A stretch of DNA of 64,000 nt from Blastocladiella emersonii ATCC 22665. Its lineage: Eukaryota > Fungi > Blastocladiomycota. Position 1 is the stretch's first letter, and the number at the start of each line of letters is the position of its first letter. The stretch covers positions 372,001 through 436,000 of the forward strand of contig JANHCV010000004.1 in the NCBI GenBank assembly GCA_025594325.1, written 5' to 3'. Of this stretch, positions 1 through 64,000 are shown in pieces. The notes under the pieces were generated by a model, which saw only the letters and a list, made by a program, of their open reading frames with translations, made no database searches and was not told the DNA's origin. Made by a program: the position numbers and the translations under genes.

Positions 1-1137
1 CAGCCGCCCGGCCCGTTCAGCGGCGGAAGGGCAAGACCTGGACGGTGGGATCTCACTCGGTGCGAGCCGACCGCCGCACCGAAGACGCGAAGCGTGAGAC
101 TCGACAAGGCGGGCCGAGTGCGGAGGCCTCGTCGGAGGTGCAGCAAGATGGCGGACTCGAAAGACCGCGCGGGCATACAGCAAGAAGGCGCCGCACCCAT
201 TCGGACGGCGGAGCTCTCTCAGAGATACATGAGCGGTTGCCGAGACGGTTGCATCAGCTTAGCATGGGTGCGTTCTGTCTCTCATGGCTCGGCGTCGTCG
301 TCGACAGAGGGAGAGGAGCGCCACCGCGGCGGCGACAGACTGACCGGCCGCCCGACCGACCTCAACCACCACCACTCACACGCCCGCTTCGACGAGAACG
401 GCCCCATCAACCTTGTAGCCCTCGGTCGTCCTTGACGAGAGTCGCCGTCGCATCACCAAGGCTGCGATTAGCTGGCGGCGGACCGGTGAACGCGACTCTG
501 CGAGGTCGACGACGACGGGCTCCTCGCCGGGTCCCTGCACGACGAGCGAGCCACCTCCAGGACGGCGCATGCAGGACGTGACGCGATTCCCAAGCGGACT
601 TGCGCGCGCGCGCGCGCGGGACGGCGGCCGCGGTGAGGGGGGGGGGGGCATCCCACGCGACCAGCCGACGCCGAGCCCCGCGAACTCGCGCGCGCACATC
701 AGTTGTTCGCCAGGGTCATGCGGACAGGTCACAGCGGTGCGAGAGCCTTCCGCTGCTTCCGTGATCGGAAAGGGAAGGTTGTTCTCGGCGGCCCCGCGGT
801 GCGTGCGCGCGCTCAGGCGACCGTCCGCGCGCACGCGAATCCGCGCGGCCCCGGAGGCCGTGACCTCTCCACATCACCTCTTCTGCTGATCCGATGGCGT
901 GCGCGTGTGGAGGACTCGGTCAGCCGGCATCCGCGCGCCTCGTCATGCGGCAGGGGTCAGCGACGGCGACGGCAGGGTCGCAAGGGATCGCGCGACTCTT
1001 TGCTCGCCGACCTCGACCTCCGACCCCTGCACGACACGGCGGAACCGATAAGTACCGGCCGGTCCCCCGCTCTCTCTCTCAAGAGTTACAGCAGCAGCAC
1101 ACGCAACCGCTAGAACGCTAAAAGTCCATCGACCAAC

Positions 1138-2340
1138 ATGCAGATCAAGGCCCTCATTGCCGCGCTCGCGCTCGTCCTCGCGACGGCGTCCTCGACCGAG
1201 GCGGCGCCCAACAACGGCGTGCGCGCGCCCGTGTCGCTCAAGGACCGCTACATTGTGACGCTCAAGGGCGACGCCGACTTCAAGACCTTCTCGCGCGCCC
1301 TCAAGGCCGAGGTGGCTGCCGAGAACGCGCGCGAGGCGTCGGGCAACGGCAGCGGCGTCGTGTCCAAGATCGACCACGAGTTCCAGATCTCGGGCGACTT
1401 CAAGGGCTACGCCGGCACCTTTGCGCCGGGGCTCATCAAGCGCCTGCAGGCCAGCGGCAAGGTCGCGGCCGTCGAGGCCGATGCGACCGTGTACGCGACG
1501 GCGACGCAGACGCCCGCGGGCTCGTGGGGCCTGACGCGCGTCGGCCAGCGCGACCTCAACCTCGCGGCGGGCTACACGTACCCGGACTCGGCCGGCGCGG
1601 GCGTGACCGCCTACGTCATCGACACGGGCGTGCTGGTGTCGCACCCGGAGCTCGAGGGCCGCGCCACGTTCGGGTTCAAGGCCGACGCGTCGTGGTCCGA
1701 CGGCGACGGCAACGGGCACGGCACGCACGTCGCGGGCACCATCGCGTCCAAGAAGTACGGCGTCGCCAAGGCCGCGTCGGTTGTGGCGGTCAAGGTCCTG
1801 GGCGATGACGGCAGCGGCACCAACTCGGGCGTGATCGCGGGCATCAACTGGGTCGCGGCGCAGGCCAAGGCCGCGGGCAAGACGGCGGTGGCCAACATGT
1901 CGCTCGGTGGCGGAAAATCGGCGGCCGTGAACGCGGCCATCAAGTCGCTCGTCAACTCGGGCGTGGTGGCCGTCGTGGCCGCGGGCAACGAGTCGCAGGA
2001 CGCGTGCAACGTGTCGCCGGCGTCCGAGCCGTCGGCCGTGACCGTGGCGTCGTCGACCAAGACGGACGCGCTGTCGTCCTTCTCCAACTACGGCAGCGGG
2101 TGCGTCGACATCATCGCGCCCGGGTCGTCCATCACGTCGACGTGGAACAACGGCGCGACCAACACCATCTCGGGCACGTCCATGGCGTCGCCGCACGTCG
2201 CCGGCGCGGCCAGCCTGATTCTCGGCGCCAACCCGTCGTTCACGGTGTCGCAGGTCGTGTCGCAGCTGCTCAGCAAGGCCACGCCCAACAAGATCACGGG
2301 CACCAAGGGCACGCCCAACAAGCTGCTTTTCGTCAACTAA
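1138..2340 (+). CDS. Secreted subtilisin-like serine protease (S8A, proteinase K type) with I9 prodomain, copy 1
   Basis: Signal peptide MQIKALIAALALVLATASS; catalytic motifs DTG, HGTHVAGT, GTSMASPHVAG; oxyanion AAGN; uninterrupted ORF. Confidence 0.96.
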   Translation: MQIKALIAALALVLATASSTEAAPNNGVRAPVSLKDRYIVTLKGDADFKTFSRALKAEVAAENAREASGNGSGVVSKIDHEFQISGDFKGYAGTFAPGLIKRLQASGKVAAVEADATVYATATQTPAGSWGLTRVGQRDLNLAAGYTYPDSAGAGVTAYVIDTGVLVSHPELEGRATFGFKADASWSDGDGNGHGTHVAGTIASKKYGVAKAASVVAVKVLGDDGSGTNSGVIAGINWVAAQAKAAGKTAVANMSLGGGKSAAVNAAIKSLVNSGVVAVVAAGNESQDACNVSPASEPSAVTVASSTKTDALSSFSNYGSGCVDIIAPGSSITSTWNNGATNTISGTSMASPHVAGAASLILGANPSFTVSQVVSQLLSKATPNKITGTKGTPNKLLFVN

Positions 2341-2602
2341 GTTTCATGGCGTTGCTGCTGCTGCTGCGTGAGTTGTTTGCGACGTGTGCGTGTACGGCTG
2401 GCCGTGCGCATGAGTCGCAGGCGCGGCTCTCCCTCCATTGTCGATTTTGTGCATATTCCATTGTGTGTCGAGAGCCCGGCTGCGCCGTGGCTTCTCGCTC
2501 CTCCTCCTCTCCCTCTCTCCCACTCGATACACTCAAGACGATCTTATTCTCCCTTTGCATTGTTCGTGTGCGCGTGTGTTGGTGTTGCGGGATGTCCGTG
2601 GC

Positions 2603-3068
2603 CCGCGGCCCGCGGGGACTTGGCCAAAGTCCGCCTACCACAGATCGAAGGGTGCTAGTGGAGCGGGATCAGGCACCGTCGAATGGATCGTACTGGTACG
2701 CCGCTGTAGGCTAAGGGCGCGTGTGAAAAGACGGGCGGCGAACTTTGGACAAAGGTTCAATCCCCGATCGAGCGCCGCCGCCAGGACGAGGGGTCGACGG
2801 GAGGGGCCGGGTTCGTAGCGAGGAAGCTAGCATCCTTTTGTTGCTGGCGCCGGTTCCGCTCCAGCCCGCTCCGCATGCTTGCGCAGGATTAAAGCGAGCA
2901 ATGTTTTGGCCATTTTTTTTAGTTTTGTGAGGGTTCGGCGTCTCGTCTCGCGCGGGCGAGCGAGCGAGCGGGCGGGAGACACTGACGCGCGGCGACGCGT
3001 CGCGATATCGCGTGACCGCTGCGAGACGCGTTTTCACTCCACCTTACCTCACGTCGCCGGCCATCGAC
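2603..3068 (+). repeat. Dispersed ~466-bp repeat R, variant 1 (structured, Pol III-like boxes)
   Basis: ccgcggcccgcgggg...ggccatcgac found five times; flanks differ between variants 1 and 2. Confidence 0.9.
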
Positions 3069-3273
3069 ACGATCAACCTTGTTCCGCTGCCCGCGATCCT
3101 GAGAAGAACGCCCGAGATATGCGGAAGCAGCAAGTATGCAAAGAAGATGCCGAAGAGAGACCGTCGGTTGAGTTGTATGTGCTATGCCAGGTCGGGTCGG
3201 GTAGGGTAGGGAGGGAGAGTACGGGCGAGCGCAGAAGGCGGGCGAGCAGGGTAGTACACGGTGGAGGAGTCAA

Positions 3274-6200
3274 TCACACAGCGGCGCGACGCCGAGGAGG
3301 GAGAAACACGGACGGCCGGCGCCGACGGCGTGAATGGTCGAGCTTCTGCTGCTGCCACTCGCGCTGCTCGCGCTGCCGCAGCTGGGCCACCTCCGCTAGG
3401 AGCGCCACGACGACCCGCGGCAGCAACGGCGGACCGGCGCACGACACCCCGTCCCCCGCGTCGACGTCCATGCCGTCGTGGTCAAAGTCGGCGAGGTCAG
3501 CGGGCTGGGCGTTGGCGGGCTTAGCATCGGCGGGCTTAGCGTCGGCGGTGGTGGTGAACAGGCCCGTGATCATCTCGGGCGCCACGGCGCACAGCTTCGC
3601 GGCCATGGTGAGCTTGGCCGCAGCGTCGCACTGGCACGCGGGTCCAGTACCCGCGGTGTTCTCGTGGTTGTGGCGCGGGTCGCGCGGGTCGCGCGGGTCG
3701 CGGCCGTAGGGATACCCGGCCACGTACCCGCGACCGCCGTTGCGCGCACGGGTCGCCGCCGCCCGGGCCACCGCCGCCGCGATCTCGGCCTGCGATGGCG
3801 GCGGGTCGAGCCGCTGCACGTCGAGAAAAAACCGGCGGATCGCGGCCTTGGCGGGGTCCGGGAGCGAGATGATGGGCTTGGGCGCGAGCGAGTCGCGGAG
3901 GATCGACAGCAGCTGCTCGAACGTGTGGCGCCACGCGGGGGTTTGCTGCAGCGGGCACGGCGGGGATCGCGGGCAGGCACCGTCGCTGCCGCCGCCGACG
4001 CCGTGGGGGAGCGGCGCGAGCGGCGAAAAGTCGACGGCGCACGACGATAGGGTCGCGGGATTGCCGCCGCCGAGCGAGGCCACGACCATGCCCGAGAGGA
4101 GGAGGTCGGCCGCACCGCTGTCGGCAATCTGGTCGAGCACCTCCTGCTGGCGCCCCGCCACGGGCGACGCCGCACCGAGGACCTTGACGGTCAGCCGCAC
4201 GACGGACGGGTCGCTCAGCGTCGCGGCGAGGTAGGCGCGGGCGCCGGCCGCGGCGGCGGTGTCGCCCGAGTTGCGGTACGTGGCGGCCCGGTTGTTGCGC
4301 TCGCCTTGGCGTCGTCGTGGTGGTCGTGGTCGCAGTGGTCGCGGTCACGGTCGGCGACGCTGATGTACAGCGCGAGCACGACGCCGAACGTGTCCGACGC
4401 CGCCGTCGCCGCCCGGCTCGGGTCAAGGGCAGCCACGAGCACTTGCACGAGCGACAGCACCTGCAGTCGTTGCTGGCGGGCCAGGAACTCGCGGACCGCG
4501 ACGCCAAACCCCTCGTAGATGTCGAGGCAGCACCGGCGCAGCACCTCGGCGAACTGGTTGTCCGCGGGCACAAACTCGCGCAGCACCCGGATCGCGGTGG
4601 GCAGGTTGCGCGGCGCATCCGGACCCAGCATGGCGCTCCGTGCGAGCACTAGATAGCGACGATGGCGATAGCGGTGGGACCGGGCGGTTAGTGCTTGCAC
4701 GCGAGGAGGAGAAGCAGGAATAGAGCGGAGTGTTCGAGCCATCAGAGTCAGCAAAAGGAGCGAGGAAACTGTTGCGTACCCTCGCCGAGCGTCGTGGTCC
4801 ACCACACGGAGCACTGCTGCTGATGCTGGTTGAGGTGTCGCCGAAGCTGCGTGAGGTTGTTCTTCTCGAGGTTCGAGTACATGACGGCGGCCCACGAGTG
4901 CGGCCCAATGCCGACGTAACCCACCACGAGCGCGTGCGAGTTGATCAGCTGCTGGACAAATTCGACGCGGGTCGACAGCGCCGCGTCAAACCGCTCGCGC
5001 TGGCCCAGTGCCCGCGGATCGGACCCGTGGTAGCTGCTGGCGCTGCCCGGGTCGCAGGTCCCGCTCCAGTCGTGCGTCGTGAGCACGTCGAGCGACTGCC
5101 CGACGGCGCGAAACAGCTCCGGCGTGTCGGCGGGAGCCACCGACGACGGCAGGGCCTTGAGGTTGGCGAGGCCCTGGGCGAAGATGGGCTCGCGGGACAG
5201 GATCTCGCTGACGAGCGTCTGCGGGTTGGCGCGGCGGCAGCGCGCGTGGCGGGCCCACTGGACGACGTCGGTCCAGCCGTCGTGCAGGAAGCCGGGCCGG
5301 GCCGGGTACGGGTTGGCGAACCGCGCGAGGGCGGGCGCGTTCCACGACAGCGCCGCCAGCGCGCCAAAGAACTGGTATCCGCGGAAGAGGGGGACGGCCG
5401 ACGTCGAGCGCTGTTGGGCCATGGCCGCCCAGAGCACGCGAGCCGCGGGGTGGTTCTTGGCGAGGCCGACGAGCTTGAGCCACGCCTCCCACGACAGCTC
5501 CAGGTCACCGAGCAGCCACGCCACCACGTCGTCCGAGACCTTGAGCAGCGCGTCGAGGAGGTGCAGGTACGGGTGCCGGTGCTGGTACAGCAGCTGCTTT
5601 TGGCGCCGCTTCGCGTCCTCGTGCGGGGCGGCGGCCACGGCCGCGGCTGCGGCGCCGGTCGCGGGTCCGCCAGTGACCGCGAGGGCCAGCAGCCGCAGGT
5701 GCGTCACCAGCGCCATGGCGACGAGCTGCTCCGACAGCTGGACGGCGTCGTTGTTGTTGGTGCCGGTGCCGGTAGCGGGAGACGCCGACGCGCAGTCGCC
5801 GCGTGCGCGTGCCACGCCGTCGGAGATGAGCTGCGCGAGTCGGCGCAGGCGGAGCTGCTGTACGTCTGCGGGCAGATCACCGAAATGGGGTCCGGCACGC
5901 CCGCCCGCGTCCACGTCCATGAGGTCGCCGTCGCTGCTCTGCTCCCACGGGTCGACGCACGCGTCGTCCTCGCTCCAGATGGGGTTGCGCTTGCGCTTGC
6001 GCTTGCGCTCGGGCTCGCGCGTGGGCTCGGGATCGGGATCGAGATCGGGTTCGACGACCTTGGCGCGACCGAGGGCAGCCGTGTCGGCGGCGTCCTCGGC
6101 CTCGGCCAGGGCCGCGAGGTCCGCGACGGCGGCAGCCGCGGACGCAGCGTCCATGCCGTTGACGACCATGCGGAAGCCGGGCGACCGCATCACCGAGTCG

Positions 6201-6921
6201 ACCCACTCGGTGAGCTGCGAGACGACGTGACGGTGCTTGAGCTGCTGCGGCACGTTGCGGGCACGACTGCCCTGGGCGCCGTCGCGCAGCAGGTCTCGAA
6301 GGTACCGCCCGACTAGCAGCTCGGCAGCGTCCATGGCGGCACGCGAGTCGGCGGCATCGGCGGAGTGCGCAGCAGGGACGGCGTGGGCAGCGGGGCCGGG
6401 TGCGGGTGCGGGTACAGGGTCAGGACCTTGCGCTGGCGCGGGCTGCGGGTCGTCGTCGCCCGCGAGGATCTCGGCCGACAGCCGGTGCAGGGAGGCGATG
6501 ACGGACGCGGGCAGGACGGCGGCGGTCGAGGTGGATGCCGTAGCGGCAACCGCCGGGGCGCGCGGGAAGGGCAGGGCGGATGGCGCAGCGGTGAGATCGA
6601 CGGCCGAGTCCATGTGCGAGGAGGGACCATGGAGTTGCGGGTGCGGGGCAGCCGCTAGTGTAGGGGCGACAGCCTTGCGCGCCTTCTCGCGCTCCCGCTT
6701 CGCGCGGTTGCGCCGTTGCGACTTGGTCACATCAGCGGGAGAGAGAGCGGGAGCGGGAGATACGGATGCGGAAGCGCCGTCGCCATCGAGCGGCGGCGAC
6801 TCGTGGCCGAGTTCAGAAGCCTACGCGCAGGGTCACGAACAAGTCAGCAACGGAGTCCTGTTCGCATGCTGCGCGCGGGCCGTCGGGAGGGCAGACGAGC
6901 AAGATAGCGCGAACGTACCAT
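3274..6921 (-). CDS. Uncharacterised ~1,100-aa, probably helical protein, copy 1 (spliced; internal frame break near 4305)
   Basis: Mirror of the 22369..26016 model; host-like GC3 bias; no family recognised. Confidence 0.7.
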
Positions 6922-8403
6922 GGCGTTTGGACGTGGTACACGAGGCGCGTGTGTTGATGATGGGCAAAGTGATTGCGACGTGCGGAGGAGAGTGGAAGGG
7001 GCGGCGGGGCGAGGCGAAGCGTGTTCCGTTGTCGCGCCGCGTCGCACGGCCCAATCGAGTGCAAGGGCGAGGAAGGTAGAGAGGGGCGAGCAGCGCCCCG
7101 AGAGAGAGAGCGAGCAATCTGCGGGGTGCTGGCGCGGCGCGAGGCAGGGGCGAGCGAGGACACGCTGACATGGCGGCGCCCCCGGACGGCGCCCGGCCTG
7201 CCCTCAGGCGTGGGAGCAATGGTGGGAGACACACCGGCTGCGCGAGGCCGAGGCGGGCGGCCGAGCGACAGGCCCAGCGACCGCGGGGCGGAGGGGGCGG
7301 GTGGCGAGAGGATCGGGCTCGCCACGGCGATGATTCATGGTGAGCGGGCTTGTGCGGTAGTGGGGCGCAAGAGAGATTGACTGCTGACCGAAGACGAGGG
7401 CGAAGGTCGGTGGCCTGGTCGCTGGCGGCGGTCGGTTGGCGGTCGGTCGGCGGCGGCGGCGAGCGCAACGTGGGAAGGCGTGGCGCCGCCACACACGTGT
7501 TTGATCGACGCGTCTCTCACCTGGTCTCTCACCCCCGCTCGGCGACCACCACCACAACACCATTTCCTTGCCAGTATAGCCTCCCATCATCCCAAATGAC
7601 TGGTGGGGCGGAGGGCCGCGGTGTATGCGGATCGGAAGACATGAATCTCGCGCTCTTCGCACGCCAAAACACTTGCATGCGAGCAACCTCGGTTCTGTGG
7701 CTTTGAAATAGACAGCAGCATGCATTCCTTGTACTGAAGCAAGGTTTATCCCAATGCCGCTTGGGGTTGATTGAGATCGAGCCCTTGACACAAGACACCG
7801 CCAAGTCGAGCCGCTCGGACATGTACTTGGACGAGACGTTAAGATCCTCGAGGGAAGCAATCAAATGTAGTAGTAAACAACCCGCGTAACCTACAGGAAA
7901 ACATGGGCTGGCGGGCGGGACTCGTGGTGCTCTTGGCGCAGCGAGTCGATCTCCGTTTTCAGGCATCACAGGCGCATCGTGCCTGTCGTGTCGCCAACAA
8001 GAGCTCGACGATGTCCTTACCGTCTGCGTTGCGCAATATACTGAAATTTGAGAGCGCAAGCGAGTGTGGTTCCATGCACGCGGGACGGGGGCACGCGGGA
8101 GTTGCGTTGCTGCTCGTCGCCCCGCAACGTTCGACATCCGTACGCTCCTCTCACAGAAACGCAACTCCCTACCCCACATTGCTGTGTATTGAGTGAATAC
8201 GGCGCCAGGCGGGGCAAGCTCGCGGTGCGGTGAAGCATTTGGAGGGTGGTTGCGCCTTCAGATCGCGACCGCTAACGCTTGAGGGAAAGCCCTCCGTCGC
8301 CGCATTTACATTGCCCATGAAACCATTTCAATCCCACTGAAAGCCGCGGGAGGGAAGGCGATGCCGGCTCAACTCGCTACAAGAGAACCACTATCACGGG
8401 ATG

Positions 8404-8869
8404 CCGCGGCCCGCGGGGACTTGGCCAAAGTCCGCCTACCACAGATCGAAGGGTGCTAGTGGAGCGGGATCAGGCACCGTCGAATGGATCGTACTGGTAC
8501 GCCGCTGTAGGCTAAGGGCGCGTGTGAAAAGACGGGCGGCGAACTTTGGACAAAGGTTCAATCCCCGATCGAGCGCCGCCGCCAGGACGAGGGGTCGACG
8601 GGAGGGGCCGGGTTCGTAGCGAGGAAGCTAGCATCCTTTTGTTGCTGGCGCCGGTTCCGCTCCAGCCCGCTCCGCATGCTTGCGCAGGATTAAAGCGAGC
8701 AATGTTTTGGCCATTTTTTTTAGTTTTGTGAGGGTTCGGCGTCTCGTCTCGCGCGGGCGAGCGAGCGAGCGGGCGGGAGACACTGACGCGCGGCGACGCG
8801 TCGCGATATCGCGTGACCGCTGCGAGACGCGTTTTCACTCCACCTTACCTCACGTCGCCGGCCATCGAC
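8404..8869 (+). repeat. Repeat R, hybrid copy at the tandem junction
   Basis: Left flank as variant 2 (cacgggatg); 3' diagnostic bases as variant 1 (aatgttttgg). Confidence 0.88.
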
Positions 8870-9074
8870 ACGATCAACCTTGTTCCGCTGCCCGCGATCC
8901 TGAGAAGAACGCCCGAGATATGCGGAAGCAGCAAGTATGCAAAGAAGATGCCGAAGAGAGACCGTCGGTTGAGTTGTATGTGCTATGCCAGGTCGGGTCG
9001 GGTAGGGTAGGGAGGGAGAGTACGGGCGAGCGCAGAAGGCGGGCGAGCAGGGTAGTACACGGTGGAGGAGTCAA

Positions 9075-12000
9075 TCACACAGCGGCGCGACGCCGAGGAG
9101 GGAGAAACACGGACGGCCGGCGCCGACGGCGTGAATGGTCGAGCTTCTGCTGCTGCCACTCGCGCTGCTCGCGCTGCCGCAGCTGGGCCACCTCCGCTAG
9201 GAGCGCCACGACGACCCGCGGCAGCAACGGCGGACCGGCGCACGACACCCCGTCCCCCGCGTCGACGTCCATGCCGTCGTGGTCAAAGTCGGCGAGGTCA
9301 GCGGGCTGGGCGTTGGCGGGCTTAGCATCGGCGGGCTTAGCGTCGGCGGTGGTGGTGAACAGGCCCGTGATCATCTCGGGCGCCACGGCGCACAGCTTCG
9401 CGGCCATGGTGAGCTTGGCCGCAGCGTCGCACTGGCACGCGGGTCCAGTACCCGCGGTGTTCTCGTGGTTGTGGCGCGGGTCGCGCGGGTCGCGCGGGTC
9501 GCGGCCGTAGGGATACCCGGCCACGTACCCGCGACCGCCGTTGCGCGCACGGGTCGCCGCCGCCCGGGCCACCGCCGCCGCGATCTCGGCCTGCGATGGC
9601 GGCGGGTCGAGCCGCTGCACGTCGAGAAAAAACCGGCGGATCGCGGCCTTGGCGGGGTCCGGGAGCGAGATGATGGGCTTGGGCGCGAGCGAGTCGCGGA
9701 GGATCGACAGCAGCTGCTCGAACGTGTGGCGCCACGCGGGGGTTTGCTGCAGCGGGCACGGCGGGGATCGCGGGCAGGCACCGTCGCTGCCGCCGCCGAC
9801 GCCGTGGGGGAGCGGCGCGAGCGGCGAAAAGTCGACGGCGCACGACGATAGGGTCGCGGGATTGCCGCCGCCGAGCGAGGCCACGACCATGCCCGAGAGG
9901 AGGAGGTCGGCCGCACCGCTGTCGGCAATCTGGTCGAGCACCTCCTGCTGGCGCCCCGCCACGGGCGACGCCGCACCGAGGACCTTGACGGTCAGCCGCA
10001 CGACGGACGGGTCGCTCAGCGTCGCGGCGAGGTAGGCGCGGGCGCCGGCCGCGGCGGCGGTGTCGCCCGAGTTGCGGTACGTGGCGGCCCGGTTGTTGCG
10101 CTCGCCTTGGCGTCGTCGTGGTGGTCGTGGTCGCAGTGGTCGCGGTCACGGTCGGCGACGCTGATGTACAGCGCGAGCACGACGCCGAACGTGTCCGACG
10201 CCGCCGTCGCCGCCCGGCTCGGGTCAAGGGCAGCCACGAGCACTTGCACGAGCGACAGCACCTGCAGTCGTTGCTGGCGGGCCAGGAACTCGCGGACCGC
10301 GACGCCAAACCCCTCGTAGATGTCGAGGCAGCACCGGCGCAGCACCTCGGCGAACTGGTTGTCCGCGGGCACAAACTCGCGCAGCACCCGGATCGCGGTG
10401 GGCAGGTTGCGCGGCGCATCCGGACCCAGCATGGCGCTCCGTGCGAGCACTAGATAGCGACGATGGCGATAGCGGTGGGACCGGGCGGTTAGTGCTTGCA
10501 CGCGAGGAGGAGAAGCAGGAATAGAGCGGAGTGTTCGAGCCATCAGAGTCAGCAAAAGGAGCGAGGAAACTGTTGCGTACCCTCGCCGAGCGTCGTGGTC
10601 CACCACACGGAGCACTGCTGCTGATGCTGGTTGAGGTGTCGCCGAAGCTGCGTGAGGTTGTTCTTCTCGAGGTTCGAGTACATGACGGCGGCCCACGAGT
10701 GCGGCCCAATGCCGACGTAACCCACCACGAGCGCGTGCGAGTTGATCAGCTGCTGGACAAATTCGACGCGGGTCGACAGCGCCGCGTCAAACCGCTCGCG
10801 CTGGCCCAGTGCCCGCGGATCGGACCCGTGGTAGCTGCTGGCGCTGCCCGGGTCGCAGGTCCCGCTCCAGTCGTGCGTCGTGAGCACGTCGAGCGACTGC
10901 CCGACGGCGCGAAACAGCTCCGGCGTGTCGGCGGGAGCCACCGACGACGGCAGGGCCTTGAGGTTGGCGAGGCCCTGGGCGAAGATGGGCTCGCGGGACA
11001 GGATCTCGCTGACGAGCGTCTGCGGGTTGGCGCGGCGGCAGCGCGCGTGGCGGGCCCACTGGACGACGTCGGTCCAGCCGTCGTGCAGGAAGCCGGGCCG
11101 GGCCGGGTACGGGTTGGCGAACCGCGCGAGGGCGGGCGCGTTCCACGACAGCGCCGCCAGCGCGCCAAAGAACTGGTATCCGCGGAAGAGGGGGACGGCC
11201 GACGTCGAGCGCTGTTGGGCCATGGCCGCCCAGAGCACGCGAGCCGCGGGGTGGTTCTTGGCGAGGCCGACGAGCTTGAGCCACGCCTCCCACGACAGCT
11301 CCAGGTCACCGAGCAGCCACGCCACCACGTCGTCCGAGACCTTGAGCAGCGCGTCGAGGAGGTGCAGGTACGGGTGCCGGTGCTGGTACAGCAGCTGCTT
11401 TTGGCGCCGCTTCGCGTCCTCGTGCGGGGCGGCGGCCACGGCCGCGGCTGCGGCGCCGGTCGCGGGTCCGCCAGTGACCGCGAGGGCCAGCAGCCGCAGG
11501 TGCGTCACCAGCGCCATGGCGACGAGCTGCTCCGACAGCTGGACGGCGTCGTTGTTGTTGGTGCCGGTGCCGGTAGCGGGAGACGCCGACGCGCAGTCGC
11601 CGCGTGCGCGTGCCACGCCGTCGGAGATGAGCTGCGCGAGTCGGCGCAGGCGGAGCTGCTGTACGTCTGCGGGCAGATCACCGAAATGGGGTCCGGCACG
11701 CCCGCCCGCGTCCACGTCCATGAGGTCGCCGTCGCTGCTCTGCTCCCACGGGTCGACGCACGCGTCGTCCTCGCTCCAGATGGGGTTGCGCTTGCGCTTG
11801 CGCTTGCGCTCGGGCTCGCGCGTGGGCTCGGGATCGGGATCGAGATCGGGTTCGACGACCTTGGCGCGACCGAGGGCAGCCGTGTCGGCGGCGTCCTCGG
11901 CCTCGGCCAGGGCCGCGAGGTCCGCGACGGCGGCAGCCGCGGACGCAGCGTCCATGCCGTTGACGACCATGCGGAAGCCGGGCGACCGCATCACCGAGTC

Positions 12001-12722
12001 GACCCACTCGGTGAGCTGCGAGACGACGTGACGGTGCTTGAGCTGCTGCGGCACGTTGCGGGCACGACTGCCCTGGGCGCCGTCGCGCAGCAGGTCTCGA
12101 AGGTACCGCCCGACTAGCAGCTCGGCAGCGTCCATGGCGGCACGCGAGTCGGCGGCATCGGCGGAGTGCGCAGCAGGGACGGCGTGGGCAGCGGGGCCGG
12201 GTGCGGGTGCGGGTACAGGGTCAGGACCTTGCGCTGGCGCGGGCTGCGGGTCGTCGTCGCCCGCGAGGATCTCGGCCGACAGCCGGTGCAGGGAGGCGAT
12301 GACGGACGCGGGCAGGACGGCGGCGGTCGAGGTGGATGCCGTAGCGGCAACCGCCGGGGCGCGCGGGAAGGGCAGGGCGGATGGCGCAGCGGTGAGATCG
12401 ACGGCCGAGTCCATGTGCGAGGAGGGACCATGGAGTTGCGGGTGCGGGGCAGCCGCTAGTGTAGGGGCGACAGCCTTGCGCGCCTTCTCGCGCTCCCGCT
12501 TCGCGCGGTTGCGCCGTTGCGACTTGGTCACATCAGCGGGAGAGAGAGCGGGAGCGGGAGATACGGATGCGGAAGCGCCGTCGCCATCGAGCGGCGGCGA
12601 CTCGTGGCCGAGTTCAGAAGCCTACGCGCAGGGTCACGAACAAGTCAGCAACGGAGTCCTGTTCGCATGCTGCGCGCGGGCCGTCGGGAGGGCAGACGAG
12701 CAAGATAGCGCGAACGTACCAT
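9075..12722 (-). CDS. Uncharacterised ~1,100-aa protein, copy 2
   Basis: Tandem copy at +5801. Confidence 0.7.
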
Positions 12723-14204
12723 GGCGTTTGGACGTGGTACACGAGGCGCGTGTGTTGATGATGGGCAAAGTGATTGCGACGTGCGGAGGAGAGTGGAAGG
12801 GGCGGCGGGGCGAGGCGAAGCGTGTTCCGTTGTCGCGCCGCGTCGCACGGCCCAATCGAGTGCAAGGGCGAGGAAGGTAGAGAGGGGCGAGCAGCGCCCC
12901 GAGAGAGAGAGCGAGCAATCTGCGGGGTGCTGGCGCGGCGCGAGGCAGGGGCGAGCGAGGACACGCTGACATGGCGGCGCCCCCGGACGGCGCCCGGCCT
13001 GCCCTCAGGCGTGGGAGCAATGGTGGGAGACACACCGGCTGCGCGAGGCCGAGGCGGGCGGCCGAGCGACAGGCCCAGCGACCGCGGGGCGGAGGGGGCG
13101 GGTGGCGAGAGGATCGGGCTCGCCACGGCGATGATTCATGGTGAGCGGGCTTGTGCGGTAGTGGGGCGCAAGAGAGATTGACTGCTGACCGAAGACGAGG
13201 GCGAAGGTCGGTGGCCTGGTCGCTGGCGGCGGTCGGTTGGCGGTCGGTCGGCGGCGGCGGCGAGCGCAACGTGGGAAGGCGTGGCGCCGCCACACACGTG
13301 TTTGATCGACGCGTCTCTCACCTGGTCTCTCACCCCCGCTCGGCGACCACCACCACAACACCATTTCCTTGCCAGTATAGCCTCCCATCATCCCAAATGA
13401 CTGGTGGGGCGGAGGGCCGCGGTGTATGCGGATCGGAAGACATGAATCTCGCGCTCTTCGCACGCCAAAACACTTGCATGCGAGCAACCTCGGTTCTGTG
13501 GCTTTGAAATAGACAGCAGCATGCATTCCTTGTACTGAAGCAAGGTTTATCCCAATGCCGCTTGGGGTTGATTGAGATCGAGCCCTTGACACAAGACACC
13601 GCCAAGTCGAGCCGCTCGGACATGTACTTGGACGAGACGTTAAGATCCTCGAGGGAAGCAATCAAATGTAGTAGTAAACAACCCGCGTAACCTACAGGAA
13701 AACATGGGCTGGCGGGCGGGACTCGTGGTGCTCTTGGCGCAGCGAGTCGATCTCCGTTTTCAGGCATCACAGGCGCATCGTGCCTGTCGTGTCGCCAACA
13801 AGAGCTCGACGATGTCCTTACCGTCTGCGTTGCGCAATATACTGAAATTTGAGAGCGCAAGCGAGTGTGGTTCCATGCACGCGGGACGGGGGCACGCGGG
13901 AGTTGCGTTGCTGCTCGTCGCCCCGCAACGTTCGACATCCGTACGCTCCTCTCACAGAAACGCAACTCCCTACCCCACATTGCTGTGTATTGAGTGAATA
14001 CGGCGCCAGGCGGGGCAAGCTCGCGGTGCGGTGAAGCATTTGGAGGGTGGTTGCGCCTTCAGATCGCGACCGCTAACGCTTGAGGGAAAGCCCTCCGTCG
14101 CCGCATTTACATTGCCCATGAAACCATTTCAATCCCACTGAAAGCCGCGGGAGGGAAGGCGATGCCGGCTCAACTCGCTACAAGAGAACCACTATCACGG
14201 GATG

Positions 14205-14669
14205 CCGCGGCCCGCGGGGACTTGGCCAAAGTCCGCCTACCACAGATCGAAGGGTGCTAGTGGAGCGGGATCAGGCACCGTCGAATGGATCGTACTGGTA
14301 CGCCGCTGTAGGCTAAGGGCGCGTGTGAAAAGACGGGCGGCGAACTTTGGACAAAGGTTCAATCCCCGATCGAGCGCCGCCGCCAGGACGAGGGGTCGAC
14401 GGGAGGGGCCGGGTTCGTAGCGAGGAAGCTAGCATCCTTTTGTTGCTGGCGCCGGTTCCGCTCCAGCCCGCTCCGCATGCTTGCGCAGGATTAAAGCGAG
14501 CAATTTCTTTGGCCATTTTTTTAGTTTGTGAGGGTTCGGCGTCTCGTCTCGCGCGGGCGAGCGAGCGGGTGGGCGGGAGACACTGACGCGCGGCGACGCG
14601 TCGCGATATCGCGTGACCGCTGCGAGACGCGTTTTCACTTCACCTTACCTCACGTCGCCGGCCATCGAC
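14205..14669 (+). repeat. Repeat R, variant 2
   Basis: Differs from variant 1 at several sites from 14505 on (aatttctttgg, shorter T runs, cgggtggg, cacttcacc); followed by Helitron sequence. Confidence 0.9.
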
Positions 14670-15491
14670 CGTTTCAACGATCCCATGTCGCCATGGCCGT
14701 TGAATAGCTGCAGCTGGCCTTCACCGTGCTCTTCGCTTTCGGATCCGCTTTCACCGCGGCGGCGCGGAACTTGCGTCGTAGCTGGAGCCGAGTTGTTGGC
14801 CTCAAACTCTTCCGCCAGCTTGCCGGGCGACGTTTTGACGCACGACTTGAAATCTCCCCCGATGGGATCGTCTGGGTCATGCTGCTTGAGCTCCGCGACG
14901 TACGCGTCGAGCTGGGTCAAGAACGTTGAGTGCTGTGGCGGAATGAGCTCACGCGGTGTCGTGGAACAGCTCAAACAGGATGAGAGCGATGAGCGCACGC
15001 GACTCGGCGGCTCCAATATCGGCGGGCTGCGACAGCTTCTTGTTGAACAGCGGGACCGGAACGTCGCGCTTTGGGCGTTTTGCGATCCGCAGTGTCTTGG
15101 TTTGTGGATGCGTATCGCGGAAGTAGTACCGATCTTCCTTGTGCCGACCACGCTTAGTGGGCGACACTGCACCAGGTCTTACGCCATCGCGTGGCCGATC
15201 ACGTCCTTGTTCGTCTTTGGGGATGGCCTCGAACCGAAACTGCTGGACCAGCTCGTAGAGCGAGAGGTCGCGCTTGGACTTGACCACGTTCCCGTTACCG
15301 TCCTGCGTCTCGACCATCAGGAGGTCGTCGTCGCGGTGGATGTAGTGGTCAATGATGGAGACCTTATCGGCAGTTGGTCGATTGGTAAAATTGACGGTCT
15401 CCTTGTTGTGCAATGCCAATCCGCTGGGGCCGGTGGAATCGTCGGCGAGCTCCTCCTCCTCTCCTCTATTTCCTCGCTGTCGTCATCGTCG
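14670..15491 (-). mobile_element. Helitron RepHel mid-region fragment (duplicated in the left arm)
   Basis: HYIHRDDDL...SLYELVQQF...THPQT...DVPV...ESRALIALILF resembles the linker between Rep and helicase in fungal Helitrons; mirror of 19600..20421. Confidence 0.7.
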
Positions 15492-15492
15492 A

Positions 15493-15515
15493 CTAGCGGT
15501 GTGTGCTTTGCACAC
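15493..15515 (-). mobile_element. Helitron-type 3' terminus: hairpin GTGTGC-AAA-GCACAC, 4 nt, CTAG, then T
   Basis: Minus strand reads gagtgtgcaaagcacacaccgCTAGt, ~165 bp downstream of the helicase stop; fits the hairpin + CTRR|T rule for Helitron ends. Confidence 0.7.
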
Positions 15516-15659
15516 TCTGTCTCAGCAGTAGGCAAGTCGGCCGGCCAGTGACTGCTGAAGCCGATTCGGCCGATCGCGGACTAAGTCATGTGCTGGTATG
15601 ATGTACCAAAATTAACATGACTAAAACATCTACTACGTGGTGGTTGCTTCCGATAGCTC

Positions 15660-17070
15660 TCAAAGTCGCGCGTACTCCGCAAGTATGTGTTCATCCTGCG
15701 TTTGCGTCAGTCCTTGAACGCCAGGGTCGCGCAGGATGAGGACGTCCTCGCCGCGTCGCGCACGAGAAAGGATCACGTACAGGAAACGCGAACGGAGCGA
15801 TCCGTGCGTCATGTCGGCGAGCCCAACGACGACCTTATCCAAATTCATTTCTTGGGCCTTGTGCGCCGTCAGCGCGTACGCGAGCTCGAGCGGGAACTGA
15901 GCTCGATGGATCGTCTTGGATATCCCGAGCAACTTGTTCTTGAGGCGGAACGACGTGGTCTCCCTGCGCAGTGGGAAGCAACCGTCGGGATGCCCGGGAG
16001 CTTGGGCATGCGACCCAGATCCTTATCTGGCCGAACAATGATTGCGTCAATGTCATTGTTTGCGTCGGTGCCGAAGACGCCGTTCACGATCCCACGACTA
16101 CGCGATGCGAAGCCCACAATAGCTGGTTAGTTGACGCGTTGTTGGGTCCGTTAATATGACGCGTTGACGTACGGCGTGTTGATGTTCCGCGTCACGATGA
16201 TACGTGCGTCAGCGAACAGCTTGAGGCTCAATGGAATGTGGTCAGTCTTGCTTGAGGGAAGCAGTTTCGCACAGTTGAACAGGCGCTGGTCACTGTCGTT
16301 CTGGCCGCTGCTCTCGATGACGAGCTGCCGCCAAAGGAGTGGTCCAGTTGCCGAGGGCTTGCGGACGAGATCGATGCAATCGAGGTCGAAGATCTCGTCA
16401 GGCTGAAGCCCGAGGCACCGCGCGTGTTTCGCGGCGGCCATCGTGTTCCACGAGTCACGCACCGATTTCTGCGCTGTGATGGGCGCCTGGTCGCTCCAGT
16501 CGTCCAGTCGCCGAGCTGCTCTGGATGGTGGCCCAGCACGATGTCCGCTCAACCCGACCCGAGGTACTCGATCACGCGCTGCGATACGACGCAGTTACGC
16601 AGGTCCTGGAGCACGTTGAGGAACTCCGCGTCGCCCGACTGCCGCATCTGCTGGACGAGGAAGAAGACCGAGTCGGAGGTGAGCCATTGATCGCGACCAA
16701 TGTTGGCGTCAGTTCGAGCTCTGCTGACCGCTGGCCGCTCCTTGCCCTTGGACGCGCGTTTTTTCTTTTTCTGCTGCCGAGTTTCGCTGTCGACCTGAAT
16801 CGAGTTTTCATCATGAGTCCCGTCCACCTCGCGCTCCAGTTCGCGCTTGACCAGCTGTTCGGATGGAACCGCGAGTGAGCGCGCCATGCCGGGCTTGAAC
16901 TGGAAAAGGTCGCCGAACTCGAGGAAGTTCAGGCCGCCAAACGGGCGAGAGTCGCGGCTCGGGTACAGCGTGTCAAAGCGCAAATGCATGGCGGCAAAGA
17001 GCCCTGCCGCTGAGCGTGGACATCTTGTCGATGGGAACAAACTGGACAATTCGGTTGAGACCTCGCGGGA
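15660..17070 (-). pseudogene. Helitron Pif1-family (SF1B) helicase, frameshifted, lacking Walker A
   Basis: Degenerate Walker B IDKMSTLS; FGGLNFLEFGDLFQFKP; QQMRQSGDAEFLNVLQDLR; LKLFADARIIVTRNIN; QFPLELAYALTAHKAQ; LYVILSRAR; motifs spread over several frames. Confidence 0.9.
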
Positions 17071-18399
17071 TGATGCTTTCTATGGTGCCAACCTAGTTGC
17101 ATAGAGTGGCCGAGTAGTATTCTATTGGAGGATTTAGAGAGAATTGAGGAAAAGGTAATTCGATTGAATGGACGTCGCGTGGCGCGACGCGTCGCGGTGC
17201 ATCACGTGAGAAACAGTACGATCTTGAGCTCATCGATAGCCCAGCTTGACGCGGAATTCAGCTCGACGGGAACTCAGCCCTTACTGCTGAGAATAATCAG
17301 CTCGAAACTCGGCAAAACTCGGCAATAGTGCAAAGCAACAACAAAAAAAAGGTGGATGGATGACACCGCCGACTGGGTACCCCTCAGCAGCGTACCGGAG
17401 GAGCATCGCGCGGGTTAATGATGGGATTCGAACCCTGGTGCGCGATCTCCACTTTCCCCTGCGTTGAAGCCCAGACCGACGGCAACAGCCGCCCTCCATT
17501 GGCGCGGGCGCACCGCGCACCAACAGGCTACGCGCCGTGCTCCCTCGCGCCGCTCCTCGACTCTGATGACGAGTGCTGCCGCAACGGCGCCCGCCGACGC
17601 GCGTTGGTTCTGGCCGACGCGGCAGTCGCACGGCGCCGCGGCGGCGGCAGCCTCGCCTCGTACCCCGCGCTTCGTGTCGCCCGCCCGCTACTCGTCCGTC
17701 CGGACGGGATCCCCTGCGGTGCTGACGACCCCGAGGAGCGCCATTTCGATCATGTACACGGCGCGTGGGCCAAGATTGATGAGGGCCTGCGTCTCGGCGG
17801 TTGGCGCACAGCCGAGGGCCCGGCGGAAGGTGAGCTGGGCGCGCCATCTCAGTTGGTGTAGGGAATCCGTGCACGCCACGCGCCCCGGCCCTCTGAGCGA
17901 GGGGACCTCGTCCGAGGTTTCCTAGCTCATGGTCGGCGCGCGGTGGGTGTGCGGCGGCTCCGTCGTGGGGCAGGCTCAGCTCATGGCCTGCTTTTGCCGT
18001 GGCGGACGGGGCCGTCGCTCTGGTCGAGAAGGTGGAGTCAGGAACGATGCGCGCTTGGACCCTTCGCGCAGCCGCCCTCAACTCGCTCTCGTGCGCCCAG
18101 CCCTTGAGGTCTCTTCCGAAATTGCTGTAATGAGCTCCCCCCTAGGTTTCTCTCTCGTTTGGTGTCTGTGTGGTTTTGTTGAGATTCAAGCACGTGGAAT
18201 AGATGTGCAATGAACAAAAAATGAAGATCGACGGCAACACCTGCCCGACATCTAACGTGATCAAACCTTTACAAGTAACCACCAGAGATGCCGAGCGACA
18301 CGGGCCCAGCGGCACGGCCACCGGCGCGCGCTATCCTCGGTGCCAGACTAATAGCTCTGACTCTCGTTCAAGTCCCCGACTCCTCGCATTGGCCTCAGC

Positions 18400-20421
18400 T
18401 CAGTGCAAGTAAAATCCCGACACTACTTCATCGATACGGCGGCTTGTTTGGACGTCTTCGAGGACGCGGCAAGCTGGAGCATCGCTGGAGCGGTCGCTCG
18501 CTGGTGTCTCCATTGCTGCGCCACCTGCCCGCGCCACCCGCTGAGCCACCACTCATCGACGACCCCGACCCCGCCTGCAGCACCATCGGGAACCCCCTTC
18601 GACCGCTTACACGCGACAGACGGCGCAGCATGAAACTCGTGTAAAATCATCACCAGGGCGCGTTATTCAGCTCGCACGACACGGCAACGCGTCCCAGATG
18701 CCCGGTAAAATCTGGTTCTTGCCAACATCGCCTTGGCCAACGTGCACGGCTCACCGAGTTGGCTCCAGTCGAAACGTTAAGAGCTGCTTGCCAGCATCAT
18801 CGATCGCGGGCTGCCAGCCTTTTTCGTCACGCTGAACCCGCACGACGTCAACTCGCCCATTGCGCTCATGTCGGGTCTGTCCGCCAAAAAAGTCACCGAC
18901 ATCCATGGTCGCGTCGGCAGGGAGCACTACCGCCGCGTCTTCGCTGCCGAGGACCCTGTCGCTGTCGCGCGGTACTTTGACCTGCTCGTCACAACGACCG
19001 TCAAAGACATGATTGTCGGCACGCCCAATAGACCAGGTGTGCTCGGTCCCGTTTTGGGGTACATCGGCACGGTCGAGGCGCAGGGGCGCGGCTCGCTTCA
19101 TGCTCACGCCTCCATCTGGGCGAGCGGTGTGTCATCGCAGACTGAAATCGCCACCGTTCTTGACAAAGCCACCAACGAGTACAATGCATTTCTCTGTCCA
19201 AAGCGGCACCATCACTGGGTCAACCCGTACAACGGCTGGATCATCTCGGCGCTGCGGTTGAGCATGAACATTTGGCCGCTCATGGTGACCTCCAGGAACC
19301 CGGCCAACATCATCTACTCCGTGACCAACTACATTGCCAAGACTCCGCCGCCGACGTACAACACCTACGCCCTGCTCGAACACCTCCACGCCATCATGGA
19401 GCGGGCGGTAAAACAGTAACGTACCGATCCCACTCACTCTCGGCGCTGTCGTCCGCGGTCTAGTCAACTGTTCCACGACCTCGCGTGAGCCTTTCGGGCA
19501 GCAGGTTGCGCATGACCTGCTTCGCAGCGAGAAGCACAGGCCGCTCCGTGAAATGGACAAGCTGCTCGCGCAGCGGCCCGAACAATATAAACCAGAAAAC
19601 GACGATGACGACAGCGAGGAAATAGAGGAGAGGAGGAGGAGCTCGCCGACGATTCCACCGGCCCCAGCGGATTGGCATTGCACAACAAGGAGACCGTCAA
19701 TTTTACCAATCGACCAACTGCCGATAAGGTCTCCATCATTGACCACTACATCCACCGCGACGACGACCTCCTGATGGTCGAGACGCAGGACGGTAACGGG
19801 AACGTGGTCAAGTCCAAGCGCGACCTCTCGCTCTACGAGCTGGTCCAGCAGTTTCGGTTCGAGGCCATCCCCAAAGACGAACAAGGACGTGATCGGCCAC
19901 GCGATGGCGTAAGACCTGGTGCAGTGTCGCCCACTAAGCGTGGTCGGCACAAGGAAGATCGGTACTACTTCCGCGATACGCATCCACAAACCAAGACACT
20001 GCGGATCGCAAAACGCCCAAAGCGCGACGTTCCGGTCCCGCTGTTCAACAAGAAGCTGTCGCAGCCCGCCGATATTGGAGCCGCCGAGTCGCGTGCGCTC
20101 ATCGCTCTCATCCTGTTTGAGCTGTTCCACGACACCGCGTGAGCTCATTCCGCCACAGCACTCAACGTTCTTGACCCAGCTCGACGCGTACGTCGCGGAG
20201 CTCAAGCAGCATGACCCAGACGATCCCATCGGGGGAGATTTCAAGTCGTGCGTCAAAACGTCGCCCGGCAAGCTGGCGGAAGAGTTTGAGGCCAACAACT
20301 CGGCTCCAGCTACGACGCAAGTTCCGCGCCGCCGCGGTGAAAGCGGATCCGAAAGCGAAGAGCACGGTGAAGGCCAGCTGCAGCTATTCAACGGCCATGG
20401 CGACATGGGATCGTTGAAACG
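18400..20421 (+). pseudogene. Helitron Rep (Helitron_like_N / HUH endonuclease) plus mid-region, with premature stops
   Basis: GLPAFFVTLNPHDVNSP; EDPVAVARYF; GVLGPVLGYIGTVEAQGRGSLHAHASIW (HUH, ~19072-19120); WVNPYN; TNYIAK (YxxK, ~19330); TAA stops at 18778 and 19417; possible 43-nt intron 19421-19463. Confidence 0.92.
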
Positions 20422-20886
20422 GTCGATGGCCGGCGACGTGAGGTAAGGTGAAGTGAAAACGCGTCTCGCAGCGGTCACGCGATATCGCGACGCGTCGCCG
20501 CGCGTCAGTGTCTCCCGCCCACCCGCTCGCTCGCCCGCGCGAGACGAGACGCCGAACCCTCACAAACTAAAAAAATGGCCAAAGAAATTGCTCGCTTTAA
20601 TCCTGCGCAAGCATGCGGAGCGGGCTGGAGCGGAACCGGCGCCAGCAACAAAAGGATGCTAGCTTCCTCGCTACGAACCCGGCCCCTCCCGTCGACCCCT
20701 CGTCCTGGCGGCGGCGCTCGATCGGGGATTGAACCTTTGTCCAAAGTTCGCCGCCCGTCTTTTCACACGCGCCCTTAGCCTACAGCGGCGTACCAGTACG
20801 ATCCATTCGACGGTGCCTGATCCCGCTCCACTAGCACCCTTCGATCTGTGGTAGGCGGACTTTGGCCAAGTCCCCGCGGGCCGCGG
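20422..20886 (-). repeat. Repeat R, variant 2, inverted
   Basis: Reverse complement of 14205..14669. Confidence 0.9.
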
Positions 20887-22368
20887 CATCCCGTGATAGT
20901 GGTTCTCTTGTAGCGAGTTGAGCCGGCATCGCCTTCCCTCCCGCGGCTTTCAGTGGGATTGAAATGGTTTCATGGGCAATGTAAATGCGGCGACGGAGGG
21001 CTTTCCCTCAAGCGTTAGCGGTCGCGATCTGAAGGCGCAACCACCCTCCAAATGCTTCACCGCACCGCGAGCTTGCCCCGCCTGGCGCCGTATTCACTCA
21101 ATACACAGCAATGTGGGGTAGGGAGTTGCGTTTCTGTGAGAGGAGCGTACGGATGTCGAACGTTGCGGGGCGACGAGCAGCAACGCAACTCCCGCGTGCC
21201 CCCGTCCCGCGTGCATGGAACCACACTCGCTTGCGCTCTCAAATTTCAGTATATTGCGCAACGCAGACGGTAAGGACATCGTCGAGCTCTTGTTGGCGAC
21301 ACGACAGGCACGATGCGCCTGTGATGCCTGAAAACGGAGATCGACTCGCTGCGCCAAGAGCACCACGAGTCCCGCCCGCCAGCCCATGTTTTCCTGTAGG
21401 TTACGCGGGTTGTTTACTACTACATTTGATTGCTTCCCTCGAGGATCTTAACGTCTCGTCCAAGTACATGTCCGAGCGGCTCGACTTGGCGGTGTCTTGT
21501 GTCAAGGGCTCGATCTCAATCAACCCCAAGCGGCATTGGGATAAACCTTGCTTCAGTACAAGGAATGCATGCTGCTGTCTATTTCAAAGCCACAGAACCG
21601 AGGTTGCTCGCATGCAAGTGTTTTGGCGTGCGAAGAGCGCGAGATTCATGTCTTCCGATCCGCATACACCGCGGCCCTCCGCCCCACCAGTCATTTGGGA
21701 TGATGGGAGGCTATACTGGCAAGGAAATGGTGTTGTGGTGGTGGTCGCCGAGCGGGGGTGAGAGACCAGGTGAGAGACGCGTCGATCAAACACGTGTGTG
21801 GCGGCGCCACGCCTTCCCACGTTGCGCTCGCCGCCGCCGCCGACCGACCGCCAACCGACCGCCGCCAGCGACCAGGCCACCGACCTTCGCCCTCGTCTTC
21901 GGTCAGCAGTCAATCTCTCTTGCGCCCCACTACCGCACAAGCCCGCTCACCATGAATCATCGCCGTGGCGAGCCCGATCCTCTCGCCACCCGCCCCCTCC
22001 GCCCCGCGGTCGCTGGGCCTGTCGCTCGGCCGCCCGCCTCGGCCTCGCGCAGCCGGTGTGTCTCCCACCATTGCTCCCACGCCTGAGGGCAGGCCGGGCG
22101 CCGTCCGGGGGCGCCGCCATGTCAGCGTGTCCTCGCTCGCCCCTGCCTCGCGCCGCGCCAGCACCCCGCAGATTGCTCGCTCTCTCTCTCGGGGCGCTGC
22201 TCGCCCCTCTCTACCTTCCTCGCCCTTGCACTCGATTGGGCCGTGCGACGCGGCGCGACAACGGAACACGCTTCGCCTCGCCCCGCCGCCCCTTCCACTC
22301 TCCTCCGCACGTCGCAATCACTTTGCCCATCATCAACACACGCGCCTCGTGTACCACGTCCAAACGCC

Positions 22369-25300
22369 ATGGTACGTTCGCGCTATCTTGCTCGTCTGCC
22401 CTCCCGACGGCCCGCGCGCAGCATGCGAACAGGACTCCGTTGCTGACTTGTTCGTGACCCTGCGCGTAGGCTTCTGAACTCGGCCACGAGTCGCCGCCGC
22501 TCGATGGCGACGGCGCTTCCGCATCCGTATCTCCCGCTCCCGCTCTCTCTCCCGCTGATGTGACCAAGTCGCAACGGCGCAACCGCGCGAAGCGGGAGCG
22601 CGAGAAGGCGCGCAAGGCTGTCGCCCCTACACTAGCGGCTGCCCCGCACCCGCAACTCCATGGTCCCTCCTCGCACATGGACTCGGCCGTCGATCTCACC
22701 GCTGCGCCATCCGCCCTGCCCTTCCCGCGCGCCCCGGCGGTTGCCGCTACGGCATCCACCTCGACCGCCGCCGTCCTGCCCGCGTCCGTCATCGCCTCCC
22801 TGCACCGGCTGTCGGCCGAGATCCTCGCGGGCGACGACGACCCGCAGCCCGCGCCAGCGCAAGGTCCTGACCCTGTACCCGCACCCGCACCCGGCCCCGC
22901 TGCCCACGCCGTCCCTGCTGCGCACTCCGCCGATGCCGCCGACTCGCGTGCCGCCATGGACGCTGCCGAGCTGCTAGTCGGGCGGTACCTTCGAGACCTG
23001 CTGCGCGACGGCGCCCAGGGCAGTCGTGCCCGCAACGTGCCGCAGCAGCTCAAGCACCGTCACGTCGTCTCGCAGCTCACCGAGTGGGTCGACTCGGTGA
23101 TGCGGTCGCCCGGCTTCCGCATGGTCGTCAACGGCATGGACGCTGCGTCCGCGGCTGCCGCCGTCGCGGACCTCGCGGCCCTGGCCGAGGCCGAGGACGC
23201 CGCCGACACGGCTGCCCTCGGTCGCGCCAAGGTCGTCGAACCCGATCTCGATCCCGATCCCGAGCCCACGCGCGAGCCCGAGCGCAAGCGCAAGCGCAAG
23301 CGCAACCCCATCTGGAGCGAGGACGACGCGTGCGTCGACCCGTGGGAGCAGAGCAGCGACGGCGACCTCATGGACGTGGACGCGGGCGGGCGTGCCGGAC
23401 CCCATTTCGGTGATCTGCCCGCAGACGTACAGCAGCTCCGCCTGCGCCGACTCGCGCAGCTCATCTCCGACGGCGTGGCACGCGCACGCGGCGACTGCGC
23501 GTCGGCGTCTCCCGCTACCGGCACCGGCACCAACAACAACGACGCCGTCCAGCTGTCGGAGCAGCTCGTCGCCATGGCGCTGGTGACGCACCTGCGGCTG
23601 CTGGCCCTCGCGGTCACTGGCGGACCCGCGACCGGCGCCGCAGCCGCGGCCGTGGCCGCCGCCCCGCACGAGGACGCGAAGCGGCGCCAAAAGCAGCTGC
23701 TGTACCAGCACCGGCACCCGTACCTGCACCTCCTCGACGCGCTGCTCAAGGTCTCGGACGACGTGGTGGCGTGGCTGCTCGGTGACCTGGAGCTGTCGTG
23801 GGAGGCGTGGCTCAAGCTCGTCGGCCTCGCCAAGAACCACCCCGCGGCTCGCGTGCTCTGGGCGGCCATGGCCCAACAGCGCTCGACGTCGGCCGTCCCC
23901 CTCTTCCGCGGATACCAGTTCTTTGGCGCGCTGGCGGCGCTGTCGTGGAACGCGCCCGCCCTCGCGCGGTTCGCCAACCCGTACCCGGCCCGGCCCGGCT
24001 TCCTGCACGACGGCTGGACCGACGTCGTCCAGTGGGCCCGCCACGCGCGCTGCCGCCGCGCCAACCCGCAGACGCTCGTCAGCGAGATCCTGTCCCGCGA
24101 GCCCATCTTCGCCCAGGGCCTCGCCAACCTCAAGGCCCTGCCGTCGTCGGTGGCTCCCGCCGACACGCCGGAGCTGTTTCGCGCCGTCGGGCAGTCGCTC
24201 GACGTGCTCACGACGCACGACTGGAGCGGGACCTGCGACCCGGGCAGCGCCAGCAGCTACCACGGGTCCGATCCGCGGGCACTGGGCCAGCGCGAGCGGT
24301 TTGACGCGGCGCTGTCGACCCGCGTCGAATTTGTCCAGCAGCTGATCAACTCGCACGCGCTCGTGGTGGGTTACGTCGGCATTGGGCCGCACTCGTGGGC
24401 CGCCGTCATGTACTCGAACCTCGAGAAGAACAACCTCACGCAGCTTCGGCGACACCTCAACCAGCATCAGCAGCAGTGCTCCGTGTGGTGGACCACGACG
24501 CTCGGCGAGGGTACGCAACAGTTTCCTCGCTCCTTTTGCTGACTCTGATGGCTCGAACACTCCGCTCTATTCCTGCTTCTCCTCCTCGCGTGCAAGCACT
24601 AACCGCCCGGTCCCACCGCTATCGCCATCGTCGCTATCTAGTGCTCGCACGGAGCGCCATGCTGGGTCCGGATGCGCCGCGCAACCTGCCCACCGCGATC
24701 CGGGTGCTGCGCGAGTTTGTGCCCGCGGACAACCAGTTCGCCGAGGTGCTGCGCCGGTGCTGCCTCGACATCTACGAGGGGTTTGGCGTCGCGGTCCGCG
24801 AGTTCCTGGCCCGCCAGCAACGACTGCAGGTGCTGTCGCTCGTGCAAGTGCTCGTGGCTGCCCTTGACCCGAGCCGGGCGGCGACGGCGGCGTCGGACAC
24901 GTTCGGCGTCGTGCTCGCGCTGTACATCAGCGTCGCCGACCGTGACCGCGACCACTGCGACCACGACCACCACGACGACGCCAAGGCGAGCGCAACAACC
25001 GGGCCGCCACGTACCGCAACTCGGGCGACACCGCCGCCGCGGCCGGCGCCCGCGCCTACCTCGCCGCGACGCTGAGCGACCCGTCCGTCGTGCGGCTGAC
25101 CGTCAAGGTCCTCGGTGCGGCGTCGCCCGTGGCGGGGCGCCAGCAGGAGGTGCTCGACCAGATTGCCGACAGCGGTGCGGCCGACCTCCTCCTCTCGGGC
25201 ATGGTCGTGGCCTCGCTCGGCGGCGGCAATCCCGCGACCCTATCGTCGTGCGCCGTCGACTTTTCGCCGCTCGCGCCGCTCCCCCACGGCGTCGGCGGCG

Positions 25301-26016
25301 GCAGCGACGGTGCCTGCCCGCGATCCCCGCCGTGCCCGCTGCAGCAAACCCCCGCGTGGCGCCACACGTTCGAGCAGCTGCTGTCGATCCTCCGCGACTC
25401 GCTCGCGCCCAAGCCCATCATCTCGCTCCCGGACCCCGCCAAGGCCGCGATCCGCCGGTTTTTTCTCGACGTGCAGCGGCTCGACCCGCCGCCATCGCAG
25501 GCCGAGATCGCGGCGGCGGTGGCCCGGGCGGCGGCGACCCGTGCGCGCAACGGCGGTCGCGGGTACGTGGCCGGGTATCCCTACGGCCGCGACCCGCGCG
25601 ACCCGCGCGACCCGCGCCACAACCACGAGAACACCGCGGGTACTGGACCCGCGTGCCAGTGCGACGCTGCGGCCAAGCTCACCATGGCCGCGAAGCTGTG
25701 CGCCGTGGCGCCCGAGATGATCACGGGCCTGTTCACCACCACCGCCGACGCTAAGCCCGCCGATGCTAAGCCCGCCAACGCCCAGCCCGCTGACCTCGCC
25801 GACTTTGACCACGACGGCATGGACGTCGACGCGGGGGACGGGGTGTCGTGCGCCGGTCCGCCGTTGCTGCCGCGGGTCGTCGTGGCGCTCCTAGCGGAGG
25901 TGGCCCAGCTGCGGCAGCGCGAGCAGCGCGAGTGGCAGCAGCAGAAGCTCGACCATTCACGCCGTCGGCGCCGGCCGTCCGTGTTTCTCCCTCCTCGGCG
26001 TCGCGCCGCTGTGTGA
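22369..26016 (+). CDS. Uncharacterised ~1,100-aa protein, copy 3
   Basis: ATG 22369, intron 22372-22469 (GTACGT...GCTGAC...TAG) joins in frame to the 660-aa ORF. Intron 24511-24641 (GTACGC...CTAAC...TAG) joins to the 226-aa ORF. A -1 frame break near 24985 leads into the 308-aa ORF. Confidence 0.72.
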
Positions 26017-26221
26017 TTGACTCCTCCACCGTGTACTACCCTGCTCGCCCGCCTTCTGCGCTCGCCCGTACTCTCCCTCCCTACCCTACCCGACCCGACC
26101 TGGCATAGCACATACAACTCAACCGACGGTCTCTCTTCGGCATCTTCTTTGCATACTTGCTGCTTCCGCATATCTCGGGCGTTCTTCTCAGGATCGCGGG
26201 CAGCGGAACAAGGTTGATCGT

Positions 26222-26687
26222 GTCGATGGCCGGCGACGTGAGGTAAGGTGGAGTGAAAACGCGTCTCGCAGCGGTCACGCGATATCGCGACGCGTCGCCG
26301 CGCGTCAGTGTCTCCCGCCCGCTCGCTCGCTCGCCCGCGCGAGACGAGACGCCGAACCCTCACAAAACTAAAAAAAATGGCCAAAACATTGCTCGCTTTA
26401 ATCCTGCGCAAGCATGCGGAGCGGGCTGGAGCGGAACCGGCGCCAGCAACAAAAGGATGCTAGCTTCCTCGCTACGAACCCGGCCCCTCCCGTCGACCCC
26501 TCGTCCTGGCGGCGGCGCTCGATCGGGGATTGAACCTTTGTCCAAAGTTCGCCGCCCGTCTTTTCACACGCGCCCTTAGCCTACAGCGGCGTACCAGTAC
26601 GATCCATTCGACGGTGCCTGATCCCGCTCCACTAGCACCCTTCGATCTGTGGTAGGCGGACTTTGGCCAAGTCCCCGCGGGCCGCGG
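26222..26687 (-). repeat. Repeat R, variant 1, inverted
   Basis: Reverse complement of 2603..3068. Confidence 0.9.
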
Positions 26688-26949
26688 GCCACGGACATCC
26701 CGCAACACCAACACACGCGCACACGAACAATGCAAAGGGAGAATAAGATCGTCTTGAGTGTATCGAGTGGGAGAGAGGGAGAGGAGGAGGAGCGAGAAGC
26801 CACGGCGCAGCCGGGCTCTCGACACACAATGGAATATGCACAAAATCGACAATGGAGGGAGAGCCGCGCCTGCGACTCATGCGCACGGCCAGCCGTACAC
26901 GCACACGTCGCAAACAACTCACGCAGCAGCAGCAGCAACGCCATGAAAC

Positions 26950-28152
26950 TTAGTTGACGAAAAGCAGCTTGTTGGGCGTGCCCTTGGTGCCCGTGATCTT
27001 GTTGGGCGTGGCCTTGCTGAGCAGCTGCGACACGACCTGCGACACCGTGAACGACGGGTTGGCGCCGAGAATCAGGCTGGCCGCGCCGGCGACGTGCGGC
27101 GACGCCATGGACGTGCCCGAGATGGTGTTGGTCGCGCCGTTGTTCCACGTCGACGTGATGGACGACCCGGGCGCGATGATGTCGACGCACCCGCTGCCGT
27201 AGTTGGAGAAGGACGACAGCGCGTCCGTCTTGGTCGACGACGCCACGGTCACGGCCGACGGCTCGGACGCCGGCGACACGTTGCACGCGTCCTGCGACTC
27301 GTTGCCCGCGGCCACGACGGCCACCACGCCCGAGTTGACGAGCGACTTGATGGCCGCGTTCACGGCCGCCGATTTTCCGCCACCGAGCGACATGTTGGCC
27401 ACCGCCGTCTTGCCCGCGGCCTTGGCCTGCGCCGCGACCCAGTTGATGCCCGCGATCACGCCCGAGTTGGTGCCGCTGCCGTCATCGCCCAGGACCTTGA
27501 CCGCCACAACCGACGCGGCCTTGGCGACGCCGTACTTCTTGGACGCGATGGTGCCCGCGACGTGCGTGCCGTGCCCGTTGCCGTCGCCGTCGGACCACGA
27601 CGCGTCGGCCTTGAACCCGAACGTGGCGCGGCCCTCGAGCTCCGGGTGCGACACCAGCACGCCCGTGTCGATGACGTAGGCGGTCACGCCCGCGCCGGCC
27701 GAGTCCGGGTACGTGTAGCCCGCCGCGAGGTTGAGGTCGCGCTGGCCGACGCGCGTCAGGCCCCACGAGCCCGCGGGCGTCTGCGTCGCCGTCGCGTACA
27801 CGGTCGCATCGGCCTCGACGGCCGCGACCTTGCCGCTGGCCTGCAGGCGCTTGATGAGCCCCGGCGCAAAGGTGCCGGCGTAGCCCTTGAAGTCGCCCGA
27901 GATCTGGAACTCGTGGTCGATCTTGGACACGACGCCGCTGCCGTTGCCCGACGCCTCGCGCGCGTTCTCGGCAGCCACCTCGGCCTTGAGGGCGCGCGAG
28001 AAGGTCTTGAAGTCGGCGTCGCCCTTGAGCGTCACAATGTAGCGGTCCTTGAGCGACACGGGCGCGCGCACGCCGTTGTTGGGCGCCGCCTCGGTCGAGG
28101 ACGCCGTCGCGAGGACGAGCGCGAGCGCGGCAATGAGGGCCTTGATCTGCAT
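26950..28152 (-). CDS. Secreted subtilisin-like serine protease, identical copy 2
   Basis: Same 400-aa translation as 1138..2340. Confidence 0.96.
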   Translation of the reverse strand: MQIKALIAALALVLATASSTEAAPNNGVRAPVSLKDRYIVTLKGDADFKTFSRALKAEVAAENAREASGNGSGVVSKIDHEFQISGDFKGYAGTFAPGLIKRLQASGKVAAVEADATVYATATQTPAGSWGLTRVGQRDLNLAAGYTYPDSAGAGVTAYVIDTGVLVSHPELEGRATFGFKADASWSDGDGNGHGTHVAGTIASKKYGVAKAASVVAVKVLGDDGSGTNSGVIAGINWVAAQAKAAGKTAVANMSLGGGKSAAVNAAIKSLVNSGVVAVVAAGNESQDACNVSPASEPSAVTVASSTKTDALSSFSNYGSGCVDIIAPGSSITSTWNNGATNTISGTSMASPHVAGAASLILGANPSFTVSQVVSQLLSKATPNKITGTKGTPNKLLFVN

Positions 28153-30214
28153 GTTGGTCGATGGACTTTTAGCGTTCTAGCGGTTGCGTGTGCTGCTGCT
28201 GTAACTCTTGAGAGAGAGAGCGGGGGACCGGCCGGTACTTATCGGTTCCGCCGTGTCGTGCAGGGGTCGGAGGTCGAGGTCGGCGAGCAAAGAGTCGCGC
28301 GATCCCTTGCGACCCTGCCGTCGCCGTCGCTGACCCCTGCCGCATGACGAGGCGCGCGGATGCCGGCTGACCGAGTCCTCCACACGCGCACGCCATCGGA
28401 TCAGCAGAAGAGGTGATGTGGAGAGGTCACGGCCTCCGGGGCCGCGCGGATTCGCGTGCGCGCGGACGGTCGCCTGAGCGCGCGCACGCACCGCGGGGCC
28501 GCCGAGAACAACCTTCCCTTTCCGATCACGGAAGCAGCGGAAGGCTCTCGCACCGCTGTGACCTGTCCGCATGACCCTGGCGAACAACTGATGTGCGCGC
28601 GCGAGTTCGCGGGGCTCGGCGTCGGCTGGTCGCGTGGGATGCCCCCCCCCCCCTCACCGCGGCCGCCGTCCCGCGCGCGCGCGCGCGCAAGTCCGCTTGG
28701 GAATCGCGTCACGTCCTGCATGCGCCGTCCTGGAGGTGGCTCGCTCGTCGTGCAGGGACCCGGCGAGGAGCCCGTCGTCGTCGACCTCGCAGAGTCGCGT
28801 TCACCGGTCCGCCGCCAGCTAATCGCAGCCTTGGTGATGCGACGGCGACTCTCGTCAAGGACGACCGAGGGCTACAAGGTTGATGGGGCCGTTCTCGTCG
28901 AAGCGGGCGTGTGAGTGGTGGTGGTTGAGGTCGGTCGGGCGGCCGGTCAGTCTGTCGCCGCCGCGGTGGCGCTCCTCTCCCTCTGTCGACGACGACGCCG
29001 AGCCATGAGAGACAGAACGCACCCATGCTAAGCTGATGCAACCGTCTCGGCAACCGCTCATGTATCTCTGAGAGAGCTCCGCCGTCCGAATGGGTGCGGC
29101 GCCTTCTTGCTGTATGCCCGCGCGGTCTTTCGAGTCCGCCATCTTGCTGCACCTCCGACGAGGCCTCCGCACTCGGCCCGCCTTGTCGAGTCTCACGCTT
29201 CGCGTCTTCGGTGCGGCGGTCGGCTCGCACCGAGTGAGATCCCACCGTCCAGGTCTTGCCCTTCCGCCGCTGAACGGGCCGGGCGGCTGCGGTCACGCCT
29301 TGATCTTCGGTCACGGCAACGTTTGCGGGCTCGCAGGCGATATCGAACCCGTCGCTCGGCAAGTCTGTCGTGATTGCACGCCGTACACGGTGCGCGTGGC
29401 CTCGGGCCGCTTTTAGCGCCATGTCCGTCCATCGACAGGTGCATTAAGCGCGTCGAGAAGCTCTCGCCTGCCCGCCCTTGACGTCCTTGTTGAGCGGCTC
29501 GAACGCTCCAGCAACTCCTTGAAGCGCGGATCAGGTTCTCAGTCGTTCTCGGTCGCCTCGGCCGAGTTCCACGTCGACTTCGCGATCGCGCCCGAGTTGC
29601 TCTTGATCCTCAACTTGTTGTGCCGGACACTTGTGCTTCTCGCGGCGACGCGCGTGCTGTTCTACGAGCTCTGCGACCTGATTTTCGCCTTTGGTGTTTA
29701 CAAGGCCGTGCTTAACGTCCAGGGCGCCATGCCCTTTCCGCCATGATCCTTCACGCGCCGCGTTGCGTATGACGATACCGATCGAGGGCTTCGTCATGCT
29801 GCGGTCCCGACGTCTTAACAAGGATATTTTGGAGCAAGGCTCTATCATAGCGATGTCTGATCCCGAGACGGGCAAGATTGCTGCCGCGATCAACGGTAAG
29901 CCGATCTGGTCCTGTTCCGCGGGCTCGCTACGGTTAGAACGCTCGTCATCCAGCCACTCAGCTTGTAGTCGGTCACACGCTTTGACCGCATCGCGGGTAT
30001 GGCGCCCATCAAGGACGTGACGGCGCTCGGCAACGCGGTGCCGATTCGCGCGTTGACTGACGGGGCATCTCGCGTCGTAACCCGTATCGCTGCCACGGTC
30101 CAAGTCGCTCATGGCGCGCCAAGGACGAGTACGATAGCAACGCATTCATGATCTGCAAATGAACTTGCATTTGAACGAACGTCTAACAAAACCTGCTGCA
30201 GCGCGTGCCGCCGT

Positions 30215-33200
30215 CTACTCGCCAGCCGCTGCAGTATCCATGTCGAGCGCGACGCCGCCCGACTCGATGAACTTGAGCACCGCCGGGGCCTCCTTGAGCA
30301 GCGGTGCGGGGATCAGGTGCAGGACCGCCGTGAGCGTACGGGCCTCGCGGCGCAGCCGCTGAACGCCCCACAGGACGAACACGATGACAGCGGTCGCGCT
30401 GACGGCGAGCGTGGCGACAAACATGACGATGCAGAGCGCCGAGCTGTACGACAGGCGGCCGAGCATGTACCCCTCGAACCGGTCGTGCATGGCCGTCAGG
30501 CGCGTGAGGATGTCGACCGACAGCGCGAGCGAAAGCCGCCACGTGCGGTACGACGCCGTGGTGGTGTCGGTGATGTTGGTCGTCGTCATGGCCATCGAGT
30601 TGATGACCTGGTCCTCGGCGTCCATGAACCGCTGGATCACCGTGTCGAGCGGCAGCGACGCGACGGACCGCGTGAACCCGAACTCGGGCGCCTCCTGCAG
30701 GTCGGGGCAGTTGGCCGGCACGTTGCAGTCGCGCGGGTAGATGCAGTCGGCGGGCAGGATCGACGGGAACCCGTTGATGTCGCTGACGAGCTGTGCGTGA
30801 CCGGCAATCATGTCGAGCATCGCGGACCGGCTGTTGCGGACCGACGACGACGCCGACACGGTCGGGTCCGGCGAATAGTACTCGAGTGAGAAGAAGCGCG
30901 CCATGACGACGCTGAACCGGCGATCGCTCGACGTGACGAGCCGCGTCATGTCCGTCTGCAGCGACGACGACTGCACCGTGACCGTGAACATGCCTGCCGT
31001 CATGCCGCCGATCGCCAGGATCGCAGCCAGCACCATGAGCTTGAACTTGCGGCCGCGGTCCGTGGCGACCTGGCCCGACCCGGCAATGCGCGCCGACGGC
31101 GGCTGCTGCATCTCGCCGAGGCTCCCGCCCTCGAACTCGTCGCCGTCGGTCACCTCGCGGAACGACTCGATCTCCTCCTCGATCTGCGTAAGCAGGTTCG
31201 ATGCGACGCGCTTGGGTACGCTGCGGAGCAGGGTCGCGACGCGCTCCTCGTTGAGGAAGTAGCGGTGGAAGACCTGGTACGACGGCGCGTTAGTGACGAC
31301 ATGTGAGTCAGTGAGCAATGAAACAGGTACGCACCGAGCGGTAGACGATCATGCCCACGCCGCACAGGAACACAATGGACGACGCGCAGCACAGCATCAT
31401 GATGACGAGGTTGGTGCTGACCAGGTCCGAGTACTCGTTGACGCTGACGTACGAGATCGCCTTGAGCCCGGCAAACACATTGGGGAGGTTGTCGGTCAGG
31501 ATCCGCAGCTCGGGCGTCGAGGTCCAGATGGCCGGCGTGAAGGCGCCCGGAGCCGTGTACGCGAGCGTGAGCTGCGCGGACTGGAGCAGAATGCGGTAGA
31601 TGTCGAGCGGCGTCGCGTCCACGGCGACAAAGTTGTTGATGTTGGTCAGGAACCGCGCCTGGTACAGGCGGAACTTGGGCTGCGTGACCGTCGAGGCCGT
31701 GTCCCATGCTGCGAGATCAGGGAGCGCCGAGGACATGATGGCGATCTGGGTCCGAAGCTGCGCGACCGCACCGGCGACATAGTCGTAGATCTTGTACATG
31801 TTGCCGAACATGACGTTGCGCACCTGTTCACAGAATTGAGTTGTCAGCGGCAGTCATCGTGCGTACATCAGCGCCAAACAAGCGTACCGACTCGAGTGCC
31901 GTGGTCGCAGCCGCGCGCGAAGTGCGCATCAGTCGGAACCGGGCGAGCAGCGTCGACGTGCTGTTGAAGAACTGCATGCACGCGTAGAACCCGAGGATCA
32001 TGGAGCCGAGGAAGAGGAAGCACGAGACGATCATCATGGCGTTGGAGGTGAGCGGCCGCGACAGGCGCTCGAGCAGGCTGCGGCGCGTCTGCAGGGCCTG
32101 GCGCTGGGTCCGGCTCGCCGAGGTGCCCGACGTTTGCGACCCGGCGCGGCCCGCGTTCATGCGCGTGTTGTTGGTGACGAGGTCAAAGTCGCCGCCGCCG
32201 TCGCCTGCCATGGCGCCGCCGAAGCTGTTGTCCGCGTCCAGGTCCTTGACCTGAGCCACGCCGCCGTTGTTGAAGAGGGCCTGGCTGCTGTGCGAGAGCC
32301 GCTCGTGGAGCTCCACGGATGACACGGCCACGAGCCGGTCCGCAGGCGGGGTCTCGATGGATGCTTCCTTGGTCGGCTCGAGCACGGCCGTCGCCTTGAT
32401 CATCCGCGATCCGGCAATGGCCGGGTCCGAGGCCATGGCGGGCGGCGACGTGACGCGGCTCGGGTGCCGCGAGATCTCCTGAGTCTTGGCGCGCGACTCC
32501 TGCGTCTCGACTAGAGGATACAATTCGCGTTAGAAACGTCGTATCGCGACCGACCTGGCTGATACAAACCTTCTTCGGCGAGATCGAGGATCTGCGTGGC
32601 CTTGGCCGCGTCCGCCTCGACGCACGCGAGGAACTGGGCGTAGCTGCGCAGCGTGTTCTTGTCGCGCGGGTTGATCTCGAGCAGGCGCGTGTAGCAGCTG
32701 CCGGCGCCGGCCTGGTACACGGCGAGGCGGCCGACAATGTCCGTAATCTGGTGCGCGGGCGCCGACGTGCGGATGCTCTCCCACAGGTCGCGGATGAGGT
32801 ACAGGGACTTGAGGTGGTGGCCTCGACTAGTCGTTCGCGCGTGGGGGTCAGTGAGTTTTCCGCCTCGTCAATCCGATGTGGGCAACGTACACTTCACGCT
32901 CCAGCGAGTTGATTGACGCGCGGGTCAACACATGCTCGCCCTGGTCGCGCGCGGACCGCTCGCGAACGTAGACGAGGAAGGACACGTCGACGGGGCAGTT
33001 ACGCGTTGACTGCAGCTCGCGCATCAGCTGGTCCGCGGCACGCGCGCCCTCCTCCTTGTAGAAGGCCGACAGGTACGTCGCGGCGAGGAGCAGGAGGAGC
33101 GGGTCCTTGGGGAACTCGACGAGCCCGCGCTCGAGCAGCTGGAGACCGAGCGAGATCTGCTTGGCCGTTGGGTTCGACCGGATGAAGCGGATGCCTACGG

Positions 33201-35014
33201 AGGAGGAGCGAGTGTCAGTGGGCACGGTCGAAAGGGGACAGCGATAGGCGGTACGCACAGACTTCGACTTGTAGAGGCGAGTCGAACACATGAATCCGCT
33301 TCTTGGGCTGGCGCTCGCGCACGGCGTTCAGCGCGTCCATGGACGTGCCCTTGAGCAGCCCGTTGAGGATGTGGTCGGCGTTGTCCTGGACCGCGGCAAA
33401 CGACTCGAGGATCGAAGGCGCCGCGCTCGGCCGGCGGAGCCGCGCCATTTCCTTGAGGTTCGAGCTACCGTCGACGCTGAGCCGGCGCTGCGGGGTCGTG
33501 GCGCCGTGTACTGACAAGTTCTGGTTTCCCGTAGTCGTGGCGCCGTTCCCGTCGACCGCCGCGTTGCTACTGGGTCCGATTCCCGTCGACGCCGACGTCG
33601 TCCACGTCACGTCGACGACGAGCCCCGCGGGCCCGCCCGCGGCCGAGTTAGCGACCGACGACTCGCGCGTCTGCATTGGGGACTGGCGGCCGTCGACGAG
33701 CCGCGCGTCCTCGTCGTCGACGACCTCGGCGCGGACCACGCGGTGCCAGCACCGGATCGTCTCGGCGAGGTACCGGCGCGAGTACCACTTGGACACGGCC
33801 ATGCCGAAGAGCAGGCCCGCGAGCGACGCGATTGGGAGCGCGATCCACCATCCCGCGGGCGAGCCCGCGCCCACGACGACCATGGCGGCAATCGATGAGG
33901 CGACTGCCGCGACGGCGAGCCCGATCCGCGCGTGCGTCATGGCCGAGTCGTAGTACGGCTGCGTGCGTGCCATCTTGACGGCCAGGAACGAGAGCCCGCC
34001 CGCGACCAGCAGCATCTGCAGCCACTTGCCCTCGGTGTCCAGGTCGCGCGTGAAGTAGTCGGCGAACACGAACACGATGCGCATCGCGACGGCCAGGCAG
34101 TCGATGCGGCCGTGCGGCCGGGCCAGCGGGCTGTCGCTCGTCGGCGAAGTCTCGATAAACTAGACGAGCGGGCAGTGGCGTGAGCGAGCGCTCGAGCGCT
34201 GGATCGGACGTTCGTCGAAAGCGTACCACGAGCGACCCGATGACGATGAGCGGGGTAAAGACGAGGAGCCCGATCGCGTCGAAGATGAGCAGCCCGAGAT
34301 GCTGCGGCGAGGTGCACGCGATACCGTACTCGGGGATCACGCCGCCGATGCAATGGATCCCGCCGACAAAGAGCGAGGCGATCGGGATGCTGAGGGCCGT
34401 CATAGCGAGCGTCGCGAGAATGCGGAGGAGGCGGAGGGCCGGGATCGGGACCTTGGTCTGGCGGTGGGTCGCGAACAGAACGAATGCGATGAGGAGGACG
34501 ACCGTGAAGACGAGGGCGATGCCTGCAAGGACGCGTCGGGGAGGTTAGACGACGTGCGGCTCGAACACATAGATCGTGACCGCGTACCGACGGCGTTCGC
34601 GATCACGAAGCTCGAGTACGTGTTGAGAAAACGCGTCGGCTCCACGATGCCCGACAGGATCCATGGGATGTCGGGGACGATATGGTTTGTCCAGCTGAAC
34701 GACAAAAGCTGAACATCCTCGACGATCTGGACACAACGGGAGTGAGCGAGCAAATCGCGCGGAGCCACGTACCCGAGTCGTACCGTCAAACACCAGGAGA
34801 TGAGCGGCGGGAGCTCGTTGTCGCGCGTGGTGATGTACGCGACCGAGAACAAGGCCTGCTCGACGGCGTTGGTGCGGATCACGTTCTTGAGGTCGGCGCG
34901 CTTGCCGCCCGAGACAGACTTCTGGCCCCCGCCACCGCCGCCGCCGGTGACGACAGGGATTCCTGCTCCGCCGCCGTATACGGGCGTAGCTGCGCCCCTG
35001 CTGTGCGCCGTCAT
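30215..35014 (-). CDS. TmcB/TmcC-like multi-pass membrane protein (multi-exon)
   Basis: N-terminal ...IVEDVQLLSFSW and TM helices; GLQLLERGLVEFPKDPLLLLLAATYL; TPR-like CYTRLLEINPRDKNTLRSYAQFL...A.QILDLAEE; C-terminal TM pairs; several GT-AG introns. Family assignment from memory of motif patterns. Confidence 0.72.
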
Positions 35015-35580
35015 GGTGGCACGCGATCGAGTTGACGTGGCGGTCTAAGTCGAGCTGGATCGGTCACTAGACGCGTGGTGTTGCGTGGGCGGCACACTGG
35101 GAATAGAACGCGTGCGAGAGGGCATGGGGGAGAGAGTGAGCCGAAAGCGTTGCCGCGGGACGGGCGCGCGCGCGCACGCGGCTGCGACGCGACCCCGCCA
35201 GCGCCTTGTGTGCGAGAGCAGCTGCGAGACACACCGGAAAGACGCTGCGCGCGCGTGTGGAGACGGTGGCGCGCAATCACATTTGCTCCATGTCAATGCG
35301 GAATGTCACACACGGGCGGGCGACAATCGCATCTCGCTCGCCGTGTCTGCAGGCGCGACGGCCCCGTCTTTACGGGGAACCGCGGTCGAGAGTGCCCGCG
35401 CGGCTCTGGATCGTGGCGCCGAGACGGCCGTCTCTTTCCGCCGTTGCGCGCGGCCAGCAAAAGCGATGCTGGGAGACACGAGCTTGCTCGCTCGCCCTGC
35501 CGGCTCGATGCGATCCGCGCAAACTTTTGCACCTTGTGCGGAGGCAGGGATCGAGATTTTGCGTGTGTGTGGCGCTGGGA

Positions 35581-35611
35581 GACGCGTCGAGACGCGTCGC
35601 GTTGACGCGTC
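35581..35611. promoter_or_regulatory. Three clustered GACGCGTC (MCB-like ACGCGT) palindromes in the divergent TmcB-like/PPWD1 promoter
   Basis: gacgcgtc at 35581, 35591 and 35604; function inferred. Confidence 0.35.
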
Positions 35612-35750
35612 TCGCGCTTTCCGGCTGACGCGCACGTGATGCTCTAGAGCGCTTCTCTTCGGTCCTGCCGGCGCGGGTCCAGTCTCCTCAGCTAGCTCAT
35701 GTAACTTGCCGCAGGCACTCGTATTGCCGAACCGACTCTACGCAACGACC

Positions 35751-38018
35751 ATGTCCGACTCGGAGGATGACTTTGGCCCGATGCCCGCGCCGGCGCCCGC
35801 CGCCGCCGACGACGCGGACCGCCCCAAGAAGCGCTCCAAGTGTGCGCGTCGCTGGCCCACCTCCGACCCTGTGCTTCAGTCTTCTGACGCTAGGTTACCC
35901 GTCAACTAGTCAACCCGGCCCACGAGAAACTGTACCTCGCGCAGCTGCCGAGCGCTGAGCTGTACGAAAAGTCGTACATGCACCGCGACGTGCTCACGTT
36001 CACGGCGGTGACCAAGTACGCATTCATTCCCGCTGCAGTTGGCCAAGTGGCTAACACCGCTTCGCGCGCGCAGAACCGAGTTTGTGATCACGGCGTCGGT
36101 CGATGGTCACCTCAAGTTCTGGAAGAAGACCGAGGACGGGATCGAGTTTGTCAAGCACTTTCGCGCGCATCTCGGTACGTGGGCTCCCTCGGCGGCGCGT
36201 CGGCCCGCGGCGACGCTCACACTCCGCACGCGCGTGTAGGCGAGATCTGCGGGATCAGCGTCAACCACCAGGGCACGCTGCTCGCGACCATCAGCCCGAC
36301 CAAGGAGATCAAGATCTTTGACGTGACCAACTTTGGTATGTCGCGCGCATCACTGCTGATTCATGACGGCCGAAACTCACTGATCGATCTTTGCGTTGAC
36401 AGACATGATCAACATGATCTCGCTGCCGTTCGTGCCCGCGACCGTGTGCTGGGCGTTCCAGCCTGACCAGCCGTTCAACGTCGTGGCAGTGTACGTTTCC
36501 TCGCCGAGCGCGTCCATGACACGGCACTCATCGCGGCGATACCTAGATCCGACGCAAACAACGGCAACGTATACCTGCTCGACGGCAAGGGTACCGGCGA
36601 GATTCTGCACACGGTCAAGCTGCACAAGGAGCCCGTCGTGGTCATGAAGGTGCGTCCCCGACCGCTCGCTCGTGCAGCTCGCGAACGCTAACACTCGTCA
36701 TCTACCCCAGTACAACGTGCTGTACAACACGGTGGTCAGCGTCGACCAGTCCGGGATGATGGAGTACTGGACGCCCGAGGAGCCGTTCGAGGCGCCGCGG
36801 CAGCACGTCGAGTGGGAGTTCAAGTCGGACACGGACCTGTACGAGTTCCGCAAGGCGCGGGCGGTTCCGTCGAGCCTCGAGTTCTCGCCCAACTGCCAGT
36901 ACTTTGTGACGTACGGTCTCGCCGACCGCACGGTGCGCGTGTGGCGGTTCGCGACGGCCAAGCTGTTCCGCAAGTACGACGAGTCGCTGCAGGTCATCAG
37001 CGAGATGCAGCAGGCCGGGACCGCGATCGCGCGGCTCGACGACATGGAGTTTGGCCGCCGGCTCGCCGTCGAGCGCGACCTCGAGGCCAACGCCGTGGCG
37101 CGCCGCTACGTCAACGCCATCTTCGACGCGTCCTCCAATTTCGTCCTGTACCCGACGCTGCTCGGCGTCAAGATCGTGCACATCTACGGCAACAGGGTCA
37201 GCGCGCTGGTCGGCGGCGCCGAGACGCTCCGGTTCCTGCACCTCGCGCTGTACCAGGGCGCGCCCAAGCGCAAGAAGGTGCACACGCTGCAGATGGCCGC
37301 GTCCGAGAACCCGGCGCTCGCCGAGGCCGCCGCCGTCGACCCGGTCCTCGTCGCCACCGCGTACAAGAAGAACCGGTTCTTCCTGTTCTCGCGGCGCGAC
37401 CCCGCCGAGGCCGGGTCGGGCGGCAAGGACGACCCCGGTGCCAGCGCGCTGTCGACGGGCCGCGACGTGTTCAACGAGAAGCCGACCAAGGAGGAGCAGA
37501 CGGTAGCGAGCATCACGGCGACGGGGTCGCGCGCCGCCGTGCTCGCGTCGCAGGCGACGCTGCACACGACCGCGGGCGACATCACCGTCAAGCTGTTCCC
37601 GGACCACACGCCGCGGACCGTCGAGAACTGGTGCACGCACGCCCGGAACAACTACTACAACGGGCACCTGTTCCACCGCGTCATCAAGGACTTTATGCTG
37701 CAGACGGGCGACCCCAAGGGCGACGGGACGGGCGGCGAGTCGTGCTGGGGCGGCGAGTTTGACGACGAGATCGTGGCCGAGCTCCGCCACGACCGCCCGG
37801 GTACCCTCGCCATGGCCAACGCCGGGCCCAACACCAACGGATCGCAGTTCTACATCACGACCACGGGGGCGACGCCGTGGCTCGACGGGAAACACACGGT
37901 GTTCGGCCGCGTCATCAACGGCATGGACGTGGTCCACGCGATCGAGGCCACGCCCGTCGACAAGAACGACCGCCCGCTGCGCGATATCTTGATTGTGAGT
38001 ATCACGCTCAAGCAGTAA
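35751..38018 (+). CDS. PPWD1: Peptidyl-prolyl isomerase with WD40 repeats (cyclophilin 71 family), multi-exon
   Basis: YEKSYMHRD; [14 protein letters not shown]; [10 protein letters not shown]; cyclophilin domain [48 protein letters not shown]. Confidence 0.95.
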
Positions 38019-38097
38019 GAGGAACGAACAGTTTTGGGGGGGAGGTGGGGGTCAAAATTGCAGTCGTTTAGTGTATCATTATCGTGCTCATCGTCAA

Positions 38098-40185
38098 TCA
38101 TTCAGCAGGTGGAGGCAGCGCGGATCCAGCCGCGCCCGCCTCGCTCGTGTTCGTGTTCGCGGGACCCGACCACGCCGTCGCTGGGCCGCGCCATGGCTCG
38201 CGCGGCAGCTGCTGGCGGTGCGACGGCGGCGGACCGAGCGGCAGCGAGTTGGCCCCGTTGCCCAGGCCCGCGCCCGCCCGGCCCGGCGGCGGCGGGAGCA
38301 GGATCGGTGCCGGCCACCGCTGGCCCTGGCCAGTCGATGGGTGCGGCAGCGGAAGAGGCAGCGGGATCGGGTTCCACCCAGCCGTCGTCGAGGTCGAAGT
38401 CGCGGACCACGGGTGCGTCTTGTTGTCGCGGTGGCCGCCGCTCGTGGGCACCGCACTGCCGGGCGTCGGCGGGCGCGGCTCGATGAAGGACGCGACGGGC
38501 GGGAGCGTGGTCGCGCCCGACGACGGCGGCGGGAGTGCGCGGTGGTAGTGGTGCGGGTGCACGGGCGACTGGCCGGCGGACGAGCCCGAGACGGGCGGCG
38601 TGGGCGCGAACGGTGGCGAGCGCGATGAGGACGCGGAGGCCGGCGGGTGCTCGGTGCGTGGCCGCTTCCACGACGCGTGTGGGTCGGTGGGCCGGCTACT
38701 GGCGCGCTGCTCGGGCTGCGGCGGCGGGAGCTGGCCGTGCGCGTGGCCGTGGTGCGCGGACCAGCTGGCCGGCGGGAAACTCGACGACGGCGGCGGGTGC
38801 GTGAACCCGGCCGCGGTCGCGCTGTGCGGCCGCTTACGCTGCGATGACGACACCCCAGCATGCTGCTGATCGTAGTGGTGATGATGGTGGTACGCCGGAT
38901 ACCCCGCCGCGGCGGCGCCAGGACTCGCGAGATTCGGCTCGTGCGCGGACCGCGCGGTGAGCGGCGGCGACTGGATCCAGCTGCTCGCCGCCGAGGTCGT
39001 CGACGGCAGCGGCGCGGATCCCGGCGCCGGCGGGAGCACGGGCCGGCTGCCCTGGTGGTTCCGGAAGCCCGTGTCGAGCAGCGGGACGGGCGGCGGCGGG
39101 AGCGTGGGGCGCGGTGGGTACTGGCGGTGGTGTTGGTGTTGGTGATGGTCGGCGGGAGCGGCGGCGTGGTACGCGGGCGGATGGCTGTACTCGTGGCGCG
39201 CATAGCCGTCGGCGTGGTGGTGGGTTACGGAAGCGGACACGGCGGGCGCGGGCGCGGGGGCCGAGGTCGGCGGCGGGTACTCGTGCCGCGCGTAGCCGTC
39301 GGGGTGGGCCGAGGTCGGTGGCGGGGCGGCGGAGACGGGTGGTGGCGGGTGGTAGCCGTGGCCGGGGTGGCCGCCGTAGGGCTGCGCCGGCCGCTGGTCG
39401 TAGTGCGGGTGCGGGGCCGCATACGGCTGCTCGTTGGCGGCAGGCTGTTGGAGCGGCTGGAGGAGCTGCGGGCGCTGGTGGTGCGGGACCGGCCGGGGCT
39501 GCTGCGCGGCGGTGGCGGCAGCAGGCGGGGGCACGGGGTGCTGGTTCGAGGCGGCGGAGATGAGCATCGACTCGGCGGCTGGCACGATCACGGCGGGCGT
39601 GGCGGGCATGGCGGCGGCGGCCGTCGATGGCCGCGGTGGTGGTGCTGGGCGCGACCGCGGAGGAGCTTCATCGTCAGACCCGTTACTGCCTCCGTCAGCA
39701 TCCTCGCCGTCGTACTCGGCAGTGTCCGCGGTATCCCCATTGGCGAGCCACTCGGCCTTGAGCGCGTCGTCGTAGGCCGAGGGCGCGAGGTCCTCGCCGT
39801 CGTTCTCGACGTACTAGGCGCGGATTCGGGGTCAGCGATGGACAGATGGGACCAAGCGACCAAGAACACGTACGTCGGCGGCGGTGCGCAGCTCGTGGTG
39901 CTTGTCGTATGCGGCGTAGCGCAGCAGCACGTCGTCCGTGTTGCCGTGGGTGGTAAACTCGAAGAGCTTGCCCGAGGACGAAAAGTAGATGCAGGCGACC
40001 TGGCACCCGCACATGACCGACAGCTCGTACAGCTTGCGGTTGATGGCCTGCTTGCGCTTGACGAAGACGATCTGGGGGGTGGGTAGGGCGGGTCAGTGGG
40101 TGTCGAGGAGGGGGGCAGCGGCAAGACGGACCTGGCGCGTGCGCGTCTCCTGGATGTACTCGATCTTGATGCGGCGGCGGCCCAT
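38098..40185 (-). CDS. MADS-box transcription factor (MEF2/Rlm1-like) with long Pro/His-rich C-terminus
   Basis: Exon 1 MGRRRIKIEYIQETRTRQ (40185-40132), intron, then IVFVKRKQAINRKLYELSVMCGCQVACIYFSSSGKLFEF; second intron ~39870-39817; continues into the 503-aa ORF. Confidence 0.9.
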
Positions 40186-42517
40186 GGTGGATGGTGGTGG
40201 GTAGTGTCAAGGAGAAGAGCGGAGCACAACGGAGCTGACGAGGGTCCCTGAATCGACGGTGCCGTGACGCGTCGCGCAGATGGGACGCGTGTCGCGGCGA
40301 GCCGGCGGGCTTGGCGGCGCGGGAGACAATCGCTGCACAGACGCGCGTGGTATGCGGGGTCAGTCCAGCTCTTTATACTCTTCAGAGCGAAGAGAGAGAG
40401 GAAGGATGCGGGGCCCCCGGCTCGGCCGGTCCCAGTCGCGGAACGTTTGCGCAGGTCGTGCCGCGCGCGCCGCACTGCACGGGCAACGTGGGCCCGCGCG
40501 AGCCGCGCGACCCGCGCACGCCTTGCCGCAGAACGGCGCCGCATGACGTGCGAGCAACCGCAAGCGCAAGGCAAGCGGCGCGTGTGGCGGCGGCGGCGGC
40601 GGAGCGCGGGCCGAGACGCGGAGGTTTCCGACCTGGTGGTTCAGGGCTCCGCCGCTGCCGTCATCCACCGGGTCGCCGCGGACGGGCGGGCGGGCGGGCG
40701 GGCGGGCGGATGGACAACGAGGAAACGAAAAATCCCGCGCGGGAGGAGCCGAGAGGGACGACTGCCGAGCCGGAAGGTTGCTGCTTGAGGGGAGGGAGGA
40801 GGACGAGCGAGAAAGCAACGTACCGAGACCGAATTCGACGGCTCGTTGAGCCCAAGGTCGCGCGAGGCAGGCACGTCGATGGACCTGGCCGACCGGGGGA
40901 CGCGTCGCCGATCGAGGCCGAGGCGCGGGATGCGTGTTGCGTTACGCGTGTGCGGCAAGCCGAACGAGGTGGGTTGGGTCGGATCGCCGGGTCGGGCTTG
41001 AGCAGGAGCTGGATCAGATCAGCTCGGACTCGGCCAGGAGAGCGAGGGCGAGATGACGGACGACCCAAAAGGAGAGCGAGGACGGGGCGCGGGAGATAAC
41101 GAGCGAGATGGGGACTGGGTGTGCGGACACAGCGAACCACACGAGGCCACGGGCCCGATCGACTGCACGGGTATGCGGAAGTGCCCGAACGAGGGTTGGC
41201 GCCGGGTTCGGATAAATGCGACGTGTCGTCTTGGCGGGCCGAGCTGCCTGGCCAGGCTGCGATGGGCGATGCGGAGTCAGCGGCCGACGCGCGGGGTCGT
41301 CGGGTGGGTGTGTTTAAGGCTGAGGTGCGAGCGGACTACGTGGTGGTGGTGATGGCGACGTTCGAGTCAGTCGCGGCAACGGGGATTGCGGGGGTGGTGA
41401 TGGTGGCCATGGTAAGTGCGCGTCGGCGTCGGCGATGGCCGAGGCCATGGTGGCCACGACGCCCAGAAGCGATCGCGCGGCGCTGGCAAGGCCCAACACC
41501 TGGCCGGGCGCGCACCCGACGCGTGCGAGGGCTGCGCGAGGAGCGCGGGCCAGGAGCTGCCGAGGGGGAGACGGTTCACATGCGTGTCGGCGGCCACCCG
41601 ATGGAGGCGCGATGACGACGCGGTCGGGGCGGGAGACGTGCGGACGTACGGTCGCGGGTCGTGTAGCGCGAGAGAAAGGGAGCAGCAGCACGAAGGACGG
41701 CGGGTGTGGCCGAGCTTTATACGATCAGGCAGTGCCGGCTCGCGTGGCCAGGGTGAGCAAGCCGGTGGGCGGCGGGGCGACGGAGCGGCGGCGCCAAGCG
41801 CTGAAGTGCGTGGCGCGGAAGTCGGGCGCTGGGTGGCAACGTAAACGATCACGGAAGGGAGGAAATGAGCGTGGAGTGCCGAGCTTTCCGCGGTGGCCAG
41901 CAGCAGTGCGTGCATTGCGGCGGCATCTCGGATCTTCAGTGCTTTGGACTCGGCCGCCGCCACGGGGCGGCGAGCGTTGCTAGCTTCGCCGTGGCGGTGG
42001 CTCATGGTCTCGAGTTCTCGGAACGCTCGAGTCGTCGGCGATGGAATATCTAGCGCGCACGGGGCTGGTGCTTCAGCGGTTCATGACCGACGTCATGTTG
42101 CCACGCTTGTAGCCGTTACAGCTGCTCATCACTCGCACATGCGCAAGCAAGCGGGTGACCGAGGATGACCAGTTTCTTAGGGTGCGCGACACGGCCTGAG
42201 TGGCAGGGAGCGCGAGTATAGGCAGGGAGCGTTTCGCCGAGCACGCTGTGCTTCGGCAGGCAGGCCGTGCCGCCCTTCGCTGCCACAAAGTTCAATCTCG
42301 AGGAGTAACGTCTGGGAGGCGACGTTACTCAGGGAGACGAGTCGGTGCGGCGAGTCGGTGCGGCGAGATCGCGCGCATGGCCACGTGTCTCGCACGTTCC
42401 GGAGACGCGTCGCACAATAACGTGACCGCGGCGGATCCGACTTTTCCCCCTCGCGCGCGGGTCGGCCGATTTGTCAGCAGTCCATCGCCGCCCCGCTCCC
42501 CTCCTCCCCGCCGAACC

Positions 42518-44503
42518 ATGGATCCACCACTAGACTCGAACTCGATGCAACACCCGGACCTGCCGAGCGACGTGCTGACGCCGATCCTCGCCTTCCTGCC
42601 GCTCGCCGCGCTGCTCGCGTGCCGGGGCGTGTGCCGGGACTGGCGCGCGGCCGCTGACGACGACGCCGTGTGGCGGCGATACTTGCGCGCGCGGTACCCG
42701 CTGGGCGGTGTTCCCGCGACCTGCCCGCTGTCCTCCTGGCTCGCGTACGCGAAACACCGGCGCGCGGCGGACGTGGCAGCGGTGCACGTCGTGCAGTCGC
42801 TGCGGTTCCGCGAGTCGCACGTGCCGCCCGACGACCCGATCCACGCGCAGCTCGCGGCCTGGCTGCACGCGTCGGCGGACGCGCGGGTCGTTGCGGCAGA
42901 CGTCGTCGATGCGCTCACGTACACGCGCGACGCAATGGCGAGCACGCTGTCGGAGCGCCGCGCCGCGTACCTCGTCCTGCGCCGGCTAAGGTGGCTGTGG
43001 AATCTCGACCAGCTCGAGACGGCGCTTTCGTCGGAATCAGCGCCCGTCGCCGCCGTCGAGCGCGCATGGGCGCTCGTCTCGGCCGCGCGGCTGGTGCACC
43101 TCGACCCGGCGACGCAGGTCGTCGCGCCGCTGGAGCGCGAGCTCGATGCACTCGCCGCCGGGTTCCGCCCCGCCGCCCCCGCGAGCGACGTGTACGCACG
43201 CGTCGTCGAGCTCGGCGCGTACCTGTTCAGCGGCGCCGGCGCGGGGGTCTCGCCGCCGTTCCGCGGCAACGTCGAGGATTTCGGGAACCCCGCCAACTCG
43301 TACCTGCACACGGTCCTCGCCACGCGGCGCGGGCTGCCCATTGCGCTGTGTATCCTCCTCGCGAGCGTCGCGCGGCGCGTCAGTCCGCCGATCGAGATCT
43401 CGCTGGCCAACTTCCCGTCGCACTTTCTCGCGCGCATCGACGTCCCGCGCGCCGAAGGCGAACCGGCGACGTTTCTGCTCGACCCGTTCAGCTACGACCC
43501 CGCGCGGCCCGAGTCCTCATGGATCGCGCCTTTATCCACCTGGGTCGCGCGCCTGACGCACGTCGCGTGGCACCCAAGCATGACGTCCCCCGCGCCGCCC
43601 CGCTCGGTCCTCACGCGCGTCCTGAACAACCTCGAGGGCGTGTACACGGGCCGGATCCGCACGCCTCCAACCCTCCCCGGCGGCGCACCCCCACCACCAC
43701 CACCGCTCGCCATGCACCACCTGTACCGCGTCCACGCGCTGCTGCTACACATCTCGCCGGCCCCCATCGCCAACACGCACGCGGGCATGTCGAGCTTCCA
43801 GGTCGCGTGGCACCTGCTCAACGAGACGGCGGCCGTGCTCGACGCCCCCGACATGTTCGCCGCGGTGCGCCGCCGCGGCCACTCGTCCGCGAGCTTGCGG
43901 CTCATCCCGATGCTCGTGGCCGGCGTCCAGCGCGACGTCGCGCCGCTCGCGGGGACGTACCCGCCCGCGCGCTCGACGTCGCCGGTGGCGGGACCCGAGC
44001 CGATGCACAACGTCGGCGCCCTCGTCCGCCACGCCGCGCACGGGTACACGGCGGTGGTCGTCGCCGCACACGCCGTGTGCCGCGCGGCCGACGACCCGGC
44101 GTGGGCGGCGGCGGCCTTGGGCGCGGGGACCGGGGGAGGGCTGAGGCGAGGGACGAACCAGCCGTTCTACGCGGTGCTCGTCGCGGGCGCCGCCGAGTAC
44201 CCGCCAAGGCCGCGGTATGTCGCGCACGAGGTGCTGGTGCCTTTGGGGGAGGAAGCGGGAAAGGTGCTGGGCGAGGTCGGGTGGACGCGCGCCGTGGTCC
44301 CGCAAACCGGGCGCGGGTGGCTCGCCGCAGACCTCGGGGTGCCACCTCCGCCAAAACGCGAGGGCGTGTACGACGCGAGCCTGGGCGAGATGCAGGACGA
44401 GCCGCTGGACGTGCTGGTGCTGCGCGATCTCGGGCGCGCGTTTGACCGCGCGGACGTGGCGCGGGCGCGGTTTGTGCGCGACGATGAGGCGGGTGAAGGG
44501 TAA
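42518..44503 (+). CDS. F-box protein with transglutaminase-like (SirB1) and YccV-like domains (FBXO21-like)
   Basis: F-box LPSDVLTPILAFLP...VCRDWR; FRGNVEDFGNPANSYLHTVLATRRGLPIAL; HNVGALVRHAAHGYTAVV...QPFYAVLV...RYVAHE. Confidence 0.85.
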   Translation: MDPPLDSNSMQHPDLPSDVLTPILAFLPLAALLACRGVCRDWRAAADDDAVWRRYLRARYPLGGVPATCPLSSWLAYAKHRRAADVAAVHVVQSLRFRESHVPPDDPIHAQLAAWLHASADARVVAADVVDALTYTRDAMASTLSERRAAYLVLRRLRWLWNLDQLETALSSESAPVAAVERAWALVSAARLVHLDPATQVVAPLERELDALAAGFRPAAPASDVYARVVELGAYLFSGAGAGVSPPFRGNVEDFGNPANSYLHTVLATRRGLPIALCILLASVARRVSPPIEISLANFPSHFLARIDVPRAEGEPATFLLDPFSYDPARPESSWIAPLSTWVARLTHVAWHPSMTSPAPPRSVLTRVLNNLEGVYTGRIRTPPTLPGGAPPPPPPLAMHHLYRVHALLLHISPAPIANTHAGMSSFQVAWHLLNETAAVLDAPDMFAAVRRRGHSSASLRLIPMLVAGVQRDVAPLAGTYPPARSTSPVAGPEPMHNVGALVRHAAHGYTAVVVAAHAVCRAADDPAWAAAALGAGTGGGLRRGTNQPFYAVLVAGAAEYPPRPRYVAHEVLVPLGEEAGKVLGEVGWTRAVVPQTGRGWLAADLGVPPPPKREGVYDASLGEMQDEPLDVLVLRDLGRAFDRADVARARFVRDDEAGEG

Positions 44504-44623
44504 CATTGTGTGTGTATTGCCATTGAAGGGGGGAGAAACTAGAGAGAGGGGAGGGGAGAGGGACTTCCACGTTCCCGCACGCGGCGCGCACGGCAGAGAA
44601 GAAGAAGACATTGCGCCGCGAGC

Positions 44624-47287
44624 TTACTCGGACTTGGGCTTCCCGTTGGCGTCTGGCCGGGGCGGGAGCGGGGGTTTCTCGGCGCCGCCCGCCGCGGTCG
44701 CCGTGGTGGTGTTCATGGAGTGCATGACGTACTCGTTGACGGACCCGACGATCCCGCGCCCGCCCGTGGCCTCGTGCACCTTCTCGCCGACCTGGCGCGC
44801 GACCTCGGCGCCGACGCGCGACCCGACGACCATGAGCGGGCCGGACATGCCCGTCGCGTACACGACGAACCCGACGGCGCCGAGGAAGATGAGGAACAGG
44901 AGCAGCATCGGGCTGCGCAGCAGCTCAACAAACTCGTTCCACCCGAGGACCACCATGACGCCGAGCAGCCACCGCGGGATGTGCGCCTGCGTGGCCACCA
45001 CCGACCGCTTCGCGTCCGTGTACATGGCGTCGGCCTCGAGCCGGAACCGCGACTGCAGCGTCGCCGTCTTGGACGCGGGCAGCAGCGGCTTGCGCAGCGC
45101 GACGATCGACCGGTGCAGCTCGTCGGCGACCGCCTCGTCGACGCCGCCCGACGCGAACAGGCTGCGGGTGCCCTCGCCGCTCTCGCCGGCCTTGCCGTTG
45201 ATGCCGAGACTCGCCTCGAGCGCGGTCACGGACGGCAGGTCCGCGACAACAAACGCCTGCAGGGTGTTCTGGGCGACCTCGCGGGCGCGGCGGTACGCGC
45301 CGTCGATATCGTCGGACGGCTTCCAGACGCGGGGCACGCCGTGCTCGTCGTAGCGGAAGCTGGCCTCGAACGTGTGCTTGAGCTTCTGGACGAGCGCGGC
45401 TTCCGTGGTGGCCGTCGCAAGCGCGTCACGGAGGGACGTGATGCTGGCGGTACGCAGGGCGGCAATGCGCGCGTCGCGCTCCGCGTCCGTGATGCGCAGC
45501 GCCGTGGCGCGCGTGGTCAGGTCCTCCTCGGCCGAGCTCAGCTCGTCGCGGAACACGGCGTCGACGCGCGGCCACATGTCGGCGGTCGGCGTCGCCAGCA
45601 GCTCGGCGACCGCGTCGGGCAGGTCGCTCTGCACCTTGCGCTCCACGGCGTGCACGAGCTTGGCCAGCTCGTCGTCGCGCCGCTGCTGGATCAGGTGGTC
45701 GAGCTCGTCGCGGAGCGCCGCGGCCGGCTCGTCGAACGACCACTCGGCCTCGGTCATGCGCGAGGCTACAGATGGGAGTGGGTGAGTGGGCGCTCGCGGT
45801 ACGTGTGAGAAGCGAGCGTACAGGTGGCAATGTTGGAAAAGTAGGCGAGGACCTCGGTCTGGGCGGCCTCGACGACGTTGTAGAAGTCGGCCGACTTGGC
45901 CTTGAGGCGGAACTAGAGGACGTACACACAAGTCAGCAACGGAGACCAAAACCTGAACCCGCGAAAAACGTACGTCGAGACTGCTCTTGAAAAGGACAAC
46001 AGCGCGGCGATGCGCGTTGCGCAGCTGGCCCGAGTAGGCGATGAACGCGGCGGCGTGGGCGCGGTCAACGAGGTCGCGGCGCTTGCGCTGGTAGACGGCC
46101 TTGTGGTAGCGCGAGGCCTGGGTGTCGAAGGGGGCGAGGGCGGCGTCGAGGGCGGCGTTGAGGGTCGCGCCGAGCGTCTCGACGACGTTGCCCGCATCGA
46201 CCTGGGTCTTGGCCGCGACGACGGCGGTCGTGAACCCGTCGAGCGCCGTGGCGGCGAGCTCGTCGCAGCGGAACTGGGCGAGAAGCTCCTGCTGCGACGG
46301 CAGGTCGAGGTCGCGGTTCGAGTTGATCTGGGCCCAAATGTCGCGCGCAAAGTGCGGGAAGCCGTCGGCGGGGATGCCCTTCTTGTAGTGCGGGCGGAAC
46401 ACGTAGTCGAGATGGTACGGGTCGACGAAGCGGCGGCGCAGGGCGGAGGCCTCGGCCTCAAAGTCCTTGGGCATGAGGCGCTTGTGCGGCAGCGAGGTGA
46501 AGGTCACGTCAAAGAACTGCTGCAGCGTGGAGTCCTCGAGCCCGGCGGGCTTGGCGAGCGAGGCCCAGATCTTGTTGAGGTCGGCCGAGACCGTGTCGGC
46601 GAGGTTGGCGAGCGGGGTGCCCGAGGCGTGGTCGCGGATGACGAAGAAGAGGTGGGTCTTGGGGGCGTTCTTCTTCTGGAACAGCTGCAGGTTGACCTCC
46701 ATGACCGTCTTGAGCAGGCCCATGTTGGCGCCGTGGTACAGGCCGACCATGTGCTCCCACATGTTGAGGATGATGACCTCGGCAATGGCGAGCGCGAACA
46801 GCGACGACTTGCGCTCGAAGTCCTGGTCCTCGCCGCGCTCGCGGCCGTCGGTGCCCTCCACGTCCATGACGAGCGTCGGCAGCGCGGGCGCGCGCGCGAG
46901 CCAGATGCCCTTGGTCGTCTGGCCGCGCGACGCCTCGTTCATGACGGCAAAGTCGGTCTGGAACAGGCGGTTGAGCAGCGTCGACTTGCCCGTCGACTGC
47001 GACCCGAACACGGCCACCAGGTTGTAGTCGAAGCCGCGGCCCGCCATGTCCCAGGTGCGCTCCATGTACGCCTCGAGGTCGGCCGAGAAGTCCTTGTTCT
47101 CGTCGATGATCTGCAGCCGCGGCGTCGGGCCGTCGGCGTGGGGAGCGGCGCCGTGGCCGTTGCCGTTGGGCGGCAGGTCGCGCGACGTCGGCTCGGGCGG
47201 CGACATGGGGAGCGGGGCGGCGGCGGTAGCGGGGCTGTGCGCGTCGGTGGCCTCGTTCGGCGGCGACGAGATGTCCCAGTTGGACAT
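44624..47287 (-). CDS. SEY1: Dynamin-like ER fusion GTPase Sey1/RHD3 (two short introns near 45.8-46.0 kb)
   Basis: VAVFGSQSTGKSTLLN; TTKGIW; MDVEGTDGRERGEDQDFERKSSLF; C-terminal TM hairpin LGWNEF...LLFLIFLG. Confidence 0.96.
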   Translation of the reverse strand: MSNWDISSPPNEATDAHSPATAAAPLPMSPPEPTSRDLPPNGNGHGAAPHADGPTPRLQIIDENKDFSADLEAYMERTWDMAGRGFDYNLVAVFGSQSTGKSTLLNRLFQTDFAVMNEASRGQTTKGIWLARAPALPTLVMDVEGTDGRERGEDQDFERKSSLFALAIAEVIILNMWEHMVGLYHGANMGLLKTVMEVNLQLFQKKNAPKTHLFFVIRDHASGTPLANLADTVSADLNKIWASLAKPAGLEDSTLQQFFDVTFTSLPHKRLMPKDFEAEASALRRRFVDPYHLDYVFRPHYKKGIPADGFPHFARDIWAQINSNRDLDLPSQQELLAQFRCDELAATALDGFTTAVVAAKTQVDAGNVVETLGATLNAALDAALAPFDTQASRYHKAVYQRKRRDLVDRAHAAAFIAYSGQLRNAHRRAVVLFKSSLDVRFSRVQVLVSVADLCVRPLVPPQGQVGRLLQRRRGRPDRGPRLLFQHCHLYARFSHVPRAPTHPLPSVASRMTEAEWSFDEPAAALRDELDHLIQQRRDDELAKLVHAVERKVQSDLPDAVAELLATPTADMWPRVDAVFRDELSSAEEDLTTRATALRITDAERDARIAALRTASITSLRDALATATTEAALVQKLKHTFEASFRYDEHGVPRVWKPSDDIDGAYRRAREVAQNTLQAFVVADLPSVTALEASLGINGKAGESGEGTRSLFASGGVDEAVADELHRSIVALRKPLLPASKTATLQSRFRLEADAMYTDAKRSVVATQAHIPRWLLGVMVVLGWNEFVELLRSPMLLLFLIFLGAVGFVVYATGMSGPLMVVGSRVGAEVARQVGEKVHEATGGRGIVGSVNEYVMHSMNTTTATAAGGAEKPPLPPRPDANGKPKSE

Positions 47288-47638
47288 GCTACTGGCGGTG
47301 TTGGCGATGAGTTGGTGGTGGTCGGTGGCGCATCATCATCGGCCAGCGCGCGATCGCATAGCATACGTTTACGTGGCAGGGAGTCTGGGAGAGCGTGAGA
47401 GGGCGTGCAGGCCGGGCGGCACTTTGAGTTGAAGAGGAGAGCGGGGGCCGATGGCGCAGGAGAACGGGCGCCTTCGGTTCCGCAGGCGAGGTGAGGCACC
47501 ACTCGAAACCGCCAGCGCCACGCTGAAAAACGCGCGTGGATCAGCGTCACATGACCCAAGTTGACGTCACTCGAGCGCCCCAAAACGGTAGTGTCTCGCG
47601 CTTCTCGTTTGTCTCCACCGTCTCCCCCCGAAATCGCC

Positions 47639-48670
47639 ATGTATCTGTCGTCGCTCGCGTCGCGATCTTGCCGCACTGTGCTGCTGCGGCAGCGCGGGGT
47701 CTTCGCGCCCGTCGCACTTCGCGGCATGGCGACGAGCACCGCAGCGGGAGCCGCGCCGCCATCAGAGCAGCCACCAGTCATCGACATCAACCTGTCCGCG
47801 TCGCTGCCCGCCGGCACCGAGACGGCCGTCGTCGCGTCGGCCGAGCCGTTTGGCCTGTCGCCCGTTGACCTCGCGACGCTCGCCTTCGACGCGGTCCACG
47901 CTGCGTCAGGGTGGACGTGGGCGCCGACGATCCTCGCCACGACGTTCGCGCTGCGCGCGGTCCTGACGCTGCCGCTCGCCGTGCACGGCCACCGCATGGC
48001 GCGGCGCATGGCGTCACTGCGGCCCGTCGCGCGCGCGTGGTCGTCGGCGATCGCGAACGAGACGCGGCGCGAGCTGCGCGCGGCGGGCGCGCCGTTCGAG
48101 ACGTTCCAGGCAGAGTACAAGAAGCGGTACGCGGCCAAGCTCGGCGAGCTGTACGCCGAGCACGGCGTGCGGCCCGTGTTCGCCGCGCTCGCGCCCATCG
48201 CGCAGATCCCCGTCTGGGTCGCCGCCTCGCTCGCGCTGCGCCGCATGTCGGGGACGGGGGCCGGCGAAGCCCTGGTGCCGTGGCTCCAGCATGTGCCCGC
48301 CGAGTGGGCTGCCGAGGCTGCTGGGTGGTGGACGTCGCTCGCCGCCGTCGACCCGACGTGGATCGGGCCCGTGGCCCTTGGCGCCATGCACCTCGCCAAC
48401 GTGCAGCTGTCGCTCCTGCCGGGCGTCGCCGGGCCGCCGTCGTCGGCTGACAAGACCAAGGGGGACGAGGTGGCGGCCGGGTGGACGCGGCAAACGGTGG
48501 TGGTCAACGTGATGCGCGGCGTCGGCGTGCTCATGGTGCCCATCGCGTCGACCGTGCCCATGGGCCTCGTCCTCTACTGGCTCGCGTCCGCCGGCTTCTC
48601 GCTCGCCCAGAACGTGGTCCTCAAGCTCGTCCTGCCGCGCGTCGCGCCCGTTCGCGAGGATGAACTCTAA
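47639..48670 (+). CDS. COX18: Mitochondrial Oxa1/YidC-family insertase, Cox18-like
   Basis: Arg/Ser-rich presequence; VHAASGWTWAPTILATTFALRAVLTLPL; AQIPVWVAASLALR; VPMGLVLYWLASAGFSLAQN. Confidence 0.8.
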   Translation: MYLSSLASRSCRTVLLRQRGVFAPVALRGMATSTAAGAAPPSEQPPVIDINLSASLPAGTETAVVASAEPFGLSPVDLATLAFDAVHAASGWTWAPTILATTFALRAVLTLPLAVHGHRMARRMASLRPVARAWSSAIANETRRELRAAGAPFETFQAEYKKRYAAKLGELYAEHGVRPVFAALAPIAQIPVWVAASLALRRMSGTGAGEALVPWLQHVPAEWAAEAAGWWTSLAAVDPTWIGPVALGAMHLANVQLSLLPGVAGPPSSADKTKGDEVAAGWTRQTVVVNVMRGVGVLMVPIASTVPMGLVLYWLASAGFSLAQNVVLKLVLPRVAPVREDEL

Positions 48671-48714
48671 ATGATACAAGCAACGATTTATGTATACCTG
48701 ATCCCCTCGAGAAC

Positions 48715-49819
48715 TCAGTAGAAGATGCCGCGCGTGCGGTGGATCGGGATATGCGCCATGTCCTCGGGATGCGTCTTGGCGTAATCCCAGAGGAAAAAGT
48801 CGAGCAGGACCGCCGTCGGCGCCTTCTCGCCCTCCTCGATCATCTCGACGATCCGGCGCCGCACCACCTCGACCGCCCACACGCTGCCCGCGCGGATCTC
48901 GACCTCGACGGGGTCGCCCGACGCCAGCCGGTGCGCCGGGTCCTGCAGCCGCGCCAGGAGTGCGGGAGAGTACTCGAGCAGGCCCAGGTGCACCAGCGCC
49001 TGCGGCACGCGGTAGTCGGCGAGCATCGTCAGCGAGTCAATGTCGCGGAACGCGCCCAGACCGGCGCCCTCGAAGCACGCCCACACGTCGCCGGGGAGGA
49101 TCTGCAGCCGCTTGTAGATGGCCACGCGCTCGCCCCGGTACGTCGTCTCGTCGCGGAACGTCGGGAAGTGCTCGAGAACGAGGCGCATCAGCGACTGCAC
49201 CGACCCGTTGGCCTCGCGGATCAGGTTGACGAACGAGCCGTTGAACCGCTACGTGGTTGGAGTGTGTCAGTGGTGCCCTGCGCGTGCGTCGGAGCGCACG
49301 AGAAAAGCGTACGGTCATGAGCACGTCGCCGGCCTCGCGAATAGCCTTGAGCCGCTCGTCAAACAGCGAGATCTGCGTGTCCGTCTCTCCGCGGAACACG
49401 CGGCGCAGCGTCTCCTCGCTGACGTCGCGCATGACCTTGGCCTCGGTGATCCGCACGCCCTCGTCGAGCGCGCGCATGATGGCGGCGCACAGGCTCCAGT
49501 ACCCCGTGTAGCGCTTCCCCTGGTACGCGACCGTGTACGGCTTGGTGTCGTCGTCGTGCCAGAACGAAAAGTTCATGAGGTCCAGGAAGAAGATGAACTC
49601 GGCGGCCGCGTCGTCGGCGACCGACGGGTGCAGCGGGTGCGTGCGCCACGTCGCCGGCGAGAAGCGCTGCTTGCGCAGACCCGCCAGGATCGTGTGCGCG
49701 GCGCGGTCGAGCGCAACGGGGTCCGACACGACCCGGACGTGCTCGGCGGCGGCCACGACGCGCTCGGTCGTGGCCAGGACCAGCTGCGACGGCGTCAGGG
49801 TGTCCAGAGACTGATTCAT
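48715..49819 (-). CDS. QNG1: Queuosine salvage nucleoside hydrolase (DUF2419/C9orf64), one intron ~49250-49308
   Basis: FFLDLMNFSFW; YTGYWSLCAA; YKRLQILPGDVW; DIDSLTMLADYRVPQ; EVEIRAGSVWAVE; DFFLWDYAK; IPIHRTRGIFY. Confidence 0.93.
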
Positions 49820-50594
49820 GGTGGGTGGGTGTGGTTCGCAGCTGCTGCGGGCGAGATTTATATAGGCTCGCAGCGCTGCGGAGATCTGGAGCCAGGGGGA
49901 CTTGCGCACGCTGCATCAGCTGATGCTCGGCGCGAGCTTCCTTCTCTCCGACCTCGTTGCTCTCTTTCCCTCTCCCTCGGACCAGCAATGTTAATTGCAG
50001 CACAACAATGTAACTGATTGAATCATGTCTTGGACTTCGTTTCCAGTGGCGCGAGCGCTGAACGCGCAGAACGAGAAAGACGGTCCACTCTGTCCCAACT
50101 CAAGATGGGACGGATCGTCAGCTTGAACGTCGAGCAGTGTGAGACTAGAGCTTTGAACGTGAAGACCACACCCCCACAGCCCCAGCTTCGTCGCACCGCG
50201 TCGCCGCGTCCTGTGCCGGTCGGATTCGACACCTCGGGTCTTCCTGACGGCATGAACACTCGCACGTCGGTTGCTCGACGCACTTTCCCTTGATATCGGC
50301 GACTTGCGTTTTCGGCCAAGCTAGCAGTCGGGTCTCACTCGCTGTGCCTCGCCGACCTGTAATCGTGACGCTGAATCTCAGACCAGAGCGTGCATAACAG
50401 CCTCAAGAGAGAAGTCTCCTCGCCCTTCGCTCGTCGGAAATGGGCTGGGCAAACGCAGTGTGACGCACACCCTTTACCTCCTCGAGTGCGCGAGCCAGAA
50501 TCGCTCCCCTCCAGCGGGCCATCAACGCGTCAGCGCAGCACATCATGGGGGATGTGCAACTCTGCATCCGCCAAAGATGAGCTCACGCCGCATA

Positions 50595-50699
50595 CGTGGA
50601 ACGAGTCCGAGCTGGCGCCGCCTGCGTGGAGCGAGTCTAAGCTCGCGCTGCCTCCGTGGAGCAAGTCTGAGCTCGCGCCGCCCGCGTGGAGCGAATCCA
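50595..50699 (+). repeat. 30-bp minisatellite, ~3.5 units
   Basis: cgtgga(a/g)cgagtc.gagct.gcgc.gcc.. units; reads WNESELAPPA/WSESKLALPP/WSKSELAPPA/WSES in ORF 50390..50779. Confidence 0.85.
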
Positions 50700-50972
50700 G
50701 CGCCTTCACGCGGTCCCGCGCCTCGCTGTTCAGTTGTGTTCCATTCAAGCTTGTGTTCATAAAAACCGCAGCCGCGTAAACGAGTGGAGTACCGTTCATT
50801 GTTGCGCTGTGGGGAGAACGAGAGCCCGAAAGGCGAGGGGGAAACCTTGGCGCGGAGGCGCCGCGCGGAGGTCACACCGCGTGGACGCGCGACGACCGCG
50901 ACGCGCGGCCGCGCTTTCACGCTCCCACCGCGCTCCCACCGAGCTCGACCCTCCCACACCGCCCAAAGCACA

Positions 50973-53274
50973 ATGAAAGCTAATGCAAAGAAACTGGCAA
51001 ATTTATGGAAACCTTGGGACGGCTCCCTTAGCTTCTTCCCTACCGGTTCTGGCACGGACCGCAATCCCGACTACTTGACCGACTTGTCTGAGTCGAGCGA
51101 CGCCGAGACCGACTATGCAGCCCCGAAATTCAGCTCAAACCATAGCGTCGAGCCGGATTCCGAGGCGGATGAGTCCGCGGCCGCATCTTCCGATGCAACG
51201 GAATCGGAGTTCGAGGAGTTGGAGGCGGGCGAATCGTTGGGCGAATGGTTGGGCAGCGGCAGCGACAGCAGCAGCAGCGAAAGCGAAAGCGTCGGCAGCA
51301 GCGAAAGCGAAAGCGTCGGCGGCAGCGAAAGCGACGGCGAATCCGAGGTTGATGCCGCCAGCAACCGCAATGCCGAACTGGTTATCGTAACCGACAGTGA
51401 CAGCGATAGCCATCGCGAGGGCGATCACACCAAGGACGCCTGCTCGGTCCCAGAGACCGAACCAGGCGCAGAGCTTGAACTCGACGAAACGTTCGCTCCC
51501 GCCAAAGCGTGTGGTCGAGGCTTCTGGTACATTCCCAAGTCGACTTTTCAAGATTCCCTCGGCAGGCCGTGCATTTGCACCGACTCGCTTCCCCAAACTC
51601 TGCTTCGCACCCAGCAACTCGGCGTGACTGGAAAGCAGTCGGACGTCTCGGTCGTGCTCCATGGCCGCACGTATCAGCTCCATCGCCTCATCCTCTCCCA
51701 GTATCCGTTCTTTGACCGACTGTTCGAGGACGTGTGGCACGCTCCAACGACTACAATTGGCGGGCGACTTGTGCTTCACCTCGCCTTTACACCGCCAAAT
51801 GCGGTTGGCCATGCGACCGCAGTCGAACGAGCGCTTCAGGCTTGGGAAACCGCTCTCGTCGTGATTTATGGCGGGTGCATTTCTGCTATCACGAGACGGA
51901 TTGTTCCCTTGCGGTTCCTGGATGTCGTAGAGACCGCGATTCACTTTGGTACGCCGTTGCCCCTGTTGCCTAGGCATAGAGCGAAACTGACATGCACGCG
52001 CCTCGCTGGACCAGGCCTTTCGGAATTGGAAAGCGCGTGCTTCAACTTTTTTGCTCAATGGCTCGCGTTGTCGTCAGCCTACAGCAACCCGATCAAAGCC
52101 CACTATGCACAATTTGTCGCCAATGTCTTGCGTTACTGCCACGATGAGCCAGGCCTTCCTTCGCCAACCAAGCTCATGCTTTCGACGGCAATCGCGCAGT
52201 TCCAGTTTCTCGGACCCCACCCGCTTACGCACGCTGTTTTGAAGCTCTGTCCTCGCAACCTTGTGTACCAGATTGTCATGACACCCGCGTTTTTTTCGCA
52301 CTCCGAGCTTGAGCGCTACGAATTCCTCGCTTTACTCAAGGTGCCACTTGGGATGATCCTCCTCGCCGTCCGCTTTCAATTGATTGCTCAAACTGAACAC
52401 CAGGCGGTGCTCAACTCGCCGCTTGCAACAGGGAACCCCGTCTTCCGCAACATCATCGAGTCCATGTTCTATGATTCTCTTGCGGCTTGGAGCGCGCGCC
52501 GCTCTGCCATCCTCGGCAAGGGCCCTGGTTCGATTTCCCTGCAGGGCAGTTGGACAAAACTTGACCTCAGCACTCTCTCGCGCCAAGCATCGCCTTTGAG
52601 CAAAATTTGCACCCCTGATGAGCTTGACCTCATGCAGGAATTTGCTTCCCGATTCAGCAGCGAGTGGACTGAGCTCGTCCTTTCCGTCTCCTGGTCGCCT
52701 AAGCTTACTGCTCGAGGCGCGACTAGATTGTTGACTGAACACGGTGCATCTGGAACCTCTTGGCTTGTCGCCTCACGAGTCTACACATACGGAGAGCGTG
52801 CGTTTTTCAAGGTTACTGTGTACGTTATTTTACTGCTGCGCTCCGAGGTGATGGATCGGATTTGACCCCAACGCGCACTTACGCTCCTTTAGCACCCGCC
52901 GCAGCGACGACCAGTTCGCAGAGCTTCGAGACACCAAGGCGGCTGCGATTCGGGACAAATCCCCTTATGCGCGGTTTCGCCTCACCACTTACTCTGACCA
53001 TCGCGTGCGCAGCAGCTTCCCCAAGGACGGCCCACTGACCAAACGTAGCTTTTGCGCACCAAGGAGTATTTTCGCTGGACAGCTTGGTTCGCATGTTGAC
53101 CCGGACGTGATCGTCACCGAGACCGTGACCGAGCCGTGGACCCCGCCTCGTCTGATTCACCGCGGATGCGGCGTGACCTTCGAATGCGATCGGTGGATGC
53201 CCTTGGTGGAGACGGGCCATGGCATGGAATTTCGTTTTGTCCTCGAGATACAGTGTCTCGACGTGCAGGATTGA
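50973..53274 (+). CDS. BTB/POZ-BACK-like protein (germ cell-less-like), paralog 1, with acidic Ser-rich N-terminus
   Basis: SDVSVVLHGRTYQLHRLILSQYPFFDRLF; LGPHPLTHAVL...FFSHSELERYEFL; likely introns 51949-52014 and ~52820-52891; last exon ends FRFVLEIQCLDVQD* at 53274. Confidence 0.72.
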
Positions 53275-53504
53275 TTGACTTTGTTTGAGTATATGACTAC
53301 AAGTTTTATTGTTTGTGTTTGAACGTGAGCGGTCGAGAGCGTGGACGCGTCTCGATGCCGTCTGCCACGCGCGTCAGAATCTCGTGATCGCAGATCCTCG
53401 TGACCGACGGAAAGGAGGTTACGGTTCCCGCGCGCGTGTGACCGCCCGACGTCTGTCTCGCTCGTTCGCCGGTCTAGCTGCCTGCAATCCCGCGATTTTC
53501 GACC

Positions 53505-55271
53505 ATGGAAGCTGATGCAAATCAATTCTTGCAATCTGGATCGCTCGCTCCCCAAGCCGTTGGTTGCGAGCCGCTCGATGCTCATGCAAGCTTTCGCGAG
53601 GCGTTGGCCCAACCTTGCTCATGCCACGCAGATCATCCCCCTCTGCTTCGCCACTCTTTGCGCGTGGGATCCAGCAACGAGCACTCGGACGTCACGGTTG
53701 TGGTCGGCGACAAGCATTACCCGCTCCACACGTTTGCGCTGACGCAGGCTGGGTTCTTCGACCGCCTTCTTGGCGAAGCCTGGTACCCGTCCTCTGCAGA
53801 ACCGAATGTGATTACTGTCGCACTTCCGAACCCCGACGATTCTTCCCTCGTTGCCTGGGAGACTGCACTCGTCGCGCTCTACGGGGGGTGCACGAGCGTG
53901 CTTCTCGCGCGTCTCAACCGCGAGCTATTTGTCAGAACGCTCGAAGTGGCCATGTATTTCGGTACACCTGCTCCCGAAGCACCCATGGTGTCACGTTTGC
54001 TCTGACACGCATACCCACTGTAGACGTTTTACCACTCGTTAACGCTTGTGTCGTTTACTTCACACGCGCTCTCGCTCAGAGTATGGCCGACTCGACGCTC
54101 TCAATCTACGATTTCGCACCATTCGTCGCCAGCGTCATGATATTTTGCTTCCAGCAGCCTATCCCTGCGAATGCCACTAAGCTACTCAGCCTGTCCATTG
54201 CGCTACTCGAGTTTCTTGGCCCGCATCCGTTTACACGCGCCGTTCTCCAAGCATGTCCGCCCGACCTCGTCGCTCAAGTTGCCGCCTCACCTCGGTTTTT
54301 CGCCTCGTCGGAGATCGAACGATTCGAGTTTTTGTGCAAACTTGGTCTGCCCCTCGGTTACATTTTCAGCGCTGTCCGCCTTGGCGGAATGTCAGCTGTC
54401 GATCGCGACCGCGCGCTCTCAGCCCGGCACTTGGCATCGCGCCCCATGTACCAAACGTTGGTGCGTGCAGCTCTCTACCAAGTGCAGGTGTGGGAGGTTG
54501 AGATCAATGACTCGGACCCGAACGCGTCCTACTTTGCGAGCAAATGGCGTCCGTGGGACAAGCTTGACCTCAGCGACTTTTCTCCACTCGATTCGAAGGC
54601 TGCCCGACTTGAGGGCGCTGAGAACAGCGCAGTCACCCAGAAAGCGCAATTGTTTGCTTCACGTCCCGAGCTCCAGCTCTCCTTCACGTGCACCTCTACC
54701 GCCGGCGCTCCAACCGTCTCTGAGCGCACCATGCTTTGGGCGGGGAGCCAGTGGACGGTGAGATTCCAGTTGGCCAATGACGGATCAGATCAAGTCGCAA
54801 CACTTTCGATGTCAGGCGCTCCTCTCAAAACTAGCGAGCAACGCGTCATTCCGTGTCACTCACTCACCAAACACTCCGTGTAGCCAGCGACGCCTTCTGC
54901 CGCCCATACCTGACCCTTACATGGACCTTCCCGACTGTCGTCGGAAGCCTCGCGCTCGGTGCCGCTTGGTCTGGTACGCGACGGCAACTGTGCCGAATTC
55001 TGGCGAAGCGTGTCTGGGTCAGCCTGAGGCGGCACTTGCTCGCCACGGGGAAAAGGCCATGTCCAACGACGCACCACTCGTCTCGATCGAGCAACCGACA
55101 GAAGGACCGTGGTTTGACTTGAAGGCGCTCTCGGCCGACGCGACCATCACGGTTCGTCCTGAAGTGCAAATGATCCCAGCGCCGCTCATCAACGGCAAGA
55201 AAGTGCTGCGGTTCATGGTCGTTATTCAGCTTCTCTCCCGCCCCGTGAACAAGAAAGCGAAGCGGTCCTGA
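53505..55271 (+). CDS. BTB/POZ-BACK-like protein, paralog 2
   Basis: SDVTVVVGDKHYPLHTFALTQAGFFDRLL; intron 53962-54023 at the same position and phase as in paralog 1; LGPHPFTRAVL...FFASSEIERFEFL; last exon ...LRFMVVIQLL. Confidence 0.75.
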
Positions 55272-55569
55272 ATATATTGTGTTTATTCACCGTTTTCGAC
55301 TTGAAGGAGGCCGCCGTGCCCTTGACCTCAGACTCGAGTAGAAAACGACATTAGCCACCCCTATTCGGATGGCTCTCACCTGACAAGCGATGGTAGCCTC
55401 GTCTTAAACCCAGTACATACAGATGGCTACACAGCGGGCAGAAATAGGAGCTGTCTCCGCTTTCGCGACGCGATGCGCCACTCGCGTGACGCGGCGGCGC
55501 CACGGTTGCCTTCCGACGCTCACTTCAGTTGGTTGCCGCTGTGCTCGCTGACCATGCGCGCGCGGCAGT

Positions 55570-55787
55570 ATCTACCCGCGCAACTGCAACGTGCCGGGCA
55601 ACTGCCCCGACCTGCAGGAGGCGCCCGAGTTCGGGTTCACGCGGTCCATCGCGTCGCTGCCGCTCGACACGGTGATCCAGCGGTACATGGACGCCGAGGA
55701 CCAGGTCATCAACTCCATGGCCATGACGACGACCAACATCACCGACACCACCACGGCGTCACGCCTGTCGCTTGCGCTGTCGGTCGA
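55570..55787 (+). pseudogene. Isolated fragment of the TmcB-like gene (homologous to 30513..30742, opposite orientation)
   Basis: NCPDLQEAPEFGFTRS(I/V)ASLPLDTVIQR(Y/F)MDAEDQVINSMAMTTTNITDTTTAS; roughly 90% nucleotide identity by eye, with a short internal deletion. Confidence 0.9.
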
Positions 55788-57122
55788 GAAGCTGGTGCGG
55801 CGTGGCCGCCTAATCCCACGCTTTCCAAGTCTGTCTGCTCACCACGGGCTCGTTGCGCTCAAGTTCATTGCCTAAGGCTCGAGAAGGGGCTCCAGGGCGT
55901 GATCCAAGGTCGCTGAAGTAGTTTGAGCGGGCGCAAAGAAAGCCTACATCCCGAGTTCACGATCGCGTCACTCTTCGAGCCGCTCAGTGGTTGACAACCT
56001 CCCGTTCGACGCGACCAACCGAGTGTACTCGGTGCGTTACTGCGTGTCGGATTAAGCGGCACCATGGAAACGGGCAAGGAAGCGAGTGCGGCGATAGCTG
56101 GCGACGAGGCACGCTGCACCCGCCATGTACGCGTCAGCGGGTCATACTCAAAGCACCATCGCTGCCGCGGCCGGCCCACCCGCCGGGCATGTGGCCGTCA
56201 GATGGCGAGTGGCCAGCTCCGTGGCTAGCTCGTTCAAGGAGGAGCGGCGCTCGCCCGGTTGTTGCTGGCGGCAGGGTCCTCGGACGGGCCGATCACACGT
56301 AGCGGACGGCGAGCTCCTCCGCGATTCACTCGGTCGCCGTCGTTCACCGTAGCGTCGGCCACCGAGCTCAGCTCCTCAGCGAGCAGCTGTTTGCTTCCAT
56401 CAGTTACATTGCACCAGGTTGCCGAGACCGCCGCGACGATGACGGCCGCTTGGAGGAAGGGCCCAGGTTCACATCTTGCACCATGGCCGGCCAGCGCGAC
56501 GAGCCGCTGGACGTGCGGTTGGTTGGTTTAGCGTCACATGAGCTGCAGAGCTGCGGTGCGCTGCCAACGCAGCGGCGGGGGCAGGGTGGCGGCGGCGGCG
56601 ACCGACCACGCCAGGCCGATGGCTAGGGAGGAAGGAAGGCAGGGTGGCCGATTTTTCTTTTTCCAGCCGCGAGGCTTTCGTCGCGACCGGGTCTCACCGG
56701 CCCTCTCCTCTCCTCTCTCTCCCTCCCTCCCCTCCCCTCCCCTCGGACGGCTGACGCATCGACGACCCTCACCCACCACGGGGCTGACGACGACGACGGC
56801 CCGCGGCACCCTGCACCGTGCCCTCCTGCCCCCGCCCTCGCCCGTGCTCTTCCCCTCGCTGCGCGCGCGCAACCTCTGCGCCGCCGCTGCGTTCATTTGC
56901 ATCGACGTCGGCTGCAGCGCCACCCCTTCGCTGCCGCCGCTCTCCCCCCTCCGTCCTCTGCGTCCTTGCCCCTCTCTTCTTGCGACCCCGTTGCTCGTAG
57001 ACGAGGTACGGGTTCTCTGCCGCGCACGGCCCAGGCAGGCAGGCGGTCGCTAACCTTGTCCTCTCTCCCTCGCCACCAGCGCATTCCACGCTCCTCGCAT
57101 ACTCGCACACTCTCCCGTAGCC

Positions 57123-60100
57123 ATGGCCAAGGCCGGCAAGAAAAAGTCGGCCGCGCCCGGCGCCGCCGTCGTGGACCTCGTCGACATTGACGCGCTGACG
57201 GCCGTCGCCGCGGCGCTGCAGCAGTCGGGCACGGCGTCGTCGCCCGCGGCCAAGTCGGCGGCCGAGGACGGCGCCCAGGCCATCACGTCGGCCCTGCACG
57301 CCGCCTACAATGCGTCGCAGCTCTACACCAACCTCGGCGCCACGGCGCTCGTCGCCGTCGCCCCGCCGCCCATGTCGACGGTGCTCGCCGAGCTCTCGGC
57401 CCCCGCCGTCCAGGACAAGTACTACAAGCGCTACAAGAACCTCAAGGCCGACCTGCTGCCCTCGCAGGTCGCCGCCGGCAAGGTCGCCCGCGGCGACAGC
57501 CTCCCGCCCCACATCTACGCCCTCGCCAACACGCTCTACTTTTCGCTCCGCCGCAGCGGCGTCGACCAGTCGGTCGTCTTCCGGTGCGTTTGCTCTCACG
57601 CTCACCGCACTCGTCGTTGTGAACCCTTGTCTAACTTGACCCGGTCGGTACACGCAGCGGCGACCCCGGGTCCGGCAAGTCGGTCCAGGCGCAGCTCCTG
57701 CTCGACCAGCTGTGCACGCTGTCGGGCAACTCGAAGCGCGACGAGCGCATGCACGCGCGCATCCGCGCCGCGCAGACGGTCCTGCGCACCTTCGGGTCGG
57801 CCAAGACGGCCGGCGGGCCCGACAGCACCCGCTTCGGCGGCTACTACGAGGTCCAGTTCTCGGACCGCGGCAAGCTCGTCGGCCTCAAGACCCTCGCCTA
57901 CGCCGTCGAGCGCGACCGCGTCGTCGCCCAGCGCATGGGCGAGCGCAACTTCCACGCCTTCTACGCCCTGCTCGCCGCCGCCACCACCGAGATGCGCCAG
58001 GCGTTTGGCCTCCTGCCCAGCTCCGTCTTCCCGTACCTCAACTACGGCGCCACCCTCGCCACGGGGCCCGGCGGCATGGACGACGCGACCCGGTTCGCCG
58101 CCGTCGCCGAGGCCATGAAGACCGTGGGCATCGGCAAGCGGTCGCAGCACTACGTCTGGAAGCTGCTCGCCGCGATCCTGCACCTCGGCAACATCCAGTT
58201 CGAAGACGACCAGTTCCACCATCAGGACAGCTGCGCCGTGCGCAACCGCGACGCGCTCGGGTTTGTGGCCGATCTGCTCGAGGTCGATTCGCGCTTCCTC
58301 GAGTCGACGCTGACCTCGCGCACCACGCTTGTCGGCCGCGACCTCGTCACCCAGCTCCTGACGTCGTCGGCCGCCGCCACCCACCGCGACAACCTCGCCG
58401 GCGTCCTGTACCACGTGCTCTTCGCCTGGCTCGTCGAGCAGTGCAACCGCAAGCTGTGCGTCGACGACGAGGCCGAGTGCGCCAGCTTCATCTCCATCGT
58501 CGACTTCCCGTCGGCCGCCTCGGTCCCGAACCAGTCGCGCGACGCGCTCGGCCACGCCCTCGCCTCCGAGAAGCTCGACGAGGTGGTCTTCCGCCGCCTC
58601 GCCGAGTACGGCGACGAGGAGCTGCGCCAGGAGGGGCTCCGCGTGCCCGCGACCCCGCTCGCGCCTACGGCCACCGCCGCCGCATCCGCGTACGCGGCGG
58701 CCGTCCGGTCCGACGACGCGGCCGCCGAGGCGCTGCCCGGCGACTTCATCAACCTGATCCGCGGCGGCAACGGGCAGGCCGGGTCCCGCGCGGCGCTGTT
58801 CCACGACATGTTCTCGGAGCACATCCTCAACATGGACGCGTACGAGCGCAACGCCGCCACGGTGCTCCGCGCGCGCACCCTCATGCGCCGCACGCCCAGC
58901 ATGAAGCGGCGCCCCGCCGTCGTCGCCAACTCGGCGTCCAACGACACGCTCGTCGAGTCGGGCTCGTCGCGCCGCGGGCTCTCGGAGCTCGCGGTCCTCG
59001 GGAAACACCTCGACGGGCTCGTCCTCGCGCTCGAGTCGACCCAGGTCAAGCCCGTCTTCTGCCTCGCGCCCAACCACGACGGGGCCTCGACCGCGTTTGA
59101 CACCAAGTCGGTCCGCGCCCAGGCCGCGCGCATGCAGCTCCCGGCCCTCGCCGCGCACATCCGCGCGCGCGGCGGCGACTTCACGGTCCGGTTCGACCAC
59201 GCGGCGTTCGCCGCCAAGTACGCGCCGCTGCTCGCCGACGGGGCCACGGCCGCGGGCGCGGTCACGGCGCGCGACCAGTGTGCGCGCGTCAAGGCCGCGC
59301 GCGGGCTCGCCGACGACGAGATGCACGTCGGTCCGCGGCTCGTCGTCCTGCGCGACGACGCGTGGGCGTTCCTCGAGACGGCGCTCCGCAAGATCGAGCA
59401 GGAGGCCAAGAAGCGCACCCGCTCGGGCGGACCCGTTCCTGCGGCGCACGACCGCCCGCTGTTCAACCCGAACGGCGGTGCCGACGCGCGCACCGAGTAC
59501 TCGTTCGAGAACGACTCGGTGTACAGCGACGGCATGACTGACGACGGGATGGCCACCGATATGGATATCGACGCCGACAGCGTCTACGCCGAGTCGATTG
59601 CCCTCACGGCCATGCCGCGCGGGTTCAAGAACGGCGGCGCCAAGTCCAACGACCCGCTGCTCAAGGGCGGGTCCGGCGGCGCGTCGGCGGCCGGCGGGTC
59701 GGGCGGCGATGGCGACGGCCAGGTGATCGAGGAGGAGCCCGTGTCGGGTGCCCGCCGCCGGTGGGTCGCGCTGACGTGGTGCCTGACGTGGTGGGTGCCG
59801 ACCTTCTGCCTGCGCCGGTGTGGCAAGATGGAGCGCGAGGACGTGCGCATGGCGTGGCGCGAGAAGACGGCCATCTGCATCCTGATCGCCATGGTGTGCG
59901 CGATCCAGCTCTTCTTCATCATCGGGTTCGGGCGCGTCGTGTGCCCGCGCCAGAACGTGCTCAACCTCAACGAGCTCTTCTACAAGAAGTCGGCCGACGA
60001 GCAGTACGTCGGCATCTACGGCGCCGTGTACGACCTCAAGGACTTTTACGACAAGACGTACCACACGCCCGAGCTGCTCGGCCGGTACGCCGGGCTCGAC

Positions 60101-63093
60101 ATCACGGCCGGGTTCCCGCGCACGCCGTCGTACTACTGCCAGTACGCGGCGCAGAACGCGCCCGACTTCCCGCCGCTCTTCTCGCTCCAGGCGCCCGCCA
60201 ACGGGTCGTACGTGCGGGTCCGGCACCAGGAGTTCTACGACACGGACCTGTGGGCGTCGCAGCGGCGCATCGACTGGAAGCTGCGCCAGCGCATCGTCGG
60301 GCTCGTCGGGTGGGAGCCCGGCGTCGTGCTCGACCTGTCGACCAAGAACGCCAAGGCCAACCGGCTCATGTTCATCCTCGGGACCCGCGTCTACGACCTG
60401 CAGCCGTACGTGAACGCGGCCGGCCAGGGCGGCGGGTTCCTGCCCTCGGACATTGTCGAGTTCCTCAAGGAGTTCCGCGGCCAGGACCTCACCAGCAACA
60501 AGCAGTTCCGCAAGGCGTGGGACTCGAACCGCCCGCTCCGCGACTGCTTCAACAACCTGTTCGTCGTCGGCACCGTCGACTACCGCAAGTCGGCGCGGTG
60601 CCAGATCACCAACTACGTCCTGCTCGGGTTCTCGGTCCTGCTCGCGGCCGTCATCGGCGGCAAGTTCCTCGCGGCCATCCAGCTCAACGGCGCCGGCGTC
60701 CCCGAGGAGCACGACAAGTTTGTCATCCTGCAGGTGCCCTGCTACACCGAGGGCGAGGACTCGCTCCGCCAGTGCATCGACTCGCTCGCCACGCTGCGGT
60801 ACGACGACAAGCGCAAGCTGCTGTTCCTCATCTGCGACGGCAACGTCATGGGGTCCGGCAACGACCGGCCCACGCCGCGCATCGTGCTCGACATTCTGGG
60901 CGTCGACCCGTCGGTCGACCCGGAGCCGCTCTCGTTCCAGTCGCTCGGCGACGGCATGAAGCAGCACAACATGGGCAAGGTGTACACGGGCCTGTACGAG
61001 TGCCAGGGCCACCTGGTGCCGTACATTGTGGTGGTCAAGGTCGGCAAGCCCTCGGAGACGGCCAAGCCGGGCAACCGCGGCAAGCGCGACTCGCAGATGA
61101 TCATGATGCGGTTCCTCAACAAGGTGATGAAGGACGCGCCCATGTCGCCGCTCGAGCTCGAAATGTACCACCAGATCAAGAACGTGATTGGCGTCAACCC
61201 GGCGTTTTACGAGTACTGCCTCATGGTCGACGCCGATACCGTGGTCATGCCCGACTCGCTCACGCGGCTCGTCTCGGTCATGATGCACGACACCAAGATC
61301 ATGGCGTGCTGCGGCGAAACCAACCTGTCCAACGAGAAGGAGACGTGGGCCACCATGATCCAGGTCTACGAGTACTGGATCTCGCACCACCTCGCCAAGG
61401 CCTTCGAGTCGCTCTTTGGGTCCGTGACCTGTCTTCCTGGGTACGTGCTTCTCGTGGCTTGCGTTCCTCGCCATCACCACTGACACGCATCCTCGCGACA
61501 CCCCGTAGCTGTTTCTCCATGTACCGCCTGCGCTCGCCCAACAAGTCACTGCCCATCCTCGTCTCGGACGACATCATTCGCGACTACGGCGAGACCAAGG
61601 TCGACACCCTGCACATGAAGAACCTCCTGCACCTCGGCGAGGACCGGTACCTGACCACGCTCATGCTCAAGCATCACACCAACCTCAAGACCGTCTTCAC
61701 GCCCGACGCCAAGTGCAACACGATCGCGCCCGACAGCTGGGACGTGCTGCTGTCGCAGCGCCGCCGCTGGATCAACTCGACCATCCACAACCTGTTCGAG
61801 CTGCTCAACATCCGCCAGCTCTGTGGCGTGTGCTGCTTCTCCATGCGGTTCATTGTGCTCATCGACGTGCTCGGCACGCTCATGCAGCCCGCCATCGTCG
61901 CGTACCTCGGCTACCTCGCCTACATGATCGTTGAGTCGTACCGGACCAACGACTCGAGCAGCTTCCCGATCCTCTCGCTCATCCTGCTCGCGGTCACGTA
62001 CGGCTTCCAGGTCATCATCTTCTTCCTCAAGCGCGAGTGGCAGATGATCGGCTGGATGCTCATCTACATCATCGCCATCCCCGTCTTCTCCGGCATGATC
62101 CCGATTTACTCGGTACGATTCTCATCTTTTTTTTCTCGCCCGTCCTCCGCATCGCACGCTTGTCGCGACCTACACCGTCCCCGCGGTCTACTTCCCTACC
62201 CTCTCTCGCATTCCCTGTTCCCTCCGCCGTCCCCACGCTCGCCCCGGTCCTCGCACTCGTCGCCGTCCATCGCCGTCCATCGCCGCATTTTCTTTCGCCC
62301 GTCCTCGACCTCGCGGCCGGGAGTGACGTCACTGTGGCGCGGGTGAGTCACTGGTCGGGGTGACTTCAACTTCGCGAACTTTTCACTTCTCTCGACTCCC
62401 CCGACCTCCCCTCGCACGCTACTAACACTCTACTACCCTCCCGTATAGTTCTGGAGGCAAGACGACGCCTCTTGGGGCTCGACGCGCATTGTCGTTGGCG
62501 CGGACGGCAAGAAGATCGCAGTGGCCGCCGACTCCGCCGAGAAATTCGACATTTCCATGATCCCGCACCGCCGCTGGTCCGAGTACGAGTCCGAGGTGCT
62601 GCACGAGGGCGCCGCGCGCCACCCGATGGAGGGCTCGCAGTACGGCAGCGGCGACGACCTGTATTTCGACTCGCGTTCGGCCGGTTCGGCCGCGGGCGGC
62701 GCTGGCGGCGTGTTCCGCCGGTCGACGGTCCAGTCGTCGGCGACGTTCGGCGGCATGAGCGCGGCCACGTTCGGCAACGCCGCCGCGGGTGCCGAGGACC
62801 TCAAGCGCAACAACACGACGCGCACCACGGGCATGGACTCGATCCTCCAGCTGTACCTGCCGCAGACGCCGCCGCCGGCGGCCGTCGGCAGCGGTGCCGC
62901 GGCGACGGGCTTCCCGACCGACGCCGAGATCTACGCCGAGGTGCAGCGCATCCTCGCGACGGCCAACCTCATGACGGTCACCAAGAAGCAGGTCCGCGAC
63001 GAGGTGTCGGCGCTCTTCAACGTCGACCTCACGCCGCGCAAGGACTTTATCAACCAGTGCATCGCCGATGTCCTGTCGTCCGGCCAGCAGTAG
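57123..63093 (+). CDS. Chitin synthase with N-terminal myosin motor-like domain, cytochrome-b5-like and DEK_C domains (class V/VII type)
   Basis: PPHIYALA; P-loop GDPGSGKS across intron 57584-57657; GERNFHAFY; GNRGKRDSQ; LGEDRYLTT; SQRRRWINSTIHNL; DEK_C TDAEIYAEVQRIL...TKKQVR; further introns ~61442-61508 and ~62114-62448. Confidence 0.96.
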
Positions 63094-64000
63094 TTTGCGA
63101 GGCGAGCCGTGTCTCACCCGCTTGCGCTCTCTCCCCCGTTGTTTCGTTCTCTCTCCCGTTCATCCCTCCCTCCATTCTGTAGTCCAATATAGCACGTCGC
63201 ATCCTCTGTTCACTCTACTCCCTCTGTGTCGCTCTCGACTTTGTGCGCGTTCGCCCACGAGCACTAGCTCGCTCGGCCACGACTCCCAGCCTGGCCCAAC
63301 TGCTGCTCACTGCGGCGAGTGGGCCGACCTCGCCTATGACCAAGTTCCCTTGCTGCGACTGCGCCTCGTGGGCAGCGCGACCGCACTTCCGCTCTCAACA
63401 CAAGTCGACCTCCCGCTTCGATCATGGATACACTTGATGCAAAGTACTCGATCTTTGGACACGCGTGAGGCGCCGCGTGGCGTTGGCGAGCGCCGTCGCG
63501 CGACGGCGGCCCAGGCGTCCGACCTCGCTCGCCCGCCCGCCCGCCGTCTTACGCGATCCGATATATCGGCCAGGACAAACGGGCGCAGCGTTCCATTTGA
63601 ATGAACGTGACAACATAACTGATGCGGAGGATATGAATCTCAGCCGCCACCACGGTCTTGGAGGTGACCATGGCCGTGGTGGCCACGATGGCCATCGTCG
63701 CGATAGGTGGTACGCTTGTAAATTCCACTTACAGGCACGTCTGCGGGTTTTTTTTTTGAGGGCAAGATCTTGCCTCGTAAGCAAGTGGACTGGCCGTAAC
63801 TCAAACCGAAAAACGGTGCGGGTTGGACTTGATGAAGTTCTCGCGCGCCATCTCCAAGTGTGAACGCCGCCCGTGAACAATGCTAATGTAGCTTTGCTTG
63901 TGGTGTGCTGAGATACTCGCGGTAACGGCGAATGAAGATCGTGAGGTCGGTGGGCGCTCAGAGAGCAGTGACGGCGGGCGGGCGAGCGAGGTCGGACGCC

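Follow-up and report, generated by a model that had tools for sequence, protein, structure and literature searches.

Blastocladiella emersonii ATCC 22665 very probably carries, at the start of the 64,000-nucleotide stretch analyzed here (the window, C16:372001-436000 of a PacBio HiFi assembly), a large inverted duplication of host genes. The locus raises the question of whether two mirror-image gene copies really exist in the chromosome and, if so, which event created them.

Geometry and cargo of the duplication

An inverted-repeat search of the window returned two pairs of segments, 1-8726 with 20564-29289 and 8404-15491 with 19600-26687, both 100% complementary, and the same search found 5801-base direct repeats. 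In a self-BLAST comparison to which 30 kb of upstream sequence had been added, as a preliminary description of this DNA had asked, the left arm extended only 342 bases past the window start and paired with position 29643, which located its outer end at C16:371659. The preliminary description had reported a near-perfect inverted duplication of at least 9.7 kb with identical arms, a left arm running beyond the window and a 4108-bp spacer. Each point was borne out, with a right arm of 10,044 bases, a short left extension, the spacer at the expected length and, by direct count, 0 mismatches in 8,659 + 1,287 = 9,946 paired bases (Table 1). The locus is therefore a palindrome, with inverted arms of several kilobases that exceed 99.9% identity and flank a unique spacer. 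A few true differences between the arms could have been lost through read correction and Pilon polishing.

Table 1. Features of the palindrome and related loci. Coordinates are window positions, negative numbers being bases upstream of the window start, except where a contig is named.
Feature	Coordinates	Strand	Remarks
Left arm	-342 (C16:371659) to 15491		15,834 bases; includes one extra 5801-base tandem unit
Right arm	19600-29643		10,044 bases; 19600-29545 letter-identical to left arm; 29546-29643, 84% fringe
Spacer	15492-19599		4108 bases, unique; transposon relics
Subtilase gene, left copy	1138-2340	+	400 aa; signal peptide, I9 propeptide, S8 domain with D/H/S motifs
Subtilase gene, right copy	26950-28152	-	Identical to left copy
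Tandem unit 1	2603-8403		R repeat and orphan gene
Tandem unit 2	8404-14204		Identical to unit 1; left arm only
Third R copy, left arm	14205-14678		Distal 163 bases are a 94% variant
R copies, right arm	20413-20886 and 26213-26687
Orphan gene, left copies	3274-6730 and 9075-12531	-
Orphan gene, right copy	22560-26016	+	660-aa ORF and two frames downstream
Helitron-like element	15493-17292	-	1.8 kb; complete, non-autonomous
Helitron Rep domain relic	18868-19419	+	Different, oppositely oriented element; Pfam Helitron_like_N, E=5.7e-12
SPRY-family gene relic	29549-30143	+	Crosses outer edge of right arm
SPRY relic, inverted counterpart	-597 to -216		Upstream of window
Second palindrome	C1:328405-346703 / 363790-382085		18.3-kb arms; subtilase paralog as cargo
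Third palindrome	C16: up to 302401 / 309813-316225

The two tandem 5801-base units of the left arm showed 0 mismatches by direct count, and the 5.8-kb unit is identical in each of its three copies, the one in the right arm included. The extra unit is flanked by R repeats, and the middle R has the composition expected from an exchange between R copies, in keeping with the R-bounded tandem copy described earlier. With no Rfam family or tRNA matched in positions 1-31000, we rejected R as a Pol III or SINE-type RNA element. A genome search for other arm-like sequence returned subtilase paralogs (70 to 93% identity), one R-like repeat (C16:273182-273620, 87% identical, the one other copy of R seen) and short weak matches; apart from these, it found no further copy of the arm. 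A sensitive self-comparison of the spacer detected no internal inverted repeat, ruling out an older palindrome concealed there.

Judged by its sequence, the cargo subtilase is an intact proteinase-K-type enzyme (peptidase S8A). The predicted protein matches the Pfam families S8 (E=3.4e-41) and I9 (E=3.8e-06), carries the motifs DTG, HGTH, and GTSMASPH behind a hydrophobic N-terminal signal, and has proteinase K 2b6n as its best solved relative (E=1e-80). The orphan gene, present in three copies to the two of the subtilase, has no relative in Pfam or the protein atlas. Dosage selection on the protease is possible.

Inner and outer junctions

The inner edge of the left arm coincides with the exact 3′ end of a Helitron-like element (CTAG and the host T), so that the transposon-defined breakpoint noted in the preliminary description holds. 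The 3′ terminus, ...GTGTGC-AAA-GCACAC-ACCG-CTAG, lies at 15493, exactly at the 15492/15493 boundary and next to a host T at 15492, while the 5′ end lies at 17292 (TCTCAGCAGTA...). Both ends have the terminal structure of Helitron-like elements (PMC5148889), namely, a 5′ TCTCAGCAG... and the 3′ hairpin and CTAG given above; they are conserved in 8 copies, and the flanks are unrelated in the 7 other copies. The first 14 bases of the 5′ end recur inverted at 15520-15533, 27 bases before the 3′ end, and a T stands beside both element ends in all copies read, with no target duplication. The element thus has the asymmetric terminal inverted repeat and the insertion between T and T without target duplication that are traits of Helitron2/Helentron elements. 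Its three longest open reading frames contain no Pfam domain and thus no RepHel transposase, and the family includes short-form members of about 2.0 kb; the element is therefore non-autonomous. Family copies are 96 to 98% alike, from which we conclude that the family has been recently active; the junction copy is about 80% identical to the family.

The Rep relic at the other end of the spacer shares 36 to 52% identity with other Rep frames in the genome. We rejected a split Helitron with helicase and Rep portions arranged head to head, since the left piece is complete, with both termini and no helicase domain, and the Rep relic is part of a different element in the opposite orientation; a tblastx comparison of the spacer with the family copies gave composition noise only. 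The right inner junction is blunt and lacks a transposon end, and neither inner junction shows microhomology. Open reading frames that span the junctions had no exact match in the sequence collection searched, a negative that is uninformative for a eukaryote. The right junction does not match in sequence an empty site of the Helitron-like insertion and was rejected as one. The host T at 15492 lies outside the duplicated sequence, leaving a one-base offset in the fit between arm and element.

At the outer edge, identity between the arms is graded, falling from 100% to 84% over about 90 bases and then to the level of paralogs. The outermost parts of the arms, -342 to -256 (87 bases) and 29546-29643 (98 bases), are 84% alike with a 10-base indel, and within this fringe the left and right sequences are each other's closest relatives. 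Beyond it lie, on either side, diverged relics of a single SPRY gene family in opposite orientations, which can no longer be aligned with each other. Here each flank is nearer to a SPRY-gene paralog about 100 kb away (C16:270250-273018, 68 to 72%) than to the opposite flank (58%), indicating that this outermost zone is not a relic of the left-right duplication. The fringe itself is compatible both with an older exchange and with a heteroduplex junction.

Origin of the palindrome

Two mirror-image, letter-identical 10-kb copies with a secreted protease gene very probably do exist in B. emersonii. Were the structure an assembly artefact, a fold-back chimera or a wrong path through repeats would have been written into the contig where no inverted pair exists. 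Perfectly identical arms whose length is close to the 10.5-kb average of the HiFi reads (mean coverage reported as approximately 190x) might invite such an error, and the main text of the published genome paper mentions neither palindromes nor inverted repeats (PMC9730499). The left arm, at 15.8 kb, is moreover longer than most reads, so that reads may well not have fixed on which side the extra unit lies and which way the spacer points. A fold-back caused by a missing adapter, however, would leave nothing between the arms, and at this locus they are separated by 4.1 kb of unique transposon relics; one arm also has a 5.8-kb unit more than the other. The outer edge shows a gradient, not a sharp boundary, and the palindrome sits 370 kb within a 2.5-Mb contig in which both outer flanks continue, the left one being unique in a genome search made for that flank. 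In addition, de Bruijn assembler output requires that both distinct spacer-arm junction sequences occur in the reads, and other palindromes of this genome retain 2 to 4 mismatches. An artefact is therefore quite unlikely, and the earlier leaning toward a real event is strengthened.

On balance, we favor a real inverted segmental duplication within the chromosome that a single recent round of recombination-dependent copying produced or most recently overwrote. A double-strand break at or near the 3′ end of the Helitron-like element would have allowed one broken end to pair with the inverted SPRY relic, despite their imperfect match, and about 10 kb of the opposite arm would then have been copied by repair synthesis. 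If the left arm is the new one, the copy would have been sealed by end-joining at the element terminus; if instead the right arm is new, synthesis would have run off a nicked template at the element end, and the product would have been joined at 19599. The direction cannot be told from the sequence. Slippage between R repeats, or an unequal exchange involving them, could have added the extra 5.8-kb unit while the error-prone synthesis was under way or shortly afterwards, and the outcome would be two secreted subtilase copies and three orphan gene copies.

What broke the chromosome can be addressed more tentatively. Helraiser, the sole Helitron transposase tested, cuts both strands precisely at the 3′ end (PMC4778049). 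A RepHel protein acting in trans, for which the family offers a candidate in a 1481-aa open frame near C2:728.8-729.9 kb, might similarly have cut the 3′ terminus of the element, so that a site-specific break seeded the 10-kb inverted duplication of host genes, an idea that we regard as doubtful. The link between break and Helitron rests on one exact coincidence. If true, the ends of rolling-circle transposons could serve as programmed fragile sites from which gene-bearing palindromes are built, and RepHel-cut ends might help explain the palindromes of B. emersonii, for which we know of no described sexual cycle.

The chief competitor to a single recent copying event is an old palindrome kept identical by repeated arm-to-arm gene conversion, in which case the junctions would be old and only the identity recent. 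The graded outer edge would suit this history, with left and right mutually closest in the 84% fringe before identity drops to the paralog level, and so would the age of the spacer relics, given the divergence of the Helitron-like copy and of the Rep relic from their relatives. The fringe may represent a conversion tract of earlier date, in which case the palindrome would be older as well. Yet arm-to-arm conversion alone leaves unexplained three identical 5.8-kb units that include a tandem pair. Each outermost flank, too, resembles a paralog at a distance of 100 kb more closely than it does the opposite flank, and the self-comparison of the spacer revealed no diverged arm homology inward of the Helitron-like element. 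We consider long-term conversion possible, although clearly less probable than one recent event.

Classical fold-back priming would dispense with the transposon. A break to the right of the spacer would have freed a 3′ end that annealed to a short inverted repeat beside the Helitron-like element and primed its own synthesis along the left arm, until the second end captured the new strand in the SPRY relic; adjacency to the Helitron would be coincidental. The arms would by now conceal any short repeat that served as primer, and the homeologous outer junction is consistent with capture of a new strand. The loop, however, looks large, as fold-back priming usually involves loops smaller than 4.1 kb. 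A short loop bounded by a short inverted repeat is not what we observed, the spacer being 4108 bases long and a copied repeat being invisible, and the distal chromosome was neither lost nor replaced, since both flanks continue in the 2.5-Mb contig. The exact match to the element terminus would also go unexplained, with a chance of about 1 in 10,000 that a random position falls within one base of it. Fold-back inverted duplication induced by double-strand breaks is established in yeast (PMC10622511), but Mre11 and a Sae2/CtIP domain, suppressors of this route in yeast, are both present in the genome. We therefore think this route unlikely here. The presence of both genes also led us to reject loss of hairpin-processing genes as a cause of the palindromes.

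Finally, the right arm could be host DNA mobilized by the Helitron machinery, through 3′ read-through transduction or as a composite element inserted twice. Bypass of the terminator hairpin lets Helitrons carry along DNA from beyond their 3′ end (PMC4778049), and the DNA directly 3′ of the element is precisely the left arm. When the defining layout of a read-through transduction was tested, it was absent, for the sequence before the right arm is unrelated and is not an element 3′ end. In addition, the arm ends on its far side in a graded homeologous junction with no new terminus, the host T was not carried along, and no arm copy beyond the partial matches listed above exists in the genome. Mobilization thus appears highly improbable.

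Comparison with other palindromes and known systems

The palindrome on C1 and the one lying upstream on C16 have retained 2 to 4 mismatches, unlike the window palindrome with 0. The C1 subtilase copies point away from the center, whereas those of the window point toward it, and this opposite orientation indicates that the duplication events were independent. A search of both spacer edges of the upstream C16 palindrome found unique DNA, and transposon ends were accordingly rejected as a general rule for palindrome edges. Users of the B. emersonii assembly who derive gene counts, copy number or synteny from it should know that such palindromes exist. The window palindrome is a familiar kind of structure that changes no concept, and only the detail of its junctions is unusual. 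Those junctions are unusually readable, one being blunt and placed at a transposon cutting site, the other graded and placed in diverged inverted paralogs, making the locus a good natural example for the origin of inverted gene duplications outside animals and yeast.

Human DUP-TRP/INV-DUP rearrangements arise by template switching between inverted low-copy repeats. As in these rearrangements, one junction of the B. emersonii palindrome lies in a pre-existing inverted homologous pair and the other is non-homologous, but the homologous pair is short and strongly diverged, and we saw no triplicated segment. With the inverted duplications that follow double-strand breaks in yeast and cancer, the locus would share break-initiated, polymerase-dependent inverted copying of adjacent DNA (PMC10622511). 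Those fold-backs have short loops and short inverted repeats, and the distal chromosome is usually lost, whereas in B. emersonii the spacer measures 4.1 kb, both flanks are kept, and the junctions are a blunt one at a transposon terminus and one in diverged paralogs.

Mammalian sex-chromosome palindromes undergo arm-to-arm gene conversion and vary structurally through ectopic exchange. The B. emersonii palindrome resembles them in its near-identical inverted arms of many kilobases, its unique spacer, its two-copy gene cargo and its ectopic-exchange variation. It differs in that its arms are only 10 kb long, show no evidence of long-term persistence and belong to a zoosporic fungus. It differs also in holding, inside one arm, an equally identical tandem unit, which points to youth rather than to maintenance.

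Arm extent and outer junctions

The preliminary description had reported a near-perfect palindrome of at least 9.7 kb with a 4108-bp spacer and a left arm continuing past the window edge. A repeat search of the window recovered two perfectly complementary arm pairs (1-8726 with 20564-29289 and 8404-15491 with 19600-26687) together with direct repeats at a spacing of 5801 bases. When 30 kb of upstream sequence was added, self-BLAST placed the end of the left arm only 342 bases beyond the window start, so that the arm does overrun the edge; it is the longer arm because it holds one extra 5801-base unit (see table). The description of the arms as near-perfect copies was also correct: by direct count we found no mismatches in 9,946 paired bases (8,659 + 1,287) and none between the tandem 5801-base units, although these counts refer to a polished assembly, from which a handful of true arm differences may have been polished away.

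From the outside inwards, the arms carry the 5' part of a SPRY-family relic, a subtilase gene and a repeat of ~470 bases (R). Next come 5.3 kb that contain an orphan gene, represented by a 660-aa ORF and two further frames, then another R that is a 94% variant over its distal 163 bases, and finally 0.8 kb of unique DNA. The subtilase comprises a signal peptide, an I9 propeptide and an S8 domain with DTG, HGTH and GTSMASPH motifs. The left arm is laid out as R-unit-R-unit-R, and the middle R has the variant that would result if exchange had taken place inside the 323 bases that the R copies share. No Rfam families or tRNAs were found in 1-31000.

The arms are 100% identical outward to about -255 and 29545. 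The next 87 and 98 bases share 84% identity, the right copy having a tandem indel of 10 bases, and further out the left and right flanks are at background (58%) with no mutual alignment. These outermost flanks still match a gene elsewhere on the contig, a 922-aa frame with a SPRY domain, at 72% and 68%, respectively. At the protein level, the left relic extends to -597 and the right relic runs on into the SPRY domain at 29808-30070. As judged from these alignments, the arm ends fall inside two old, oppositely oriented members of one gene family; the left and right copies are mutual closest relatives in the 84% zone and not in the outermost zone. The only other R-like copy seen (87%) lies 160 bases after the 922-aa frame and is followed by a frame of 404 aa that has no match in Pfam (neighborhood C16:270250-274998), which hints at an older shared neighborhood. 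Just outside the palindrome is a 198-base inverted pair, 96% complementary and 24.8 kb apart; because 30204-30600 also matches two places on contig C19 at 83-84%, the pair probably represents transposon ends.

Features of the palindrome and related loci (coordinates without a contig prefix refer to the window, C16:372001-436000; negative values lie upstream of its start)
Feature	Position	Strand	Remarks
Left arm	-342 to 15491		15,834 bases
Right arm	19600-29643		10,044 bases
Subtilase, left copy	1138-2340	+	Intact, intronless, proteinase-K-type
Subtilase, right copy	26950-28152	-	Intact, intronless, proteinase-K-type
10-base tandem duplication	29558-29577		CGACCGAGAA CGACTGAGAA; right copy of 84% fringe only
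Helitron-like element	15493-17292		
Rep relic	18868-19419	+	Strand opposite to Helitron-like element
198-base inverted pair	30552-30749 / 55563-55760		
SPRY gene	C16:270250-273018		
R-like copy	C16:273182-273620		
C1 palindrome	C1:328405-346703 / 363790-382085		18.3-kb arms, 99.96% (4 mismatches, 1 gap); 17.1-kb spacer
C16 upstream palindrome	C16: arm up to 302401 / 309813-316225		Arms at least 6.4 kb, 2 mismatches, 1 gap; 7.4-kb spacer
Candidate palindromes (inverted equal-score pairs)	C2:634-639 kb; C3:481-491, 636-688, 850-855, 978-1005 kb; C6:765-902 kb; C7:43-50 kb; C12:6-52 kb; C18:57-86 kb; C19:799-840 kb; C20:1531-1606 kb		

Inner junctions and spacer

Over its first 1.8 kb the spacer is repetitive: this segment matches at least 40 places in the genome at ~80% identity, and many of the matches begin at spacer base 1. 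Eight copies that we compared share the terminus A-CTAG-(C/G)GG-GTGTGC-TTT-GCACAC..., to the left of which the DNA is unrelated. Read on the element strand, the order is hairpin, CTAG and then a host T, which is the form of a classical Helitron 3' end. The opposite terminus is at 17292, where the element strand reads TCTCAGCAGTA... and the flanks are again unrelated. The first 14 bases of this 5' end recur in inverse orientation 27 bases before the 3' end, matching the asymmetric terminal inverted repeat that is a trait of Helitron2/Helentron elements (PMC5148889). Since both termini were found, the three longest ORFs of the window element contained no Pfam domains and the family has short members (~2.03 kb, some 96-98% alike), the element is complete and non-autonomous. 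One subgroup of the family bears a 1.27-kb insert. A single base, the host T, separates the left arm edge from the 3' terminus of the element.

At the right junction (…CCAGAAAA|CGACGATG…) no transposon end was found, and neither inner junction showed microhomology with the continuation of the other arm. The spacer contained no inverted repeat, indicating that the arms never reached further inward in any still visible form. The Rep relic near its right end shares only 36-52% identity with other Rep frames and belongs to a different, older element than the Helitron-like one. A 1481-aa stop-free frame resembling this relic (C2:728791-729867) is a candidate for the RepHel transposase, still intact, of an autonomous Helitron.

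Palindromes elsewhere in the genome

The window palindrome appears to be one of many in B. emersonii. The C1 palindrome carries a subtilase pair (annotated H9P43_000150 and 000155) that is 92% identical to the window copies, and a 378-base direct repeat (356071-356448 = 363413-363790) adjoins the inner edge of its right arm. Its subtilase genes are directed away from the center, whereas those of the window are directed towards it, so the two events were independent. Another palindrome, ~70 kb upstream on C16, has unique DNA at both spacer edges and a left arm that continues past the sequence examined (C16:296001-316225). Four genome searches yielded further candidates on eight contigs. Five subtilase paralog pairs matched by DNA (window, C1, C3, C7 and C19) are inverted with equal scores, those of the window and C1 being the confirmed palindromes; the C3 pair is that at 850-855 kb, and the C7 and C19 candidates are likewise subtilase pairs. 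Loss of the hairpin-opening nuclease does not explain this abundance, because an Mre11 DNA-binding domain (C16:1294389-1295006, 150 bits) and a Sae2/CtIP C-terminal domain (C2:977387-977632, 42 bits summed, within a 1113-aa frame) are present.

Authenticity and proposed origin

The assembly of B. emersonii ATCC 22665 (32.65 Mb, 21 contigs; C16, 2,513,224 bases) was built from PacBio HiFi reads averaging 10.5 kb using the La Jolla Assembler, purge_dups and Pilon polishing, at a mean coverage of ~190x, as derived from the mitochondrial contig (8,400x, 44 times the mean); the main text of the genome paper does not contain the words "palindrome" or "inverted" (PMC9730499). With arms as long as typical reads, the spacer orientation and the arm holding the extra unit are given as assembled. 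Several features nevertheless argue for a real structure rather than an artefact. The 4.1-kb spacer is unique, whereas fold-back reads arising from a missing adapter have no spacer, and the two distinct spacer-arm junctions must both have been present in reads. The palindrome is embedded in a 2.5-Mb contig, 370 kb from its start, and has unique DNA on its left; its outer edge is graded, its arms differ structurally by a 5.8-kb unit, and other palindromes of the same assembly retain a few differences.

For a Helitron-like element to have inserted by chance to within one base of an existing arm edge, the odds would be ~1 in 10,000, and thus the breakpoint was most likely set by the terminus. The transposon 3' end is where Helraiser, the sole Helitron transposase examined in vitro, makes precise cuts on both strands (PMC4778049), and a transposase acting in trans at this end is plausible because the family has young copies. 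In the best reading, whose steps we infer, the DNA would have broken at the 3' terminus or beside it, and one of the broken ends would have paired with the inverted SPRY relic despite the imperfect match; ~10 kb of repair synthesis would have followed before blunt end-joining closed the copy. Either arm may be the new one: a new left arm would have been joined, once finished, to the break end at the element, while a new right arm would reflect synthesis on the left arm running off the nicked terminus. A transposase still on the 5' T would account for the T left uncopied. The extra unit may stem from template slippage between R repeats during synthesis or from later unequal exchange.

The main rival to such a recent break-and-copy event is an older palindrome held identical by conversion. 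The 84% fringe speaks for this reading, as does the age of the relics in the spacer; the tandem unit, which is just as perfect, counts against it. The layout rules out both read-through transduction and a composite mobile element. Taken together, the sequence argues for a real, young, gene-bearing inverted duplication, which is an already known kind of structure. The locus stands out for its two readable junctions, chiefly for the inner one that coincides exactly with the 3' terminus of a Helitron-like element. The family of this element shares its CTAG end and 3' hairpin with classical Helitrons, and has the asymmetric inverted repeat of Helitron2/Helentron elements together with their insertion site, T|T.

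Follow-up and report, generated by a model that had tools for sequence, protein, structure and literature searches.

A chromosomal palindrome of 29.8 kb lies in a 64,000-nucleotide stretch of the genome of Blastocladiella emersonii ATCC 22665, hereafter the window (contig JANHCV010000004.1 of the single assembly GCA_025594325.1, window base 1 being record base 372001). The arms are 100% identical and pair inward as far as 15491 and 19600, their exact inner limit; a T would be required at 19599 for longer pairing, and that base is A. Between them lies a kilobase-sized, single-copy spacer of 4108 bp without internal inverted repeat. This spacer contains two Helitrons, namely X and an older, degenerate, Rep-bearing element Y. 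The features of the locus are as follows.

1..15491, plus 255 bp beyond the window start: left arm, 15,747 bp in total, its outer end taken from L006/L007
14679..15491, minus strand: innermost left arm, an inverted copy of the coding mid region of Helitron Y, not host DNA
15492, minus strand: single T between CTAG and the arm
15493..17293, minus strand: Helitron X, 1801 bp, complete but internally deleted, Helitron2-like and non-autonomous, with both family termini
15493..15515, minus strand: 3′ terminus of X, with hairpin (15501-15515), ACCG (15497-15500) and CTAG (15493-15496)
15520..15530, minus strand: 3′ subterminal inverted repeat (ATIR) of X, complementary to the X 5′ end
15663..17079, minus strand: Pif1-like helicase remnant of X, the C-terminal two thirds in four frame-shifted pieces
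17282..17293, minus strand: 5′ terminus of X, (T)TCTCAGCAGTA, starting with TC
17294..18726: segment S, between X and Y, partly a genome-wide repeat
18727..19416, plus strand: Rep (HUH endonuclease) domain of Helitron Y (PF14214 Helitron_like_N, E = 3.7e-18), degenerate and 5′-truncated relative to P0004
19412..20383, plus strand: linker/mid region of Y, unbroken across the right arm boundary 19599/19600
19600..29545: right arm, 9946 bp, adjoining the Y Rep and hence the template copy
29546..29643: degraded outer edge, which has an 11-bp indel and ~87% identity to DNA lying left of the window

Helitron X and the termini of its family

A first-pass annotation had read the minus strand as a helicase ending at 15660, followed by a hairpin, accg, CTAG and a T, with the arm starting at the next base, 15491 (paired with 19600), and with A at 19599; this reading stands base for base. 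The helicase ORF stops at 15660-15662 and is followed by a 167-bp tail, and the hairpin gtgtgc-aaa-gcacac has a 6-bp stem and an AAA loop. When the arm-proximal ORF was used for a profile-free search, ten proteins were recovered at E <= 0.001, and their loci gave five more 3′ ends in the same assembly (L001 twice, L003, L004 and L005); two of these, L001b and L005, are duplicates of one insertion with the same flank. At least the last 36 nt, ...CTGCTGAGACAGAGTGTG(C/T)AACGCACACACCCCTAG, are common to X and all five copies (with CGAG in L003), similarity among the copies is gone directly past CTAG, and in four of these five a T comes next. The suggestion of the same annotation that hairpin and CTAG form the true 3′ terminus of the family is borne out by these five aligned genomic copies, which diverge right after CTAG. 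Folding predicts the hairpin, but the terminus is supported by this conservation and not by folding energy, as the 3′ end of X folds no more stably than shuffled sequence (z = -0.9).

At the opposite end, alignable similarity to L001a, L004, L002 and L005 begins at the X 5′ terminus (17292/17293), and the upstream flanks are unrelated. The family signatures are hairpin-ACCS-CTAG at the 3′ terminus and TTCTCAGCAGTA at the 5′ terminus. The ATIR of X shows 11/11 complementarity between 17282-17292 and 15520-15530 and extends to 14 nt in other copies; such repeats have been described for Helitron2-type fungal Helitrons (PMC5148889). The body of X is ~81% identical to the copies in L001 and L003-L005. 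Its helicase pieces share 66-86% amino-acid identity with P0005 and P0009, both of which contain PF05970 (PIF1), and give a weak match to UvrD_C_2. The relatives P0004, P0005 and P0007 carry PF14214 together with PF05970; X keeps only helicase remnants and is therefore regarded as non-autonomous. Further copies of X or Y are absent from the window.

X is flanked by a T on each side, as are other insertions of the family, and the T at 15492 is either a host (target) base or the last base of X itself. The insertion behaviour of the family can be seen on JANHCV010000014.1, where two paralogous segments (L001:1-6331 and L005:4528-9859) lie ~140 kb apart in inverted orientation. They hold two different Helitron insertions 7 bp apart, CCGCTG^TTGATTA^TACATC, each segment being the empty site of the other's insertion, and comparison of these two related copies shows insertion to be precise save for one extra T at the occupied sites. 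A third segment shared by the two loci (L001 14932-18278 = L005 10671-14017, 99.4%) duplicates a Helitron and 2 kb of its 3′ flank.

Helitron Y and the arms of the palindrome

The Rep domain of Y is collinear with L002 10791-11912 and lacks the first ~145 residues of P0004. Its frame continues past Rep in ORFs 19412-19771, which spans the arm boundary, 19609-20139 and 19913-20443, and the pieces align collinearly, on both sides of the boundary, with the linker that separates the Rep tyrosine motif from the helicase in P0003, P0004, P0005 and P0007. The partner point of the left arm had been placed in a Rep-mid region, and it does lie inside the Helitron Rep-to-helicase linker: 19599/19600 falls between ...KPEN and DDDDSEE..., within an acidic stretch that all relatives possess there. 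A read contig of 2320 nt runs from 18162 to ~20481 and is unbroken across 19600. The right boundary was considered as a breakpoint and rejected because the Y ORF and the motif order are continuous; 19599/19600 thus reads as no junction at all, the sole new joint being the left one. Since Y is continuous here, only one joint is new and the Y-side arm is the template copy. This single novel joint is X-CTAG-T fused to an inverted copy of Y starting from 19600.

Helicase and Rep had earlier been taken for one element. This assignment, with the idea of a single split Helitron, was given up, because X is complete with its own 5′ end at 17292/17293 and Y is a separate, more divergent copy, its mid region having 36-44% amino-acid identity to the family versus 66-86% for the X helicase. 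Nothing in the Y partner site, GAAAA|CGACG, marks it as a place of Rep cleavage or likens it to the T-flanked targets of the family; it lacks a T flank and resembles neither family terminus. A candidate pseudo-terminus at this site, a weak TTCT match two bases off and on the opposite strand, is unconvincing. An inverted relic of the Y Rep was not found in the spacer by word-7 blastn or relaxed tblastn.

The left arm equals the right arm plus one additional 5801-bp tandem unit, flanked by the 475-bp repeat r; the inverted pairs, both 100% identical, are 1-8726/20564-29289 and 8404-15491/19600-26687. Besides the mid region of Y and repeats r, the right arm contains two genes, an orphan and a subtilisin (26953-28176, minus strand; intronless, Peptidase_S8). 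In tblastn, P0004, P0005, P0007 and P0009 match at 15404-14708 and also at 19687-20383, and the innermost 0.8 kb of both arms is accordingly assigned, by similarity, to Helitron Y and not to host DNA. The view that host genes were amplified holds in part: the arms do carry whole host genes, the subtilisin among them, and it does not hold for the inner start of the arm, which is 0.8 kb of Helitron coding sequence.

Segment S resembles neither the arms nor repeat r nor inverted Y, and a relation between r and S was dismissed on this ground. Read contigs over window 17200-18180 have loose ends and, at 95-99% identity, differ at numerous positions, which indicates a multi-copy repeat family. Just beyond the 5′ end of X, at ~17340-17480 on the minus strand, there are a T8 run and a motif resembling a B box, GGTTCGAATCC; a tRNA or SINE identity of this unit was rejected, as neither ARAGORN nor Rfam gave a match. 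Outside the palindrome, the window contains a 191-bp inverted pair of 97% identity, 25 kb apart (30552-30742 and 55570-55760). Its right copy lies at the edge of a block of lower GC (~50-56 kb; 0.57-0.60 versus 0.65-0.72 around it), the large ORFs of which have no Pfam match.

The two edges of the palindrome differ. The inner edge is sharp and identical to the final base, in contrast with the outer edge, where identity is 100% up to window -255/29545, then ~87% over ~100 bp, and then lost. Near-perfect arms beside older, diverged sequence, the pattern of a palindrome maintained by conversion, are found at this outer edge. Because the edge has decayed beside otherwise identical arms, an older palindrome is suggested, and the arms may have been kept uniform by arm-to-arm conversion (copy-correction); alternatively, an older short inverted homology may have served the return switch there. 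At the outer edge (L006:8521-8607 and L007:8510-8607; window ~-342..-256 and 29546-29643), one arm has GCGACCGAGAAC followed by GACTGAGAAC and the other a single unit, which means an 11-bp tandem duplication or deletion precisely at the onset of perfect identity. No further copy of the outer-edge sequence, as would mark a dispersed repeat, occurs among the loci examined.

Explanations for the joint at the tip of Helitron X

The X terminus lies 0 or 1 bp from the only new joint of the palindrome, the distance depending on whether the T at 15492 belongs to X or to the host. A 55-nt terminal repeat is present at ~70x single-copy depth, or ~70 copies in the 34-Mb genome, and from depth and genome size we ourselves estimate a probability of ~6e-6 that any of these ~70 termini would lie no more than 1 bp away from a given boundary. 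A chance coincidence is therefore very unlikely, and the arrangement points to a link between the tip of X and the duplication, either of which may, as far as one assembly can tell, have come first.

The sequence itself shows how the locus is built, where the family terminates, that Y is continuous and that the outer edge is degraded; a break, its cause and an order of events are what we infer. Our preference, which is a tentative one, goes to a break at the 3′ end of X that was repaired by copying an inverted template. First, a break at this terminus, a Rep nick site where a hairpin might also stall replication forks, would leave a DNA end. Second, sequence close by would be copied from this end in the inverted direction, through a fold-back or template switch or, where an older palindrome already existed, through break-induced copying of its other arm; in the break-induced version, the older arm would have been lengthened inward to an arbitrary point in Y. 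Third, copying would begin at an arbitrary point of Y and continue away from the spacer, across the host genes, until the old outer edge was reached, and the joint would be sealed by end joining without microhomology. The break is supported by the fact that Rep nicks after CTAG, leaving a free 3′-OH there (PMC4778049), where X also has its hairpin, and by the kilobase-sized single-copy spacer bounded by the break, which matches fold-back inverted duplications (PMC3907307). A recent inner-edge event in an older structure also fits a perfect inner and a ~87% identical outer edge.

Several observations weigh against a break at the X 3′ end. It is a single locus, and the contigs give no read-level proof of the left joint. 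Microhomology between CTAGT and GAAAA is 0 bp, and should the T at 15492 belong to the host, the joint would be 1 bp past the Rep cleavage site. Neither a near-identical twin of X nor an intact Rep close to it was seen, which leaves recent nicking at X putative. An inverted duplicate of the flank was found within 10 kb of none of the five other copies. Moreover, a second Helitron-centred palindrome of this genome, in L002, has boundaries that are not termini.

An unlikely but serious alternative is that the palindrome came first, ending at ...GATTA-T|CGACG..., and that X was later inserted at its boundary or 1 bp from it. Both termini of X are intact with a T on each side, as in ordinary insertions of the family, the empty and occupied sites of L001 and L005 demonstrate precise insertion plus one T, and the flank TTAT|T/C resembles the targets reported for Helitron2 and FoHeli (PMC5148889). 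The degraded outer edge also suggests that the palindrome is old. Such a hit could have been chance, or the HUH transposase could have acted on the single-stranded base of an extruded stem-loop, which would suit a Rep that cleaves only single-stranded DNA (PMC4778049). However, a chance strike on one specific base pair is very improbable, the preference for a stem-loop base is speculation, and the difference between a perfect inner and a decayed outer edge is left unexplained. We know of no precedent for a transposon that prefers the bases of stem-loops.

It is improbable that the left joint, or the entire inverted copy, was made by the assembler. The assembly was built with the La Jolla Assembler from PacBio HiFi reads (mean 10.5 kb, ~185x) and polished with Pilon (PMC9730499). 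Three runs containing the region, all from one sample and probably the Illumina and HiFi data of PMC9730499 itself, were examined as contigs; these fragment inside the multi-copy Helitron and can show presence, not absence. Of the words sampled from 15250-15750, 92-94% are present in the contigs of all three; two sampled 31-mers spanning the left joint occur in the contigs of none of the three and a junction-only 60-mer matched no run, results to be read with that limit on absence. These missing words, the unbranched read contig across 19600 and the complete identity of the arms would all be expected of an artefact. Nevertheless, a random chimera would not land exactly on a conserved transposon terminus, and HiFi reads of 10.5 kb at 185x suffice to span the spacer and both joints. 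In two runs the contig 18162-20481 is ~1.35x as deep as single-copy spacer contigs (55.5 versus ~41; 172 versus ~127), close to the ~1.38x that two genomic copies of its arm part would give. A one-copy path beside a ~70-copy repeat is presumably the kind of link that contig simplification typically loses, and the decay of the outer edge has the look of evolution, not of a technical fault.

Public gene models join Helitron fragments to their neighbours: in P0001, splicing crosses the palindrome joint and links the X helicase with the mid region of inverted Y. P0001 and P0002 in the window and P0008 of L001:10001-15766 are all fused Helitron pieces, P0008 combining a 1200-aa host protein with a Helitron mid region and helicase.

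The mechanism proposed in the first-pass annotation, in which Rep would transfer the 3′-OH of X into Y, nicked either on the opposite strand or on the sister chromatid, and replication would complete the copy, now seems quite improbable. The joint does lie at a Rep cleavage/ligation site, and if the true end of X is CTAGT it is exact, with A|C as target, a minor target dinucleotide of Helraiser (PMC4778049). On the other hand, the Y site is unlike family termini or T-flanked targets, X has retained its own 5′ end and flank, and a second switch would still be required at the outer edge. The decayed outer edge is ill-suited to a single recent event; it suggests an older palindrome more than one fresh transposition. 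Strand transfer into 19599/19600 finds no breakpoint in Y, and as the partner site is featureless and microhomology absent, Rep transfer is no better supported than break repair. In the locus sequence examined there is no sign that a Rep protein made the left joint. Lastly, insertion of X inside a once longer left arm of inverted Y, followed by deletion from the X 5′ end to segment S, would automatically make the homology stop where a transposon terminates and yet is highly improbable, because the native Y site has no T while all family copies are T-flanked, the deletion endpoint must coincide exactly with the X 5′ terminus, and the inverted Y Rep has left no trace.

Known parallels and meaning for Blastocladiella emersonii

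X resembles the Helitron2-type FoHeli elements of Fusarium oxysporum in its 5′ TC, 3′ hairpin, T-rich flanks and precise insertion (the last seen in related copies), in an ATIR whose 3′ copy lies ~25 nt upstream of the tip, and in a family where non-autonomous deletion derivatives occur beside Rep-Hel copies (PMC5148889). Unlike FoHeli, X has the tip CTAG of canonical Helitron1 and a blastoclad host, and its likeness to Helitron2 is one of termini. Arms around a kilobase-sized single-copy spacer, with one end corresponding to the initiating break, are also found in the fold-back inverted duplications of human constitutional rearrangements (PMC3907307) and in those induced by double-strand breaks in yeast (PMC10622511). 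The human duplications have a median spacer of 3.4 kb, and a minority of their junctions contain an insertion instead of microhomology (PMC3907307). The B. emersonii case differs from them in being interstitial, since normal DNA flanks it on either outer side and there is neither a terminal deletion nor a dicentric chromosome, in its zero microhomology, and in a break point that would be set by a transposon terminus.

The locus shares with mammalian sex-chromosome amplicons arms of 100% identity over ~10 kb, whole genes, a unique spacer and one decayed edge; it departs from them in that a Helitron tip defines the inner edge, one arm has an extra tandem unit and conversion is only putative. As in one-ended transposition of IS91 and alternative transposition of maize Ac/Ds, a transposon end lies exactly at the joint and adjacent host DNA is duplicated. 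Unlike the products of those systems, both ends of X are in place and the partner site is not target-like. A full-text search of a limited literature collection returned no paper linking Helitrons to the formation of palindromes or inverted duplications.

B. emersonii appears to be rich in both Helitrons and palindromes. Among five loci fetched at random, one, L002:3827-22776 (JANHCV010000010.1, ~627-646 kb), has a palindrome centred on Helitron copies, with arms of 7415 bp (99.93%) and a spacer of 4120 bp, near the 4108 bp of the X/Y locus; its arms include a 781-aa host gene, a Helitron 5′ part and Rep. It was rejected as a second terminus-bounded case, because its inner boundaries lie inside Rep coding sequence. 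At L004:15952-21174 (JANHCV010000009.1), a Helitron copy has giant-virus-type genes beside it, with PF04665 (Pox_A32 packaging ATPase) and a faint DUF5906 upstream, and this gene run suggests an endogenous large DNA virus region.

The locus is best described as an inverted duplication, or palindrome, associated with a transposon end; it is a single case with ambiguous causality. What the first-pass annotation observed is confirmed and sharpened, and its interpretation is partly supported. It is a rather unlikely proposition that Rep nicks at Helitron 3′ termini, or forks stalled by their hairpins, recurrently seed or extend the arms of many gene-bearing palindromes in B. emersonii. If it were true, rolling-circle transposons would multiply complete host genes in the form of inverted duplications, with no need to capture them. 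Helitrons are known for the capture of gene fragments, and palindromes have been described in sex chromosomes, in cancers and in yeast models of break repair. A Helitron tip at the sole new joint of a gene-bearing palindrome would connect both fields and would supply a natural, sequence-defined initiating lesion for inverted duplication, as well as a way for a rolling-circle transposon to duplicate entire host genes. If the palindrome came first instead, the locus would hint at the targeting of a transposon to the stem-loop base of a palindrome, which would also be new.
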